The notes under the pieces are model-generated. The model saw nothing but the letters and a program-made list of their open reading frames with translations, was not told the DNA's origin and ran no database searches. Source: Psammoneis japonica (lineage: Eukaryota). From it: 64,000 nt of DNA. Shown here piece after piece: positions 1-64,000 of this stretch. The stretch spans positions 620,001 through 684,000 of the forward strand of contig QPGO01000017.1 of the NCBI GenBank assembly GCA_008632985.1. Reading direction: 5' to 3'. A program made the translations under genes and the position numbers. The first letter of the stretch is position 1, and the number at the start of each line of letters is the position of its first letter.

Positions 1-390
1 GATGAGGAAGAGTCGGAACCAACACCCAAGCACATGGACCCGTCGAGGCAATGAGACTCCTGGAAGGATGCAGGGATCAAGCGATTCAACGAACTGCTTG
101 CGGAAGTAAAGAAAGACAGGTTGAGTGAGGAGGGCATGCAGTTCAACACATGGCACAGCAAAGGCAAGAAAAGGAAGAGTGACGAAAGAGGCAAGGGATC
201 AAAAAGAAAGAAAAAGCCCCGGTGGAGGAGGCAAGAACACAGGCAATGACAGAGCTTTCAAGTGACAACAAGGAGAAGGAGGAAGAGGCAATGGACGAGA
301 ACAGAGGAGACGAGGACAGCGAGGAAGAGGAGGACGAAAGTGATGCGGGCAGCAACACGAATGTAGATGCAGAGGTTGAGCGAGCTGCGG
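1..390 (+). pseudogene. 3' fragment of a degraded uncharacterised gene (W-x2-GIKRFNELLAEVKKDR motif, acidic tail)
   Basis: Frame 1 reads ...DSWKDAGIKRFNELLAEVKKDR..., then K-rich and E/D-rich stretches with stops and shifts. The motif resembles the ORF split by Copia at 32392. Confidence 0.3.
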
Positions 391-1687
391 TGTGAAAAGG
401 CAGCGGAGGCTTTTGTGAGTGTGACAATGGAAAGAGGACAAGCAATGTAGCAGGTTTCAATGCCAACAGTTGCAAGGTTTAATGAAGCATTTTAGGAATC
501 ATTGGTTTGTGATCTAACCTTTCGTTTGACAACCAGTGCAAGCAATGGAACCAGTGCACACAACAAAAGGTTCTTAAACCAATGCAACGCAAAGATTGGC
601 ATTAATTTGTCATTGGCCAAAACATTGTGAACATTGCTTTCAAAAGGTAAAAAGTGACGGAATTCTGACAGTTGAGGGAGGGGTCCCACAGGCAAAGGAG
701 GGGTCCCATGGTGAAAAATGGTGCACTGTGATGTGTGACAAAAAATCACGTTCTACACAACTCTCTCAAAAGGATGGTTGTGTGTTTTGCACATGCAATG
801 GCATTAAAAATCACCTGTAAGAAGGGTGGTCAGGATCACCATGTTTCGCGCTCTGATGATGCAACCAGGGCCAGAGTTGCACTGGCTTCTTTTGGTCCAG
901 GTTGGTTGCTGCAGGTGCAAAGAGTGGGGCACATTGCAGCTGCAGGAGGGTGACAATGTGACTCTGAGTGTGTGCTGCCAAGCTGAGAATTCCAGCTTGG
1001 TTGTGAGTGCCAAGCCCTGCCAGGCCAGCTGCCCTGGCTCAAGCTGCTCCTCCCAGTGTGTGCGTCAATTGTTGAAGGAGCACCACATTGACTCAAAGGC
1101 TGTGTTTTTGGTGGAACACAGAGGGAAAAAAATGTTGTCTTGACTGGTGCTTGCTTCAGACCCTGCATCATGAGCACAAGCTCCTCTTGAGAAATGAGCA
1201 AGGGATGCTTCACACAGTCATTTTTGGTGCCTCACTTTGGTTGCTCACTTGGCATTGCCAACAAACTCTTGAACCCCACCTCACTCACAGTTTCTTCACT
1301 CTTCAACCACAAAAGCAGGCTCAACTTTTTGTTGGCTTCTTTGTGGCCGGGGGTCACTGTTGCAGGCACAGGTGGTGGGCACATTGCCCCACGTGGGTGG
1401 CTCTGCTTGGCAACAATGTGATGCCAAGCAAGCATGTGCTGCACACCAAGGAGCCAAGCAGCCCAGCTCAGCTTTGAATGGAGCCCCAGGACAGCAGCAA
1501 GCTCTGGGTGCTCCCAGAATGGCTTGCTTGCTCAAGCTGTGCTGCATTCACCCCACAATGCTCTGTGTTGTGGTGGCTTCTTACAAGCCGTGAGGAATCT
1601 GCAGTTGGCCAGGGGCCCATTTTGTGAAGGCCACACATGTTGTGTGAGGGGCCAGATGCAGGGATCTGCAACAATGGCTTTGTGGCT

Positions 1688-1975
1688 GTTGGTGCCAACT
1701 TGGCATTTGATTGGGAGCCAGTGCTGAGGGGCTGTGAAGTGTGGGGTCAGGAGCCCAGCCAGCTCACACTCTCTTGTTGTCACAAAGTGCTGTCACAGCT
1801 GTCTTTGCATTGCAACCAGCCAGGTGCAGTTGGTCCCAAGCTGGCATTTGATTTGGAATGACTGCCAAGGAACTGCAAAGTGTGGGGTTGGGCAGTCCAG
1901 CCAGCTCGCACTCTTTGCGGACAGCAGAAAGTGCTGTTGCACACCTGTCATTGCACTGCCTGTGGCGCCAGCCAG
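1688..1975. repeat. Two diverged direct repeats, period ~141 bp (47 codons), in a degraded minus-strand ORF
   Basis: gttggtgccaacttggcatttgatt at 1688 vs gttggtcccaagctggcatttgatt at 1829. Both encode (K/R)ECELAGL on the minus strand. Confidence 0.55.
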
Positions 1976-3713
1976 GCACACATGGCCAGAGCAGCCTTGG
2001 CACATCTTGCCAACAAAACCAGCAGCAAAAGCAGCAACTCTTGTGGTTGGGCTGGCGTGCAGGTGGTCTGGGCACACCCCTGGGAAGTCAAACAGGAAGG
2101 AGGGCTCAGCATTTCCACCAGTGCCAGCCAGAAACATCAGCTTGTCTTGAGAGAGACTTGAGCCCACACAGCCCTGAGTTGGGTGTCTTGGCTGGCAGGT
2201 TGGAAAGAATTCTTGAGCACAGTCTGGCATGTGGGTGGCACTGTCACCAAGAGAGCTGCTCTGCAGAGGAAGAGGGAAACAGGCAACAGCATTTTGCAAG
2301 AACTGTTTTTTCAATGGCTGGGTGAGATGGGGCAGCATCTAGACTTTGACGAAGCATTTGGCGGACAAAGCTTGAGCACAGAGAGCTGCCCACTCAAGCT
2401 CCACAAGTGGCATGTTCCAAAGGTGACACCACACACAGGCCATGTGTTCATGCATCAACATGCATCAACATGCATCAAGCTGCAAGTCTCACAAAAAACC
2501 ACCACCAACCTTTCAACCAACCACAATGGAGGAGAAAACATTGCAAGAGTTTTGAAACAAGAGTGGTTCATTGACTCTCTTCTATTTCATGCATTCAAGA
2601 GCTTCTTGTCCTTCTTGAACATTTGTTGTGCATTGTTGTCTCTTTTAATTCAAGTGCAAAAAGGAGTCACTTTTCTTGTTTCTTTCTCTTGAGGGGTTGT
2701 TGGTTGTTGAGTGATGCAATTTTTGTTGTCACATTTTTGGAAATGTTGGCAAACCCGATCACTGGCTTGATTGTCAACCCATTCACTGTTTTGAGTCTCC
2801 ATGGCATAAAATGCCATGAGCCCAGAGCCCTCACTTGTTGAGGCCTCAATTGTTTCATCAAACACAATGCTTTGAAATGCGTTCAACATCAACTTGACTC
2901 AGTTGAAATCCCAATTTGTGAGCGATGAAAAATCACAAATGCCAAACAAATGGCCACTTTCGACACCAAGATCCCCGAGTTCAATCCAAATGTGACGGTG
3001 CGCCTTGCAGCTTGTGACCATCACACATGCAGGCATGCTTTGTTGTTGTCTCATCGCGCGCTCGCATTGAAAATGCTGACAGATCAAAGTTTGCAAAAAG
3101 GATGGAATGCAAATTCATTTGTGTGTTCATCAGTGGCATTGGCACAATGACGTTGACGGCAGAAGGGATTGAAAATCTTTGTTCATCATTGACGTTTCTG
3201 CATTGCTCAGAATTTGAAATCGGGCCACTGCCGTTGAGCATTTAGCTCTCTTTGTGTTGAAGTGCAAATGACACTCAATGATTTGCACTGATCTTTTGGC
3301 TGTCTCTGTGTCGAAGCGCACATGATGCTTGATGTTTTACACTGTTCATTTAGCTTACTTTGACTCGAAGTCAAATGTCGAGTTTGGGTTATGGGCTTGT
3401 CGTCATTCAGCCACGATCATGAAGTCTTTGTGCCAAAAAATCTGATTCAGCGTTCTCCCCCAATAAATTTTCTGGAGCGTTACATTTTTCTACGCGCGGT
3501 TCTACGGGGCGTGAGCACTCCCAACTGGGAGGTCTGTATGTGGTACGGAAGAGAGGAGTGGGGCGTGAGACTCCTCCTGCAGTGGGCCGGCGCGAAAAGA
3601 AATGGAGAATTCGGGTCGGTGGACAGACGACCCACGACTAACGGAAGTAAATAAATGAAAACCAAAAAAAACATCGTCGAGAGTTGTAGAGTTGTTGCAT
3701 CTCGAAGCGCAAC

Positions 3714-4897
3714 ATGTCAGCTTCGGGTGCTGTCGTAGAACCAAATGCCGGTGCTGCTGTCGTGCCAGCTGCCGGAACGGTAGTCGAGCCCGCTGACGCT
3801 GCTGTTGCACCATCACCGGCCGAAAACATGTTTGCGGCCATTGTGCCCACTCTGCCGGTGAACCATCAAACTGCCATTGCTTGGTTGGCTAAGCAGAACC
3901 AACTTGATTTCGAAATTTACCAAACCGAGCTAGCCCGCATCAAGGACCAAGCAAAGGACCAAGCAAAGGACCTCGCAAAAGAAGCGTTTGCTGAGATGAG
4001 GCAGAGCAAGGCTGATCTCAAGTCGTCGACTGAAAATCGCACCAAGGAGATCATTGCGCTTCTTACATCCTCGAAAGGAGAAGAGGAGACGGTGCCTCAC
4101 CTGGCGGACGATACGGAGGAAGAGGCACAAGAGGCAATGGAAACTCCGAGGAGTAAGTAAATGAAAAGGCACATCAAATACATGGCATATACTTCTTTTC
4201 ATCATGTAACTCACATATGTATATCGTGTGTCATTCCTACATCACAGAATCTTTTCTCTCTCGCGTTTCGGGTGCCGTCTCTTATGTTTTCACTCCTTGC
4301 AAGAAGGAGACTGATTCTCTAGGGTCTGATATTTCTTCGGACGGTAGCGAGTATTCGGTTGATGAACTCGATTCTATCACGGACTCCGATGCAGCATCCT
4401 ATGTTTTCACTCCTTGTAAAAGGAAGGCTGATTCTCTAGGGTCTGATATTTCTTCGGACGGTAGCGAGTATTCGGTTGATGAACTCGATTCTATCACGGA
4501 CTCCGATGCAGCATCCTATGTTTTCACTCCTTGTAAAAGGAAGGCTGATTCTCTAGGGTCTGATATTTCTTCGGACGGTAGCGAGTATTCGGTTGATGAA
4601 CTCGATTCTATCACGGACTCCGATGCAGCATCCTATGTTTTCACTCCTTGTAAAAGGAAGGCTGATTCTCTAGGTTCTGATATTTCTTCGGACGGTAGCG
4701 AGTATTCGGTTGATGAACTCGATTCTATCACGGACTCCGATGCAGCATCCTATGTTTTCACTCCTTGTAAAAGGAAGGCTGATTCTCTAGGGTCTGAAAT
4801 TTCTTCGGACGGTAGCGAGTATTCGGTTGATGACCTCGATTCTATCACGGACTCCGATGCAGCGGGTGACGATTCTGCCAACAATTCGAATCTTTAG
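3714..4897 (+). CDS. Spliced orphan gene copy A: exons 3714-4152 and 4248-4897, ~362 aa, Ala/Val-rich N-terminus, Ser/Asp-rich tandem repeats
   Basis: GTAAGT donor at 4153, CTCAC branch-like motif near 4210, CAG acceptor ending 4247. Splicing joins ORFs 3714-4160 and 4217-4897 in frame (ETPRK-SFLSRV). The same intron is present in paralog B. Confidence 0.7.
4280..4864 (+). repeat. Coding tandem repeat, 5 x 117 bp (39 aa SYVFTPCKRKADSLGSDISSDGSEYSVDELDSITDSDAA)
   Basis: Near-identical head-to-tail units with no spacers. Paralog B has a single unit. Confidence 0.95.
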
Positions 4898-7039
4898 TAT
4901 TTGTTGTCATATGGAGTGGTGATTCATTCGCAGAGAAACATGTCGCTGCACTCATCGCAAGCAGCCCTGAAACTTCATTTTCTGTACTCACTTGGTGCCG
5001 TACTTTTTCAACTTGTCGATGGTCCTCGCACCGTCAACATGGTCGGTCCGCAAGTAGTAGTGTAGGGTAGAAAAAGTTGCTATTCTAGTAACCAGATTGT
5101 ATCAGGGAAAAACAGTGTTGCTTACATAGGATACATTGTGATAGCACTGTGCCGGTACATTAGATTAAGATGGAATAGTTCATTCCGCGGTTTTTGTTCG
5201 GAAACCCACACGGTAAGTTGCGTTGCGCTTCACAGGATGAAAAACGCTACGCTTGAATTGCTGCAGAGGCTTCCACATAGATCATTCACAAAATTAAGTG
5301 TATTCCATACAGCGAACTGAATTGACCTTACTCACTCGATACTCGCTACAGATAACGCCACATCGTCGTCCTTATCCCAGAGAAAGAAAAGCGGCGTCGA
5401 TAGAGCTCTGCTTTTTCCACTTACTCCTCATGGCAGAGAATATATCATTGTGATATAGTTGAAATAATACGCAACACTCAATGGGTCTGCAGATTTCACA
5501 TGCTCTGCAGCATTTGCTTCCTCGAGAGCCAAACCCTTCCATTCTCGACTCTTGGCGAAGTTTACCAATAATGTTGGCGTCAGCAGTCACAATGTATTGA
5601 CGTCAAAGTCTTTCGGGTCGGAGCATACAGACACGGTCAATGCTGAACATCCCTGCTTGCAAGCGGGAGCAAGCGTACCGATTCGAACTATCTATACAAA
5701 TCGAGTATAGCTACAACTTTCCGACTTTCCGCTGCCTTTCAACAACAACGGACCTTCTCTGCTGCAGCACATTCTTCTTCTTACCACCGTGGAAGAGTAT
5801 TATCTCCCGCCATACTACAGGAAAATTGAACATCCAGAGCCTTGTCAAAACAAGGCTTGCTCTTCCTTTCAATCGATTCGGTGTGCTCGGACATCGTTCT
5901 GACACCTGCATTAGTCAACCCTTGCTTACTGATTCGAGACATGTTGCGCAGAAGAGTGCAATGAGTTGGCACAGAAGTCTCTCACCATCTCAGTGCTCGA
6001 CCCAACACAGAAACTCTAAATCTGATGACGTCGGGAGGGTCGTTTAGGTCATGGTGCTGTAGACAGCGGGAAATCCAGCCCAATGATCGCTGGGCCTCCC
6101 CTGAATTGTGCCATCCGCGCCCACGGTTCCCATCTCATTTCGAAAAATGCCACACGTCTATCTTGTAACGACAACAAGCGTAGGTTGGAAGCAATCGTCA
6201 AGGGAAATAGCTTTTCACGAGCGCTCTTGTTGATGTGCCAACACTGCCCCTTCTCCCGTAAGAGGCTTTCTTGTTTCACGCCGTCATCTGACCAAGTCAA
6301 CTTGCACTGTAGTCTCACTTTTGCAATGTGCACCAAGCTTGGCTGCGCAGACCCGGCGATAACAATTCGAAACATAGGACAGTAATTGCACCGTTGTTTG
6401 TTCAACTTTGCCTTGCAACATGCCGCACACGGTGGGTCATCAACTGCATGTCCTCCAAGCGGCGATTTCCACTGGCTGGAGATTTTATCTTTTCGCTCCA
6501 GAGCAACCGACTCGTCTCTTCTTAAAAATGTGCTGTCTGCTGTCTAGCTAGAAGAATCCGTAATGGGCACTGAAGCTCCCGCATCATTTTCTTTTAAAGA
6601 CCTTTGTGCGAACTGCCTCATTTAAGACCAGATGTTTCGAACGTCGACACAAACGCTGCTCGGTGGTGGTGTGATGCGTGATTGTCGGAGGGATTGAGCT
6701 CGAATTATCGCAAAAGCACGATCAACGTTCATTCCGCGCTTTTTCTGCTGTTTCACCTGACGCCAACTGGCCCAGCTCTGAGCAACAGTTTCTTTTGCAG
6801 CCGAACGACGAATTTGTAAGATCGAAGAATCGGCAGGTGCGTGTGCAGTGTGTTGTCGGAGACAGCTGGCTTGAAACGAATAAGACGTCATGGTCGATTT
6901 TCGGGCTGGGGGTGATGCGATGTGATGTGCGGCCTTCGAGCGTCCGTCAGGCGGCGTGGAGCGTCCGACCTGCCTCCGTAAAATCCGGGTATCTTTCTGC
7001 TGAGGTGTGCGCATTTTGTGCGCATTCTGTGCGCATTTT

Positions 7040-7971
7040 GTGCGCAGGCCTTGCACGCGGCATTTTGATGTGTTTCAGGACAAACCTGTTGTCATGCGTG
7101 GGACTCCTTCTTCAGCTGGAAGACAACAGTTCTTAAATGCAGACAATTTGTGACAGACACACTCATTTGTTCAGCTTGTTGCGATCAGCAGCTGGCTGGG
7201 CTTGGCCTCGCAGCCTTGCTGCCTGGGTGGCCGCAGCTGGCAGCTGTGCACTTCCCCCTGGGTGTCTTGCCTTGAAGCTCTTCACAAGCTTTTTTTTGAC
7301 CAAGCTCTTCACAATGTTTCCTGGTTTTGGTGCTCATCTTCTGTGCTGCAGAGTGCGGTGCTGCCGTGCTCTTCACCTTTCAGAGGGCGACGGGCTCCAG
7401 CCCCAGGTGGGACTTTTTGTGACATTTGGCCCGCAGAATTCTGCGTGCGAGCTCCGCATTACAAGAATTTAATTAATGGACATTTTTGTCTTCAACATCA
7501 AATGAATGACCAAGTTTGTGGTGCAATTGTGGCCATTGCCACTTGACGTTTTCGGCAATCCGCCTGCCCTGCGCCATTCTCAAGACATTTGCAAATGGCG
7601 CAGAAGAAAAAAATGTCAAAAGTTGTTGGACGGATCGCTCAATGAGTGCACCACAAAATGACACAAAATTTCAGAAAAGTCACGTGCCTTTCCACGTGCA
7701 CAAAATGCAGTGCGATCCAAAAAACCATCGATGTCACAGCTCAGCAGCACGAGGTCCCACCTGGAGCTGGAGCGCGTCGGGCTGCCGGCAGCCCTCGTGC
7801 AGTTGGGGGCTGGAGACGCAGAGACCAGCCTCACGCTGAAGAGCAGCACAGCCAAGCTTGTGGGGCCAATGCTTTCTGTCTTTGTTCAGTCTCATGTGGC
7901 ACCTCTTTCCCAAATGCTGTGCTTGGTGACGTCCTCGGCAAGTGCAAATTTTTTGGCACCTGGGTTGCCAG
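7040..7971 (-). mobile_element. PIF/Harbinger-like (DDE_Tnp_4) transposase remnant, interrupted by a MITE and truncated by an LTR
   Basis: Homologous to 51905-52990; GKCTAASCGHPG corresponds to the K-x-IAD-x-GY motif. Confidence 0.5.
7389..7778 (+). mobile_element. MITE, GAC...GTC family, 390 bp, 4-bp TSD GGGC
   Basis: TIRs gacgggctccagccccaggtgggac / gtcccacctggagctggagcgcgtc. Empty site visible in the duplicate at ~24961 (agagggctgcc). Confidence 0.9.
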
Positions 7972-8164
7972 TGACAGAGTGCCAAAGGTGAGAGGTGACA
8001 GAGGCACAAAGACTCCCCAGAGTGCCAGGACTGTGACAACATGAGTGCTGGCAGATGAGAAAGTGAGAAGCAGATCTCAGAGAGATCTGCTCGTCCATCT
8101 GGATGGTCCGGTCATCATCCGTGTGCAGTCTGTCCATCACACGATGTGTGTGGGCAGGCTGACA
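7972..8164 (-). repeat. LTR, Copia family 1 (variant b), 3' LTR
   Basis: Reverse complement matches the LTRs at 32392 and 39397. PPT adjacent at 8165-8173. Confidence 0.9.
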
Positions 8165-10364
8165 CCATCCCCTGATCTGCAACATCTCAACACAGAGAGT
8201 GGTGCAGATCAAAACAAAGAACAGGGATGATGCAAACAGACTGGACAACAAAACACAAAGTGTCCAGGCTCAACTCGCAATTGCAAAGGAACCACACAGC
8301 ACAGGGCAATGGCATCTCCAAAAAGTCTCCAAAGGCAGCTGGGCGCATGTGCTGATCCAACGGAGTCTTCGACAAAAAACATCAAAGGCAGTTTCCAACA
8401 AATCTTGAAGACAAATCGAGTCTTGCACCAAAGAAATAAATTTGTCAATCAACAAGCAATCGATCGCAGAAAGACATTCTGGCGAGTCACACTGTCGCCA
8501 AATCTCATCGGAAGGGATGGGGCCAGAAAATGCAAACCCACCATGGCGGACAGTGCGGCAATGAAGAAGCAACAGCAATCCACCTGACAAAACAACACTT
8601 CTGCCACCAGATGTGTTGCCCCTGAAGAACATGTTGGACAAACAAAATGCATCGTGTGGTCGCTCAACATCAGAAGAACAGTGACGCATCGCAGGTGAGC
8701 ATCGCAAGGCCTTCAAATGATGGTCGTCAAGTGAGGTTTCTTGATTGAATGTGACATTCTCAACAGCCTGATGTGCTTCCTCTGTGCCATGGGAATCCCT
8801 CCCCTGATCTAAAAATGTGGGGTCATTGTCGGGGACAGTCGACAGGTCGGGACCACCAGGAAAAACACCACTCGACACCACAGTGGTCTTGACAGCGAAG
8901 GAAGAAGGCAACATGCTGGAAGAGTTGGTGTGATTGTCAATCATGCACAGTTCTTCTGCACAATGTTGCTCCCTCCTTTGACAAGAAAATGAAGGATCAT
9001 CATCAGCGATGGTGGACAGGTCCAGAGTGCCATGAAAAGCACAAATGGACGCGACAACGGTCCTGACAACGGAGGAAAGAGACGGCACAGCAGAAGGTGG
9101 TAAGACTCGGTGGCCCTCTTTCACAACACCTTCTGTTGGTCTTGTTTGGACAATGGAAGGAATGGCGGCATCGCACATCCAAAATCAACAATGGCCGAGC
9201 CAAAAATCCGAGGACGAAGTAACCTGACAACCACCAACAGAGCTCTGGCTGCGTCCACAGGTGTCATTCGCATCATGCGACGGTGCCACAGAGGCAGCAA
9301 ACAGCTCATGGGTGACCTTGGTGACACAGCATGATCCATCCAATGGATTCAAGCGAGCCCCATTGCACGAAACAACAGGATTGCCAGACACAAAAAACTT
9401 TGGGGTCTTGAGCAGGCAAGCGTGGAGGTCGGCGGGAAATGCCACCAATCCGGCAGACAATGCAAGTGAACCGGTGCCAACAATTGCAGATGGCTCACTC
9501 GCAGGAACCACAACAGACACAGGAGACTTGACATGTGCCGCAGTGGCATTCATGGGATCAATCCGAGCACCCGTTGAGATTGCACCTTCATCTTGAGTCA
9601 CATCTGCATCATCTTGGCTAGAGGACTCGGTGGCGGCGTCCATCTTGGAATCTTCAAATGCATGATTAGTCAAAGACGAGGCCAGAGGTGAGGAAAATGG
9701 CAAAGAGGCTTTCTCACATCCGTCATGGTCACTGGAAGGTGAAGGGTCTGGATGGCGTTGATCCTTTGCATGAGGAGGTCCGTCCATGCCCTCATCGAAG
9801 TGTGCATTCATGTCCATCTTGATCTGAGAGTTTTCAGGATCCTGCCACAGGACGTGCTTGTTGGCATCAGATGAACAACCAAGGAAAATGCCCTTCTTGG
9901 GGACGGGGTGCAACTTGGAGTGACGGGAACCGGGTTCTCAAACCCAAACATGAGAACCAATTTCAATCTCCCCAGTGGCCTTGATGTCAGGAGTCATGTC
10001 CTGATCCACAGACACAACAGGTGCAGTGGACTCTCCAGAAGACAATTTGGCAGGCGCAATGGATGATGCAGACCCCGATGAGGAGCCACATGACACATCA
10101 ACAAGATCATGAATGCTTGTAGAGGGAAGAGGTGCATTCATTGTTGGAAGAGGCACAAGAGCTCCTTGTTTTGCATGTGGCACACAATTGGACGGAAGAT
10201 GCATGTCAGCACCTCCAGGATGCATGGTTGCATTCGCATGGAGTGGCGCAGTCGCTGATGAAGGACCACGCCCAGTCGTGACGGAATTAGAGACGCCAAT
10301 CAACGAGGAATTCATGCTCGTCGCTGGATGAGGTAGATGTTCTTGTGGAGGTTGACACTGGGGT

Positions 10365-10759
10365 GACGCGTTCCAGCCCCAGGTGGGAGCTCGTAGCACT
10401 GACGTGTGACACCAACAATTTTTGTCATCCGTCGCATGTTTCGCACGCAGATTTCTGCGTGTGACATTTAAAAAAATTGTCCAGACTCGCTGTTTTGCAA
10501 AGCCCCAGATGTTTTACATGACGAATTTATAGAAACAACAATGCGCCAGTTACATTCGTCAATGTCTGAAGAATGTAACTGGCCAAGTAAAAAATGATGT
10601 GCTTCAATCATGGGCAAGTTTGTGCGTTCGCAAAATTGCTTCATTTTCTGTTGGCGATCATTGACATTTTAACAACCGCACAATTTTGCTGCGGAGCTCG
10701 CACGTGGAAGTCTGCGGGCCCAATGTCACACGGATTCCCACCTGTGTCTGGAACGCGTC
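10365..10759 (-). mobile_element. MITE, GAC...GTC family, 395 bp, TSD GGGT
   Basis: gggt[gacgcgttccag...ctggaacgcgtc]gggt. Confidence 0.9.
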
Positions 10760-10808
10760 GGGTGCATCACATGTGGGAGTGCCTCCACAATGCTTTGCAG
10801 TTGTTGAA

Positions 10809-12004
10809 CTTGGTTTGGTTTTGCCCATTTGGGGATTCCCCAAAATGGCCAGGGTGAGGGGGAGTTGCCTTGCCCTTTTGGGGGAATCCGGGAAATGAGG
10901 GTAATTTTGCGGGAAGGAACGCCTGACAGGGCTCAGGGGAGGGGAACAAAAACGAATGGAATGCGGCAATGTACGGTGAACACAGTTAGGCGGGTGTGCT
11001 TTTATCACCATGACGACCGAGCGAGCGAGCGCTCGAGCGAGCGACGCGACACGATGCAACGACAATGATTGCATCGACACATCGACACAAAGCAGCCCCT
11101 TGTGGAAGAGTGAGGAAAGAAGAAACTTTGCCATTAGATCAGCCACATTAATGTTGCTTGTGCGAGGTTCCATTTTTGCCTTGTCCTTTGCTCTGGAGCC
11201 CTTGTGGTTTGCATTTGTGACCACGCGACACAAGAAGGAATGCATGGCACACTGTGCTCTGCAAACAAGATAGTTCAAAGGAAAGAATGAGCATGAACAC
11301 TCAATCTGACATGTTTTTTATTGGCCCAGTGAGGTTCCACTTTTGCCTGAGCCTTCACTTTAGACGCCTCATGGTTTGCATTTGCAGTTGGACGACAACA
11401 GTGATTCCAAACGATCCACTTCATTCTGAACACAAGATGTGTCGACTGGAAAAACAAGCAAGACCATTCAATCCACCACATTTTCATTCGCCACAGACAG
11501 TTCTGCTTTTGCCTTGGACTTTGCCACAGATGCCACATGGCTTGCATGTTTGTGGCCGCACGACAAAAGAACAAGTGCAACGATCTGTCAATGCACCATT
11601 TTTTTCTAAACACAATCTGTCAAGCTTCCACTCATTTTGTGTTTTATGCTGTCGATCGCAATGTTGTTCACTGGATTGACTGGTGTCATCATTGTTTGAC
11701 AAAAGCCGTCATAAAGGGGATGCGAGCCGCTCCATGGCGTGTTGCCCATTTTTGTTGCGATTGGTTGATTTCAATTCTGATGTGTGGTTCCGCATGTGCC
11801 GGCACGCAGAACACGTGGAAATGTACGAGAGGGGAAGCATGGGGAATTGCCGATGTATAATTTTTTATTTGTGCATTGAGCACATGCATGATGAAGGGCA
11901 ATTTGTGTCGATTCCCCGGGAATTCACCCTTTCCGTAGAAAAACAGGGTAAAAGGTGGCAATCCCGGGGAATTTTGTTCAAAAACACGGTAAAACCAAAC
12001 CAAG
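10809..12004. mobile_element. ~1.2-kb non-autonomous TIR DNA transposon
   Basis: TIRs cttggtttggtttt / aaaaccaaaccaag flanked by duplicated ttgttgaa (8 bp, or 10 bp if the ends are shifted inward by one). Interrupts the host ORF cleanly. Confidence 0.8.
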
Positions 12005-12808
12005 TTGTTGAACATGGTTGTGTGTGACGTGACGTGACGTCATGCGACGTCGTTGTGAAATGGTCCGTGCACATCAATGAAGGATTCATGCTCGATGACT
12101 GTGGAGCCATGTGAGCTTGTTTGGATGCATGTGGGGAAAGAGAAAACTCTTTCCAATCTCCATAATTCCATGTCATGTCAAGATTGAAGTGCACATGGTG
12201 CGTTGACACAAGAACACAGAGAAATTGCTCGTGTTGCTGAAGATTCAACTTGATCATGGTTGAGAGACCTTCAGGCGTCAAACAAATCGCGTGAGACTTG
12301 GCAGGGTCCACAACGCAAAAACAAGCTTCATCCACAATTGTCTTGATGGACTGCATGTCCACAGGATCCACCGTGTAAGGTGGAATAGCTTGATTTGTGA
12401 GAAACTCACGGAACAAGTCAACAAAATTCTTCCCAGGCCGAGTGTGTTCTGGATCGTCGAAGAATGGATCCAGATCCAATGTGGCATCCGCATGCAGCCC
12501 ATTCAGGGACGTGTGGACGTGCGGCAGAGTGACATGTGCTTGGAACTCACAACAGATCTCTGTGTGACAGACTTGGGAGTGGCCTTTGTGAGGTCGGGAG
12601 ACGCCATGGTTTTACTTCGTGAAAACATTTTTGGTCATGCACGAGTGGAAATCTGGTGTGTTTCTACGAGCGTGAAAAATGCTGGGAAAGCGAGACAAAA
12701 ATCCTTCCGGGAACAAGAGATGAGGCTTGCTTGATCGGCTCACAAAACAAATGAATCAAAACGGAAAGCTTGGCGCAGAGGTCTGTGGCACAGCGCAAGG
12801 CCACAACC

Positions 12809-12979
12809 TGACAGAACACCAAAGGCAAGAGGTGACAGAGGCACAAAGACTCCTCAAAGCACCAGGACTGTGATGACACGAGTGCTGGTAGATGAGAAAG
12901 TCTGCTCGTCTATCTGGATGGTCCGGTCATCATCCATGTGCAGTCTGTCCATCATGCAACATGTGTGGGTGGGCTGACA
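12809..12979 (-). repeat. Shared central LTR (variant b)
   Basis: PPT on one side and PBS-like motif on the other. Confidence 0.9.
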
Positions 12980-13158
12980 CCCTCCCCTGATCTGTGATGT
13001 CTCAACACAGAGAGCAGTGCAGATCAAACCAAAGAACAGGGATGATGTGAGGAAAAAGCAGAGAGACCAGACACAGGACACGAGAAGTGTCCATGCCCAA
13101 TGCGCAATCAAACAAAGGGGCAATGCGCAGCAGGGAGGCCACCGCAGAAGAAAAAGTC

Positions 13159-16100
13159 TCAACAGCAGTGTCCCATCATGCGTCGAGCGTGGCGGGTGTG
13201 CAGCACCCAGCCAAGAGCCTTGGCAAGGTCATCGCCAGGGTTGATGATGCCAGGGACATGTCTTGTGACAATCTTGCCCACTTCCTTCCATTCTTGGATC
13301 ACAAAAAACTGGATCTCAATGTGACGGGAGCGCTTGGTTGGAATCGAATGACTGATGATCTTGATCGCCGATTCGTTGTCAATGTGCAACGGGGTTGGCT
13401 TTGTCTGAGGAAAGCCTGGGTCTTGCAGGACGTGACAAAGGCTAAGAACATGCTTGGCAGTGGTGCCAGCAGCCCAAAAATTTTTTTAGCTTCCGTAGAA
13501 CTCGCAGCGGTCACCGATTGGGTCTTGCACTGAAAGGACACAGCAGCACGGCTAACATGCAAGCACAGCCGGTCGCAGAGCGATGGTTGCGGAGGTCATT
13601 GCCATGCGCAGTGTCCAAGAAAGCAATGAGTTGATGGTCACACTCAGGACAAGGGAACAGTGGTAAGGTCGGGTCAGGAGTGAGACGTTCGAAGGGGCAC
13701 GCGGGCAGTTTTGGGTCTCGGGTGGGCTTCTTGCAGTTCAATTCCCAATGCTTGGTGCGCCCAAGGTGCTTGCAGACTCCTTTGAGCGCATCACAGTGAA
13801 CCATGGCGGGACAGGTAGAGAACTTGGAGAGGGCAGTGACAGCACACCCAATGTCCAAACGGCACACAACGTGCGCATGCAACAATTCACCAAGTGGAGT
13901 GCGGCATCCAAATCCAGCGGCTTGTTGTAACTCTGCATGTTCCGGAGTTCCTTCAGCTGGACCAACAGCAGTGTAGAGTTTGCGAACAGAGTTGACCGTC
14001 AGTGGAGCAGCCTTGCGTCATCGTCGAGTTCCTCGTCCGTCGGTGTTGACCAACCATGCGAGGCACAAGCCCGATCTATGTGGCTGTGAACAGCGACACC
14101 AATGGAGTCATCATGTTGATGAATGTCCACACCATTGGACTCTTCAATCACACCAAGACACTTGAAAGGCGGAGATGTTTCCGATTCCAGCTGAAGAGCT
14201 TTGCCGATCTTGTCATAAATCTTGATTGCAATGGACTCTTCAGGACACGCAAGGGAGAAATCATCAACCTGACAGAGGAGCAAGAGCTTGTGTCCTTCAA
14301 AGGTGGCAGAATGGATGCATTTGTCATGAGCAGTGTTGCAAAAAAGCAGGTTCACATCAGACAAAATGCCGTTGATGTGCGTCTCCCAGAGCACACCGGC
14401 TTCTGGGTGTCCTTGGAGTGCATGTTGCATCAGAAGCACCACGCTCCCATCCAAGTCAATGCCAAACTGAGCCTTGCACCAGGTCGTGCATGCTTCGTCT
14501 GTGGCAACACAGACAGGATGCGACGGTCGTGGAGAGTGTGCACAGGCATCACGAGCATCCCCACCAAAGACAGGGTAGCTCACAGTCGCAGCAAGGGCAA
14601 AAAACATGCATTGGACAGGTTGCTTGACACAGGATGAATGCGTCGAGTAGAGACGATGTAGTGTCAACGCAGCACGGGGGGATCCATCGCAGCATTGTTG
14701 AGGCGACGTGTGCCATCATGTTTGAGATCATGTTGCCAATGCGGACAAAGGACAATGGCATCCTTGGGACGTTTGATTGGTGCACCAAACATCCCCAACT
14801 CATGAAATTGGTCAAGTTGTTTGAATTCACCGGCATGCCATTCAGGCCATGCATCCAACTTCTTGAGACAATGGTGAGTGAAAGCACCCAACGCCTGTTC
14901 CGGCATGGGATGAAACAGCACAGAGATTTGCTGCACCATTGTCACAGTCGACATAGAACAGCGGAGGGACATCATCATCGTCCGCATCAGAGAAATCAAT
15001 GTCGGGGTGACGGATGGCGGCAACAGCACGCATGTCAGCATTGGCAATTTCCGGGACGTGCTCATCATCAGGGTCAGGGGTCGGTGCACAGACATTGTGT
15101 TCCATCAGAGCATGTTGTAGAGCTTTAGAGTCCAACTGACGTTCCGGTGCAAATTCGATTTCAAAATGATTCTTGCCAGAATCACAGACTTGTTGAAAAC
15201 GTTTGACAGCCTCTTCTGCCGTAAAGATGGGATGGTCATTGATCAATGCGACATGCGCGCCCTTGATCTTGTTACGAGTGGCCTTTAAAGAAGAGAAAAG
15301 ATGCGCAGCAGGATAACCACGTTTAATGTCAGAAACAAACACTCGTCGATAGAGGTCATCCGCATGCAAAGATGTTCCAAACGTTGAATCAGGAAACGGT
15401 CCCTTCATCGCACGCGCAATGGTCTTGGCAAAAGGGTTCCCATGAAAGTGGAACTCGTCTGTCATTGATTCTTCAGTCTTGGCAGGCAGAGCAGCGCCAT
15501 CTTGAGTGCGTTCCAAGTGAACCACATTCGGGGGAAGAGAGTCACGGGGTGGGTCATTCATTCCTTCATCAAAACGGACATGCTTGGCAAGATTGACACA
15601 AAAAGTCTCGGTGTCACACCAGAGCATGTTCTTGGTGGTGTCTGGAAGACAGCCCAAGAAAATGCCTTTGCGAGAGACCGATCGAAATTTGGCTGGGCGG
15701 TGGTTCGAAGCACGCACCCAAACTCGACAACCAAATGTACGAAAGTTCTTGAAATCATCCTTTCGACCAGTGGCAAGGGTGATCGGAGCAGCAGTCTGTC
15801 CACGGGATGGCATGGCATTGTCAATCCGAACAAAATGATGAAAAGCACATGGCCAGAATTTGATGGTAAATCGGCACCAATGAGCATTGCCCAAATGGCA
15901 TCAGTGACAGTCAAGTGACTGCGTTCCACTGGGCCACTCTGGTTTGAAGCATCTTTTCCCCTGGGATGAATGCACAGTGGAAGTCATCCTCGAAAAGTCG
16001 TTGAACCTCTGGATTTTGATGCAATTCACCTCCTTGATCCACAAAGACACACTTGTCGGGACATTTTGGCAAGTGCTCTTCCAGAAAGTGGCGAAGCCAA

Positions 16101-17590
16101 TTCCAGGGGGTTGCCTTGGAGACACGAGTTGCACCATGGAGATGCTTCGTTTTATGATCGTAAACAGTGATCCAACAAGTCTCGCCATTCAGTCCAACAC
16201 AGTCCTTGGCACGCTCCGAGTTCTTGGAGCGCAGGCCAGAGAAAGAAAAGTCGACTGTAAGACCTTGGCAGGGTTGGGTGGCAGTGAGAGCAGTGTTTGG
16301 ACCGGCAGGTTCCTTTGTCTGCTTTGCTTGCATGCATGCAGGACAAGTGTCGAGGGGAGAGGTTCCGTGGGCAAACTTGGGGACGCCATCAACGTGTTTG
16401 TGGGCATTGCAAAGGCATTGATCACTCGGATGACCAAGTCGCTGATGCCATAAAAGACGTTCCGTGTCGGCCTTGAGAGACTGAACAGGAATGTTCTTCT
16501 CAGCATGCTTCTCGAAAGGAATGTCCTGATGCACGCGGGGGATCAACTTGCGTTCATCACGAAGAGCTTCATGTTGGTGGGTGCGACAAGTCTCAATCAC
16601 ATGTGCAGAGACTGCTTCACATTCATCTGCAAAAGAAGGGTCACTGGTCTTGAGGCGCTTGACAGATGCACCCAGTTTGTTGTTAGATTCCAGGAGAAGC
16701 AGAGGGTGAGTGAAGCATTTGCCATTGATCAATTTCCCATGAATGACAATGTCCTGACTCTTGCACAATCGGTGTTGTGCAACAAACTTGCAGGTGCCAA
16801 GGTCACGGAACTTGAGAACACAATCGACATTGTGATCTGCATGACGAGTGCCATTTTGATGAAGCAGTGGTTGCTCATCGACCAACGTAGATTGGATCTG
16901 CGGGTGACAGCATGTGCGAGCCTCAACACATCCGGCAGAGTTCTCTGCAGGAATCTGCAGGTGTCCAAAGCCAACTGGGACAGCTTGATGGCCAAGGGCG
17001 GGATTGACAGCAAGGGGACAGGGATGAGACGGAGTGAATTCTTGGTGTCAATGGAGGAGGTCACGGTCACCTGTGCATGCAATGTCAGCACCTGCATCAA
17101 GTTGAGTGCAACGTTCATTCGAAGCAAAATTGACCCCATTGACAGAACAAGTAGAGCGCAGCAGTTCTGGCTCAGGAGAGTGAGTTGCTTGGCATGGATC
17201 AATCGGAGTGACTTGAACAGAATTGACTGCAGCAAAACCATCTTCAACGGCCATGTCATCGTAGGTGAGATCAATGCACTCCTCAAAATCCGGTGTTTCT
17301 GAGTCTTCCCTCCCCTGTTCCAAAGGATCTGGAACAGGAGCATCATCGATGGCATCTTCCGGAGGAGCAGGATCATCGTCGGGCAACTTGCTAGCATCAA
17401 AAGACCTTCTTGGCAGTGGCAGGGGTTGCATCCATGTCAATCTGCGGAGAAAGAGGCATTTCAGCGGCAGATGACGAGACGGTTGGTCCCTCTTTCAGGG
17501 TCATCCCGCTGACATTAGTTTTGTCTCGGTGAGGAGAGAACGGGCAGCGTCGGAGATCCGAAACTAGCTGCGATGGCCCGATTGAAAATC
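13159..17590 (-). pseudogene. pol: Copia pol (PR, GAG-pre-integrase, IN, RT, RNase H), frameshifted
   Basis: LDAGAD; LWHQRLGHPS...CPAC; VDQGGEL; LQGHPEAG; QVDDF; IDNESAI...RHIEIQFF. Confidence 0.9.
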
Positions 17591-19593
17591 CGATGGCGAA
17601 GTGCCAGATTTGGTCAAATTTTCAGGGTTTTCATGATGAGGGGGGAGCAGTCCTTGGGGTTCTTGGAACTCAGAAGCACGCATGGCTGCTTCCCTCTTCA
17701 AGAATTGACAAAAGCGGATGTTGAGTCCCTTGATGTACGGGTTGTTCTTCAAGACTGGACAGTCGTCAAATGAGTGTTCACCCAAGCAGACGAGACATGG
17801 TTTCTTGGAGGCTTCATTCGGAGTGACTTTCAGTTTGTAAACTGAAGCCAAGTAGACATGATCAAGAAGTCAATCTTTGTCCGTGGAGGGGAACTCAAGT
17901 CCATGCAACTCATTGCAAAAAGTGTCGAAGGCATCCAAAGATGGAGATTCCGCACCAGTGTCTTCAACAGCAGAGTCATCAACTGGTTCAAGTGGGGGAA
18001 TCTCCGGGACCTGGAGAGCATTGACATCGACATTTGTGCATCGCGCATCCTCATTGGCTCGACTCCGTTTATGGTGGGGATTGGATGGCGTTGTGCGTGT
18101 GTTGAGGGATGGGCCATCCGGTTGATGGAGAAAATCAGAGAGAGTCTCAACAATCTGTGCATCAGTGTGCTTCTTCTGCATGGTTGGAGACTTCCGTTCA
18201 TCTCTGGCAGCACGAGATAAGAACTTGGAGCACTCAGTGTTCTTGATGAACACAGTCATCTCTCATGGATCAGTCAACGTAGAGTCCGCATCAAAGATGC
18301 AGGCACGCAACTGCAGGAAATCATTGAAGATCATGTGGCAGTCTGTCAATGAGCGATTGCCTTGGACAGGACAGGAATCAACTGGTCCTGCAGCATTGTG
18401 GTCAAAAGCAGGGTGATTCTCGCAGACAATCTGCTTGAGAGCCTTGCATCAATTGCCGCAGCATGATGCAACAATCCGATGACACCTGCTGTTCTTGGGG
18501 AACACATCCGACTTGGACAGGATCTTGTGGAGAGAGCTCTGAGCTTCCTTGCAGTGGACATGCATGTGTTGCGGTAAATTGTCATCCTTGCCGTCTCTGA
18601 TCTCAAAACCTTTCTCACCACCGTGGTCCTTGGTGAAACACCACAATGGATGCATGCAGCATCCTGAATCAAAGGCATGACGTTGGAAGTTTTGGCACCA
18701 TGCGCGCATCCCAGGAGGAGAGTTGTCATGACATACAGGAGGTTCCCTGAACAACATTTTCTGATCAGGGGTCGAGCTCATGATGAAAAGAGCACCATCG
18801 TTGAGGATGATGCGATCAGATGCATCAATGCAGTGACGGAATCCATGATCACAAGGGACGAGAGAGCTCTTGAGAGTGACTTTGCCTTCTTCTTTGCGGT
18901 CGTAGCGTGCACGAACATCTTTGGGCAGTGTGTTTGGATTGAAGAGGTGTTTCGATGTAACAGAGGATGTGGCACTCCCAGATGACTTGGCAGAAGCTGC
19001 AGAAGGTGGAGCGTGGCTCAACGCACATGCACTGAGTGCGTTGACCAAGTCATCCACACTCACCATAGCAGATCCTGCAGTTTTCTGAGGAGGAGACGAA
19101 GGCTGCTGTTTCTGCTGGCAGGGTGTGAGAGAGAATTTGTTCCAATTGCGACAGTTCCACATCATGTCCGGATCAACATGCACATGTTGGGTGGATGTGG
19201 CAATGAACAGAGATTGTTCGCTGTTCTGAAGATTGTCTTGATCATCTTTGACAATGTCGGAGTCGTCAAGCGGACTGGACGAGGCCTTTGAGGGTCAAGA
19301 AGTCTGAACGGGGCTTGATCCACAATCGTCTTGATTGATTCTACATCCGCAGGATCAGCTGTGTGAGGTGGAAACACTTCGTGGATGAAGCAATCGCGAA
19401 GCAGGTCCGCAAAATCTTGCTTGGGTTGTGCATGCTCTGGATCATCAAAAAATTGATTGAGATCAGTTGTGGAGTCCGCACAAACCGCATTCAGGCACTG
19501 ATGTAGATGTGGTGTCGTTGCATGTGCCTCAAATTCGCAGCAGATCTCTGCAATTGACGTGGGAGCGGCTTTTGCAAGGTCGGAAGATGCCAT
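17564..19593 (-). pseudogene. gag: Copia gag with CCHC zinc knuckle
   Basis: CLVCLGEHSFDDC; colinear with 32783-34813; TAG at 17564-17566; internal stops. Confidence 0.85.
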
Positions 19594-19791
19594 GGTTTTA
19601 CTTGGGGAAAACATTTTTGGTCATGCACGCGCAGAAATCTGGCATGTTTCTACGACCGTGAAAAATGCTGGGAAAGCGAGGCAAAAGTTGTCAGATCAGA
19701 CGATGAGGCTCGCTCGATCGGCTCACAAAACAGATGAATCGAAATGGAAAGCTTGGCGCAGAGGTCTGTGGCACAGCGTAAGGCCACAACC

Positions 19792-19983
19792 TGACAGAGC
19801 ACCAAAGGCATGAGGTGACAATGGTCTAAAGACTTCCCAAAGCACCAGGACTGTGACAACACGAGTGCCAGCAAGAAAAGAGTGAGAAGCAGATGACAGA
19901 GAGATCTGCTCGTCTGTCTAAATGGTCCAGCCATCATCCGCATCCAGTCTGTCCATCACATGACAGGCACAGACAGGCTGACA
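19792..19983 (-). repeat. LTR, Copia family 1 (variant a), 5' LTR
   Basis: Matches the 32392/39397 LTRs; followed by PBS-like ggttgtggccttacg. Confidence 0.9.
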
Positions 19984-21035
19984 AAAGGGACAGGGTGGGC
20001 CACGTTCTCCTCATTTTGCATGACAACATCAACACCCACTTTGTCACGTGGATTCATTTGGCAACTCTGTGCTCTCAAAGTCTTCTTGATCCCCTCTCCT
20101 TCTAGAAAGACATCATGTTGCAACAGCCCATCATTCACAGGTTTTTCTGTGACATCCACTTGTTCTTCCACATCTGGCAAATCATTCAAACAGGCATCAT
20201 CAGGCTCCTTGTCTGCCTCAAAAACTTCCTCCACCAGAGCAACTTTCTCCTTGGCAACGGCATTGTCTTCAACAGCAAAATGGCAGAACCATCAAAGAAT
20301 GGCTCCTTTGGACCCTTTTCTTCTGGGACAATGAGCATGCTGTGTTGCAATGACCTGCTGTCCACAAGTTCCTTGAAGCAGTCCTGCAGTTGAGAAGCCT
20401 GCAGAAAACCCAGCAGCCCCCTCCTCCTGCTCACAGTCATCAATTTTGGTGGGGTGTTGGTGCATTCTTTGCACTGGGTCACTCACAGGAGGCTCTGTGT
20501 GAAAGCAGCCAAAGGCCAAGGTGCTCACTCAATTTGTCCACAGCAAATGTGTTGCCTGTGCCAGAGCCATGCTCTGAAATTGCTGTCAATGTTGGCTTGC
20601 TTCTTTGTTTGAGCGGGCCGCATGAATTTTCCTGAAGAAGGGGGCTCACTCTGACATGGCACACATTTTTGCAAAAAACAATGTGCACCTTTGGAGCTGT
20701 GAAAAGAAGATCCTCCTCCCCACACACACAAGCAACACCTGTCATTGCACCGCCATCTTCTCTCACTGCTTCTGAAGCGGGCACGCACCCAGGTCCCACC
20801 ACCTGCCGGCAGGTACCTGCCGACCGACCTGCCAGGCAGGCCAAAGCCTGTCATCGTGCGGCGCGCCAAAAATTCTTGCTGCGGTTGACGGACGTGCGGC
20901 ACCGCAAGTCAGCAGCGCGGCGCGGCAAGCAATGACAACACCACAGCTAGACTAACAGCGGGTCTTCGTTGTTGCAGCCTTGTGAAGTGCAGAGCTTGTC
21001 TTTGTTGTGTCTACTCCCAGTTGTGTGTGTGTGCG

Positions 21036-22446
21036 ATGCCTCCAAAGAAGAAGCAGAACAGATCCCAAGCTTCCATTGACAAGCGGAACGCAACAAAGCG
21101 GGAGCAGCGAAGGTTGGCAAACGAAGAAAAGGAACGAAAGGCCCTCATGGCTGAAGCGCGCACGAAGAAGAACACGGAGCGGATGAGGAAGAAACGCGCA
21201 GAAGAGAAAGCGAACGAGGGAAAGCACTCCAATGCTGGCGAGATCCCAGTGCCAGCCTCCGGTGCTGTCATGGAACCCAGTGCCGCTGCTGCTGTCGTGC
21301 CCGCTGCCGGAATGGCGGTCGTGCCCGCTGCCGGAACGGCGGTCGTGCCCGCTGATGCTGCTGTTGAACTACCGACCGAAAACATGATTGCGGCCATTGT
21401 ACCCACTCTTCCTGTGAACCATCAAACTGCCATTGCTTTGGTGGCTCAGCAGAACGAGTTTGACCGCGCAATTTACCAAGACGAAGCAGCCAGCATCAAG
21501 GACGTCGCGGAATCAGTCGCGGAGGCAGTCGCGAGTAAAGTCGTGAAAGAAGCGTTTGCTGAGATGAGGCAGAGCAAGGCTGATCTCAAGTCGTCGACTG
21601 AAAATCGCTCCAAGGAGATCATTGCGCTACTTACGCCGGCCAAATCGGCGCCGACTCCTCTCCGTCCGGCGGAGAACATTGAGGAGATTCCTCCAACTCC
21701 GGCTCCCACGGCGGTCGCCACGAATGAAAATCGTCTGAAAGACGATGAAGCGTTCATGACGCCACCCTCGCAAGGAGAAGAGGAGACGGTGCCTCACCTG
21801 GCGGACGATACGGAGAAAGAGGAACAAGAGGCAGTGGAAACTCCGAGGAGTAAGTAAATGAACAGGCACATCAAATACATGGCATATACTTTCTTTTCAT
21901 CATGTAACTGACACATGTGCGTCGTGTCATTCCGACATCACAGAATCTTTTCTCTCTCGCGTTTCGGGTGCCGTCTCCTATGTTTTTACTCCTAGAAAGG
22001 AGGAGACTGATGCTCAAGGGTCTGAAAATTCTTCGGACGGTAGCAAGGAATCGGTTGATGTCCACGATTCTACCAGGGACTCCGATACAGCGGGTGACGA
22101 TTTTGCCAACGATTCCGAGGTTTCTGTGGTCGAGCAAGATTTTGCCGAGGGCGCTGACTCCGAGAATGAAACTTCTGTCGAAGGTGAAGAGGCCTCTGTT
22201 GGCGAGGAGGGGTTCCTCATGGACAATTCTGATGTCAACAAATCCGACGGCTCTGATTCGGAGGATGATGAGGATACCGACGATGGTATTGGTGTCAACA
22301 ATTCCGGCGACGCCGATTCGGAGTCTTCGTCCAGTGGCACCGATTCGACGGATGGCCATTCTGTCGACAGCGTGCCGATGACCTCCCCGGTCTGCAACAG
22401 GTTCAATCTTCGTCCTCGGCGTGCCGCCAAGAACTACATCTCCTGA
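21036..22446 (+). CDS. Spliced orphan gene copy B: exons 21036-21849 and 21944-22446, ~438 aa, basic N-terminus, Ala/Val repeats, acidic tail
   Basis: MPPKKKQNRSQ start; GTAAGT donor at 21850, CTGAC branch motif, CAG acceptor ending 21943. In frame with ORF 22126-22446. Confidence 0.75.
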
Positions 22447-25156
22447 ATCTGTAGTATTTGTTGTCATATGGAGTGGTGATTCATTCGCAGAGAAGCATGT
22501 CGCTGCACTCATCGCAAGCAGCCCTGAAACTTCATTTTCTGTACTCACTTGGTGCCGTACTTTTTCAACTTGTCGATGGTCCTTGCACCGTCAGCATGGT
22601 CGGTCCGCAAGTAGTAGTGTAGGGTAGAAAAAGTTTCTATTCTAGTAACCAGATTGTATCAGGGAAAAACAGTGTTGCTCACATAGGATACATTGTGATA
22701 GCACTGTGCCGGTACATTAGATTAAGATGGAATAGTTCATTCCGCGGTTTTTGTTCGGAAACCCACACGGTAAGTTGCGTTGCGCTTCACAGGATGAAAA
22801 ACGCTACGCTTGAATTGCTGCACAGGCTTCCACATAGATCATTCACAAAATTAAGTGTATTCCATACAGCGAACTGAATTGACCTTACTCACTCGATACT
22901 CGCTACAGATAACGCCACATCGTCGTCCTTATCCCAGAGAAAGAAAAGCGGCGTCGATAGAGCTCTGCTTTTTCCACTTACTCCTCATGGCAGAGAATAT
23001 ATCATTGTGATATAGTTGAAATAATACGCAACACTCAATGGGTCTGCAGATTTCACATGCTCTGCAGCATTTGCTTCCTCGAGAGCCAAACCCTTCCATT
23101 CTCGACTCTTGGCGAAGTTTACCAATAATGTTGGCGTCAGCAGTCACAATGTATTGACGTCAAAGTCTTTCGGGTCGGAGCATACAGACACGGTCAATGC
23201 TGAACATCCCTGCTTGCAAGCGGGAGCAAGCGTACCGATTCGAACTATCTATGAAAATCGAGTATAGCTACAACTTTCCGACTTTCCCCTGCCTTTCAAC
23301 AACAGCGGACCTTCTCTGCTGCAGCACATTCTTCTTCTTACCACCGTGGAAGAGTATTATCTCCCGCCATACTACAGGAAAATTGAACATCCAGAGCCTT
23401 GTCGAAAAAGGCTTGCTCTTCCTTTCAATCGATTCGGTGTGCTCGGACATCGTTCTGACACCTGCATTAGTCAACCCTTGCTTACTGATTCGAGACATGT
23501 TGCACAAAAGAGTGCAATGAGTTGGCACAGAAGTCTCTCACCATCTCAGTGCTCGACCCAACACAGAAACTCTAAATCTGATGACGTCGGGAGGGTCGTT
23601 TAGGTCATGGTGCTGTAGACAGCGGGAAATCCAGCCCAATGATCGCTGGGCCTCCCCTGAATTGTGCCATCCGCGCCCACGGTTCCCATCTCATTTCGAA
23701 AAATGCCACACGTCTATCTTGTAACGACAACAAGCGTAGGTTGGAAGCAATCGTCAAGGGAAATAGCTTTTCACGAGCGCTCTTGTTGATATGCCAACAT
23801 TACCCCCTCTCCCGTAAGAGGCTTTATTGTTTCACGCCGTCATCTGACCAAGTCAACTTGTACTGTAGTCTCACATTTGCAATGTGCACCAAGCTTGGCT
23901 GCGCAGACCCGGCGATAACAATTCGAAACATAGGACAGTAATTGCACCGTTGTTTGTTCAACTTTGCCTTGCAACGTGCCGCACACGGTGGGCCATCAAC
24001 TGCATGTCCTCCAAGCGGCGATTTCCACTGGCTGGAGATTTTATCTTTTCGCTCCAGAGCAACCGACTCGTCTCTTCTTAAAATGTGCTGTCTGCTGTCT
24101 AGCTAGAAGAATCCGCAATGGGCACTGAAGCTCCCGCATCATTTTCTTTTAAAGACCTTTGTGCGAACTGCCTCATTTAAGACCAGATGTTTCGAACGTC
24201 GACACAAACGCTACTCGGTGGTGGTGTGATGCGTGATTGTCGGAGGGATTGAGCTCGAATTCATCGCAAAAGCACGATCAACGTTCATTCCGCCCTTTTT
24301 CTGCTGTTTCACCTGACGCCAACTGGCCCAGCTCTGAGGAACAGTTTCTTTTGCAGCCGAACGACGAATTTGTAAGATCGAAGAATCGGCAGGTGCGTGT
24401 GCAGTGTGTTGTCGGAGACAGCTGGCTTGAAACGAATAAGACGTCATGGTCGATTTTCGGGCTGGGGGCTGGGGGTCGGGTGATGGGTGATGCGATGTGA
24501 TAGATGTGCGGCCTTCGAGCGTCCGTCAGGCGGCGTGGAGCGTCCGACCTGCCTCCGTAAAATCCGGGTATCTTTCTGCTGAGGTGTGCGCATTTTGTGC
24601 GCACTCTGTGCGCAGTTTGTGCGCAGGCCTTGGGACACGCGGCATTTTGATGTGTTTCAGGACAAACCTGTTGTCATGCGCAGGACTCCTTTTTCAGCTG
24701 GAAGACAACAGTTCTTAAATGCAGACAATTTGTGACAGACACACTCATTTGTTCAGCTTGCGATCAGCAGCTGGCTGCGCTTGGCCCCGCAGCCTTGCTG
24801 CCTGGGTGGCCGCAGCTCGCGGCTGTGCACTTCCCGCTGGGTGTCTTGCCTTGAAGCTCTTCACAAGCTTTTTCTTGACCAAGCTCTTCACAATGTTTCC
24901 TGGTTTTGGTGCTCATCTTCTGTGCTGCAGAGCGCGGTGCTGCCGTGCTCTTCACCTTTCAGAGGGCTGCCGGCAGCCCTCGTGCAGTTGGGGGCTGCAG
25001 ATGTGGAGACCATCCTCGCGCTGGAGAGCAACACAGCCAAGCTTTTGGGGCCAATGCTTTCTGTCTTTGTTCAGTCTCATGTGGCACCTCTTGCCCAAAT
25101 GCCATGCTTGGTGACGTCCTCGGCAAGTGCAAATTTTTTGGCACCTGGGTTGCCAG
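21252..25156 (+). repeat. Segmental duplication copy 2
   Basis: Colinear with 3716-7971; lacks the MITE at 7389 and the LTR at 7972. Confidence 0.9.
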
Positions 25157-25760
25157 CCAATGAAGGCCAAACGACGGGTTCCAGTCCCAGGTGGGACGTT
25201 TTGTGACATTCGGCCCGCAGAATTCTACGTGCAAGCTCTGCAGTGCAAGAATCTGATCAACGGATGTTTTTGTCTTCAACATCAAATGCAACGGCCAAGT
25301 TTGTGGCACATTTGTGCCTGTCCACACTCGAAGTTTTTGGTGTCCGCCTGCCCTGCGCCATTCTCAAGACATTTGCGAATGGTGCAGAAGCAAAAATGTT
25401 AAAAGTTGTTGAATGGATTGCTCAACAATTGTGCTGCAAAATGATGCAAAATTCCACCAAAGTCATGCAGAAATGTGCGTGCGCGACATGCGGCGCGATC
25501 CAAAAAACCATCAGATGTCGCAGTTCAGCAGTGCGAGGTCCCACCCAGAGCTGGAGCGCATCAAACAGCCCTCATCTGCTTTGACATGATTGCAACTTTG
25601 CGCGCCCGCTGCCACACATGCTCCCCACAAGAATGACATTCACACAAATCCCAGAGCACTTGGTCAGAATCTTGGCATTTTTTGGGCAAGTGCACAAAAA
25701 ATGTGCGCAGCCAACGGCATTTTGAGGCCTTTTTCTGACCATCTTGGCTGGTGTGAAGAT
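24630..25760 (-). mobile_element. PIF/Harbinger-like transposase remnant, MITE-interrupted
   Basis: Homologous to 51905-52990 and 7040-7971. Confidence 0.5.
25173..25562 (+). mobile_element. MITE, GAC...GTC family, 390 bp, TSD AAAC
   Basis: aaac[gacgggttccag...ctggagcgcatc]aaac; homologous empty site near 52485 (ggccaaacaacc). Confidence 0.9.
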
Positions 25761-28639
25761 CCAAGGCTGGCCCTGTCTACCCCCCCAGTCAATTGTTTTG
25801 GACTGTGCCCACCCTTCTTGTCCAGTGGAGTCTGTGACAGAGCTGCAAAGCAAGCACTCTTGCACACTCACAATCAATCGCAGCAACTCTGAGCTCCCCT
25901 CTGCAGCCCACAAGGACACCACACACAAAGCAAAACAAGAAGTGGCCAAACGGAAAGCAAGGACACATGAGGCAACACTCAGATTGATTTTCAGCTCTTT
26001 GCCCAAGAACAACAAGGCCAGAGCTGTCAAGAATGACACAAAAGCAGGAGCATGGCTGTCACACACAACCCTTTGATGCTGAGCTGCACAGAGCTCTTGT
26101 GCAAACAGCTCTGCAATGTTTTTGTTTGTGGTGCAGCAAGGCCTTGCCTGATCTCCTTGAGCACTGCAGTGGATGTGGGCACAAGCTCTTTGCAAACCAT
26201 GCCTTTCAATGTGGGGAGGGCATGGCTGGGTTGTTGGGTGGCATTGCAAAGTGAGCGGCAACCCAAGTGGCCCAGTTGGAGAGGCTTGCAGGCTGTCCTG
26301 TGCGAATGACAAACCTGCCATTGAGAACCCTGCTGTTGGTCATGTCATCTTGGCAAGCCCAAGCAACTTGAGCAATCCATCAAGTGACAAAAATTCCAAA
26401 GTGCCCAAGGATGGCAACTGTGGAGATGTTCCAGCATGCAGACTCTGGGGCAGAAGAGCAGACATGGTCATGGTTGTGGATGTCTGAGCTCCAGGCATGG
26501 GTGCAGGCAAGATTGTGCCCACCCAAGGCACTGGGGCAAGCTCCAGCAGACCATGAACAAGATGAAAAGCACAAGCAATGAGAGAAAAAGTGCAAGCACC
26601 TCAATGAGAGAAAAAGTGCAAGCACCAAGCACCTTGCACCCCGCCTTGAGCAATGTTGCCACTTTTCTCCTGCCCTTTGCAGCACCAGGATGCCTGGCAG
26701 AGAGAAGCCAGAGCAGCGCTCTGAACAATTGCTTCAAGGATGCTTGACAAGCAACAAAAGCTGTGCTTGGAGGTGTGTGGCCACGCTGATGCAAGAATGA
26801 GCACCGCACAATGGCAAGGGCAGCCCTGCAGCATTGCCGCTGCCCAGTGGGATTGTGCACTCCCTCATCTCAGAGCTGATGCTGGTTTGTTCCTTTGGAG
26901 CCACCAAAGGACCTTGCTTGTGCTGAGCTCCACCTGCAAAAAAATGATGCTGACCCGCTGTCCTCAGACACCATTGACAACAAGCTGCTGCAATGGCCAA
27001 AACTTCTGTGCGCCAGCATGGCGGCTGCTGCGGTGTGCCAAAGTCATCCTTTCTTGAGTGCCGCATGAACAGATGACAAAAAATGCACACAGAACCACCC
27101 CTCGCTTGTGTGTCTGAATTTTTGCCCATTTTGAGAAGCACTTTGCAACAACTTTGTTTGAAGCATGAAATGGAAATGGTTTTTGCTCAGAGCCACTTGT
27201 GTTTCCCAGGGGGTTTCAAATTGAGTGTTTGCACCAGACATCTGATGCATGAGAAATTTTCAATGTTTGCTGGCACAGACCATGCAGATTGCATGCCAGA
27301 GATGGTCCAATGCCCACGCTGTCATGCTGAACGCCATTTTTGCAATCTGTCCAACAAGCTTGCTCACATTTTGTGTCAGCAAGATTGTGGATTTGTGGTT
27401 GTCCAAAGTGTGCCAAAAAATTGATTGTGCAATGATTCGAGGCAGGTTGGTGCTGTTTCAATTGTCACAGGTGCTTTCACCATTTTTCCTGCTTCTTTTT
27501 TGTTTTCACAAATCTTTGTCCATTTCAGAAAAGTCAAGGGCATGGAGCATTTTTGTGGTGATCTAAGTGCAATCACATTGCTGTGGGCAGGAGCTGCAAT
27601 CCATGCCAGCGTGCACTGGGAATGAGTGCATGCAACCATGTCAGCTTGCACAAGAGACAGGTCAGCAGGTCAGCACTGTCTCTTGTGGGCTTCTGCTGAA
27701 CAATGGGGAAAAGGGGCCAAGACAGGAGATGACAGAAAAGGTCAACCCGCTTGACCAACACTTCAACATGTTTGTGCTGCACAGCTTGCATTGGCTGCTC
27801 ATCTCATTTTGTTCCCAGTTCTTGAGCTGGCCAACATCAGAGTCAGCATTTTGACTTCATTGTCATGCGTCACCCACTGTGTGTGCTCAACGATGCAGCT
27901 GGAGAGTCTTCTCCTTTCTGCCATTGGATGCAGCTGCTGCTGAGCAAGAAACATCTCCTCCTCAACTGTGCAAAGAAATGCTTCAGCTTTGTGAACTGGC
28001 TGCAATTGTGGGTGCAGCAGCAGAGGAAAGAAACTTGGATTCAGCCAACTTGCACCTCATCACGTTTTGCATTTTTCAGTGCACTTGACCATGCAGACAC
28101 TGGCGCGCACTTGTTGAAGACCCAAGCATGAGTGCAAATGAACTGTGCAATGCCAGGCTTTGAGCTGTTGTTGATGGGGGACACTCTCCTGCTTTTGAAG
28201 GGCAGGGAAACAGGGAAAAGATTGTGGAAGCTCATCTCACGTGCAATGACAGCCAAGTCACATCAAACTTTTGCAACAAAACAACAAAATTGTCTCTTGT
28301 TGGATTCATTTGAAATGAGCAAAAGTTTCCATCCTTTTCTGAAATGCAAAGGCTTTTTGACAAGCCCAGTCTGGGCTAACCCAGCTTGGGAGTGCACAGA
28401 TGTTCCTTCATCAGAGACCCACAGAAAAGGCCTTGAGTCACAGGTCATCGAGCCCCACCATCTCATGGCGTGCACACATGCACAAACATTGGTTGACCCC
28501 CCTCCAGATTGAAGTCAACATTCACTTGTTGGGAGTGCAACATTTTTGTTTGTTTTCACCATCCTGATTGGCACATTTTGCACTCATTGCTCTCAGACGC
28601 ATTTTGTTCCATGTGCACTTGTTGACTTGCATGCCAAGG

Positions 28640-28960
28640 TGCCAAGCAACATGGCTGCATTGCTCCTTTGTCTCTGAACAGTTGTGTTTTGTTCTAACTG
28701 AAACATGTTCACTCTCACATTGGATGTGGCACTCTGCCAAAAGCACTGCATTTCCATCTTCATGATGATTGTCAACCATTTGGCAAAATTTTCACCTTTT
28801 TGACTTGAGCCCCAATGTGCAAAGCAACATGGCTGCATTGCTCCTTTGTCTCTGAACAGCTGCATTTTGTTCCAACTGAAACATGTTTGTTTCCACATTG
28901 GACATGGCATTCCACCAAAAGCACTGCATTTCCATCTTCATGACAAGCGCCAATCATTCA
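28640..28960. repeat. Diverged direct repeat (~140-bp units, period ~180 bp) in a degraded minus-strand ORF
   Basis: HEDGNAVLL-x-ECH...CSETKEQCSHVA is encoded twice. Confidence 0.75.
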
Positions 28961-29721
28961 GCAAAACTTTCATCTTTTTCTGTTTCTCCCTCAAAACCCA
29001 TCCTCGCCATCAACTCATGATGCTCCGTTTGCAGCATTTGTCTGCCCAATTGTGTGCAAGGCATTTGTCCCCTCCACTTGTGATCTGCGCATCCAATCCC
29101 CTGTGTTTTTTGTGAATCAGTGCAGAACTGCAAAAGTGGCATGACAAGGAGTCCGCAGGATTCCACACAAGACTGTGCTGCGTGCATCATCAAGAGCTGC
29201 CAAACAACTCTGCCCCACCATGACAATGAAGTGCAATGGCGTTGATGCTTGTTCCACCTTTTGTGAGGCACACATGGTTGCCGCAACATGACAGCCAACA
29301 ACAAAACAAAGAACGCGCTCCTTCCTTTTAACACAAGTGGCTGGTTTGTGGTTGATTGTTGAGGTGGCTCACCATCAAATTGTCGGCAAAGCACGCCTTC
29401 AGCATGGGACACACTGCATGATCTGATGGCATGTGTTCATTGTCGTGGCCATCTCATGTGACTTGTTGGTGATTTGCACTCTGCAAGAGTTGGGTGTGGA
29501 CCCAAATGTGCCGCATCATGGTCATCATGGTTGGTGACTCAAGAGGTCAGTAAAATCACATTTTCCTTGCTCATGAGCCATGCAGAAATCACTGGAAAAA
29601 CTGTTGTCATTGTGTGGCATTTGGGTTGGATGGAGGATCTGCTCAAATTCAAAAGCAGATGCACAGCCAAATGAAAAAACGTTGTTGAGAGAAACTGCAA
29701 GTTTCTGTGCATTGGTCATTT

Positions 29722-30108
29722 GACGCGTTCCAGCCCTGGGTGGGAGCTCGCAGTGCTGACGTGTGACACAAATAATTTTTGTCATCCGTTGTGCGTTTTG
29801 CACGTGCATTTCTACATGTGACATTCCAACAAAATTGTCCAGACTCGCTGTTTTGCGAAGCCCCAGACGTTTTACACAACAAATTTATAGAAACAACAAT
29901 GCACCAGTTACATTCCTCAATGTCTGAAGAATGTAAGTGACTGAGTAAAAAATGATGCACCAGTTTGTGCGTTTGCAAAATTGCCTCATTTTCTGTTGGC
30001 GTTCATTGACATTTTCATTGCCTGACAATTTTACTATGGAGCTCGCACGCAGAATTCTACGGGCCCAATGTCACACGGATTCCCACCTGCGTCTGGCTGG
30101 AACGCGTC
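29722..30108 (-). mobile_element. MITE, GAC...GTC family, 387 bp, TSD ATTT
   Basis: attt[gacgcgttccag...ctggaacgcgtc]attt; close to the 10365 copy. Confidence 0.9.
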
Positions 30109-30389
30109 ATTTCCTGCAGCTCCACAAAACTTGAACGTTGCAATTTTGGTGCCTTTCTGACCAGATTGGCTGCACATCTCCAAAAACCAGTGGAAACTTG
30201 CAGTTTCTCTCAACAAACAAGTTGAGGAGAGTGCAACCAGGTGGTCTGGACACTTTGTCATGTGAAATGTTCAAGTTTCCATCATCTGGGAGAGGGTTCA
30301 AGTTGGCCAGGTGACTTTGGCGATTTGTGCAGAAAACATGCCAAGTCCCACATGCATGGAATCTGGCCCACTTTTGCACCCATGCCACC

Positions 30390-31137
30390 TTGATTTTTGT
30401 CATCTGTTGCGTGTTTCACACTGGTCTGCATTTCCATGTGTGACATTCCAAAAATGTTGTCCAGACTCGCTGTTTTGCAAAGCCCCAGATGTTTCACACA
30501 ACAAATTTTTAAGAGGAGTCACCCCCTCGTTTATCCTGGAATTACCGTGCAATTTTAATGAGGCCATTTGCAAGTGTTCATTTTTGAATGCAAAAATTGT
30601 CCACATTCCCACCCGATCACACCCAAAACCGAGAAGCATCGGCACTGCAATCGAAGCACGACGATGATGCAATCATCAACATTTCTCAAAAACACAGAGT
30701 TCCACCTCTGCACTGTCATCTGATGCTGATCATGCAATGCATGGCAAGCGCAATGCCAATGAGAGTGCAGAGCTGGCACACTTCCGTCGCATGCTTGTGG
30801 CTTGCGGCTTTCACCATGGTGTGGCATGGTGAAATTCAGAAAAAATCACACAAATCACAAGCCATTTGGTGGAATTTGAGCTAAAAAAAGCAGCGACTGA
30901 CCACTCTTAAGAACAAAAATGCAACAGGTGCATCCTTCAATGTCTGAAGAATGCACCCAGCCAAGTGAAAAATGATGTGCTTCAACCATGGATGATTTTG
31001 TGCGTTCGCAAAATTGCCTCATTTTCTGTTGTTGATCATTGACATTTTCATTGCCCAACAATTTTGCTGCAGAGCTTGCACATGGAATTCTGTGGGCCCA
31101 ATGTCACACGGATTCCCACCTGCATCTGGAACACATC
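30390..31137 (-). mobile_element. Truncated older MITE (GAC family) with a nested insertion
   Basis: Matches 29775-30108 on both sides of 30513-30906; one TIR is missing. Confidence 0.75.
30513..30906. mobile_element. 394-bp TTAA-specific non-autonomous element with GAG...CTC ends (Sola3- or Kolobok-like)
   Basis: ttaa[gaggagtca...tgaccactc]ttaa inserted into MITE sequence. Confidence 0.7.
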
Positions 31138-32391
31138 ACATCACTTCAGCACACTTCAGCACACACCAGAAAAAAAACTGAGGCAGCAGCGGAGGATGAT
31201 GGTCATTGTGGAGCAGGACACAAGCTCAACTGATTGGATGGCGGATCATGCCAAGGTGATTCAGGACATTGCGAAGGTGAGAGAGCATGTCAAGGAAACA
31301 TTGCTCCTCAGTGTCATGCTCACATTCAATGACAAGAGGAAATGGAAGAAACAGGCATGCTCTGCAGGGATCACAAACAGAGTTGCGGCCCAAAGATGAT
31401 GGACAGGATGCTGCAGGATTCACCTGAGCCAGAGCAAAAAACATGCCTGCACCACCTGTGGCTTGTGATGAAACAAAAAAAGATGTGTCAGGAGTGGCTG
31501 GCAATTGAGAGGTTGAGTGTGCACCAGGCACAGCAGGGCAAGTTCCACAGCAAGTGCAAATGGAGGGTGCAACAAGAACAGCCATTGCAGCTGCTGACAG
31601 TGTCGTCACTTGCTTTCCCTGCCCCGAATGAAGCTCTTTGTGCACACTGCAATGACAACAATTGCACCTTGCTGTCCGTGGAAAGATTCCAAGATTGCTT
31701 GGGAAACCCAGCTTTGCAGACAGTGTTCTGTGACTGCATGCTGCATCCAATTGTTAGAGACATGCGCTGGAACAAGTGAGTTGCCAAGAACAAGAGAATG
31801 GGCACAGTGTGCACCAAGGCATTTGCCCACATGCTCCTCAAGAACAACTGCAATTCATGGTGTTCCAACCACAAGAGCCAAGACAAGGATGGGACTTTGA
31901 TGTCAATTGTGGCATGGAGTTGGTTGATGATGGAGGTGCGGCGGACCAAGAGGGAAGCAAGGACTTGAGCGAGACCATCATGCCAGACCTCGCAATGGCC
32001 AAGGAGAAGGGCAACCAGGACAAGAGCGTGCTTGTGCTGCTGCAGAAAGATCCACAAGAGACATTGGAGGAGGAAGGTTTGTTGGCAGAAGAGCCAAAAC
32101 AGAATTTTGAAGAAATGAGAGAAGAATCCATCACAAGATGGGATGCAATGGTCAAGAAGAACAGAGATGAGCCAAAGACTGCAGTCACAGCTCTGACCAA
32201 GGCTGCAAAAGCACTCGCTGACATCCAAAAAGATGCAGATGCATCCAGCAAGAAGAGAAAGGTTGTCTGGACACTCAAGAATTTCATGGTGGCAAGGCCA
32301 AAGAACACAGACAGAAATGTGGGACCGAGCAAGTGCAAGACACCAAGGAAGAGCAAAGGGTGGTTGCCAAAGGCCAACAAGTTTTTTGTTG

Positions 32392-32583
32392 TGTCAGCCT
32401 GTCTGCACCTGTCGTGTGATGGACAGACTGGACACGGATGATGGCCAGACCATTTAGATGGACGAGCAGATCTCTCTGAGATCTGCTTCTCACTCTTTTC
32501 TCACCAGTGCTCGTGTCATCACAGTCCTGGCACTTTGGGGAGTCTTTAGACCATCGTCACCTCATGCCTTCGGCACTCTGTCA
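32392..32583 (+). repeat. 5' LTR, family 1
   Basis: Direct repeat with 39397-39588. Confidence 0.95.
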
Positions 32584-32782
32584 GGTTGTGGCCTTGTGCT
32601 GTGCCACAGACCTCTGCGCCAAGCTTTCCACTTCGACCCACTTGTTTTGTGAGCCGATCGAGCAAGCCTCATCATCTGATCCGACAACTTTTTGTCTTGC
32701 TTTCCCGGCATTTTTCACGACCATAGAAACATGCCAGATTTCTGCGCGCGCATGACCAAAAATGGATCAACCAACTAAAACC

Positions 32783-34813
32783 ATGGTGTCTTCCGACCCC
32801 ACTGAACCCGCTCTTCCGTCAATTGCAGAGATCTGCTGCGAATTTGAGGCACACACAATGACACTGCATCTACACAACTGCCTGAGTGCAGTTTGTGCGG
32901 ACTCCACAACTGATCTTGATTGCTTTTTTGACGCTCCAGAGCATGCGCAACCCAAGAAAGATTTTGCGGACACACTCCGTGATTGTTTCATCTACGAAGC
33001 GTTCCCACCTTGTGCAGCAGATCCCACAGATACAGAATCAATCAAGACGATCATGGATCAAGCCCCGTTTCAACTTGTTGACCCTCAAAGGCCTCGTCCA
33101 GTCCGCTTGATGACTCCGATCTCATCAAAGACGATCAAGACGAACCTTCAGAACGGTGAACAATGCTTGTTCATTGCCACATCTACCCAACACATGCATG
33201 TTGACCCGGATGTGGTGTGGAACTGTCGCAACTGGAACAAGTTCTCTCTTGCACCCTGTCAGCAGAAACAGCAGCCTCCGTGTCCTCCTCAGAAAACTGC
33301 AGGATCTGGCACGGTGAGTGTGGATGACTTGGTCAACGCACTCAACACACATGCATCGAGCCACGCTCCGCCTTCTACAGTTTCTGCCAAGTCTCCTGGA
33401 AGCAATGCATCCTCCGTTACATCCAAATACCTCTTCAATCCAAACACACTGCCAACAGATGTTCGTGAATGCTATGACCGCAAAGAAGAAGGCAAAGTTG
33501 CCCTCAAGAGCTCCCTCGTCCCCTGTGATCATGGATTCCGTCACTGCATTGATGCATCCGATCACATCATCCTCAACGATGGTGCCCTTTTCATCATGAG
33601 CTCGACCCCCGACCAGAAAATGTTGTTCAGGGAACCTCCTGTGTGCCATGATGACTCTCCTCCTGGGATGCGCGCCTGGCACCAAAATTTCCAACGTCAT
33701 GCCTTTGACTTGGGACACCACATGCATCCATTGTGGTGTTTTGCCAAGGATCACGGTGGTGAGAAAGGTTTCGAGATCGGCAATGGCAAGGATGACGACT
33801 TACCTCAACGTGTGTACATCCACTGCAAGGAAGCACAGAGCTCTCTCCACAAGATTCCATCCAAGCCAGACATGTTCCCCAAGAACAGCAAGTGTCATCG
33901 GATTGTTGCATCATGCTGCGGCAATGGATGCAAGGCTCTCAAGCAGACCATCTACGAGAACCACCCTGCTTTCGACCACGATGCTCCAGGACCAGTTGAT
34001 TCCTGTCCTGTCCAAGGCAATCAATCATTGACGGACCACCACATGATCTTCAATGATTTCCTACAGCTGCGTGCCTGCACATTCGATGCAGACTCTACGT
34101 TGAGTGACCCACGAGAGATGACTGTCTTTGTCAAGAACACTGAGTGTTCCAAGTTCTTATCTCGTGCTGCCAGAGATGAATGGAAGTCTCCAACTGTGCA
34201 GAAGAAGCACACTGATGCACAGATTGTCAAGACTCTCTCTGATTTCCTCCGCCAACCGGATGGCCCATCCCTTGCCACCCGCACAACGCCATCCATTTCC
34301 CACTGTAAATGGAATCAAGCAAATGAGGACACGCGACGCACGACCATTGATGTCAATGCTCTCCAGATCCCTGAGATCCCATCCCTTGAACCGGTTGATG
34401 ACTCCACTGCTGAAGACACTGGCATGGAATCCACACCTTCGGATGCCTTTGACACTCTTTGCGACGAGTTACATGAACTTGAGTTCCCTTCCACGGACGA
34501 AGACCGCCTCCTCCATCATGTCTGCTCGGCTTCAGTCTACAAACTCAAGGTCACTCCGAACGAGGCCTCCAAGAAACCATGTCTCGTTTGCTCCGGTGAA
34601 CACTTGTTTGACGACTGTCCAGTCTTGAAGAACAACCCATGTGTCAAAGGATTCCATGTCCGCTTTTGTCAATTCTTGAAGAGGGAAGCGGCCATGTGTG
34701 CTTCTGAGTTCCAAGGACCCCAAGGACTGCTCCCTCCTCATCATGAAAACCCTGAAAATTTGACTGCATCTGGTGCCCCACCCTCTGATTTTCAATTGGG
34801 CCATCGCAGCCAG
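32783..34813 (+). pseudogene. gag: Copia gag (ancestral TAG now CAG; ORF runs on to 34876)
   Basis: Uninterrupted ORF 32762-34876; CLVCSGEHLFDDC knuckle; many Tyr>Cys/His changes. Confidence 0.85.
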
Positions 34814-37800
34814 TTTCGGATCTCCGACGCTGCCCATTTTCTCCTCACCAAGACACCACCAATGTCAGCAGGATGACCATGAAAGAGGGGCTAACCGTCT
34901 CGTCATCTGCCACTGAAATGCCTCTTTCTTTGCAGATTGACATGGATGCCACCCCTGCCACTGCCACGAGGGTGTCATTTGACACTGGCAAATTGCCAGA
35001 CGATGACCCTGCTCCTCAAGAAGACATTGTTGATGCTGCTCCTGCTCCGGATCCTTTGGAACAGGGGAGGGAAGACTCAGAAACACCGGAATTTGAGGAA
35101 CACATTGACCTCACCTGCAATGACATGGCTGTCGAGGATGGCTTTGCTGCCATCAACTCTGTTCGTGTTGCTCCGATCGACCCCTGCCAAGTCACCCAAT
35201 CTCCTGAGCCGGAACTGCCACGCTCCACTTGCTCTGTCAATGGAGTTAATTTTGCTCCAATTGAGCATTGTGCTCAGTTGGACACTGGTGCCGACATTGC
35301 GTGTACAGGCAACCGTGACCTTCTTCATCGACACCAAGAATTCACCCCGTCCAATCCCTGTCCCCTTGCTGTCAATCCCGCCCTTGGCCATCAAGCTGTC
35401 CCAGTTGGATTCGGATACCTGCGGATTCCTGCGGAGAACTCTGCCGGATGTGTTGACGTTCGTGCATGCTGCCACCCACAGATTCAATCTACCTTGGTCG
35501 ATGAACGACTTCTCCTTCGTCAAAATGGCACTCGTCATGCAGATTACAACGTTGATTGTATCCTCAAGTTTCATGATCTTGGCACCTGCAAGTTTGTTGC
35601 ATGACACCGACTGCGCAAGAGTCAGGACATCATTGTTCATGAGAAGTTGATCAAAGGCAAATGTTTTACTCACCCTCTCATCCTCCCGGAATCTAACGAT
35701 GCACTGGATGCATCTGTCGAGCGCCTCAAGACCAGTGACCCTTCTTTTGCCGATGAGTGTGAAGCGGTCTCCACGCATGTGATTGAGACTTGTCGCACCC
35801 ACCAACATGAAGCTCTTCGTGATGAACGCAAGTTGATCCCCCGAGTGTGTCAAGACATCCCTTTCAAGAAGTGCGCTGAGAAGAATGTTCCAGTCCAGTC
35901 TCTCAAGGCTGACACGGAACGTCTTTTATGGCATCAGCGGCTTGGTCACCCGAGTGATCAATGCCTTTACAATGCCCACAAATGCGTGGACGGTGTCCCC
36001 AAGTTTGCTCACGGAACTTCTCCCCTCGAAACTTGTCCCACCTGTGTACGAGCAAAGCAGACGAAGGAACCTGCCGGTCCAAACACCACTCTTACTGCCA
36101 CTCAACCCCATCAAGGTCTTACGGTTGATTTTTCTTTCTCTGGCCTGCACTCCAAGAACTCGGAGCGCACCAAAGACCATGTTGGATTGAATGGCAAGAC
36201 TTGTTGGATCACCATCTACGATCATAAAACGAAGCGTCTCCATGGTGCGACTCGTGTCTCCAAGGCAACCCCTTTGAATTGGCTTTGCCACTTTCTGGAA
36301 GAGCACTCGCCAAAATGTCCCAATGAGTGTGTCTTTGTGGATCAAGGAGGTGAATTGCATCAAAATCTGGAGGTTCGGCGACTTTTCGAGGATGACTTTC
36401 ACTGTGCAATTCGTCCTGCGGGAAAAGATGCTTCAAATCAGAGTGGCCCAGTGGAACGCAGTCACTTGACTGTTGCTGATGCCATTCGGGCGATGCTCAT
36501 TGGTGCCAATTTACCCACAAAATTCTGGCCACATGCTTTTCATCATTTCACTCGGATCAACAACGCCATGCCATCCCGTGGACAAACTGCTGCTCAGATT
36601 GCTCTTGCCACTGGTCGGAAGTTTGACTTCAAGAACTTCCGCACATTTGGTTGTCGAGTTTGGGCACGTGCATCGAACCATCGTCCTGCCAAATTTTGCT
36701 CGGTCTCTCGCAAAGGCATTTTCTTGGGCTGTCTTCCGGACACTGCCAAGAACATGCTCTGGTGTGACACTGAGACTTCCCGTGTCAAGCTTGCCAAGCA
36801 CATTTGCTTCGATGAGGGCATGAATGACCTGCCTCGTGATTCCATTCCTCCGAATGTGGTTCACTTGGAGCGCACTCAAGATGGCAAAACTCCACCTGCC
36901 AAGAATGAAGAATCTACCATTGACGAGTTCCACTTTCATGGGAATCCTTTCGCCAAGACCATTGCGCGTACGATGAAGGGCCCGTTTCCTGACCCGACAT
37001 TTGGAATTTCTTTGGCTGCGGATGAACTCTATCAACAAGTTTTTGCATCTGATGTCAAACGTGGTTCTCCTGCTGCGCGTCTTTTCTCTTCTTTGAAGGC
37101 AACTTGCAACAAGATCAAGGGTGCGTACATTGTGTCGATCGATCATCACCCTGTCTTCACGGCAGAGGAGGCTGTCAAATGGTTTCAGCAGGTCCATGAT
37201 TCTGGCAAGATCGAATTTGTGCCCGAACATCGACTGGACTCTCAAGCTCTGCAACGTGCTCTGATGGAACACAACGTGTGTGCTCCGACTCCTGATCCTG
37301 ATGATGAACACGTCCCGGAAATCACCAACGCTGACGTGCGTGCTGTTGCAGCCATCCGTCACCCTGACATTGATTTCTCCGATGCGGTCGATGATGATGT
37401 CCCTCCGCTGTTCTGTGTTGATTGTGACAATGGTGCAGCAAATGTCTGTGCCATCTCATCTCATGCAGTTGCTCCGGAGGAACAAGCCTTGGGCACTTTC
37501 ACTCGCCATTGTCTCAAGAAGTTGGACACGTGGCCCGAATGGCATGCAGGTGAATTCAAGCAACTTGACCAGTTTCATGAGTTGGGGATGTTTGGTGCAC
37601 CAATTAAACGACCCAAGGATGCTGTCGTGCTTCGTCCGCATTGGCAATGTGACCTCAAGCATGATGGTGCACGGCGCTCCCAACAATGTTGTGATGGATC
37701 ACCCCGTGCTGCGTCGATTCTACATTGCCTGTGCTCGACATGCTCCTCCTGTGTCAAACAACCTGTCCAACAGATGTTTTTTGCTCTTGCTGCGACTGTG

Positions 37801-39218
37801 AGCTACCCTGCATTTGGTGGTGATGCTCGTGACGCCTGTGCACATTCTCCACGGCCGTCACACCCTGTCTACGTTGCCACAGACAAAGCGCATGCCACGT
37901 GGCACAAGGCTGTTTTGGCATTGATTTGGACAGGAGCATGGTCCTTCCAATGCAACATGCACTTCAAGGACACCCAGAAGCCGGCGTGCTCTGGGAGATG
38001 CACATCAATGGCATTTTGTCCGATGTGAACTTGCTCTTTCGCAACACCACTCATGACAAATGCATCCATTTTGCCACTTTTGAAGGACACAAGGTGTTGC
38101 TTCTCCATCAGGTTGATGATTTCTCCCTTGCTTGTCCTGAAGAATCTATTGTGATCAAGATCTACGACAAGATTGGCAAGGCCCTCCAATTGGAATTGGA
38201 AACTTCTCCGCCCTTCAAGCATTTTGACATGATTGAAGAATTCAATGGTGCGGACATTCATCAATGCGATGATTCCATTGGTGCAGCTGTTCACAGCCAC
38301 ATGGATCGGGTTTGTGCCTTGCATGGTTGGTCGACACCGACAGATGAGGAACTCGATGATGACTGCAAGGCTGCACCTCTCCCGGTCAACTCTGTTCGTG
38401 AACTGCACACTGCCATTGGTCCAGCTGAAGGAACCCCAGAGCATGCAGAGTTACAACAAGCTGCTGGATTTGGGTGCCGCACCCCACTTGGTGAATTGTT
38501 GCATGCACATGTTGTCTGTCGATTGGACATTGGGTGTGGTGTCATGACTCTGTCCAAGTTCTCTACTTGTCCTGCTGTGGTTAACTACGATGCGCTCAAG
38601 GGCATGTGCAAGTGCCTTTGCTGTGCCAAACATTGGGAATTGAACTGCAAGAAGCCTGTCCGCGACTCAAAACCACCCGCCTGCCCCTTCGAACGTCTCA
38701 CTCCGGACCCAACCTTACCATCATTCCCTTGTCCCGAGTGTGATCATCAACTCATTGCTTTCTTGGATGCTGCACATGGTGATGACCTCCGCAACCGTTG
38801 CTCTGCGACTGGCCATGCTTGCATGTTGGCTGGTGCTGCTGTGTCTTTTCAATGTAAGACTCAATCGGTGACAGCTGCGAGTTCCACGGAAGCTGAATTC
38901 CATGCGGCTGGCACCACTGCCAAGCATGTCCTTTACCTTTGTCACATCCTACAAGACCCAGGCTTCCCTCAGATGGAGCCAACCCCGCTGCACATTGACA
39001 ACAAATCGGCAATCAAGATCATCAACCATTCGATCCCAACCGAGTGCTCCCGTCACATTGAGGTCCAGTTTTTTGCGATCCAAGAATGGAAGGACGCGGG
39101 CAAGATTGTCACAAGACATGTCCTTGGCATTGTCAACCCTGGCAATGACCTTGTCAAGGCTCTTGGCTGGGCACTGCATGCTTGCCACGCTCGACGCATG
39201 ATGGGACACTGCTGTTGA
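34789..39218 (+). pseudogene. pol: Copia pol in the -1 frame relative to gag; premature TGA at 35602, frameshift near 37905
   Basis: LDTGAD (PR); HQRLGH/CPTC; VDF..VDQGGE..VER (IN); QVDDF (RT); LDAAHG..STEAEF..IDNKSA (RNase H). Confidence 0.92.
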
Positions 39219-39396
39219 TGCTTTTTTTTCGCGGTGGCCTCCCTGCTGCACATTGCCCCTTTTGTTTGATTGCGTGTTGGGCATGGACACTTGTCGTGTC
39301 CCATGTCTAGTCTCTCTGTTTTTCCTCACATCATCCCCATTCTTTGGTTTGATCTGCACTCATCTGTGTGTTGAGACATTGCAGATCACGGGAGGG

Positions 39397-39588
39397 TGTC
39401 AGCCTGTCTGCACCTGTCGCATGATGGACAGACTGGATGCGGATGATGGCTGGACCATTTAGACAGACAAGCAGATCTCTCTGAGATCTGCTTCTCACTC
39501 TTTTCTTGCTGGCACTCGTGTTGTCACAGTCCTGGTGCTTTAGGGAGTCTTTGGACCATCGTCACCTCACACCTTTGGTGCTCTGTCA
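39397..39588 (+). repeat. 3' LTR, family 1
   Basis: Follows the PPT; followed by the TSD. Confidence 0.95.
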
Positions 39589-42500
39589 TGTTGAAATGGT
39601 CATGGAGATCAAGCAAGATGTTACAAGCAGACAACTTGGGCGGTGGGAACAGCTCTGCAGAGCCATCGCAATCAAGCAAGATCAATGGGTGGCAGAAGAA
39701 GCACAGGATGGCTCAGAATTTGTTTTGGCGCGCAAGTCAACCAATTGACTTTGACAACAAAAATTAAAATCAAGTCCCAATGCTGCATTTGGTCATCACC
39801 CAGTCGGCAATGACAAGCAAAGTGAAATCCTGTCAAGCAGCTGGTTCAGAGTTGTGAAATTGTTGAGTTGCACCTCACTCATTGGGGGGTTCATGACTGT
39901 GTGTTGAGATCACTGGATGTTTGTTGGTTTGCATGGACATTTGTTTGTTTTTAATCACACCCATTTGTGATGAATGGGTGTGATTTGTGTTAAATGATGA
40001 TGATTCACCACAAATGCATTTGTGCAATGATGCTCACACACGCCATCTGCAACATTGTCCATTGGTCTGACCACAAGGCAATTCATGGAAATGGGCTTCT
40101 GATGTTCTTGCACTGCCATGATGGGCAACAACACCTTTGACTGGAGCAAGTGCATTGCTCACATGAAACTGCTGTGCTGCTTGTTGCGCCAAATGTTCTC
40201 ATTCTGTTTGCAGCATGCTTGAACAGGCTGTTGGATGATTTTGCCAGCTGAGACAGGCAAGTCATTCAAAGATTCATTGCATCACTGAAGTGTGTGTAAA
40301 AGAACATTGTGAAAAAGGTCATCTGCACAAGAGCAAAAGCTGAGTGCCAAAAACACAGAAAGCAAACTGCAGATTGCAGAGCAAAGGGGAGTGCAAAAGC
40401 AGCGTTCAGAACAGAGCTCATGGCAGAATCTGAAAAAGTGACAAAAGAGCATGCATCAAAGAAAAGACTGGCAGGTCAAGCCAAAATTGACAAGAGCAAG
40501 AGGAGCAAGACAAAGCAGACATGCATCATTGCAACACACCTTGTGACACAGAGGTGGCACCAACAACATCAACAGATGTTGATTTTTGAGAGAGTAAAAC
40601 ACAGTGCATGGTGCAGATTTGGATCCATGCATTGAAAAAGCTCTGCCCCGCAAAATTCAGCATGCAAAAATTCAAAGTCTCTACAGACACAGCAGGATTG
40701 CACTGGATTTGGGTGGCTGGCCAGCAACCAATCTGATGCTGGTTGATTGATTGTTTTTCCATGCCTGTCAGCACGGCAAGTTTGTGCTGAAGCTGAGTCG
40801 TGCTTGTCAAGTGAGTGTGGCTGCCACTTTTTTGTGCATCACATGCCCGCCATTCTCAGTGGCAGGGCCAGCAGCAAAAAAACAATGGACGTTTGGCAGG
40901 GAAAAAACAATGACTCAGGCAAGCCAGTGGAGCTGTGGCAGCTGCCAACAACAAGCTTGCAGTGCTGGTGCCACTCCTGAGCTGTCTGCAAATTGCCTGC
41001 TGCACCACGCAGAATGCACAACTCCAATCTTTGGTGGTGCAGCCTTGGCCCTCTGTGGTGCACCCACAATGCATTGATCTGCCTGGTTGCAGCAGGAGGA
41101 CGCAACCACAGCAGTTCCAGCCCACAATTGCCACAACTGAGGGGCCAACCACGGAGAAGCAACAGCAAAGATCAGACAAGGAAGTGAGGCACAATGCTGC
41201 CACACAAGGCAAAACACCATCAGAGCTCTGGGGAGTCTTTGGCATTGCAAAGATTCCACACTGGTGTCAGAAGAACAAGGCTGCACTGCCCCCACCATGG
41301 GCAGCATTGGTTTCTCTGCCAAAGACAGGAAATCTGGCTGCAGTCCAAAATGCCATTGATGAGCAGCGCCGACTCAAGTCCACTTTGACTTGACAGCAAG
41401 AGCAAGCCTCATCACCAAGTTGCTTCAGCTTGATTTTGTGGGGTGCAATCAGGCAGAGCCCACACAAGCTGTTGACCCCTCGCTGTGCTGCAAGTGGCTG
41501 AACAGATTGCCTGCCACAATTTGATGCATGCACAGATTCACAGAGGTGCAGGAGTGCCATTGCTGCAGGATGCACAGCTGCTCAAAGCACCAAACAAGGC
41601 ACTGATGGCAGCTGCTGTGCAAGCAGCCATGCAATCACATGACAGGTGCCACCTTGTCTGCTCTGCTGCCCTGGGTGAGAGAACCACCCCATTGTGCAGC
41701 AGCTCACTTTGCAGTGGATGAACATGGACAGGCACGCCAATGAGCTGGCATGTCAACACACTCTTCACCCAACACTCCAGCAATGTGCACAAGTTGAGAC
41801 ATGCAACTGGCTCCTGTCACAAGCCAGGACACACCGGAAGATCCCCTTCACAGGGTGCACAATGTTGTTCACAAGGCAGCCAAGAGAACCATGTTTTGGC
41901 ATCTTAGCTTGCCACTGGCCGGCCATGCTTCCTGCCAGTGCAGCCAGCATGATTTCTGCTGCCAATGAGTTGGACACATCAAGCACACAAGCACAGCCCC
42001 CTGCAAACGCTGCTTGTGCTGGAGCCAACAGTGTCATCAAACCCATCCTGCAACTTGTGCTTCACAAAACTGCACAATTGTCCCAATGTGTGCTCTTGTG
42101 AGATAAAAATGCAGTGCACCCAAGACAAGATCAATCTCCCCAAACCCCAAAGATGACCAAGGATGCATCTGCTGCAATCCTTGCCACATCAAAGGGCAGT
42201 GCAGCCAATGTCAACTGTGGCTCAAGCTGTGGTTGCTGCAACAATCACACCAACAAGGAGCAGCAGCAATTCCTTGCCTGGGGCAAGGAACACTGGGAGA
42301 CCAAATGGGTCTTTGGCAATGGCACAAGTTCAGGGACTTGTTGCCAAGAGCCTTTGCACGTGTTGGCCAAACAACCCACACATCCACAACCCCTGACTTT
42401 GGAGAGTTTGAAATGGCAGTGCACCACCCCACCATGCATGGACAGGGTGTGGCTGCCACAACTTACAATGACAAGTTGGTGAGCACATTTTTTTGACCTG

Positions 42501-43796
42501 CACTGCTTTGTTGCATTGCAAAGAACTCAGCCACTTGATGCATCATTGCAGCAGCAGCAGAGATTGGGGGCCATTGGGCTGGAGCCAATGGCACCCAGCA
42601 CACAGATTGCCAAGGGCCCACAAGCACAGAGAACCCCAGTGATCACAGCCAATGCACCATGGACGTTTGATGAGCCAGACACCAGTGTTGACAGAAGACC
42701 GCACACGTCTGCATGCAAGCATGGACCCCACTTAAACCACCACCACCATCATCACCTCTGTTGTGCCAAAATGTGCATGAATGAATTCATTGCCACTTCT
42801 CAGGGATCCTGTTGTTCATGCCACAACATCTGCTGAGTCATCCTGCGCACCTGGGACAACATCTTCCAACCACTCAACTCCGCCAACCTTGCCACCCACA
42901 AGGAGCCTGTGTCAGTCAAGAAGCTCTGCAATGGTGATGAAACTTGGTTGACACAGAAAGAGGTCTTGGGCCAGATCATCATTGACATGCAGTCCACAAC
43001 CACCCACCTCATGCCACACATGAAAGACTTTGCAGCACTCTGCACAAGGACTTTCCTTGCAACAGAAAATGTGCCACCACCGCTGACTGCCAGAAGCTCT
43101 CAGGAGAACTGCGTTCACTTGGCATTGGATTGCCAGGCTCATGTGGCTTGCACTTGGAACTTCAGGAAAACCCCCTCAACACAACACTGGACTCATGTGT
43201 CTGCTGCACACCTGATGCCCACTTGGCACTGGACAACTTTCACAAGCTTGAGTCTGCACTTGAATTGCACCCCATTTGCACCCAGGAACTGGTGTTGCCA
43301 ACACCAACCCTCACCAGCTGCTGTGACACAGCAGGTCATGGAGCAGGAGGCATGCTCCTTCCAACCAACACTGCCATCCCATGCTCCGCCAAAGAACTCT
43401 GTTTTGGCAGTGGGTGCTCCTGTGCACAATGCAATGCAAGCCCCATTGCACCGCACCTCCCCTTCCCCAAAAGCACCACATCTTGTCTTGCCACATGCAA
43501 AAACCCTTGAGGTCCCATCACTGATGTAGATCTTGAACTCACAGGCAGTGTCATCCAATCACATGCTGCTGGGTGTTGCAACATTCAGGAGTGCACCAAC
43601 CTTTCCTGAGCTGACAACTTGGGTGCCATGCACTGGCAATGCAAAGGACCTGCCACACAACCATCAAGCCAGCATCCATGTTGTTGCAATGCCAGGCATT
43701 CCACCAAAGCCACCATTGGCACCTTGGCCTCCATGATTTTTGGCCCAGACACCTCGACTCTGCCACTGATGATGCTTTGCGCCTTCAGCTCCCCAC

Positions 43797-44034
43797 CGAA
43801 AGAAATCCGATGTGTCAGATTTAGTTAGAGTGCTGTTGTTAGAGTGCCATTGGCAACGGCTGGTGCTGAGCCAACCGTTGTGACGTGCCATCGGAGGGAA
43901 GCGTTGGATTTCCCTCCAATGGCGCTCACTTGTTACGAGCAGTTGCAACAGGCCTGAGAGCATCTTTGGATCGTTAGATTGTTGTCACACCAGTGCTGTG
44001 AGTAGCTGAGCCATTCGGCAGCTGGATTTACTCG
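43797..44034 (+). repeat. 5' LTR, family 2
   Basis: Direct repeat with 50223-50460; followed by PBS-like catcagagccag. Confidence 0.9.
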
Positions 44035-44339
44035 CTTCATCAGAGCCAGTGTCCGCACTCCGCGGTTTGGTGATGGAAAACGATGAACAACGTGATTGTG
44101 ACGGTTGTGTCACGATGGCACGGTTTTGACGACGAATGCCGACTAACCTGAGGGTGTTCACCGTTGAGTGATGCCTTCGCATCAGTGCATGCGCAAAGCA
44201 GTGGGAGATGAGGCCACATCACCGTGCTCTCAAGGCCTGCGCGTATAGCCAACGAGATTTTGTGAACGTCAAAGTTTTGATGCACTTCTTCTAACACAAC
44301 TACTTTGTCTTATGATGCTGCAATGAATCAGGTTTCACC

Positions 44340-45761
44340 ATGGCGGCAGCCCCACCGAACCCGATGGAAACGGCCCTTGCTTGGATCGGTTTCCAGCTGC
44401 CTGCTCAGCGTAACGCGATCATGACTGATGTCGCTACGTTTGACGATGTCGTCGACATGAAGGAATCGGACATCGACATGCTCGCGCAGTCTTGTTCGAG
44501 GAGGACTGCTGCTGAGGGGCGTTTCCACTTTGGATTAGCTCGCACCCGTCGTCTCAAGTCCCTTGTTCATTGGGTGCATGACTTCCAACGCGTCAGTGAA
44601 AATCCTGCCATCAACGGTTTGGATCAGGCGCGTTTTCTCAATGCGCTATCTGCTGCGTTGTCGAGGGCCGACATTCGCAGCCAGATGAGGGATCAATCCG
44701 AGTCCATTGCTCGTGAGGCATCCCCTGGACTCTTGGAGAGCGAAAAGGTCTGGGCAAAATGGAGTGCCGCTTTCAAGAACATGCTTGGCACGATGCTGGG
44801 AGTCGACGGCGTTCCGTTGATTTATGTCACACGCGAGAACGAGGAGCCCGAGCCTGAAGGGCATGAGACTTTCATGCAGAAGTTGGTTGCATGCGCTCCA
44901 CTCGAGGGTCCAGCTTTCGAAGCTGATTCTCGTGCCGTCAGCCAACTAATCGTTTCGTTCACGAAAGGTGCCCCAAGCAAGCAGTGGATCAAAGAGCACC
45001 GTGACAGCCAGAACGGTCGTCTCCACTGCAAATCTTTGGAGAACCACTGTCAGGGCGAGGGCAACACTGCCCGTCGTATCTCAGAAGCTGAACGTTTGGA
45101 AAACACTCTGCATCACAGGAGTGAACGCTCCATGACGTTCGAAACGTTCGTGAACAAGCTTCAGGAGATGTTCAACATTTTCGAAGAGAATGATGAACCC
45201 AAGACGGAGGCTCAGAAGCTGCGATTGCCACTCGACAAGGTGCAACACCAGCAGTTGCAGAACGCAGTAGAGACCCTGAAGGTGCAGAATGAGTTCGGAG
45301 GAGGGATTGGTTTTGCTGCAGCGTGCAACCATCTTGCCGCTAAAGTCGCCACTCTCCCGGAAACAGTTGTGCACCGTCGTGCGATTTCCTCTGTTGCGTC
45401 CGGCGTTGGCAAGGAAGGTGATTCCATTTACAAAGAAGATGGGTCCATCAACACCGGATTTCATAAAAATTGGCATCAATTGAGCAAGGAAGACAAGAAG
45501 AAGGTCATGGACGAGCGTGTGCGTTTGGGACTCAAGAAGAAGCCGGGTAACCCGAAGCGCCGCGCTGCATCCGTCAGATCGCTTAAAAAGAAGAATCGGA
45601 AGCTGACGTCCCAGCTTGAGCAAGCGAACTGCACCATTTCTTCCTTGGAGACCACTGCCGGCACCAATTCCGGAAAGGTTGGCACAGGAACTGGCAGTCA
45701 AGGCGGCAACAATGCCGGAGACGCATTTGGGGGACGCCAGGAGCGTCAGCAACGCAGCTGA
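44340..45761 (+). CDS. gag: Copia family-2 Gag (473 aa)
   Basis: Open ORF downstream of the LTR; GVDGVPLIYVTR, basic C-terminus, AGDAFGGR. Confidence 0.85.
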   Translation: MAAAPPNPMETALAWIGFQLPAQRNAIMTDVATFDDVVDMKESDIDMLAQSCSRRTAAEGRFHFGLARTRRLKSLVHWVHDFQRVSENPAINGLDQARFLNALSAALSRADIRSQMRDQSESIAREASPGLLESEKVWAKWSAAFKNMLGTMLGVDGVPLIYVTRENEEPEPEGHETFMQKLVACAPLEGPAFEADSRAVSQLIVSFTKGAPSKQWIKEHRDSQNGRLHCKSLENHCQGEGNTARRISEAERLENTLHHRSERSMTFETFVNKLQEMFNIFEENDEPKTEAQKLRLPLDKVQHQQLQNAVETLKVQNEFGGGIGFAAACNHLAAKVATLPETVVHRRAISSVASGVGKEGDSIYKEDGSINTGFHKNWHQLSKEDKKKVMDERVRLGLKKKPGNPKRRAASVRSLKKKNRKLTSQLEQANCTISSLETTAGTNSGKVGTGTGSQGGNNAGDAFGGRQERQQRS

Positions 45762-48700
45762 CTCCCAAGCTGGACCCTGTTCTGTAGCCTCATCCAGTTT
45801 GCACTGTGGCTGCTTCATTGGGGTGGGGGCCAGCCGCATCGTTTGAAAGAAACGTTGGTTCATGGGGACTGTTGTTGCATTTGTGAAATCACTGCTTCCA
45901 CACGACGAGTCTCTGTGGCACGGACCAACACGCGTGCCACTCACGTCCGAACAGACGATCAGGTAAAGCGTGGGCGACTAGAATTGGACTCACATGCTGA
46001 CACTGCTGTTTTTGGTTCTAACTTTACCCTCTTGGGTTACACTGGCAGAGAATGCGACGCATCACCTTGTGACGAGGGATGCGAAGCTGTCAAGAGTGTC
46101 CCAATCGCATCCGCGGCCACTGCGTGGACCTCACCGGCGACGGGAGCAACGTGTGCCCCAGCATTCCATGAAGGGCTTTGGATGGCAGATTCCATGGAGA
46201 ATTCTCTCCTCAACCCGAATCAGATGAGGCATTTCAGCATCACGGTTCAGGATGACCCCTGTTCCGAGTCGCCGTTGTATGTCCTTACGGAGGACAAGGG
46301 ATTCATGCTGCCCCTTGAGTTGATGGGAACTGGCATCGTTGCGGCAACTCGGACCCCCACTGAAAGGGAGCTCCAAGAGTGCCCACACATCCAGTTGACC
46401 TCCCAACAACCTTGGGATCCACACAACGTCAAGTTTAAGCAGTCCAGACCTCGACGTTCTGTGGAGGAGGAAATGGAGTTGATTCGGTCGGTTGCAACTG
46501 TTCGGTCAAGCCCTGGCCATGCGTTCAGTCAGGATCCTGATTGTGGCAACCCTCAGACCGGGGACTGTTGTGACAGGAGACTCATCTACGGTGTGGACCA
46601 AGTTCAATCAAGATTGACAGTGTCAGTCCAGGTGGAAGTGGATGTTCAGATCGCGGCCACTGAGACGATCGGCTCGGAACTCGAAGACGCACCGTCCCCG
46701 AAGACTTTCATGTCCAAGGAACGGCACAGTTCTGTCACCGCTGTTGACTTGAGCNNNNNNNNNNNNNNNNNNNNNNNNNNNNNNNNNNNNNNNNNNNNNN
46801 NNNNNNNNNNNNNNNNNNNNNNNNNNNNNNNNNNNNNNNNNNNNNNNNNNNNNNNNNNNNNNNNNNNNNNNNNNNNNNNNNNNNNNNNNNNNNNNNNNNN
46901 NNNNNNNNNNNNNNNNNNNNNNNNNNNNNNNNNNNNNNNNNNNNNNNNNNNNNNNNNNNNNNNNNNNNNNNNNNNNNNNNNNNNNNNNNNNNNNNNNNNN
47001 NNNNNNNNNNNNNNNNNNNNNNNNNNNNNNNNNNNNNNNNNNNNNNNNNNNNNNNNNNNNNNNNNNNNNNNNNNNNNNNNNNNNNNNNNNNNNNNNNNNN
47101 NNNNNNNNNNNNNNNNNNNNNNNNNNNNNNNNNNNNNNNNNNNNNNNNNNNNNNNNNNNNNNNNNNNNNNNNNNNNNNNNNNNNNNNNNNNNNNNNNNNN
47201 NNNNNNNNNNNNNNNNNNNNNNNNNNNNNNNNNNNNNNNNNNNNNNNNNNNNNNNNNNNNNNNNNNNNNNNNNNNNNNNNNNNNNNNNNNNNNNNNNNCA
47301 TTTGTGAGAGCTCACCATTTGGACGCTGGCATTCCTCTGGAAGAAATGCTTGGCGAAACTGTTGACATCTCAGAGCACCTTGACTTTGGATTCTACGATT
47401 GGGTTTGGCACAGGGAGAATGCTGGTCTTGGTGACCAGAAGCTCGGCAGGTGGCTCAGAGTGTCCCACCGGATTGGCAGTCTAATGTCATGTTACGTGTT
47501 GACGCAAACCGGTCGTGTCATGTCGCGAACATCTGTTCAGCGAGTCACCAACTTGGAAGCTGGTGCTCAAGAGAATCAAGATCGGTTCAAGGCTTTTGAC
47601 GAGGAGATCCAGCGCAGACTTCGTGACCAAGAGTTTCCCGAAGACGAAGAGCGCAGGATCAGCCCCGAAGACTGGAAGGACTGTCTTGGGTACGACGACG
47701 AATTCCTCGACGAGTGCGATCGCGTCATTAGTTCTGAAGATGTGTCAAACAAGGACGGCGACAAGAAAGACGAGGAAGCCTCCCCGGAAGCGGCGGATTG
47801 GGGTTGTCTCAACATGGAATTGGCTTTGCCGAGAGATGATGATGGTCCCGAGTTCGCGCGTGCAACGAAGAGGTTGAGGGATGCGAGTGGCATTCCCATT
47901 GGGACAGCCAACGACAACCCAATCCTAGACACTCGAATGCATCAGGTGGAGTGTCCCGATGGTCACACTGCAGCACTTTCAGCCAACTCTGTTGCCATGA
48001 ACATGTTCGCACAGATTGACAAGGACGGAAATCGGCATGTTCTGTTCGACGAGATCACAGACTTCCGTACGAATGGGGACGTCCCGGAATCCGATTTCTT
48101 TGAAACTGAGCAAGGCAACAAGAGGCGGCGCAGGACCACGAAAGGATGGGAACTCTTGTTCCAATGGAAGGATGGTGGTGCTACTTGGGTTGACCCAAAG
48201 GACGCGAAGGAAGGATTCCCTGTCCAGGTCGCCGAGTTCGCCATCCAACGCAAGATCTCGAAGGAGCCGGCGTTTGCTTGGTGGGTTCCGCACGCAATGA
48301 GGACCCGCAAGCGTTCCATTGCGAAGGTTAAGTCGAAGCATTGGTTGAGAACCCATAAATTTGGTGCACGAATTCCCAAGACTGTGAAGGAGGCACTGGA
48401 GCTCGATCGCGCGAACGGCAACACCTCATGGCATGACGCTGTTTGCTTGGAAATGAAGAATGTTCGAGTTGCGTTCGACAAGTTCGAGGGGGACGAAACG
48501 GAACTGCCTCCTGGGTGCCAACAAATCGATTGTCACATGATTTTTGATGTCAAGTTGGGAGAGAACTTTCGGCGCAAGAGCAGGATGGTTGCGGGTGGTC
48601 ACATGACCGATGCCCCAACTGCCATCACCCACTCCTCAGTTGTTTCCAGGGATTCGGTGAGGATTGCCCTTACACTTGCCGCGCTCAATGACTTGCAAGT

Positions 48701-50054
48701 CTTTGCCTGCGACATCCAGAATGCCTGCTTGACAGCGCCGTGCCGAGAGAAAATTTGGACTCGTGCCGGTGAAGAGTTTGGCGCGGAACGCGGTGAGATT
48801 GTGATTGCAGTCAGGGCACTCTACGGATTGAAGAGCTCCGGTGCGGCATTCAGGGCCTTCCTGGCGGAGACGCTTTGTGATCTGGGATGCAAGCCTGGCA
48901 AGGCTGATCCCGACGTTTGGATGAGGCCAGCAGTGAAGCCAGACGGATTCGAGCACTACGAGTGCATCTTGGTGTACGTCGACGACTTTCTGTCGATTGG
49001 TCATGAGCCGATGAAGACTGTGGATGGCATCAAGTCGAAGTTCAAGCTCAAAGACGATAAAGTGGCGGAACCCGAATCCCACTTGGGCGCCAAATTGTCG
49101 AAGATGGACCTTGCTGACGGTGCCACCTGCTGGACGATGTCAGCAGAAGATTGCTGCAAGGCGGCAGTCTGGAATGTTGAGGACAAATTGGCCAAGGAAG
49201 GAAAACGGCTGCCGAGTAAAGCACACACACCTTTGAGTGGCGGACACAAGCCGGAGTTGGACACTTCGGGCGAACTGGATGCAGAAGGCCTCAACTGCTG
49301 CCAAGAGCTGATTGGCGTTTTGATTTGGGCCGTGGAATTGGGTGGGGTCGATGTCATTTTGGAAGTGTCAAATGTGTTGGCTCACCTTGCCTTGCCGCGC
49401 ATTGGTCACTTGGAACAGGCATTGCATGTCTTTGCATACCTCAAACAGGTCCCAAAGCGCCGGGTGGCATTCGATCCCACACATCCGGTCATCGACGAGT
49501 CTGGGTTCAAGGAGTGCGATTGGCTCGACTTCCACCGAGACGCGCAAGAGGCGATTCCCCCCAACATGCCACCACCTCGAGGTGACGTTGTGTCTGCTCA
49601 TTGTTTCATGGATGCCAACCATGCTGGTGACGCATCAACTCGCCGCAGTCATGCAGGCACTCTGATGTTCCCATGCCAAGCACCCATCATCTGGCATTCG
49701 AAGAGACAGAACACCGTGGAGACTGGCACTTTTGGCGCCAAGATCGTGGCACTCAAGGTCGCGGTGGAACTTGTTGAAGGTCTGAGGCACAAGCTTCGAA
49801 TGTTTGGAGTTCCTGTTGAAGGTTCTACGAACGTGTTCTGTGACAATGAAGCAGTGTACAAGAATTGCTCCATCCCGGAGTCTGCTCTCAAGAAGAAGCA
49901 TCATTCCATTGCATGCCATCGCAATGGGGAAGCTGTTGCTGCGGGGACTGTTCGCCTGGCAAAGGAGGACACGGAAACTGACCTCGCGGATTTGTTCACG
50001 AAGGTTGTGACTTCGATTCGTCGCAATTTCCTGTTGGACAAGTTCACTTGTTGA
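45762..50054 (+). pseudogene. pol: Copia family-2 Pol (PR, IN partly in the gap, RT, RNase H); no stops in the sequenced parts but many TpA-derived missense changes
   Basis: ELDSHADT (PR); HSSVVSRDSVR; DIQNACL; ALYGLKSSG; VYVDD; DANHAG; CDNEAV; LADLFTK. Confidence 0.9.
46755..47298. other. Assembly gap (544 N) within the integrase region
   Basis: Run of N. Confidence 1.
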
Positions 50055-50222
50055 ATTGGCGGCAAATGGGGTTTGGATTTTGGGAATTGGGTCGGTGGTG
50101 ATTTTCTTCCCTGGTGAGGGTTTACACCATGGCCAGCACGGAGTGTTAATGTGGTTGATTGCATTGGTTGAATTGTGCCTGTCAAGCACGCCCTTGGCTT
50201 GTTAGAAACATTTCAAGGGGAC

Positions 50223-50460
50223 CGAAAGAAATCCGATGTGTCGGATTTAGTTAGAGTGCTGTTGTTAGAGTGCTGTTGGTGACGGCTGGTGCTGAGCCAA
50301 CCGTTGTGATGTGTCATCGGAGGGAAGCGTTGGATTTCCCTCCAATGGCGCTCACTTGTTGCGAGTGGTTGTAACAGGCCCAAGAGTGTCTTTGGATCGT
50401 CAGATTGTTGTCACACCAGTGCTGTGAGCAGCTGAGCCATTCGGCAGCTGGATTTGCTCG
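50223..50460 (+). repeat. 3' LTR, family 2
   Basis: Follows the PPT; DIRS sequence resumes at 50461. Confidence 0.9.
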
Positions 50461-51904
50461 CCACCAACCATGAATTTCTGCAACACTTTGACCCTTGTCA
50501 TCCACAGATGCTCTCCTGGCACCTTTGGATGCCACCACCAGAACCAAGCTCATTTGTGAGCTCAATGCTGCTCATCATGCCATGGCACATTGCATTGCTG
50601 ATTTGAGAGCTGCCTCCACCAACACCCACTGGGACAAATGGCATGAGCTCTGCATCACCATGGCCCTCAACCAACTGCTCCAAGATGTCAATGACCCTGC
50701 CATCTTCTTGCAAGTTTTCCTCCACTGCTGCCACACAGGAGCCATTGCCCTGAGCAGACATCCCATGTGTGGACAAACTGCTGAAGATGCCGTGTGGTTG
50801 GTTGGCCAAATGTTTGCTGCAATGGGGTCCCTGGACCCATGCCCACCACACCTCAAGGCAACATGGATTTCCAACTCACCCACCAAGTCAATTTCTGCAA
50901 GAAAGAAGATCCACTGCCCAGTCATGTAAAACCAGTCTTGGTTGCCATCCTCACCTGGATTGTGCATGCTTCTGCCAACAGCGCTGATCTGGGTGCCAGA
51001 GCAACAGCTGACACAATTCCCATTGCTTTCTTTTGTGTGCTGCACCCTGGCAAATGCACAGCCAAGCCATCCAACACAACACCATTCTGTCTTGTCAACA
51101 TCTGACTGGCATCTGGAGGTGTTTGTTTAAACATCCTCCAAGCCACCAATGCTCAGCTTGATGCTGCCACGTTTGCCACCCTTGTGTGTGCAACACAAAA
51201 GCACGGTGTCCATTGGGAAGTTTTGGGGCTTGGCCATTCCAGACACCCCAATTTGTGCCCAACACAGGCACTCATCTGTCGCATCCAACATCTCCAATCT
51301 TGTGGTGCACTCCTTGACACACCCCTTGGCATCTATTTTCATGATGATGCCTGGTGTCGCGTGTCCCCTGCCAATGTCACAAGCACCCTGCACACTGCCG
51401 TTTTTCCTTGCAGTCTGGCAAATCTTGGCTTTGACACCCAAGATGTCACTGCTTGGTGCCTCTGTGCAGCTGGCACCATGACACCACTCTGCGCCAATGT
51501 TCTTGACACCAACCTCACTTGGCTCTTGGGCCATTGGCGCAATCCAATGAAATGTTGCACTGCCTGCACTTGCAGGCAGAGCCAGTTGGGCACAATTTTG
51601 CTCATGACATGCTTGCTGGTGGCCATTTCATGCTTCATCCAAATGTCAACATCCTGATGAATCCACAAGATCCATGGGACTGGATCACCCTCAGCCCTCC
51701 AGCCTCCCCCACCCACCCTCCCACAATGGTGCATTGCACTGTGGGTGGTGCTGGAAGGCCCTGCCATTCCAGCTTGGGTTTTGAGAATGAGGCTTGCACA
51801 TCCGCTGGCAAAACCATCCCCCAGTCCAACAACAGAGCCATCAGTGTCTCTCCATTTTTCTGCTGGAGAGCTGCAGGAGAACAAACAAGAAGGGTGGCAA
51901 CAGC

Positions 51905-52990
51905 CTGCCTGAACATCGAAAAGCTCTGATCTGCTCTCCATTTGGCACTGAACCATGATGCACATGGCTTTAAAAGCAAGAGGATGCTTCTGAGACCCAT
52001 GCCTTCATTTTGTTTTGAAGTGCGGCAAAGTTTTTGAGTCTGTCACTGAAAGACCCATGCCGGCACCTTGCTCTGACCTGGAAGTTCTTTGGGGCAGGGG
52101 CTTGGCTGAGCTTGGCCTTGCCATCTTGCCACCCAAACAGCCACCATCAGCAGTGGCACACTTCCCATCAGGAATCTTGTCTTGAAGCACTTCATGAGGT
52201 TGTTGACCAAGCTTCTCATGAAGTTTTCTGCTGTTGACAATTATCATGAGTGCTGCAAAATGTGGTGCTGTCATGCTTTCTGCCTCTGAGGGGGGCTGGC
52301 AATCCATGTGCAATTGGAAGTGCAAACATGGAAACCAACCTCAAACTGGAGAGCAGCACAGTTGAGTTTGCAGCCCATGCTTTCTGTCTTTGTTCAGTCA
52401 TGGGTGCTTCTTTTCCAAGTGGTGCAGCTGGTTGTGTCTTTGGCAAGCCCAAATTTTTAGCATTTGGATTGTCAATCAATGAAGGCCAAACAACCTTCAT
52501 CTGTTTTGACACAATGGCAACTTTGTGCACCCACTGCTGCACATGCTCACCATGAGAACAACTGCTCTTGCAAATCCCAAAGTGCTTGGCAAGAATTCTG
52601 GATTCTTTGGGCAAGTGCACAAAAAACTGTGTGCAACTGATGGCACTTTGAAGCCTGTTTCTGACCAGTCTTTTTTGTCAAGCTTTGCAGCAGGTGTGCT
52701 CATGCAGCAAAAGTGTTGCCAAATGCACTCAATGGTGTCTGGAATGGAGCCACAAAATGACTGAAGTGCAGCATCACTGGCTTTCAAACAGCACTCATCA
52801 GTTGACTTTGGATCAAAGTTGATGCAAAGATGCTTCACTGCTCCATGACAAAGAACATTGTTTGGAGAAAGGACCTTCAGTTTTGGTGCATGACAGCATT
52901 TTGAACAATTGGATGGAGTTGATTTCTTTGGTGCAACAATGCAGAATGTGAGTTGCACTGTGCCAGTCAACTTGACTGCATGCCACACTC
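51905..52990 (-). mobile_element. PIF/Harbinger-like (DDE_Tnp_4) transposase pseudogene; partial second copy at 53055-53345
   Basis: SFCGSIP, HSFLCTCPKN, PLRGRKHD, GKCATADGGC, RHGSQKHPLAFKAMCIMVQCQME..LFDV across frames. Confidence 0.65.
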
Positions 52991-53349
52991 AGCTGACATC
53001 ACTGGACTCAGACTCAGATTTTGCAGCTGCCAGCAATGCTCAATGTGGGTCTCAACCAATGGCATTTTGAAGCCTGTTTCTGACTGGTCTTTCCTGTCAA
53101 ACTTTGCAGCAGGTGTGGTTGTGCATCAAAGGTGCTGCCAAATGCATGCAATGATGTCTGGACTGGAGCCACAAAATGACTTGAACACAGCATGACTGGC
53201 TTTCAAACAGTGCCCATCAGCTTGCTTTGGATCAAAGTTGATGCAAAGATGCTTCCATCCATCACAAAGAAGATTGCTGGGAGAAAGGCCCTTCATTTTT
53301 GGTGTGTGGCAGTGTTGTGAGCCATTGGATGGAATTGATTTTTTTGTGC

Positions 53350-53640
53350 AACAACACAAGTCTGAATGCACTGGCTTGTCACATGCTCTGCAAGAAGCCA
53401 TGCCCCTGATGGAGATGCTGAAAGAACTCAAGCAGCAAAGATTTCCTGTCAAGACATTGCAGCCTGAGATTTGGCACAGAGCATTTGAGGACAATGGCAG
53501 TGCACTGGAAAGGGCGCAGGTGCATGAGTGCAGACCATGAAAAAAGCACTTGAAAATCAAGTTGCATTGCTTCCACGACTTTGTCACACAGAAAGAAATC
53601 CAAATGCACAGCATGGATGCCAAGGACCAACTGTCTGGCT
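53350..53640 (+). mobile_element. Copia RNase H fragment (third family)
   Basis: SECTGLSHALQEAMPLM...AFEDNGSALE...KHLKIKLHCF. Confidence 0.75.
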
Positions 53641-54449
53641 GACAGTCTGGCTGAGCCAGTTGTGGCTGAGATCCTGGAAGCCTTGCATCCTTTGGTGATG
53701 GGTTGGCGAGGGCAGTGGGGCAATCGATGTTTCTTAAACATCAAGAAACAGACAAGAATGGCAGTGCAAAGTGCTCCACACACTGCACACACAAGCACTG
53801 AATGGGCCTGTCCTCCAAATGAGCAGCATCCAAACTCCTCTTGTGGGCACTGCTGTCAGCCCCTGTTGTCATAAATGTTGTGTAGAAAATGGAACAGAAA
53901 GGAGATGCATTGCAATCGTGGCACATGATTGATTGTAGAGTGCAGCATTTTCCCTGCAGAACACCTTGCTGAAGGTTGAACAAGGAGATGACATCGACAG
54001 TGTGCAAAGTGAGAAAATGGAGGTGACATGTTCAATGAACAGTTGCAAGCATGCAGCAAAACAACAGAAAAAATTGTGCTCACACAAGTGGCCTCACACG
54101 TTGCCAATGTGAGCACATGAAGAAGAGCAGAGTGAGATGTCTCAGTGTGAGTGTCACAACAGGGATGGAAATGGACAACTCATGGTTGTGGTGCTTTTTA
54201 GATGCTCTGAACGGTTTTGACTTGAGAAAGTTTGGAATTTTGATTTTGGGTGCATGCACTGCATGAACAAAAAAGAAACATCATGGGCCAAACATTCAAA
54301 TCTTGGATGGGCATGCGTGGCATGCAGATTCCAACACAACATGATGTGTGCATGCTTCGCCACAGACACAACAGCCAGCGTGGTTCACCTGTGGTTTCAA
54401 ATTTTTGTGATTCACCATGACCAACTCTCCTCATGGGCTGCAGACCATT

Positions 54450-55330
54450 TGCTTTTTGTGCAGTGCATTGCATGACTTCAAACAATTGAGCACATGGATG
54501 GAAAGCACCCTTTCTCAATGCCAAGTGCAAAAGATGTGATGCCTTGGCTTGAAATTTTTGTGTTGTGCCAAGTGCTGAGAACACATCACATGCCCCAAAC
54601 AAGGCAAACAAACATTCATCACTGTTGACTGATGACTGTTGATGTGGACCAAGTGAATGTTCCCATCAACAACACCAACAAACTTCAACTGGAAACAAGC
54701 CTTGATCACAAAAAGGCTGCCACTCCAATGGTGCGACATTTTTTCCATGCAGGAGAAAGGATTGTGCTGTCAGAGCAGAAATTTTTTGTTGTGAGAGCAG
54801 AAATTTTTTGCTTTGTCTGTTGCCTGTCAAAGACAGAAGGGGCGTTGCCATGACAGAAAGTGGAGCCTGATCAACTCTGCACACATGTTGATTGTGCGCT
54901 GCCTTTGCTTTAACCCACAGGGAACTCCATGGGGCAGTGAAACATGTGCATCAGATGGTTGGAAACTTGACACATGCATCATTGGTGCTCCAAGTGCAAG
55001 ACATGAAGTTGGGTGAAAATGACCTGTGGGCTCATGCTTTCTGCCGCAGCCTTTGCTGTGCACACAACTGTGCACACCACTGCCAAGGCAACTCCAGTGC
55101 AGCTGGTCTTTGGATGTGATGCAATTTTGTCTGTTGCCTGTCACACCATTTGGAGGCATGTTTGGGGCAGAAAGCAGAAATTAATCTGCCCAAATGGCAA
55201 GCATGAGAACTCAAAGAGAAGAGAGTGCCAACGTGTGAAGGAGCAACTTGTGCTTGAAAAGCAGGAATGATGGACAAATTTGGCACTGACAGCAATGCAG
55301 GGCCAGCTGCAGGAGAGTGACAGATCATGG
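54450..55330 (+). mobile_element. Ty3/Gypsy integrase remnant
   Basis: NPQG..VKHVHQMVGN; LSAAAFAVHTTVHTTAKATPVQLVFGCDAIL; RKQKLI...ENSKR. Confidence 0.75.
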
Positions 55331-57866
55331 ACGTGGTCATCTTTGCATTCAACAAAACCAGCCAAACCCTGATGTCATGAGGAAAAAGAAATTTTTTGTG
55401 CTGGAATCTCAAGGGGACTCACATTGTGCTCAAATTTCAAGTCGTTTGAGTCAGAATGAAATCAAAGATTCCTTTTGGAGTTGTTGCAACTGCTGATTGA
55501 CAGCAAAGAATTGTTGCAATGGTGTCAACTGAGCTGTCTTCAATGCAGTGTTCTTTTCCTGATGCCCCCATTAAAACTCAACAAGAGCATCAGTGAAATT
55601 TTGAGTGTGCACTCTGCAGAAGTTGTTGTCAGCAAAGCTGCTCAATGATGCTGAACACAGCAAAACATTTGTTGACATTGTTCCTTGGTTTTCAGGATTT
55701 GGGGGCACCAAACAGCCTGAAAAAAACAAGAGCATTGAACCAAAATTGTGGCTGTGCATTTTGTGGGCGGAGCATCTCATGTCAATGTCACTTGAGTTGA
55801 CAAGTGGCATGAAATGATGCCATCATCAGTGGTGTGTTATGCTCATCTCGTTGAGTTGATTTGTGATGTGAAACATTGCAGTGTGAAGACCTGCAGCACA
55901 TCATTTGTGCAGATTTTTGCACTGCGCTTGCTTGCAAAAAAGCACAGCAAAGCCAAAACAGCTCATGAGTGTGGCTTCTTTGCTGTGTTCACTGATGTCA
56001 TCTCAAAAGTGGTGCACGCCAGCATGACATGGTGAGCGCAAAGGCCGCAGCCTTCACTCGTGATCTGTTGCTCCAGTTGTTCAAGTTGATGACCACCCCT
56101 GAGCAGGGGGGTTCTTGTGTCAGTTGCCTCGGGTGTGCAGTGCTTGGTTGGTTGCATGCAATGGCTCACATTGTCTGTGCAAATGGGCAGAGCACTTGTG
56201 CACTCACAACACAGATGCTTGGATCTTGGCACATGGGCATTTTCTGTCTCTTTGGATTTTCTGAGAACCCCCACGCACCATGACAACTCCACACACTGTC
56301 AAACCATTTTGCCGCTCAGAATCTAAATCTGCCACCCAAACACTGCAGCTCATTGATGCTGCTCACTTGACAGGCTGTGGCATTGCACTCTCCTCCTTCC
56401 TCAGAAAGCAGGGGCACAGACAATTGCTGCAAGCTCCACATGCAAACAGCACGCTGCTGGTTTGAGGGAAATCAACCAGTTTTTGCAAAACATTGAGCTG
56501 GTGAGATGAGCTGAGTGATTGTGATGGTTTTTGCACAAGCTTTGATGCCAAATTTCTCACTCAATGTTTGTCTCCCCCTTGAAGGCAACTCATGATCACT
56601 TGACATCAAGCAGACACTGGATGACAAGTGCTGCAAGGGCAGAGACAAAGACACAAGGTGAGCTCATGATTGAGATGCATGACTTCCATCTTGATGACTT
56701 CCTTCCTCAGAAGATGTCCTCACTGCTGTCTTTTGACTCCTCTTTGCCACAATCATTCTCATGGATTTGTTGCAACAGACACAGGTGGTTGTGCAATGAC
56801 AACATGGATGGTTGGTGCAAACACTGCCAAAGTCATTGCACTCAATTCAATGTGAATGACAGATGCTGCAGCCTGCACTTTGCCCAAACTGTGCCAAAGC
56901 TGCTGTCTTTGTGTGCTGTGCTGTGGATGATTCAGAATGTTGGAATGGCTTGAAAAATGGAAAATGATGCAAGATCAGCCATCAGCATGAGAAGACAGTT
57001 TGCTTTTTGACAGTCCTTTTGGCACGTTGTTGTTGACTCTTCTCACAAACAGAGCTGACATCATGCAAGTTTCATCAAAACGACTCTAAAACTCAATCAT
57101 CCACGATGCACTCACAGCCATCCCTGTTTTGGACTGTGTTTTGAGTCTCCCTGACAAGCCCCAATGTTTTGAGTGCCCCTGGAGTGCGGTTGCATCATTT
57201 TGTTCCCACAGCACGCACTTTGCAGAAAATTGTGACAGTCAAAAGACAAAGTGCCGTGTGATTGCAAGCCAACCACAACCATGAACAACATGCCAAGTTG
57301 GCAAAAAGTCAACAATGCATTGCAAACATTTTGACCAAACAAGCTTGTTGATTGGGAACAAGTGAAAGGCATCTCAGCAGGTGCACTTGGTGGTGACAAC
57401 AACGTGAAAACAATGACAATGTCACAGACCCAATGACAGACCACACAAGATGATCAATTTGCCTTTCAAGCTGCAACAAAGCACAGACAAAATCTTCAGC
57501 AAGCACTCGAATGGCACAAAATGAGAAAACACAAAAAGAGCTTGACATGGCAACATTGTTGACCACTCGAATGTCAAGTGTGCTGCACCACAATCAACTC
57601 ACAAGTCAAGCCATGCAACCATGTGGCATGTGCAGCAAACAAAGCACCCCAGGAAATCAAGCCAATGTGTCAAAAATCTTTGTGACAATGGCACAAGAAG
57701 ATCCCCCTGCATGACACATCATTGCCATTGTCTGTTGTTTTGCAAACACCAGCTGTGCCAAACAGCAGATTGGCGGCACACAAGACCCTGATGTCCACTG
57801 TTTTGTTGCAACACTCAGCAATTGTCAACTCTCTTTTGCCCCTGGCAAGCCACTTGCCATTCAATT

Positions 57867-58247
57867 GGTGTTTCCTGAATGTGCATTTTGGTCGGACCAA
57901 ATTGGCATTTTGGTCGGACCAAATTTGTTGACAAATTTGATGCTCGCGACCAAAATGATTTTGTTTCCCGAAAACGTCATTTTGGTTTGGAGAATTTGGC
58001 GTGCTTTTGGTGGAAATCTTCTGTTGGAAAACGCGCATGTCAACATGCCGTGCAAATTTTTTTTGTAGAAGCTGCATCAGCATTGTTTGTGTAGAAATGC
58101 ACATGAAAGGAATTTGGTCGAGATTTCGCAAATGACAATTTGGTTGACCAAATTGATTTGGTCAGTCTGGCAATTTGGTCAACAAAAGCATTTTGGTTTG
58201 GCCAAAATGCCAATTTGGTCCAACCAAAATGCACATTGGGAAACACC
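57867..58247. mobile_element. ~380-bp MITE with long TIRs and reiterated TTTTGGTCGGACCAAA motifs
   Basis: ggtgtttcctgaatgtgcattttggtcggaccaaattggc mirrored by gccaatttggtccaaccaaaatgcacattgggaaacacc. TSD not resolved. Confidence 0.75.
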
Positions 58248-58742
58248 GTTTGCTCTTTTTTGGGCTCATGCTGCTTCTTGTGGCTCTTGTTCTTTGGTGG
58301 CATGGTTGTCTTGTGAAAGATGAGGGAGCAGTGGCCTCAAGTTGTGCTTCTCTGTCATTTTGGCCATGTCAGCAGCAGCTTGAAAAATTGTCAAGATGAT
58401 GAAATGGTTTGACGGTGCACACTGCAGAGTTGTCACAGCACAGGGGCCTCTGTGCAAACTCATTTCCAGGTCATTTCATGTGTGAGCATTGGGGCAGTTG
58501 ATGGGTGCCAAATGCTGCAATTGTGCCCAATGTGATGAAAATGACACACAAGCACACCAAACTCCCTTTTTCAGGATTTGCCCCTTCTTGGCATGTGCAA
58601 GTCACATGGTGGCTGAATGTTGTGCAGAGGCCCCTGCCAAGGGGCAGTCAATGACAATGACTTCTTTTGTGTGCGAGAAGGTGTGTTGGTGGACACATCA
58701 AAAATGTGTCCCTTGCCAGCAGTGGAACCTTCTGTGGCACCC

Positions 58743-58752
58743 CTGCTGCAGC

Positions 58753-58784
<32 letters not shown>

Positions 58785-58790
58785 ATGATG
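58743..58790. repeat. Compound (CTG)n(ATG)n microsatellite
   Basis: Seen directly. Confidence 0.9.
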
Positions 58791-59379
58791 CTTTCCTGCA
58801 TTGTCTGCAGGCTGTCTGCAGCAATGCTGATCCCGCAGAAGCATGCACTGGAAACATGACTCCTGGCACAAGACCTGCATCAGGCTGCAGGAGATCCATG
58901 TGACTGAGACCAACATGACTGGCCATTGTGCAAGTGACTCACTTTGCACAAAGTGTCTGCGTGGGATGTGTGCAGCACCGAGCATCACTGGTTCTGCACA
59001 AGGACTCAAGCTCTGCACATCTTGCTGTTGCACACACATGTGCTCTGCTCAAACAGCCTTGCTGTGACTGAGTGCTTGGATCCCATTTTTGCATGGGGCA
59101 CCACCTCCTCTTGACACACAATGGACACAAGACAGACTCTGTCCACAAATGCAGTTGCTGACAGACAGCTGGACCATCACAATTTGTTTGGTCCCCACAA
59201 GAGCCAATGCAAGGTGCTGGGTTGGCTCAATCAAATCTCAAAACAAGAGCAAAACACACACAACCCAAGTTAAGGCCACTGAGATGCACTTGGTCTGAGA
59301 GGTGAGAACACATGGGCAACACACCACACGTGTCCGGCCTTGGCATCGGGACCTGCCAAAACAAGTTGAAGCACACGTT

Positions 59380-62300
59380 CCACCTTTTCTGACCAGCAGC
59401 CACAAACTTCATCAAAATGTCCACCAAATTTTTTTTTCTGATTCTTAAGATGCCAGCTGCTGCTGCTTCTCAAACCATGTGTTGTGCTGTGCTTCTTGTT
59501 GTGCAAAACTGACTCCAGAATGCTGACATTCTTCACAACTCCACTGTTGTCACAAAATTTGTTTGCAGGGTCTTCAGTCAGCACACCAAGCAACATCAGC
59601 AATTTGCATCATCACAGCACCACAGTCATCAACTCTTTTGCAATCTGCAACACAGCTGTTTGCTCCCAAACGTTGCTCACTCTGCCATGTTCTGTTTCTC
59701 TTGCTGAGCCAAATGATTGGTGCATTTTGCACAAAAATCAAAACTCTGCTGTGCAGCCTTCATGCAACAACATTTCCAGCATGATTTGCATCACCAAAAC
59801 AACAGACACTGACTGGATTTTCACAGGGTTTGGGCATCTTTGGTGGCAAAACCTCCTCCATGTCACCACCAAACTCAGCCCAATCCACGTTGCTGTCAAA
59901 AAGACACTCCCATCTGTCTTTGGAGCTCTGCATTTGATCTCTTGACAACCAACCACACTCAAATTCTTGCCCTCTCTTGTCTGTTGCAGAGTGCAACCTT
60001 CTTCTTCATTCCATGCTGCCATGACCTGATTCATTTCTTTGTTGACAGCCTTCTTCCAAAAATCAGTCCCCGTCTGTTCATCAATTTGAAAAGTCCCTTA
60101 GCACTTTTTGGCAGCCCAATTCCAAACTTGTGAGCAGTGCACCAATGTCTCAACTTGACTTTGATTTCTCTTTCACAGAGCTTGGAGAACCCACCAAGCA
60201 ACAGCTGGTTCATCAACTGTCCAGTTTACAACTGCACAATCATCCAACTCAATTGGTTTGATGCTTTCAAACCTCAGAGTTTTGCCCATTCCATTGACCC
60301 ATCCTTCTGTTGAACCAACAACTCCCAACCTTGAGCAGTCACCTTGTGTCTTTCTTGTCCACTCTTGGCCTTGATCTTGCCATCTGAGATGTGGGAATTG
60401 CTGAGTTGTCACTTTGATGGTCTTGAATCTCCTCCAAGACAGAACAATGATGACTGGCATTGTCCACTTGCTCAAACACATTCTCAGCAATGATGTTGGC
60501 AGCGTGCTTGTCTGCAGTGCCATTGACACAGGCAACCTCACATTTGCAAGTGTTGGCAATGGGGTTGGAGTGTCCAGAGAAAATTGGCTGACCATTTGGA
60601 CCTCAAGCATGCTTGGTTGCAGCTCCTTTTTGCTCTGCATTGGTGCCAACATAAAAATGACCTCCACACCCAAATGCTTGCCAATTGCTTTTTTGTCACC
60701 ATCATCCAGTCTTTTGTCTGACAACACATCATCACACTCATCATCAGCTGGTGCAAGGTTGCTCTTGCAGGAAACACCAGGATTCTCATCCACAAGCAAT
60801 GACATCATCTAACACCAAAGCAAGCTGGCCCTCCTCAGGATCAAGCTGAAACTTTGCATCATCCAGCCCACTCTCAAGTTTGGCATTGAATTCTTTGATC
60901 TTCTTCTTGATGTTGGGGTGCAAGCAATCATCATGGATCATGTGCTCAACTGAAGGTCTTGAAACCAATTTTGCACTTTCAGTGGTCAACCAGCAGCACA
61001 CATCTGAGCCAACCTTGTGAGACACACCAAGCCATCATCCCAATCTCCTTGGGTCATTGGCAATGTTGGGTTCATTGGGTCAATCTTGCCACCAAACAAG
61101 ATCATAAATTCAAAATCTAGATGTTCCTTGATCTCAAGTGTGTTTGTCCTGTGACCTCTTTGCAATGAGCATTTTGTCCTTTCTGCCTGACATGCGCTCA
61201 AAACTTGAAGCCAGGTCCATCCATGCAGTGCAACAACAAGCAATCTGTGCTTCTTTCACTGAGTTGCATGAATCCCAAAATGGGCTGACCTCATGTGTCA
61301 TGTTTGACAACTTCATTGGCTTCAACTTGCTCCAGCACAACAAGCATCAGCATGAGTGCCACATTCATTGTTTGCATGATGACCAGGTTCCATCATGCAT
61401 TTGCTCAAATTTAATGCAATGATGGATCAAACAGCTCTCTTTGAGACAACAGCAATGTCTTTTTGTGCACAAAACCGCTCACAATTCTTTGGATGGGGTT
61501 GCGTCAACACAACAAACAAACAAGACAACACACACATCACCCAAAACAAGTGTGTCATCAACAACGTTGACACCCCACATCATCAGATGCAAGAACAGGC
61601 TCCACAGCCAAAAGCAAAACCATTTCAACCACCCTTGTTGCCACATCCTCTTCCAGGCACTCAGTCATTGGCGCAAGTCTCAGAATCATCCTTCAACTCA
61701 ACTTGAGCCCTTGCCTCTTGAATGTTGCATTCTTTGCAATTTCCTTGATGACCTCCACCATGACCTCCACCATGACCTTGAGTCCTTTCACATGCTTGAA
61801 CCACATGTGCACAACTGCTGTTGAGCTGTTGATGATCCCCACTCATTGAGTGAAAAGCTGTGCATTGGATCAGAGACATCAACTCCATTGACAGAATTGG
61901 TGCATTGGCTTTGATCACCCCTTCTAAATCCACGTCCACTTCAAGCACCTCCGTTGGACTGTCCCTGTTCACTGTGACCACAACCTGGACCTCTGCAAGT
62001 GATGTCAGAAATTTTCATCTTAAAAGACAATGAGCCTTGAGGAGTTGAGCTTCTCCGTGCAACCAAGACACTTGAGATGAGAAATGAGCACAAGCCCCTG
62101 AGAAGTCTCTTGCATGTGTCTCACTGATGACTGCCTTGCAAGCCACAAGCTCTGGCTCAATTGTCTGAGCACAATGCAACAATGCTTCAACCTTCTGACC
62201 ATGTTCCAAACATTTCAAGTCAGGACACTTGTCAAGGGCAGCAAATGTTGCAAGCCTTTCAGCAAGTCTCTTGAATGGATGCACCATTTTCTTCTTGCAA

Positions 62301-63050
62301 TGAGCTGTTTTGACAATGCTTTTGGCCAAAGCAGTGTGCTTGCTTGACTCTCCTTGGCCGTTGCAATGACTGGCTCAAGACCAAAAAGTGAGATGACCAT
62401 TCTCTTTGGCATCAAACTCTAAAATCCAAGCCCAGCCAGGGGCATTGACAAGGTGCCCTTTGATCACATGATGCACTTGACAATTGTCTCCTTGAAGGCA
62501 GACCCTGTGAGTGGCAGCTGATGCCTGCAATGCTCTTCTTTGTTCACAAAATCATTGGGTGCAACGTGAGCATGACAAATGCATCATAAAGGTGCCTTCA
62601 AAGCACCCAACTTTTGTGACAACAAGTTTAAGACCAAATCCTTGTGTGGGTCACAATCTTCAGGCTCAAACTTTTCCAAGTCACTGTGCAAAATGGTTGA
62701 ACTCTCCCTCTCCTTTTCAACAAGCTTCAGCTCACCAGCAGTTGCCAAAGCATTTGCAGTCACCTTGGCAGTTGTCAACCGTTGACCATGATGCTGCCTG
62801 TCATGAATCCACCACACAAGCACCTGAGTGTGTTTGATTTTAACAGCTCCAAGGTTTGCCCAACCTTCCACATTGGTTGAACAAGTGCTGCAAAGTGCAA
62901 AGTGCTTCTCTTCTTTTAAACTTTCCTTCAGGTGTGGTTTTGTCATGGCAACCCAATTTGGGATCATGGATGTTGAGTGGCTTGCATGCTTGTTCACCAA
63001 TTCCAACAGAGCATTGTGATCCCCAGCCAGATGCTCTTGGCATTCATCAT
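59380..63050 (-). mobile_element. Old, internally deleted Copia related to family 2
   Basis: gag-like LVWWIHD; HLDFEF; SHKVGSDVCCW; HKFGIGLPKS; DANHAGN; FCDNSGVVKN. RT core largely absent. Confidence 0.8.
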
Positions 63051-63059
63051 AAATGGCAG

Positions 63060-64000
63060 TGAGTTCAGCCTCAGCCTGTCACCTCAGTGAGGACTTCCTT
63101 GACTCCGCATCATGGCCATGCATTGCCACATTGTGTTCCTCCCACAACTCCCACCAGGATTTCCAAATGTGAGTGCCAATCTGCCCTGACCACACTGGCA
63201 GGGCATTGGCTTCACATTGGCATTGGTCTGGAAGGCCAGATTGATTGTTTGAGATGTGTCTCTTGACAAGCATTCGAAGGTTTGAAAAATCTCCCATTGA
63301 AAATTTGGCGCCATCCAACAGAGTTCTGATCTCACCACAGAGGTCAAAGCATGGGCACAATGTCCATGTCACATGACATCACATTCTGAAACCAGGCCTC
63401 AAGTGCTTGCAAAAGGAAATCTTGCAAGGGAGGCATTGCATCAATCTCATCACAGCATTTGCAGAGACCGTGCAGAAATTTGCAATGCCAGGGCTTGTCA
63501 TCTGGACACCGGAGAATGTGGTCTTGATCCTCCATTGGGTGTTCACATGCCAGACAGTGGTCAGGCCACATGAAATTGCACCAGCAGCCAGCAATTTCAT
63601 TTGCAGGAAGAAGGCAATGAATGAGCTTGATGGTGGTGTTGCTTTGAGAAGCAACAGACAAGAGTGGCATGGACCGCCCAGTCAATCTCATCTGTGACAG
63701 ACTCATCCCAGTCATTGTGCTCCCAGATGTAATCCAGCATGGCAGGGGGGGGGCTGTGGCTGTGCAATGAATTACAGGCTTGCATCCAGCTGTGACTGTG
63801 CCACCCAACAGGTTCAAGCATGTCTGACAATGTGGAAGTGGGGTGACGGTCTTTGTGTCAAAGGTTCATTGTCCCTGAAATTGACCAGCCAATTTGGCAT
63901 TGAGCAGAAGAGAAGAAGCAGGCGTGACTTTGTCTTGATGTCCTTTAACCCACTTGGCAATTGGAGCCTTTGCTGGAGTTGACAAGTCCAGGAGAGTGTC
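63060..64000 (-). mobile_element. Non-LTR retrotransposon (LINE) ORF2 C-terminal remnant
   Basis: EIDW; CLACEHPMEDQDHILRC zinc finger; WWELWEEHN..HG. Confidence 0.7.

Follow-up and report, generated by a model that had tools for sequence, protein, structure and literature searches.

Organization of the window

The window, that is, the whole 64,000-nucleotide stretch analyzed, consists of Copia-type retrotransposons of two families, two islands of normal TpA content, and long unclassified stretches. Its features are listed below with dinucleotide observed/expected ratios (O/E); a dot stands for no strand.

1..3000, strand (.): old unclassified TA- and CpG-poor sequence; ORFs without Pfam match
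3001..7000, strand (.): TA-normal island 1; TpA O/E 0.30-0.72, CpG 0.94-1.09
4228-4863: 117-nt tandem repeat within island 1
7972..12980, minus strand: copy C, a diverged, truncated family-1-like Copia; ends match copy B at 72-83%
12804..19983, minus strand: decayed full-length copy A of Copia family 1; 5' LTR at 19787-19983
21001..25000, strand (.): TA-normal island 2, duplicate of island 1; TpA O/E 0.25-0.61, CpG 0.88-1.09
25001..32390, strand (.): unclassified TA-poor repeats; TpA O/E 0.00-0.14; no Pfam match
32391..39597, plus strand: copy B of Copia family 1, with LTRs at 32391-32588 and at 39396-39593
39598..43794, strand (.): single-copy TA- and CpG-poor sequence; depth about 63; near-identical contigs in run X1
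43795..50461, plus strand: young Copia family 2 (F2); LTRs 43795-44035 and 50221-50461; RVT_2 (Pfam)
46755-47298: N gap inside F2
50462..64000, strand (.): oldest unclassified stretch; TpA O/E 0.01-0.13, CpG 0.04-0.33, TpG/CpA 1.75-2.02

Copies A and B are 85.3 to 85.7% identical (85.3% across 7,224 nt), and copy B encodes the Pfam domains gag_pre-integrs, SH3_retrovirus, and RVT_2. Copy C adjoins copy A, with an LTR region common to both, and harbors an SH3_retrovirus domain at 9185-9937 (Pfam); its TpA O/E is 0.03-0.24. For both Copia families, the eukaryote relatives that bear a name were without exception pennate diatoms (Nitzschia inconspicua, Cylindrotheca fusiformis, and Fragilaria crotonensis), and no paralogue above 65% identity was found in the protein collection. 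None of the 93 further ORFs of at least 110 amino acids matched a Pfam domain; only Copia-type elements were recognizable in the window, and the Pfam search of its ORFs revealed no host gene. Among the unclassified repeats, the one at about 29.3-31.3 kb is present at very high copy number, with a word depth of up to 24,049 in run X1 compared to about 63 for single-copy sequence.

TpA is depleted in all but two islands

Over the whole window, the O/E ratio was 0.14 for TpA, 0.52 for CpG, 1.65 for TpG, and 1.64 for CpA, with neither ApA (1.17) nor TpC (1.05) being depleted. We counted 575 TpA steps, 255 in the islands and 320 elsewhere, against about 4,035 expected by our own arithmetic from the base composition. 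TpA O/E was 0.00-0.26 in all 1-kb bins except those at 3-7 kb and 21-25 kb; in these two intervals it reached 0.25-0.72, with CpG at 0.88-1.09. The initial annotation had placed the near-absence of TpA at 7000..64000; the overall ratio bears this out, but a TA-normal island lies inside these limits at 21-25 kb, and positions 1-3000 are depleted as well. That annotation had also extended the near-absence to every class of transposon, but among recognizable elements it is documented for the Copia type alone. The three successive kilobases of 1..3000 gave TpA O/E values of 0.19, 0.02, and 0.06 and CpG values of 0.43, 0.10, and 0.17, and the single-copy sequence at 39598..43794 gave 0.02-0.11 for TpA, 0.11-0.42 for CpG, and 1.76-2.04 for TpG/CpA. 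Copy A (12980-19990) retains 53 TpA and 282 CpG next to 714 TpG and 647 CpA. At 50462..64000, pyrimidine-purine steps are now almost all TG or CA, and TGA accounts for 779 of the 853 stop triplets on both strands of 50001-64000.

The contrast between transposons and genes rests on the two TA-normal islands, which contain no recognizable gene. These islands are duplicates of each other (4888-7388 and 22445-24967, 97.2% identity), and within 4888-6600 we found 72 TA/TA pairs compared to 6 pairs of TA with TG or CA. Repetition alone is no trigger, since the two copies of a 2.5-kb duplication (97 to 98.6% identity) still share TA at 72 sites along the first 1.7 kb. Logan contigs from run X1 reproduced the single-copy TA-poor sequence at 40434-43797, differing at 6 of 3,380 bases, an agreement that may not be independent of the assembly because X1 is possibly its own sample.

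The ancestral dinucleotide is TpA

We compared F2 with 120 homologues (58 to 65% identical), 70% or more of which carry tyrosine at 25 columns. F2 has kept tyrosine at 5 of these columns and displays histidine at 10, cysteine at 8, and phenylalanine at 2; arginine was kept at 37 of 40 columns and histidine at 11 of 12. For family 1, the 74 homologues of at least 900 amino acids among the 120 listed yielded 10 tyrosine columns, at which copy B has 6 C, 3 H, and 1 F and copy A has 7 C, 2 H, and 1 F, tyrosine being retained in neither. The two copies differ, C versus H, at 5 of 9 conserved-tyrosine columns, and arginine columns had become Cys or His at 2 of 29 positions in copy B and 4 of 29 in copy A. 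The peptide pairs reported in the initial annotation (QPCQG/QPHQG and others) were all found, 8 of 8, with one form per sister copy, as were the five family-2 motifs (NACL, HSSVV, CQELIG, SIACH, and LRHKL), and its proposal that these sites were originally tyrosine (TAY) is supported by the homologues of both families.

Replacements at conserved F2 residues (n = 103) could be reached by one TA>TG/CA step in 37 cases, by one CpG step in 4, by another single step in 34, and by several steps in 28. First-position A>G replacements followed a T in 14 of 14 cases (I>V, 4; T>A, 4; S>G, 3; R>G, 2; N>D, 1), only 2 A:T>G:C single steps lay outside TpA, and only 1 A>G single step came after A.

The F2 LTR pair is 92.5% identical, and 15 of its 18 differing bases fall at TA-type sites, compared to 1 difference in 117 non-YR sites; 11 CpG pairs are intact and 3 TA pairs are left. 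The copy B LTRs are 86.4% identical with 11 CA/TG-discordant sites. However, the 5' LTR of copy B disagrees with its own 3' LTR at 11 of 16 sites, and this 3' LTR agrees with the 5' LTR of copy A at 13 of 17 sites. Judged from these patterns, copy B is probably a recombinant, making it unsafe to treat its LTRs as the two LTRs of one insertion. Among the five LTRs, two CA/TG-discordant sites are still TA in one LTR. Where the origin of a discordant LTR site was readable, 2 of 4 showed CG in other copies, and some discordances, as read from these alleles, do stem from CpG. Overall, the direction of the change is TA>TG/CA, not CpG decay.

A single-rate model of TA origin nevertheless predicts only 15.1 discordances between copies A and B, compared to the 148 observed. 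This shortfall requires rate heterogeneity, with T-A-Y sites that change quickly alongside TpA that is slow to change or recently formed.

T-A-pyrimidine is the preferred context

The polarized spectrum and the motif derive from metagenome relatives and not from the window's own families. TpA O/E ranged from 0.81 down to 0.01 across 80 metagenome loci. Compared with 12 TA-normal relatives, locus L024 has kept only 1 of 120 majority-TA columns (62 became TG, 46 CA, and 11 other), while keeping 53 of 77 CG, 251 of 302 AA, and 265 of 310 GA columns. This spectrum and the F2 replacement steps uphold the earlier claim of A:T>G:C change at TpA. In four partly mutated loci, TpA was altered most often in TAC (63/149) and as often in TAT (59/153), followed by TAA (14/64) and, lowest, TAG (28/170), and the base at -2 had no effect. 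The window's surviving TpA steps fit the same T-A-pyrimidine preference: RTAY makes up 24 of 320 outside the islands versus 71 of 255 within them, and YTAR makes up 108 of 320 versus 37 of 255.

The change is strand symmetric, follows copying, and precedes CpG loss

At the 148 sites discordant between copies A and B, copy A carries TG at 75 and CA at 73, in 71 runs compared to 75 ± 6 expected. Equal use of the strands and the lack of runs indicate a change at the DNA level, after copying. Action on both strands and after integration had been anticipated in the initial annotation, the former being confirmed by the 75:73 split and the timing after copying by the differences at TA-type sites between LTRs and between sister copies. 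F2 has a CpG O/E of 0.76-1.28 alongside a TpA O/E of 0.09-0.26, and the oldest parts of the window are low in both (TpA 0.01-0.06, CpG 0.04-0.2), thus indicating that TpA loss precedes CpG loss. Taken together, these data establish the direction of the change, its sequence context, the strand symmetry, the timing after copying, and the order relative to CpG decay.

Interpretation and alternative explanations

The best explanation, to which we assign a probability of about 0.75, is a DNA-level A:T>G:C hypermutation of TpA in retrotransposon copies already laid down and in older repeats. Such a process would have converted A:T to G:C specifically at TpA once the copies and the surrounding older repeats were in place, hitting either strand with equal probability, site by site, with a preference for T-A-pyrimidine, and would have run on until 85 to 99% of TpA was lost. 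In coding sequence, it would turn TAY tyrosine codons into Cys or His, remove TAA and TAG, and thereby ruin the encoded proteins. CpG would afterwards give way to TpG/CpA in a separate and slower process of 5-methylcytosine-type decay, and this later decay would leave nearly every pyrimidine-purine step in the oldest parts as TG or CA. A chromatin-targeted deaminase may be the agent, turning DNA adenine into hypoxanthine, which is read as G, and the role of the process could be genome defense, although an A-targeted and a T-targeted lesion would look alike in sequence alone.

The T-targeted version supposes that a TET/JBP-type dioxygenase puts 5-hydroxymethyluracil (5hmU) on the T of TpA in transposon chromatin and that mispairing or faulty repair then changes T to C. 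Its outcome would be the same, TA>CA plus TA>TG from the other strand, and the motif, when written around the T, would become purine-T-A. To our knowledge, 5hmU has no record as a clean T>C mutagen. In dinoflagellates, 5hmU is described as enriched in transposons, where it aids their silencing, and as replacing T preferentially in TA and TC (PMC11572971). However, with TC a stated context, TpC in the window is not depleted (O/E 1.05), and the X1 contigs total 141 Mb (about 60-fold word depth), unlike a typical dinoflagellate. We consider this route unlikely.

CpG methylation decay as the only cause would mean that the Cys/His sites were once CGY (Arg), that CA and TG arose by two independent 5-methylcytosine deaminations, and that TpA is low for other reasons. 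CpG is indeed depleted (O/E 0.52, down to 0.04), copies A and B show 208 CG versus TG/CA pairs, and two LTR sites are of CpG origin. Nevertheless, the homologues carry Tyr and not Arg at the Cys/His sites, family 2 has a CpG O/E of about 1 with most of its TpA already lost, and CpG decay cannot remove TpA. It also predicts only 0.0, 0.1, and 32.6 CA/TG discordances for the F2 LTR pair, the copy B LTR pair, and copies A and B, compared to 5, 11, and 148 observed. On the basis of the tyrosine columns, the bin composition, and the discordances, we rejected it as sole cause, a reading that now seems very improbable; it remains as the second, slower process.

It is just as improbable that ADAR-like A-to-I editing of retrotransposon transcripts before reverse transcription was responsible, although a U 5' of the edited A is favored (PMC10661471; also argued in 10.64898/2026.01.13.699255). 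Editing of sense genomic RNA would yield sense-strand TA>TG only, not a 75:73 split, and the LTRs of one insertion should be identical, whereas differences are seen between them at TA-type sites. Depletion is just as strong in single-copy and unclassified sequence. Moreover, the editing hot spot is given as 5'-UAG (PMC10661471), but TAG is the lowest context here (28/170), and the Bigelowiella natans targets are integrated DNA viruses (10.64898/2026.01.13.699255).

Pol-eta-like error-prone repair focused on heterochromatin, one of the mechanisms suggested in the initial annotation, has a similarly slim chance. Its WA>WG motif is known from somatic hypermutation, and A>G at an A preceded by T fits it. 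The data contradict this proposal at the other half of the motif: ApA O/E is 1.17, L024 kept AA at 251 of 302 columns having lost 119 of 120 TpA, and family 2 shows a single A>G step after A. Finally, a sequencing or assembly artefact, or TA avoidance built in before insertion, has nothing specific in its favor beyond X1 perhaps being the assembly's own data, and is hardly conceivable in view of the TA-normal islands in the same assembly, the agreement of short-read-derived contigs, the decayed copies differing in the product carried (TG or CA), and the same signature in separately assembled metagenome contigs beside TA-normal copies of the same family.

To return to hypermutation of TpA in DNA, we propose tentatively, and with rather more doubt than confidence, that a chromatin-guided double-stranded DNA adenine deaminase acting at T-A-pyrimidine constitutes a RIP-like defense beyond chlorarachniophytes, probably in diatoms, and is common in nature. 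If so, the transposons in environmental assemblies would span the full range from unaltered copies to copies devoid of TpA.

Comparison with known systems

The initial annotation knew of no described equivalent, but a 2026 preprint describes this very TpA>TpG/CpA hypermutation, which was measured in mutation-accumulation lines of B. natans and affects viral inserts (Mettrop et al. 2026, 10.64898/2026.01.13.699255). There, two viral inserts acquired 231 new mutations, of which 230 were A>G or T>C, each of them at a TpA step, at a rate about 1000-fold over background and in only some lines; the inserts, NCLDV and virophage, still contain TpA (Rho 0.45 for NCLDV), TpA-poor CDS are enriched in reverse-transcriptase and DDE Pfam families, and an ADAT2-type adenine deaminase is proposed (10.64898/2026.01.13.699255). 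In both systems A:T>G:C is confined to TpA (here, 37 fitting F2 steps versus 2 outside), both TpG and CpA are made (here, 75:73 between copies, 8 Cys and 10 His in F2, and 62/46 in L024), and the long-term footprint is low TpA with high CpA plus TpG. Hypermutation in B. natans is reported as confined to foreign DNA; here, Copia elements and old repeats are depleted and two islands without a recognizable gene are not. Mutation in B. natans was measured live; what the LTR retrotransposons and old repeats preserve here is a fossil trace that has reached saturation (O/E 0.01-0.26). The process is of the same kind in both cases, here saturated in diatom-like LTR retrotransposons. The main text of the preprint contains neither LTR nor flank-context analysis, and our data contribute the preference for T-A-Y, a test of strand symmetry, and the placing of TpA loss before CpG decay.

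Fungal RIP is likewise a dinucleotide-specific transition hypermutation that wrecks repeated and mobile DNA where it lies, with a strong dinucleotide footprint as the result. RIP, however, converts C to T, chiefly CpA to TpA, and TpA rises (PMC2621366), whereas here TpA is consumed and CpA/TpG are made. We rejected RIP itself, the ratios of 0.14 for TpA, 1.64 for CpA, and 1.65 for TpG being the opposite footprint.

Among deaminases, TadA and ADAT2-ADAT3 act on A34 after the conserved U33 of tRNA. T-A-C is also the most favored context here (63/149), but their natural substrate is a tRNA loop, and TAT is altered as frequently as TAC in our loci. In TadA-derived adenine base editors, activity on DNA is engineered. 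APOBEC3 converts C to U on single-stranded cDNA in strand-coordinated clusters, unlike the strand-symmetric A:T>G:C change in DNA without runs found here. ADAR and APOBEC3 resemble our case in leaving deaminase-made transition clusters in mobile elements or viruses and in being viewed as innate defense. ADAR, for its part, differs in acting on double-stranded RNA with a 5'-UAG hot spot, and the context of TadA/ADAT2 is given as 5'-ACG (both PMC10661471). Amphioxus ADAT2, the sole enzyme of its type reported to act on DNA for which a context is on record, prefers GAA and TCG in hairpin single-stranded DNA, not TpA (PMC10354150).

5-Methylcytosine decay of CpG is active here too and likewise yields TpG and CpA (CpG O/E 0.04-0.2 in the oldest parts), but it is slower and separable, as seen in F2 (TpA 0.09-0.26, CpG 0.76-1.28). 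TpA>TpG/CpA hypermutation is a cousin of RIP running in the opposite direction, first reported in 2026 in one alga (10.64898/2026.01.13.699255) and here saturated in transposons with diatom relatives.

Elements in the window and their relatives

The recognisable elements in the window were of the Copia type only, as judged by Pfam:

7972-12980, Copia copy C, resembling family 1, diverged and truncated, adjoining copy A
12804-19983, minus strand, Copia family 1 copy A, 85.3-85.7% identical to copy B
32391-39597, plus strand, Copia family 1 copy B, 85.3-85.7% identical to copy A
43795-50461, Copia family 2 (F2), younger, with 241-nt LTRs that are 92.5% identical and an N gap at 46755-47298

None of the 93 further ORFs of at least 110 aa had a Pfam match, and among 18 larger ORFs of the window the non-Copia ones gave nothing usable. 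The initial annotation had described TpA as nearly absent from every TE class, a breadth that is not confirmable because the 93 ORFs outside Copia lack a Pfam match. By-eye comparison gave no matching target-site duplication for F2. Copies A and C are arranged head to tail, apparently with one LTR in common (12804-12980), as in the tandem LTR-element arrays that unequal recombination generates. Depth in sequencing run X1 gave an estimate of about 7-20 Copia copies per genome. In the same run, an unclassified repeat at about 29300-31300 reached a summed word depth of up to 24,049, compared to about 63 for single-copy sequence, which indicates several hundred copies per genome.

Among the matches listed, the relatives of the two Copia families that belong to named eukaryotes all came from pennate diatoms (Nitzschia inconspicua, Cylindrotheca fusiformis, and Fragilaria crotonensis), and no Copia paralogue above 65% identity was present in the protein collection. 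The most likely host would be a diatom, or some other alga whose elements resemble those of diatoms, and B. natans is improbable. Two Copia polyproteins of that collection (P0130 and P0142), publicly filed under a "Flammeovirgaceae bacterium" MAG, probably derive from eukaryotic DNA that ended up in the bin of a bacterial genome.

TpA is depleted outside two islands

At a G+C content of 49-50%, the window contains 575 TpA, versus about 4,035 expected arithmetically from base composition. The observed/expected ratios (O/E) over the window were 0.14 for TpA, 0.52 for CpG, 1.65 for TpG, and 1.64 for CpA. In 1-kb bins, TpA O/E was 0.00-0.26 throughout, save in two islands at 3-7 kb and 21-25 kb, where it was 0.25-0.72 and CpG O/E was 0.88-1.09. 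The low TpA first noticed in the initial annotation is thus confirmed, and the peptides that it quoted were all present (8 of 8 pairs and 5 of 5 F2 motifs). When the cluster thresholds of a preprint on Bigelowiella natans mutation-accumulation lines were applied, 48 of the 64 bins passed, and the qualifying bins formed runs of 10 and 14; a 5-window cluster is picked out as notable in the main text of that preprint (bioRxiv 10.64898/2026.01.13.699255).

Stop triplets were dominated by TGA on both strands (883 of 1,006 at 25001-44000 and 779 of 853 at 50001-64000, i.e., 88-91%), and TGA made up 102 of the 194 stop triplets of one island. This dominance in the TE blocks results from TpA loss followed by CpG decay and in turn accounts for the long false ORFs seen on either strand: the window holds 36 stop-free frames of at least 200 aa, counted on both strands and many of them overlapping one another. 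The process yields GC-richer sequence and very long false ORFs, by which gene finders and LTR-based dating are misled.

An assembly artefact was rejected as the source of the depletion. Contigs from X1, which is possibly the assembly's own sample and hence a weak counterargument, cover the window and differed from its single-copy TA-poor segment 40434-43797 by 6 letters in 3,380 bases; runs X2 and X3 contained next to none of the window's words. The DNA occurs in data from a single study, of 2019, and no RNA run is among those listed. The artefact reading is countered more strongly by the TA-normal islands in the same assembly and by a matching signature in separately assembled metagenome contigs.

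The islands hold a 2.5-kb segmental duplicate (4888-7388 and 22445-24967, 97.2% identity), the first 1.7 kb of which is without TA depletion and retains 72 TA/TA pairs, indicating that repetition alone is no trigger or that the duplicate is protected or recent. Past 7388 the matching segments of the two copies come in shuffled order with 81-94% identity, and because of this rearrangement the duplicate was dropped as a same-age control for comparing island with TA-poor flank. The first island also carries a 117-nt tandem repeat (4228-4863, 5-6 units, 74-96% alike), which reads as a 39-aa Ser/Asp-rich repeat and of which one unit recurs in the duplicate island (21924-22091).

The ancestral dinucleotide was TA

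An 894-aa part of the F2 pol was aligned with the 120 homologues listed, which are 58-65% identical to it. At the 25 columns with tyrosine in at least 70% of the homologues, F2 had Tyr at 5, His at 10, Cys at 8, and Phe at 2, while other residues were kept (Arg at 37 of 40 columns, His at 11 of 12, and Trp at 16 of 17). For family 1 we used those 74 of the 120 listed homologues with at least 900 aa and columns with Tyr in at least 60%. No Tyr was left at the 10 resulting columns, which read Cys 6, His 3, and Phe 1 in copy B and Cys 7, His 2, and Phe 1 in copy A, the two copies showing a Cys-versus-His mismatch at 5 of 9 Tyr columns. Arginine, conserved at 29 columns, was kept in 20 (copy B) and 19 (copy A); the losses went partly to Cys, His, Gln, and Trp, and these are CpG decay.

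F2 has replaced 103 conserved residues, of which 37 required a single TA>TG/CA step and only 4 a single CpG step, the remainder being other single steps (34) or several steps (28). All 14 first-position A>G replacements (I>V 4, T>A 4, S>G 3, R>G 2, and N>D 1) had T as the last base of the preceding codon, and only two A:T>G:C single steps lay outside TpA. The ancestral state is thus TA and not CG, and the proposed direction and context of change, A>G at TpA, were borne out by the Tyr columns of both families and by the F2 replacements.

Changes occurred after integration, on both strands, and ahead of CpG decay

Among the dinucleotide differences that separate copies A and B, CA against TG at one site was the most frequent (148 cases). 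Since neither can be inherited from the other, both copies must have altered a common TA or CG. CpG decay, estimated from intact and once-hit CpG pairs, predicted only 32.6 such discordances between A and B and 0.0 in the F2 LTR pair, where 5 were seen. The underlying single-rate model failed for a CG origin as well as for a TA origin and was retained only as proof that CpG decay is insufficient. In the five family-1 LTRs, 23 sites showed both CA and TG; at two of these TA survives in one LTR, and at two others CG is present.

The 18 bases that differ within the F2 LTR pair fell at TA-type sites (15), CpG (2), and elsewhere (1). Eleven CpG pairs were intact, 3 TA pairs were left, and 5 sites had TA versus TG/CA; non-YR (pyrimidine-purine) sites showed 1 difference in 117. 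These differences suggest, as a rough estimate from very few sites, a TpA rate on the order of a hundred times the background. In the LTR pair of copy B, 11 discordances were seen versus 0.1 predicted by CpG decay, and the LTR-pair logic is weakened there by the distribution of CA and TG across LTRs: the 5' LTR (32391-32588) has the opposite product from its own 3' LTR (39396-39593) at 11 of 16 sites, and this 3' LTR agrees with the 5' LTR of copy A (19787-19983) at 13 of 17 sites. Copy B probably arose by recombination or had an LTR exchanged.

At the 148 discordant sites, copy A had TG at 75 and CA at 73, in 71 runs versus 75 ± 6 expected. The two strands are thus equally likely targets and neighbouring sites are independent. 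The initial annotation had placed A>G on both strands after integration; the discordances between LTRs and between copies A and B uphold this timing. Equal strand use and the lack of runs rule out editing of sense RNA before reverse transcription and argue against a processive single-strand deaminase. Outside YR dinucleotides, copies A and B differ at 279 of 3,529 sites (7.9%). Of these differences, 238 are transitions and 41 transversions, a bias accounted for by neither TpA nor CpG changes.

CpG O/E was 0.76-1.28 in F2 (TpA 0.09-0.26), about 0.6-0.8 in family 1 (TpA 0.10-0.17), and 0.04-0.2 in the oldest blocks (TpA 0.01-0.06, TpG/CpA about 2.0). There are thus two processes, TpA loss being fast and first and CpG decay coming after.

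Environmental relatives reveal the target motif

When metagenome contigs were scanned with an alignment built from relatives of family 1, 80 loci were obtained, with TpA O/E mostly at 0.55-0.81 and a low tail (L024, 0.01; L035, 0.15; L014, 0.16; L064 and L074, 0.24; L059 and L065, 0.30; L077, 0.33). Over its whole 5,501 nt, L024 had a TpA O/E of 0.01 and a CpG O/E of 0.69, and its DNA is 79-83% identical to TA-normal loci across the entire 5.5 kb. Loci with the same contig-name prefix as L024 include TA-normal copies of the same family. We then polarised the changes at columns with at least 70% agreement among the references, taking 12 of the 80 loci as TA-normal references and 5 as targets and leaving the other 63 unused. 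L024 kept 1 of 120 TA columns (TG 62, CA 46, other 11), 53 of 77 CG, 251 of 302 AA, and 265 of 310 GA columns; TA was kept at 22 of 105 columns in L064, 40 of 75 in L065, 24 of 65 in L074, and 41 of 118 in L053. The polarised spectrum called for by the initial annotation was thus obtained, though for a sister family and not for the families of the window. Among 358 relatives of at least 150 aa, five had a Tyr content of 0.7% or less and carried Cys/His at Tyr columns.

In four partly mutated loci, each TpA being counted once per strand, events per opportunity were 63/149 for TAC, 59/153 for TAT, 14/64 for TAA, and 28/170 for TAG. T-A-pyrimidine (TAY; 122/302) was hit about twofold more often than T-A-purine (42/234; z of about 5.6, an approximate value as the two strands of a site are non-independent), and the base two before the A had no effect (0.29-0.33). 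The surviving TpA of the window agree with this preference: RTAY, favoured on both strands, accounted for 24 (ATAT for 0) and YTAR, disfavoured on both, for 108 of 320 TpA outside the islands, versus 71 and 37 of 255 within them. Tyrosine is wiped out because its codons are TAY.

Candidate mechanisms

These data show a TpA-specific A:T>G:C change in DNA that is symmetric, proceeds site by site, prefers T-A-Y, and is regional. We infer that adenine would be deaminated to hypoxanthine by a chromatin-guided deaminase. A thymine route through 5hmU is equally compatible with the sequence data; in dinoflagellates, 5hmU is written at TA in transposon chromatin (PMC11572971). Against this route, TpC is not depleted in the window. 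As for adenine deamination, the T-A-Y context fits enzymes of the TadA/ADAT2 type, whose target A34 comes after U33. The TadA/ADAT2 context is given as 5'-ACG in a review (PMC10661471). Amphioxus ADAT2, the sole DNA-active ADAT2 with a reported context as far as PMC10354150 goes, prefers GAA and TCG on hairpin ssDNA, which does not match TpA, and ADAT2 is thereby weak as a specific candidate. ADAR, with its UAG hot spot (PMC10661471), is a misfit to T-A-Y. Should the agent prove to be a natural deaminase of adenine in duplex DNA, the enzyme would represent a new class, with direct relevance to base editing.

Comparison with known self-mutating systems

Until a report of 2026, RIP was to our knowledge the one well-known process by which a cell destroys its own repeats through mutation, and the TpA system has the opposite chemistry, A:T>G:C. 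That report describes a second self-mutating system, in one alga and directed at viral inserts (bioRxiv 10.64898/2026.01.13.699255). According to its main text, 231 of 302 new point mutations in the B. natans lines lay in NCLDV and virophage inserts, and 230 of these 231 were A>G or T>C, each of them within a TpA, with a rate of about 6x10^-7 per site per generation and in some lines only; TpA-poor CDS were enriched in reverse-transcriptase and DDE domains, and an ADAT2 homologue was proposed as the agent (bioRxiv 10.64898/2026.01.13.699255). The earlier statement that no equivalent had been described is overtaken by this work, the only report of TpA-directed hypermutation found in the openly accessible papers and preprint main texts searched. 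Its main text is without LTR or flank analysis. This kind of process has thus been known since 2026, and the window adds properties absent from that report and open to testing, namely, the T-A-Y motif, strand symmetry without runs, and action ahead of CpG decay. The window shows a B. natans-type signature driven to completion in LTR retrotransposons and environmental relatives, apparently in another lineage than B. natans, which makes it probable that the process is neither rare nor confined to viruses.

Follow-up and report, generated by a model that had tools for sequence, protein, structure and literature searches.

What kind of mutation could alter 26 of the 192 aligned positions in the two long terminal repeats (LTRs) of one retrotransposon and leave every position outside the YpR dinucleotides (TG, CA, CG, and TA) unchanged? 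The question is raised by element A (32392 to 39588, plus strand), a family-1 Ty1/copia LTR retrotransposon that forms one insertion in the transposon-filled region covered by our window (i.e., the whole 64-kb stretch of DNA analyzed here). The explanation that we favor, and as a whole consider probable, is post-integration A:T>G:C hypermutation targeted to TpA, accompanied by a separate and slower decay of CpG.

Structure of element A and divergence of its LTRs

Element A lies on the plus strand, as do all of its features given here, and is flanked by a 5-bp target-site duplication, TGTTG (left, 32387 to 32391; right, 39589 to 39593, directly 3' of the 3' LTR). The 192-bp LTRs (5' LTR, 32392 to 32583, TGTCAG...CTGTCA; 3' LTR, 39397 to 39588) enclose a 704-aa open reading frame (ORF) in the gag position without a Pfam match (32762 to 34876) and a degraded pol region (34873 to 39218) made up of three overlapping or abutting ORFs (34873 to 35604, 35647 to 38028, and 37899 to 39218). 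The LTR alignment showed the right duplication and a polypurine tract, GGGAGGG (39390 to 39396), adjoining the 3' LTR; the same purine run also precedes two other LTR copies in the window. No primer-binding site complementary to a tRNA was identified after the 5' LTR, in a region that is itself mutated. Two contigs of run X1 connect position 32386 to position 39589 with 5 letters matching on either side; these contigs could represent the flanking DNA with an empty site.

The pol region has the copia order, with integrase-side domains followed by RVT_2. Pfam detected gag_pre-integrs (6.7e-08) and SH3_retrovirus (6.4e-11) in ORF 35647 to 38028 and RVT_2 in ORF 37899 to 39218 (E value, 2e-4; 21.5 bits, under the curated cutoff of 31.6); full-length homologues bear PF13976, PF25597, and PF07727. 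In tblastn searches, diatom-type copia proteins matched the region at 52 to 59% identity, and the two matching segments join near 37910 in different frames. Among 102 hits, those with names were mostly from diatoms, namely, Nitzschia inconspicua, Cylindrotheca fusiformis, and a genome labeled Psemu1 that we take to be from Pseudo-nitzschia (31 to 55% identity); the remaining named hits were a weak one in Pavlova lutheri and two from bacterial metagenome bins, and unnamed homologues reached 59% identity. Judged by these similarities, element A is a Ty1/copia element of the diatom CoDi-like lineage, with diatom elements as its nearest named relatives. Going by the transposon relatives, the host is probably a diatom; the search of the 64-kb window turned up no host gene, rRNA, or tRNA.

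The LTRs were aligned with MAFFT, and the differences were partitioned by dinucleotide class with a script. All 26 differences are transitions, and the alignment has zero gaps. They comprise 11 sites with CA in one LTR and TG in the other (referred to here as doubles), 2 TA/TG sites, 1 CG/CA site, and 1 CG/TG site, with no other substitution; the hand count in the preliminary description was thus exact. Common to both LTRs are 14 TG, 12 CA, 4 CG, and 1 TA. YpR dinucleotides cover 92 of the 192 positions, and the probability that 26 random differences would all fall inside them is approximately 5e-9; at least 11 adjacent difference pairs occurred with a frequency of 6e-5 in 100,000 random placements. 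The raw divergence of the pair is 13.5%, compared with 0 changes at 100 non-YpR positions, which bears out the earlier claim that LTR dating overestimates the age of this element. At all non-YpR sites that separate the two LTR subtypes of the window, the LTRs of A have identical states. Because these states are all common to both, the LTRs do not come from different subfamilies, an origin that would have undermined the earlier reading.

Ancestry of the changed dinucleotides

The polarity and independence of the changes were assessed with a second family-1 copy (copy B; 12981 to 19983, minus strand), which consists of a 5' LTR (19792 to 19983) and an internal region and is approximately 86% identical to A. 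The two copies have about 600 differences that are not of the CpG type, including 182 transversions. Polarity was assigned in columns that had 8 or more aligned homologues and an agreement of 60% or more among them (40 homologues used). At conserved Tyr positions, the 34 codons of A now read CAY (14), TGY (12), TAC (5), and TTT (3), so that 26 of the 31 TAY-derived codons are converted; in B, the 35 codons read CAY (14), TGY (14), TAY (2), and others (5), with 28 of 30 converted. Decay at conserved Arg positions is milder, at 18 of 51 CGN codons in A (CGN, 33; TGY, 8; CAN, 10) and 19 of 53 in B (CGN, 34; TGN, 7; CAN, 12). Codons for conserved His, Cys, and Trp have hardly changed. An alignment artefact is a disfavored source of the Tyr to His/Cys changes, given that none of 120 family-2 homologues used as a control set showed Tyr loss.

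The same asymmetry is sharper in a family-2 copia element (43795 to 50461, plus strand; LTRs at 43795 to 44035 and 50221 to 50461; 241 bp, 93% identical). Its long ORF (45762 to 50054) crosses an N gap (46755 to 47298), and the sole named match of family 2 is from Fragilaria crotonensis. The 29 conserved Tyr codons read CAY (10), TGY (11), TAC (6), and TTC (2), i.e., 21 of 27 are converted, and the 53 conserved Arg codons read CGN (33), AGR (17), and others (3), with none in the form of TGN or CAN (0 of 33 CGN lost). The LTR pair has 5 CA/TG, 5 TA/x, and 2 CG/x sites plus 1 difference of another kind, and 11 CG are still common to both LTRs. TA is purged and CG intact in this element, which is younger than its neighbor A.

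Since TAY codons for Tyr are mostly converted and CGN codons for Arg far less so, in A as in family 2, most doubles are best read as derived from TA. The 148 CA/TG doubles between A and B include 67 outside homologue-covered coding sequence and 42 without a conserved homologue residue; for the 39 testable ones, only a TA ancestor fits 25, only a CG ancestor fits 8, and neither fits 6. Within the LTR pair of A, other LTR copies directly polarize 3 of the 11 doubles (1 CG, 2 TA); the CG case is site 32446, which is CG in two other LTR copies. The other 8 sites show only CA or TG across all five LTR copies, and for these the coding-region rates were used. From coding-sequence polarity and rates, TA ancestry is estimated for about 10 of the 11 doubles and CG ancestry for about 1. 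A suggestion that would have overturned the earlier account, namely, that all doubles had been CG, is therefore contradicted by both lines of evidence. The fit is imperfect in one respect: a homogeneous one-rate model (p of about 0.9) predicts about 5 TA/x sites in the LTR pair of A, and 2 were seen. Concordance between A and B at conserved Tyr was 15 versus 10, and the 3' LTR of A and the 5' LTR of B agree at 9 of the 11 doubles, above the 50% expected for full independence; part of this sharing is due to the strand preference at TAY described below.

We partitioned three LTR pairs in the window and one in a metagenome contig. The third window pair belongs to a truncated family-1 copy (copy C; 7972 to 12980, minus strand; 3' LTR, 7972 to 8164), which shares LTR 12798 to 12980 with B in an LTR-internal-LTR-internal-LTR array; it has 7 CA/TG, 3 CG/x, 2 TA/x, and 3 other transitions, with 34 indel columns. 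Over the window (GC content, about 0.50), observed/expected ratios were 0.14 for TA, 0.51 for CG, 1.63 for CA, and 1.64 for TG, and both strands together contain 351 TAA, 274 TAG, and 2,998 TGA trinucleotides. By 1-kb strata, the ratios were 0.09 to 0.26 (TA) and 0.73 to 1.03 (CG) in family 2, 0.09 to 0.17 and 0.42 to 0.81 in family 1, and 0.00 to 0.08 and 0.04 to 0.33 in the old background. TA loss precedes CG loss across the strata.

The signature recurred in an unrelated metagenomic copia family, whose copies show a graded TA loss of 3% to 99% (TA observed/expected, 0.01 to about 0.7). In copy L001, 159 of 170 majority-TA sites are converted (98 TG, 61 CA) and 1 stays TA, and 132 of 183 CG sites are kept. 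The LTR pair of copy L011 has 7 TA/x, 2 CA/TG, 1 CG/TG, and 1 transversion. The direction of change in this family depends on context, with a median TG fraction of 0.71 at YTAY and 0.08 at RTAR (Mann-Whitney test, P = 3e-5); RTAY sites are the most mutated (0.43) and YTAR sites the least (0.23). Residual TAs in the 64-kb window follow the same trend, and the late TAs of the LTR pair of A are all within TTTAG. TA loss in the metagenomic family grows with ordinary divergence (Spearman coefficient, 0.52), so that it is cumulative and a burst-like defense event is not indicated.

The proposed process and its alternatives

We propose that, after integration, TpA would be converted site by site to TpG or CpA (A:T>G:C) on either strand; sister LTRs would read CA versus TG because the same TA was struck on opposite strands. 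Some 85 to 95% of the ancestral TA would have been converted in each LTR of A and in its coding region. The process would run about two orders of magnitude above background, be aimed at transposons and not genome-wide, prefer the A in 5'-TAY-3', and accumulate gradually. A second, slower, and separable process, CpG>TpG/CpA decay, would most simply be 5-methylcytosine deamination in methylated transposons, and accounts for about 1 double and the two CG/x sites in the LTR pair of A. The data establish the polarity of the change, its timing after integration, hits on both strands, and its independence from CpG decay. They also uphold the preliminary description in its view that palindromic TA and CG were struck independently on either strand after insertion, and that the process is very fast and targeted (0 of 100 non-YpR positions changed versus about 90% of TA).

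Our preferred candidate for the agent is a TadA/ADAT-like adenine deaminase that would act on the DNA of silenced transposons, like the one put forward for Bigelowiella natans; we give it roughly even chances. The natural target of TadA and ADAT2-3, A34 of tRNA, always follows the invariant U33, which amounts to a TpA requirement, and the TadA loop reads U-A-C-G; this context matches the T-A-Y requirement for A>G editing. The strongest rival keeps the TpA targeting and places the lesion on thymine, with enzymatic oxidation or modification (of the 5-hydroxymethyl- or 5-formyl-uracil type) leading to mispairing with G and to T>C. Many protists have thymine oxidases of the TET/JBP type, and mispairing with G is a property of 5-formyluracil. 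Because A>G on one strand is T>C on the other, adenine deamination is indistinguishable from a thymine lesion here: TA is palindromic, all LTR, codon, metagenome, and motif counts fit both equally, and the TAY preference becomes RTA for a modified T. The considerations against the thymine lesion are indirect, namely, the tRNA context of TadA/ADAT enzymes and the view of the authors of the B. natans study, who prefer deamination (10.64898/2026.01.13.699255); we consider the thymine lesion unlikely, but a serious contender.

A process that is TpA directed by either chemistry might also be untargeted, with TpA and CpG hypermutable everywhere and kept in genes by selection. Nearly all of the window is TA poor, which is what such a bias would produce. 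The exception is a duplicated 2.2-kb island (4888 to 7100 and 22445 to 24660; copies 17.5 kb apart) with near-normal TA (0.4 to 0.72 in the strata at 4 to 7 kb and 21 to 24.5 kb) and sharp borders, within approximately 1 kb. Its copies have 77 TA in common and are 96% identical when the full aligned block is counted (98 to 99% in ungapped stretches). They differ at 7 of 84 TA sites versus 18 other (non-YpR) substitutions, i.e., an approximately 4-fold per-position excess at TA, compared with an excess of about 60- to 150-fold or more in transposon LTR pairs (a value obtained by arithmetic from pair counts and not per generation). In the family-2 and L011 LTR pairs, 1 non-YpR change each stands against 15 and 11 changed TA-derived positions, respectively. 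Together with the sharp borders and the wide range of TA loss among metagenomic copies of one family, this renders a genome-wide bias improbable. The TpA process thus appears to be targeted regionally to transposon sequence, as judged against one island pair.

Pure CpG decay, in which every double would have begun as methylated CG and become TG in one LTR and CA in the other through deamination, is very hard to sustain. CG decay is real, as seen in the conserved Arg codons, at site 32446, and in the 8 of 39 testable doubles that fit a CG ancestor only. However, Tyr codons contain TA and no CG and were nevertheless converted; family 2 lost Tyr TA and no Arg CG; the LTR pair of A retains 4 CG in both members and 2 in one; and with CG decaying at the measured 0.35 or so per copy, about 0.4 CG-derived discordant doubles would be expected, versus the 11 seen. 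The window-wide depletion of TA likewise argues against it.

Equally remote is an origin other than post-integration mutation, i.e., a sequencing or assembly artefact, pre-integration RNA/cDNA editing, or recombination or gene conversion of diverged copies. Modified bases may be miscalled on some platforms, deaminases edit retroelement cDNA, and B and C share a recombinant LTR in the window, but an artefact or single-strand editing would be strand coherent, whereas TG and CA alternate within the 192-bp LTR (TG, CA, CA, TG, CA, CA, TG, CA, CA, TG, and CA at the doubles of the 5' LTR) and along A (71 runs versus 75 expected; z = -0.66), with no strand runs. The interspersed TG/CA sequence is also present in contigs of run X1 that are at least 99% alike (551 of 3,681 placed contigs; X1 contigs hold 65% of the sampled 31-mers of the window), so the window sequence is supported by accurate reads, although X1 may be the assembly's own source data. 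Pre-integration editing would leave identical LTRs or one direction per LTR, and recombination would bring in non-YpR differences, of which the LTRs of A have none, compared with the approximately 600 non-CpG-type differences between A and B; the target duplication of A is intact, and metagenome assemblies obtained independently show the signature as well.

Comparison with known systems and implications

The only literature parallel that we found for TpA-only hypermutation is a 2026 preprint on integrated viruses in B. natans, in which mutation-accumulation lines gave a direct measurement of TpA-only T/A>C/G hypermutation (Mettrop et al., bioRxiv 10.64898/2026.01.13.699255). As far as the available text of the preprint goes, its targets are integrated giant-virus and virophage DNA, a TpA Rho of 0.45 remains, TpA-depleted coding sequences show an excess of transposon-type domains, and natural ADAT2 action on chromosomal DNA is cited for few homologues only. 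The likeness to our case lies in T/A>C/G changes at TpA that give TpG or CpA by strand, with TpA depletion and gain of CpA and TpG, and in a rise in GC content; the B. natans process is confined to foreign or integrated DNA, as ours appears to be. Unlike this chlorarachniophyte (Rhizaria) and its viral insertions, the transposons described here have diatom relatives, and the depletion approaches saturation in LTR retrotransposons and throughout a 64-kb region (TA, 0.00 to 0.17). The LTR-pair evidence, the TAY preference, and the co-occurring CpG decay are additions of the present analysis that the available text does not report for B. natans; the B. natans process was followed in real time, whereas ours is inferred from sequence.

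Fungal RIP similarly disables integrated transposons by rapid dinucleotide-specific transitions, with fast copy divergence and distorted dating. It causes C>T changes mainly at CpA and produces TpA- and AT-rich DNA, which is the opposite of the direction found here (TA to CA or TG), and a RIP product was rejected on the TA ratio and GC content of the window. RIP is also triggered by duplication and is strand coherent per duplex; the duplicated island keeps normal TA (though it might be too young), and strand runs are lacking here.

APOBEC3 and ADAR also cause transition hypermutation of retroelements and viruses through deamination, with neighbor-base preferences, but act before integration on one strand of RNA or single-stranded cDNA, leaving LTRs alike, whereas here both strands of integrated LTRs were hit. 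Such editing of A was rejected, as its LTRs differ, each carries TG and CA, and strand runs do not occur. The 3' pyrimidine preferred here also differs from the 3' G that ADAR prefers; ADAR favors a 5' U (the latter as cited in the B. natans preprint).

In diatoms, transposons are known to carry CpG methylation (PMC9998398). Presuming such methylation, CpG decay would explain the CG/TG and CG/CA sites, about 1 double, and the low CG of the oldest strata. It cannot remove TA or turn Tyr into His or Cys. CpG decay also proceeds more slowly here than TA loss, and the family-2 element, in which most TA is already gone, lacks it.

The process has consequences for annotation and screening. LTR-divergence dating is badly inflated, long spurious ORFs arise on both strands because TAA and TAG are lost, and homology-based transposon annotation is degraded, with Pfam barely finding the reverse transcriptase of A. 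Genomes may be screened for a TA observed/expected ratio near zero with CA and TG near 2 and GC content unchanged or raised, for Tyr to His/Cys changes at conserved sites, and for CA-versus-TG doubles between sister LTRs; the TAY preference constrains the candidate enzyme. A more tentative possibility, to which we give somewhat less than even chances, is that diatoms, and perhaps (in view of the Bigelowiella case) SAR protists generally, have a dedicated defense mutator: a TadA/ADAT-derived DNA adenine deaminase that would recognize 5'-TAY-3', be guided to new retrotransposons, and quickly erase TpA on both strands, destroying Tyr codons, introducing missense changes throughout, and raising GC content, as a mirror image of RIP that is independent of cytosine methylation. 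If our favored explanation is true, TpA hypermutation, so far described for a chlorarachniophyte, would also act on LTR retrotransposons from another major lineage and in one or more additional environmental organisms, suggesting a widespread and overlooked genome defense or at least a targeted mutator.

Differences within the LTR pair of element A

Element A, a family-1 Ty1/copia retrotransposon, carries LTRs of 192 bp each at 32392-32583 and 39397-39588 with the termini TGTCAG...CTGTCA. It is flanked by the 5-bp repeat TGTTG, and a purine run (GGGAGGG) adjoins its 3' LTR. A repeat search detected a single direct-repeat pair within 31-41 kb (32391-32588 and 39396-39593; 86% identical). The two LTRs aligned without gaps and differed at 26 positions, all of them transitions. 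Alignment and scripted partition resolved these into 11 CA-versus-TG double differences (doubles), two TA/TG, one CG/CA, and one CG/TG difference, with no other change, exactly matching the preliminary description (11 doubles, 2 TA sites, 2 CG sites, and nothing else). The YpR dinucleotides common to both LTRs were TG (14), CA (12), CG (4), and TA (1). Given that YpR dinucleotides cover just 92 of the 192 positions, the probability of 26 random differences falling there is approximately 5e-9, and at least 11 adjacent pairs of differences occurred at a frequency of 6e-5 in 100,000 simulations. The pattern in this LTR pair is real.

Family 1 is represented in the window by five LTR copies, belonging to element A, copy B (12981-19983, minus strand), and the truncated copy C (7972-12980, minus strand), which has the LTR at 12798-12980 in common with B. 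Comparison of the five copies showed CG in two of them at site 32446, which is thus CG derived, and TA in one copy at sites 32459 and 32502; the remaining eight double sites contained CA or TG only. The three TAs surviving in at least one LTR of element A were all inside TTTAG. An origin of the two LTRs from different subfamilies, raised beforehand as an alternative, was contradicted: every non-YpR state separating the two LTR subtypes is common to both, and element A is therefore no mix of subfamilies.

The internal ORFs of element A encode a gag_pre-integrs domain, an SH3_retrovirus domain, and then a weakly matching RVT_2, i.e., the Ty1/copia order. Diatoms supplied most of the named sequences among its 102 homologues, namely those of Nitzschia inconspicua, Cylindrotheca fusiformis, and Psemu1 (taken here to be a Pseudo-nitzschia genome); the others came from two metagenome bins of bacteria and, as a single weak match, from Pavlova lutheri. 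The top homologues overall, mostly without a name, reached 50-59% identity. Copies B and C form an LTR-internal-LTR-internal-LTR array on the minus strand (7972-19983), in which the LTR at 12798-12980 is both the 3' LTR of B and the 5' LTR of C. This LTR has a deletion relative to the others and is of a subtype unlike the 5' LTR of B, and the mismatch suggests unequal recombination between elements. A dispersed repeat family (three copies, 65-88% identical; 10447-10759, 29805-30104, and 30427-31137) has one copy within C.

Contigs of the accurate-read run X1 contained 65% of the 31-mers sampled from 32000-40000. The run, which may be the assembly's own source, yielded 3,681 contigs matching the element A region at ≥80% and 551 at ≥99%, indicating that family 1 is multicopy and that reads contain the assembled letters. 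No RNA run was listed among those containing the sequence, which has no bearing on expression. There were 1,386 variant places among these contigs; the 40 listed, which are weighted to sites where element A alone differs, included TG or CA in A versus CG in the family, and also non-YpR changes private to A. Two X1 contigs connect 32386 to 39589 (i.e., the two flanks, across A), with five letters in common and intervening letters that are not known, and loose contig ends at 39589 continue into left-flank sequence. These flank-joining contigs would fit further copies of the repeat in the flanks that lack element A.

Ancestry of the changed sites

Because the LTRs alone give no polarity, we turned to the coding region. 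With 20 homologues (tblastn), positions with Tyr in the homologues were occupied in A by His (33%), Cys (29%), Phe (15%), or Tyr (12%) and in B by Cys (33%), His (31%), or Tyr (5%). We then defined conserved columns as those with ≥60% agreement among ≥8 aligned homologues, from a set of 40. The 34 conserved Tyr codons in A read CAY (14), TGY (12), TAC (5), and TTT (3), and the 35 in B read CAY (14), TGY (14), TAY (2), and other (5). Conserved Arg codons were CGN (33), TGY (8), and CAN (10) in A and CGN (34), TGN (7), and CAN (12) in B. On these counts, the loss of TA was 84-93% and that of CG about 35% in each copy. His, Cys, and Trp codons at conserved columns were nearly all intact, so that CA and TG are sinks. 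Copies A and B are separated by 148 CA/TG doubles, of which 67 were outside homologue-covered coding sequence and 42 lacked a conserved residue; for the 39 testable doubles, only a TA ancestor fit 25, only a CG ancestor fit 8, and neither fit 6.

The family-1 homologues were too distant (22-30% identity) for the second copia family (family 2; 43795-50461), and the test was redone with family-2 homologues. Here, the 29 conserved Tyr codons were CAY (10), TGY (11), TAC (6), and TTC (2), and the 53 conserved Arg codons were CGN (33), AGR (17), and other (3), with no TGN or CAN. No Tyr loss was detected among the family-2 homologues used as a control (0 of 120). The family-2 LTR pair (241 bp) differed by five CA/TG, five TA/x, two CG/x, and one other transition, with 11 CG and 3 TA in common. 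Judged by its codons, family 2 parts TA loss cleanly from CG decay and is a useful "early stage" case, in which most TA is gone and CpG is not lost. Its 1,430-codon open frame spans an assembly gap (N run, 46755-47298).

CpG decay is genuine here, but it is a minor and slower component. With a decay of ~0.35 per copy and four intact plus two half-decayed CG sites, only ~0.4 CG-derived discordant doubles would be expected in the LTR pair of A, whereas ~25 ancestral TA sites at a TA loss near 0.9 account for the 10 to 11 observed. Coding-sequence polarity and this arithmetic together assign the doubles, for which TA or CG ancestry had been left to be decided, mainly to TA.

Timing, strands, and targeting

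The target duplication of element A is intact and its LTRs show no non-YpR difference, which places the changes after integration. Relative to the other LTR, each LTR contains both TG and CA outcomes, and the CA/TG order along the element showed no strand runs (71 runs versus 75 expected; z, -0.66). These two results exclude one-strand RNA/cDNA editing, strand-coherent read artifacts at modified bases, and import from other copies; APOBEC/ADAR editing differs in being one stranded and preintegration. Copies A and B differed at 1,012 positions, including 182 transversions, and their conserved Tyr sites were concordant at 15 and discordant at 10, near independence. The earlier proposal of a fast, targeted process that hits palindromic dinucleotides on either strand after insertion is supported.

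Targeting was assessed with two TA-normal islands in the window. The island pair (4888-7100 versus 22445-24660) differed by 18 non-YpR substitutions and by changes at four CG sites and at only 7 of the 84 TA sites. Its TA excess was ~4-fold per position, versus ~60- to 150-fold or more (arithmetic) in three LTR pairs (A, family 2, and metagenome locus L011). From this comparison, the process appears to be neither simply duplication triggered nor genome-wide. Copies C and B lie between two occurrences of a unit (3715-7986 and 21250-25171, 17.5 kb apart) to which the islands belong. The core of this unit, with near-normal TA and CG, shows 96% identity across the aligned block (98-99% where ungapped), and its edges are poor in TA and hardly alignable. 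The unit may be mobile and young, or it may be protected sequence. A 117-bp tandem array (4228-4863; about five copies, 94-96% identical; one unit also at 21924-22091) codes for a 39-aa Ser/Asp-rich repeat; the enclosing ORF (246 aa) weakly matches a DCX-like Pfam domain (8.6e-07).

The conserved-site Tyr was missing in 6 of the 102 homologues of A; in one protein homologue, P0053, Tyr was kept at 0% and replaced by His or Cys at 65%. DNA fetched around P0053 relatives yielded 80 loci from metagenomes that belong to a different copia family. The observed/expected TA ratio ranged from 0.01 (L001) to about 0.7; GC content rose from 0.48 to 0.54 with falling TA, and CG stayed near 0.7 throughout. 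At the 170 sites in L001 where TA was the majority state (from ≥10 copies), TG was present at 98, CA at 61, and TA at 1, and CG was retained at 132 of 183 CG sites. In 51 distinct copies, the fraction of TA sites mutated was 0.03-0.99, with mutated and unmutated sites intermingled. This fraction correlated with divergence at non-YpR positions (Spearman, 0.52; p, 8e-5), indicating a cumulative process; its correlation with CG decay was not significant (Spearman, 0.21). Among the loci of ≥5.5 kb, an LTR pair was found in L011 only, with seven TA/x, two CA/TG, and one CG/TG difference and one transversion (seven TA and ten CG in common).

Median TG fractions by site in this family were 0.71 at YTAY and 0.08 at RTAR (Mann-Whitney p, 3e-5), and the mutated fraction was highest at RTAY (0.43) and lowest at YTAR (0.23). 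The preferred target is thus A within 5'-TAY-3', which is equivalent to T within RTA. The TAs still present in the window showed this trend as well (retention, 0.020-0.028 at RTAY and 0.034-0.045 at YTAR). A strand skew was confined to certain metagenome copies (L033/L034, L032, L053, and L027; e.g., TG 35 versus CA 8 in L033/L034, and 0 versus 9 elsewhere), which hints at an influence of local replication or transcription direction on strand choice. A general sense-strand bias was rejected (His:Cys at conserved Tyr, 14:12 in A, 14:14 in B, and 10:11 in family 2).

Window composition and relation to known systems

Window-wide observed/expected ratios were 0.14 (TA), 0.51 (CG), 1.63 (CA), and 1.64 (TG), and 1-kb steps separated four strata. 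The old background (e.g., 26-29, 40-43, and 51-64 kb) had TA of 0.00-0.08, CG of 0.04-0.33, and CA/TG of 1.8-2.05; the family-1 elements had TA of 0.09-0.17 and CG of 0.42-0.81; family 2 had TA of 0.09-0.26 and CG of 0.73-1.03; and the two islands (4-7 and 21-24.5 kb) had TA of 0.4-0.72 and CG of about 1. The oldest stratum (1001-3000, 26001-29000, 40001-43000, and 51001-64000) contained no recognizable protein domains and presumably consists of transposon relics at mutational saturation. Across both strands, TAA (351) and TAG (274) are scarce compared with TGA (2,998), and many long ORFs therefore occur on both strands, including 19 of ≥100 aa that overlap element A. Pfam matches for 16 long window ORFs were limited to the weak DCX-like match in the tandem repeat and one copia domain, island ORFs inspected by eye were not recognizable, and the window had no Rfam matches or tRNAs. 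Gene finders would probably overcall such ORFs left by TAA/TAG loss.

Fungal RIP is a functional analogue of the TpA process, but its chemistry runs the opposite way and it needs duplication. A full-text literature search for TpA-specific hypermutation returned only a preprint on Bigelowiella natans, whose supplements might bear on the TAY preference. That preprint describes mutation-accumulation lines in which two integrated viral regions mutate ~1000-fold faster, with nearly only A>G/T>C changes, all at TpA; reports TpA-depleted coding sequences enriched in transposon-type domains; and proposes an ADAT2-like deaminase (10.64898/2026.01.13.699255). Neither TpA nor dinucleotide bias nor hypermutation came up in term searches of two diatom papers (passages of PMC9998398, and 10.1101/2025.10.24.684338).

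As the agent, we infer adenine deamination by a TadA/ADAT-like enzyme, the favored candidate, in which our confidence is about even. A thymine-lesion route would fit the sequence signature equally well, as the T of RTA rather than the A of TAY, and we consider it unlikely. If it holds, the finding extends this kind of TpA hypermutation to the LTR retrotransposons of a probable diatom.

Follow-up and report, generated by a model that had tools for sequence, protein, structure and literature searches.

In the 64,000-nucleotide stretch of DNA analysed here (the window), the segment 43798-50460 is a young diatom-type Ty1/copia LTR retrotransposon, and its sequence shows targeted TA-erasing mutation acting well before ordinary CG decay. 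We consider it very probable that this still polymorphic copia element had a normal TpA level when it inserted and was exposed, after insertion, to a locally targeted hypermutation of both strands that turns TpA into TpG or CpA (A:T to G:C). Approximately 70% of its TpA steps are gone, while loss of CpG has just begun, at about 8% per LTR copy and at least ten times more slowly; the latter might most simply be put down to deamination of methylated CpG in silenced transposons. The old neighbouring relics, which have lost both steps and carry TG/CA at double the expected level, show the end state. The focal element gives a calibrated snapshot of a TpA-erasing process. Positions of the element and of the sequences compared with it are collected in Table 1.

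Table 1. Features of the window; TpA, CpG and TG/CA are given as observed/expected ratios (O/E).
Feature	Position	Strand	Evidence or composition
Control: duplicated-segment core (partner 22442-24967, 97% identical)	4885..7388	+	TpA 0.51, CpG 0.91
Comparison element, 7.2-kb copia	32389..39593	+	body TpA 0.14, CpG 0.63
Left flank, old repeat-like DNA	39594..43792	.	TpA 0.05, CpG 0.13, TG/CA 1.99
Target-site duplication, left copy CCACC	43793..43797	+	same 5 letters at 50461-50465; empty-site contig
5' LTR, 237 nt	43798..44034	+	direct repeat and empty-site contig
ORF1 (gag-like), 481 aa, stop TGA	44316..45761	+	ORF list; weak tblastn match to relic 62500-62060
pol ORF, open, heavy missense load	45762..50054	+	ORF list, Pfam, relatives
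Assembly gap, 544 N, inside pol	46755..47298	.	hides ~183 residues of pol
Purine-rich run ending AAGGGG, directly before the 3' LTR; polypurine-tract-like by reading alone	50204..50220	+	
3' LTR	50224..50460	+	direct repeat and empty-site contig
Target-site duplication, right copy CCACC	50461..50465	+	empty-site contig
Right flank, old repeat-like DNA	50466..59400	.	TpA 0.03, CpG 0.15
Degraded copia relic	59477..62500	-	TpA 0.04, CpG 0.09

Identity and insertion site of the element

The pol part that follows the assembly gap contains a reverse transcriptase of the RVT_2 type at residues 401-596 (PF07727; E = 3.6e-14, 53.4 bits, cut-off 31.6), a family carried by all of at least 120 homologues among the matches listed. 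The best pol relatives are 68% identical, and the nearest ESM Atlas clusters are mostly from Bacillariophyta. The gap itself corresponds to residues 288-470 of relative P0004, the expected site of the integrase core; the sequenced parts gave no integrase Pfam match, nor did ORF1 match any Pfam family. A Pfam scan of 50 of the 90 ORFs of at least 140 aa in the window found retroelement domains in 5, and among the Pfam matches on 4157-4894 no single stretch passes alone. With its copia-type pol carrying RVT_2, its separate upstream ORF1 and its short LTRs, the element resembles the CoDi Ty1/copia elements of diatoms as portrayed in the accessible part of Maumus et al. (2009; PMC2806351). The same source describes a haplotype-specific insertion of the Blackbeard element with an empty allele, to which the focal insertion is alike, but the focal LTR ends differ from the usual TG...CA.

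The ends of the element lie in a direct repeat pair at 43795-44035 and 50221-50461 (241 nt, 93% identical), which is longer than the LTRs since 3+1 letters of duplication and flank match too. The CCACC duplication is not visible by eye at the repeat ends and was located through an empty-site joint: a contig of public run X1 connects 43792 to 50461 with a single CCACC, five letters that fit either side, and the left-flank contig of this run stops exactly at 43797. This empty-site contig, a single one with a short side of 25+5 letters, proves the 5-bp target duplication, and the focal insertion is still polymorphic. Since the empty-site form still exists, the element is young, as the initial annotation had proposed, and because the contig joins the flanks of the two LTRs with one CCACC, both LTRs stem from one insertion.

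Many related family contigs are present in run X1 (631 of 871 aligned contigs fall below 99% likeness) and the element contains an N gap; for these reasons several copies may be mixed in the assembled body, and its statistics may describe the family and not this copy alone. An assembly artefact, in which the scaffold mixes family copies and the LTR differences arose between copies and not after insertion, would also fit the summed contig depth of 224-1219 in bins wholly within the sequenced element versus 63-70 on the left flank. We nevertheless judge it highly unlikely: each LTR is contiguous with its own flank, precisely those flanks are joined in the empty-site contig through a perfect 5-bp duplication, contigs of the flanks depart from the window at no more than 0-1 positions over 358-798 nt, and the same class of differences recurs in the LTR pair of the 7.2-kb comparison element. 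Further joints seen in run X1 are 43367>50802, 50400>44167 and four within 50059-50803; run X2 yielded no coverage.

Loss of TpA in the LTR pair and in the coding region

The two focal LTRs carry 18 mismatched bases at 13 sites. Five of these sites have TA in one copy and CA or TG in the other, five have CA against TG, two have CG against TG or CA, and one is another transition; our recount matches exactly the tally made by hand in the initial annotation. None of the 13 sites is a transversion, and once recoded as purines and pyrimidines the two copies match throughout an alignment of 242 nt (100%). Fifteen of the 18 mismatched bases fall into the 26 columns of presumed ancestral TA steps, compared with 3 in the remaining 215 columns (Fisher p = 2e-14). 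Ten of the 13 difference sites are of the TpA>TpG/CpA type, and at five of these presumed TA sites one LTR reads CA and the other TG, which implies independent hits on opposite strands; CpG alone, at a CpG loss of 0.08, is expected to yield 0.04 such sites (P = 1e-9 for the five seen).

A two-class estimate of TpA loss predicted 1.0 CA/TG sites versus the 5 observed; TA sites were therefore read as heterogeneous, and a three-class likelihood was used. It returned a loss per LTR copy of 0.67 (0.47-0.83) for TpA and 0.08 (0.014-0.23) for CpG. Counted as copy-sites, 15 of 26 TA were hit versus 2 of 26 CpG (p = 2e-4), and 2 of the 13 CpG sites differ between the LTRs. The relative rates come to roughly 260 : 20 : 1 for TpA, CpG and other sites, with an age proxy, the single non-YR difference in 119 columns, that is very imprecise. 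Runs of hits on the same strand, as a processive enzyme would leave them, were not in excess in any of four alignments (p = 0.24-1.0), although this test is weakened because only between-copy differences are visible to it. The lack of strand clustering lends no support to an enzyme that works processively along a single strand.

The initial annotation described the body as CpG-rich, TpA-poor and devoid of stops in its sequenced parts, and our data agree: over 43798-50460, with N left out, CpG O/E is 0.87, TpA O/E 0.19 and GC 0.53, and gag and pol are open outside the 544-N gap. At the protein level, 20 of 27 pol Tyr residues conserved in 15 relatives are replaced, ten by His (CAY) and ten by Cys (TGY), while the same count in each of the relatives is 0 of 24-25; Tyr makes up 0.9% of the focal protein versus 3.1-4.2% in relatives. 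The three probable V>A, L>P and L>S changes noted before (FARATKR, WVDPKD, NTSWHD) all hold against relatives, with Ala (GCA) in place of Val at residue 188, Pro (CCA) in place of Leu at residue 299 and Ser (TCA) in place of Leu at residue 376. Overall, the focal pol departs from the consensus of its relatives at 103 of 578 conserved positions, each relative at 16-41; a TA>CA/TG change could have produced 43 of the 103 departures, and a CpG transition 5.

With 103 conserved positions altered, the open frames are not proof of an intact element. An open frame is weak evidence here because the change from TA to TG or CA creates no stop and removes TAA and TAG; on both strands of the element we counted 43 TAA and 33 TAG triplets next to 251 TGA, and its antisense ORFs reach 298 aa. 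Since stop codons are removed, dead transposons keep long frames on both strands, and annotation will miscall such hypermutated elements as genes.

Is the low TpA content a property of the family? Seventy-seven metagenome relatives have a median TpA O/E of 0.68 (0.47-0.90), so that the family is not intrinsically free of TpA; none lies below 0.3, a count that is uninformative on the spread of the process because the search patterns favour intact copies. The focal body, at a TpA O/E of 0.14-0.20, has a GC content of 0.53-0.54 versus 0.49 in these relatives. Three estimates of the loss agree, namely 0.67 from the LTRs, 0.74 from Tyr (20/27) and 0.72 from the body (1 - 0.19/0.68). Other family copies in run X1 differ from the focal element at 135 places, 125 by transitions and 10 by transversions, and 31 of the 32 sites listed are TA- or CpG-type steps; the copies have CG where the focal element has TG or CA at 12 listed sites and the opposite at 2. 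These copies also read CA or TG at many sites, as they would if the family were inherently TpA-poor or a mutated master copy had spread. Inheritance of this kind is hardly credible, given the TpA and Tyr contents of the relatives, the post-insertion loss in the LTRs that already covers the whole deficit of 0.72-0.74, and the 8 of 32 listed sites at which the run X1 copies have TG where the focal element has CA, or the reverse, and which represent independent hits.

Order, targeting and sequence context of the losses

The relics at 50.5-64 kb had been described as deprived of both TpA and CpG, and the values in Table 1 bear this out. Pfam gave no family for any of 11 ORFs tested in the right flank and no domain for any of 14 ORFs submitted from 50.4-64 kb; the copia relic further downstream shares 26-54% aa identity with the focal pol and its relatives and ~23% with the focal gag. 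Where TpA and CpG are gone, TG/CA O/E rises up to 1.9-2.0. The 7.2-kb comparison element has a TpA loss per copy of 0.92; its LTR pair shows 11 CA/TG, 2 TA/x and 1 TA/TA sites as well as 1 transversion, and the two copies disagree at 2 of 6 CpG sites. As the elements become more decayed, CpG O/E drops from 0.87 via 0.63 and 0.29 to 0.09-0.15.

Among 500-bp windows (n = 126), 45 are TpA-low and CpG-high and none is TpA-high and CpG-low, and therefore TpA was lost first. Together with the losses of 0.67 versus 0.08 in the LTRs, these counts confirm the proposal that TpA decays faster than CpG. Log TpA loss divided by log CpG loss declines with age from ~13 in the focal LTRs to ~5 in 7.2-kb elements and ~1.4 in old relics. 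TpA loss thus starts with a rapid phase and then trails off on refractory contexts.

Two layered clocks had been suggested from these patterns. The order, TpA before CpG, stands; a uniform TpA clock does not. If every TpA of the genome decayed fast and every CpG more slowly, both at constant rates, composition would date a sequence, and one would expect the monotonic TpA/CpG series that we see (0.51/0.91, 0.19/0.87, 0.13/0.63, 0.11/0.29, 0.04/0.12) as well as the missing TpA-high/CpG-low class. However, in the 2.5-kb duplicate core, whose background divergence equals or exceeds that of the focal LTRs (24/1278 versus 1/119 non-YR differences), 78 of 86 TpA are unchanged in both copies, and 9 of 172 TA copy-sites were hit versus 15 of 26 (p = 5e-10). 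Because a duplicate of equal or greater age was barely touched, the TpA loss is aimed at particular tracts; nine TpA-normal 500-bp windows lie amid 117 depleted ones. The falling log-loss ratio speaks against constant clocks too, as does the regional process of Bigelowiella natans, active in only 11 of 15 lines according to the accessible text of a preprint (bioRxiv 10.64898/2026.01.13.699255), and we regard such clocks as quite improbable.

In diatoms, CG methylation by DNMT5 has transposons as its main targets, as the available part of one study reports (PMC9998398), so that CpG decay is already predicted, and deamination of 5mC is a plausible cause of the CpG loss. The slower CpG>TpG/CpA loss in our older elements and relics is what decay of methylated transposons would look like, but it cannot account for the focal TpA loss. 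Among the 117 TpA-low windows, the TpA that is left correlates with the CpG that is left (Spearman 0.75), and part of the CpG loss may therefore have a shared cause. Were CpG loss a slower side activity of the same machinery, such as a deaminase acting on A after T and less well on C before G, this correlation would follow, and both losses would end in TG/CA within the same blocks, as they do; ADAT2-type enzymes that edit A and C in DNA are cited in the preprint (bioRxiv 10.64898/2026.01.13.699255). We find this unlikely, as CpG lags TpA more than tenfold here, the B. natans mutations as given in that text lack a CpG component, CG methylation predicts the decay in any case, and one metagenome relative (L030), with CpG O/E 0.01 at TpA 0.47, displays CpG decay alone.

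The surviving TpA steps are unevenly distributed over contexts, estimates that are approximate since relatives serve as the baseline for ancestral composition: no ATAT survives and TTAA survives best, and hits are most frequent where T-A precedes C or T while T-A-A is hardly hit. Any enzyme put forward for the process has to show the flanking-base preference seen in these survivors. Both strands are used, as seen from the 10:10 ratio of Tyr>His to Tyr>Cys and the five LTR sites with opposite-strand hits. A Pol-eta-type WA mutator was set aside, given that ApA is not depleted (AA O/E 1.16).

Candidate mutator and comparison with known systems

The TpA loss would be the work of a dedicated enzyme, which may deaminate adenine in DNA, the proposal made for Bigelowiella natans, or may follow a thymine-modifying route; silent chromatin or small RNA could provide the guidance. 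The process is fast, as follows from an insertion that is still polymorphic. A wider reading, which we offer tentatively and with its parts taken jointly, would have a dedicated genome-defence mutator in a diatom-type alga, guided by chromatin or small RNA, strike new transposons in the vegetative diploid lineage. It would deaminate or otherwise convert the adenine of T-A steps in both DNA strands under a next-base rule, and two thirds of its targets would be gone while the insertion is still polymorphic. Such a system might be an ancient one common to the SAR supergroup, or might have evolved repeatedly, because the same signature occurs in a chlorarachniophyte. If this were true, nature would hold a DNA adenine editor with a defined sequence context.

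Repeat-induced point mutation (RIP) makes TpA from CpA and TpG by C:G>T:A transitions, mainly at CpA, lowers GC and introduces stop codons. Like the focal process, it is a hypermutation by transitions at a specific dinucleotide, wrecks transposons where they sit and can be read from base composition, but the chemistry is opposite, since the focal process removes TpA, raises GC and removes stops. Instead of the TpA enrichment that marks RIP in Neurospora and other ascomycetes, we found TpA at 0.03-0.19, and the outgroup gives TA as ancestral. RIP is set off by sequence duplication, but duplication alone is not the trigger here because the 97%-identical 2.5-kb duplicate was spared (on RIP see also PMC7296669). 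APOBEC/ADAR editing of animal retroelements likewise records deaminase-type, context-specific transitions in LTR elements, yet as outlined in the accessible part of PMC4866542 it takes place before integration, on one strand of cDNA or RNA, whereas the mutations described here arose after integration and on both strands equally. A RIP-like C>T change producing TA from CA/TG, or ADAR-like A-to-I editing of a transcript followed by reverse transcription, can practically be dismissed. Both are known to mark retroelements or repeats, and ADAR-type enzymes prefer U before the edited A (bioRxiv 10.64898/2026.01.13.699255, available text), but RIP runs in the wrong direction, and editing would alter the sense strand only, before integration, in conflict with equal numbers of Tyr>His and Tyr>Cys and with LTRs that differ from each other.

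The focal signature matches the hypermutation at TpA that affects giant-virus and virophage DNA integrated into the genome of B. natans, as presented in the accessible text of Mettrop et al. (bioRxiv 10.64898/2026.01.13.699255). Two hypermutable regions of that alga gained 231 new mutations, of which 230 were A>G or T>C, and all GC-biased mutations fell on TpA, on either strand. The figures for B. natans, 211 mutations / (6169 TpA x 3132 generations), correspond by our calculation to about 1e-5 per TpA per generation. Both cases share the restriction to TpA>TpG/CpA transitions on either strand, the limitation to particular tracts of foreign DNA in a genome that otherwise shows normal mutation, and a long-term footprint of low TpA and high TG+CA; TpA-depleted genes of B. 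natans are moreover enriched in reverse-transcriptase and transposase Pfams. The hosts differ, a chlorarachniophyte there and a diatom-type stramenopile here, and so do the approaches, with mutation measured in real time there and reconstructed from sequence alone here. Here LTR retrotransposons and nearly all of the window's repeat DNA are targeted, the erasure is deeper (TpA O/E 0.03-0.19 versus 0.45 in the B. natans viral region), CpG decay is layered on top, and there is a flanking-base effect of which the available text on B. natans makes no mention. Our literature search found no report of TA-erasing hypermutation in diatoms; the one report in print of a hypermutation that erases TA and raises GC is this 2026 preprint on an unrelated alga. 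To that account the focal element adds the ratio of TpA to CpG rates, an insertion that is still polymorphic and the flanking-base rule.

A polymorphic copia insertion and its state of decay

The interval at 43798-50460 is a complete Ty1/copia LTR retrotransposon, whose features and surroundings are collected in the table. The part of its pol protein behind the assembly gap matches the copia-type reverse transcriptase RVT_2 of Pfam (E = 3.6e-14) and its relatives in public metagenomes number in the thousands, with a top identity of 68%; in the ESM Atlas, the closest clusters consist of copia reverse transcriptases, and most of the few members with a label come from Bacillariophyta. We determined the ends of the element by placing contigs of run X1, the sole public sequencing run containing this DNA. 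An empty-site contig links 43792 to 50461, with five letters compatible with either side, and a left-flank contig terminates exactly at 43797. Together with the CCACC on both sides, this joint delimits the element proper with its 5-bp target duplication, and it ties both LTRs to one insertion. Filled and empty forms occur side by side in the X1 sample, which makes the insertion polymorphic (heterozygous or segregating) and provides independent evidence for its youth. The initial annotation had described a young element without stops in its sequenced parts, and both points held: the empty-site form persists, ORF1 is open over 481 aa, and pol is broken only by the 544-N gap. Additional X1 joints in the right flank (50059-50803), which skip 83-160 nt, plus one from 43367 to 50802, hint at length differences between alleles or at short repeats within the old flank.

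Features of the window (window coordinates, strand in brackets)
Feature	Position	Remarks
Direct repeat, 241 nt	43795-44035 and 50221-50461	93% identical
ORF1, 481 aa	44316-45761	Between the LTRs
pol frame	45762-50054	Long; sole interruption is the assembly gap
Assembly gap, 544 N	46755-47298	Within pol
Target duplication CCACC	43793-43797 and 50461-50465	Both sides of the element
Flanks	39594-43792 and 50466-59400	TpA and CpG both gone
Degraded relic of related copia	59477-62500	TpA and CpG both gone
Duplicated segment	3728-7972 and 21287-25566	Includes a 2.5-kb core, 97% identical
Duplicate core	4885-7388 and 22442-24967	Control pair
Two blocks right of the core	7385-7782 + 7779-7972 and 24964-25157 + 25169-25566	Swapped between copies
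Tandem array, 117-nt unit	4271-4864	~5 copies, 96-98% identical
7.2-kb copia copies	12804-19986 (-) and 32389-39593 (+)	Inverted
Further copia relic	7389-12803 (-)	SH3_retrovirus match at 9188-9937
Partial copy of the 7.2-kb family	12138-12803	Within the further relic

The two LTRs differ at 13 sites comprising 18 bases, none of them a transversion, and are 100% identical once recoded as purines and pyrimidines. At five sites TA in one LTR faces CA or TG in its partner, another five pair CA with TG, two are CpG transitions and one is another transition, exactly as had been tallied by hand; 15 of the 18 mismatched bases belong to inferred TA steps, which occupy 26 columns (Fisher p = 2e-14). 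The body proved CpG-rich yet TpA-poor, as noted initially (observed/expected frequency, O/E, 0.87 and 0.19; GC 0.53), the proposed V>A, L>P and L>S changes were upheld against the consensus of 15 related pol proteins (codons GCA, CCA and TCA), and the flanks and the older relic at 59477-62500 have indeed lost both steps (TpA O/E 0.03-0.05, CpG 0.09-0.15, TG/CA 1.9-2.0). The original observation is confirmed; its interpretation is partly supported. Open frames are meaningless in such TA-erased DNA, and gene callers will over-predict there: with TAA and TAG erased, the window contains 90 stop-to-stop ORFs of at least 140 aa on both strands, many with antisense overlaps, and in the element itself 251 TGA stand against 76 TAA and TAG triplets.

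Run X1 contains 871 contigs with at least 90% likeness to the stretch, and 240 of these reach at least 99%. Summed contig depth, which is not a measure of copy number, is 224-1219 in bins wholly within the sequenced element vs 63-70 in the left flank. Transitions account for 125 of the 135 variant places among the X1 copies, and the 40 variants listed reduce to 32 sites, 31 of them with changes inside TA, TG, CA or CG steps: eight CA/TG exchanges, five TA kept by the focal copy and four kept by others, twelve CG in others that are TG or CA in the focal copy, and two of the opposite kind. The copies were thus struck independently, and the excess of twelve over two indicates that CpG decay of the focal copy is under way. 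Because the family has many related copies and the element an N gap, the body as assembled could be a mosaic; results from the LTRs, which are anchored to unique flanks, are safer.

Polarity and substrate of the TA changes

A CpG origin of the CA-versus-TG sites was rejected: at a CpG loss per copy of 0.08, the 13 CpG sites should yield 0.04 of them, whereas five were observed (P = 1e-9). An outgroup comparison settled the polarity, with TA as the ancestral state. At 27 conserved Tyr columns (Tyr in at least 12 of the 15 relatives), the focal pol has ten His (all CAY), ten Cys (all TGY), two Phe and five Tyr; each relative, scored likewise, gave no Tyr>His/Cys change in 24-25 columns. Tyr content is 0.9% in the focal protein vs 3.1-4.2% in the relatives, and TA>CA/TG could account for 43 of its 103 departures from conserved residues, CpG transitions for five, and neither for the remaining 55. 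Nor is the family intrinsically TpA-free, an objection raised with the initial annotation, since 77 related metagenome elements have a normal median TpA O/E of 0.68 (range 0.47-0.90, none below 0.3), with CpG O/E 0.88 and GC 0.49. One of them, L030, from another organism, has a CpG O/E of 0.01 at a TpA of 0.47; such CpG decay without TpA erasure demonstrates that the two losses are separable in nature.

As the LTRs are dissimilar and His and Cys replacements equally numerous, the changes struck both strands of genomic DNA that had already integrated, which excludes RNA editing ahead of reverse transcription. Hits showed no clustering by strand, and their split between strands (5:1 and 3:6 for the two LTRs) was not significant.

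Amount, order and targeting of TpA loss

For the LTR pair, a three-class likelihood (3 TA/TA, 5 TA/x and 5 CA/TG, concordant double hits being unseen) gave a TpA loss per copy of 0.67 (0.47-0.83); CpG loss per copy was 0.08 (0.014-0.23). Estimates from the body (1 - 0.19/0.68 = 0.72) and from Tyr (20/27 = 0.74) agree with the TpA value, so that essentially the entire deficit arose at this locus. Hits per site relate as ~1.1 : 0.083 : 0.004 for TpA, CpG and other sites, the last figure being very imprecise (1 difference in 119 columns). TpA loss does precede CpG loss, as first proposed: 15/26 TA copy-sites were hit in the LTRs vs 2/26 for CpG (p = 2e-4), and the order holds across the window, where nine of 126 usable 500-bp windows kept both steps, 45 lost TpA and kept CpG, 72 lost both, and none lost CpG while keeping TpA.

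From the model of two layered clocks, the faster loss of TpA stood, but a uniform TpA clock did not. Over 2499 columns, the duplicate core shows 13 transversions; with a divergence of 24/1278 outside YR steps, it is not below the LTRs (0 transversions, 1/119; p = 0.72). Still, 78 of its 86 TA steps are intact in both copies, and only 9/172 TA copy-sites were hit vs 15/26 in the LTRs (p = 5e-10). TpA loss is therefore directed at certain tracts, and duplication by itself, even at 97% identity, is insufficient as a trigger. Furthermore, on a log scale TpA loss exceeds CpG loss ~13-fold in the LTRs, ~5-fold in the two 7.2-kb elements (TpA O/E 0.13-0.14, CpG 0.63) and ~1.4-fold in the old relics (our arithmetic, with the relatives' medians as starting values). 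The TpA trajectory is non-exponential: a rapid phase strips most TA steps and a slow tail follows.

Both TpA (0.51) and CpG (0.91) are normal in the duplicate core, whose ORFs gave no convincing Pfam match. TA density declines from 16 to 0 per 250 bp toward the right end in both copies, so this end was depleted before the duplication. The tandem array sits in an open frame encoding a repeated Ser/Asp-rich peptide, and none of the Pfam hits on it contains a stretch that would pass alone. Identity between the 7.2-kb copies is 85% in ACGT and rises to 96.6% when bases are recoded as purines and pyrimidines; 148 CA/TG sites separate them. In the 32389-39593 copy, the LTRs (11 CA/TG, 2 TA/TG, 1 TA/TA and just one other difference) yield a TpA loss of ~0.92 per copy. 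An intermediate state like that of these elements is found in the 7389-12803 relic (TpA 0.13, CpG 0.65).

Sequence context and comparison with known systems

We surveyed the bases flanking surviving TA in ~57 kb of depleted DNA (the whole window outside 3501-7000 and 21501-24500). ATAT, the top TA context in the relatives, has no survivor there. Survival relative to the relatives climbed from ATAC/GTAT (0.02) through GTAC (0.05), ATAG/CTAT (0.06), ATAA/TTAT (0.09), CTAG (0.10) and CTAC/GTAG (0.17) to the best-preserved contexts, GTAA/TTAC (0.19), CTAA/TTAG (0.22) and TTAA (0.27). An approximate partition of products suggests that the A of TA is hit often before C or T, less before G and rarely before A. 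Within the element, 39 of 62 surviving TA lie in TAA/TTA contexts (41% expected; p = 7e-4), and all three TA steps common to both LTRs are TTAG. A T precedes the codon in 0/10 Tyr>His and 3/10 Tyr>Cys changes; before a Tyr>His codon it would place an A after the target on the hit strand. The LTR and Tyr counts are small, yet point the same way as the survival series. Context-dependent survival provides a sequence basis for the slow tail.

Most likely, the A of T-A steps is converted by a process targeted at silenced mobile elements in double-stranded genomic DNA; its enzyme, guide and life-cycle timing we infer. A Pol-eta-like WA mutator is unlikely, ApA being without depletion. The slower CpG loss would fit deamination of 5-methylcytosine, because in diatoms CG methylation has transposons as its main targets (PMC9998398). 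CpG loss is also possibly a side activity of the TA-converting machinery, with which the correlation of residual TpA and CpG (rho 0.75) agrees.

A full-text literature search found no report of TpA hypermutation in diatoms, and the TpA loss of the element is a process so far known from one preprint. To it, the present data add an insertion whose proven empty site allows a clean before/after calibration, a quantified lead of TpA over CpG loss, the duplicate-core control, an outgroup polarity test with controls, and a flanking-base rule. The signature, read here from sequence, was measured directly in mutation-accumulation lines of Bigelowiella natans. According to that preprint, A>G or T>C changes make up 230 of the 231 new mutations seen in two integrated viral regions, and all of these changes lie at TpA, on one strand or the other; they arise at ~1000x the background rate, in just 11 of 15 lines, and an ADAT2-like adenine deaminase with DNA as its substrate is proposed as the agent (Mettrop et al., bioRxiv 10.64898/2026.01.13.699255). 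From its figures we calculate 211/(6169 TpA x 3132 generations), or ~1e-5 per TpA per generation; at this rate, 1.1 hits per site would take ~1e5 generations, compatible with a still-polymorphic insertion. RIP has a like purpose and the opposite chemistry, and the process described here has neither of the RIP features tested, whereas the element displays all features of the B. natans process accessible from sequence.
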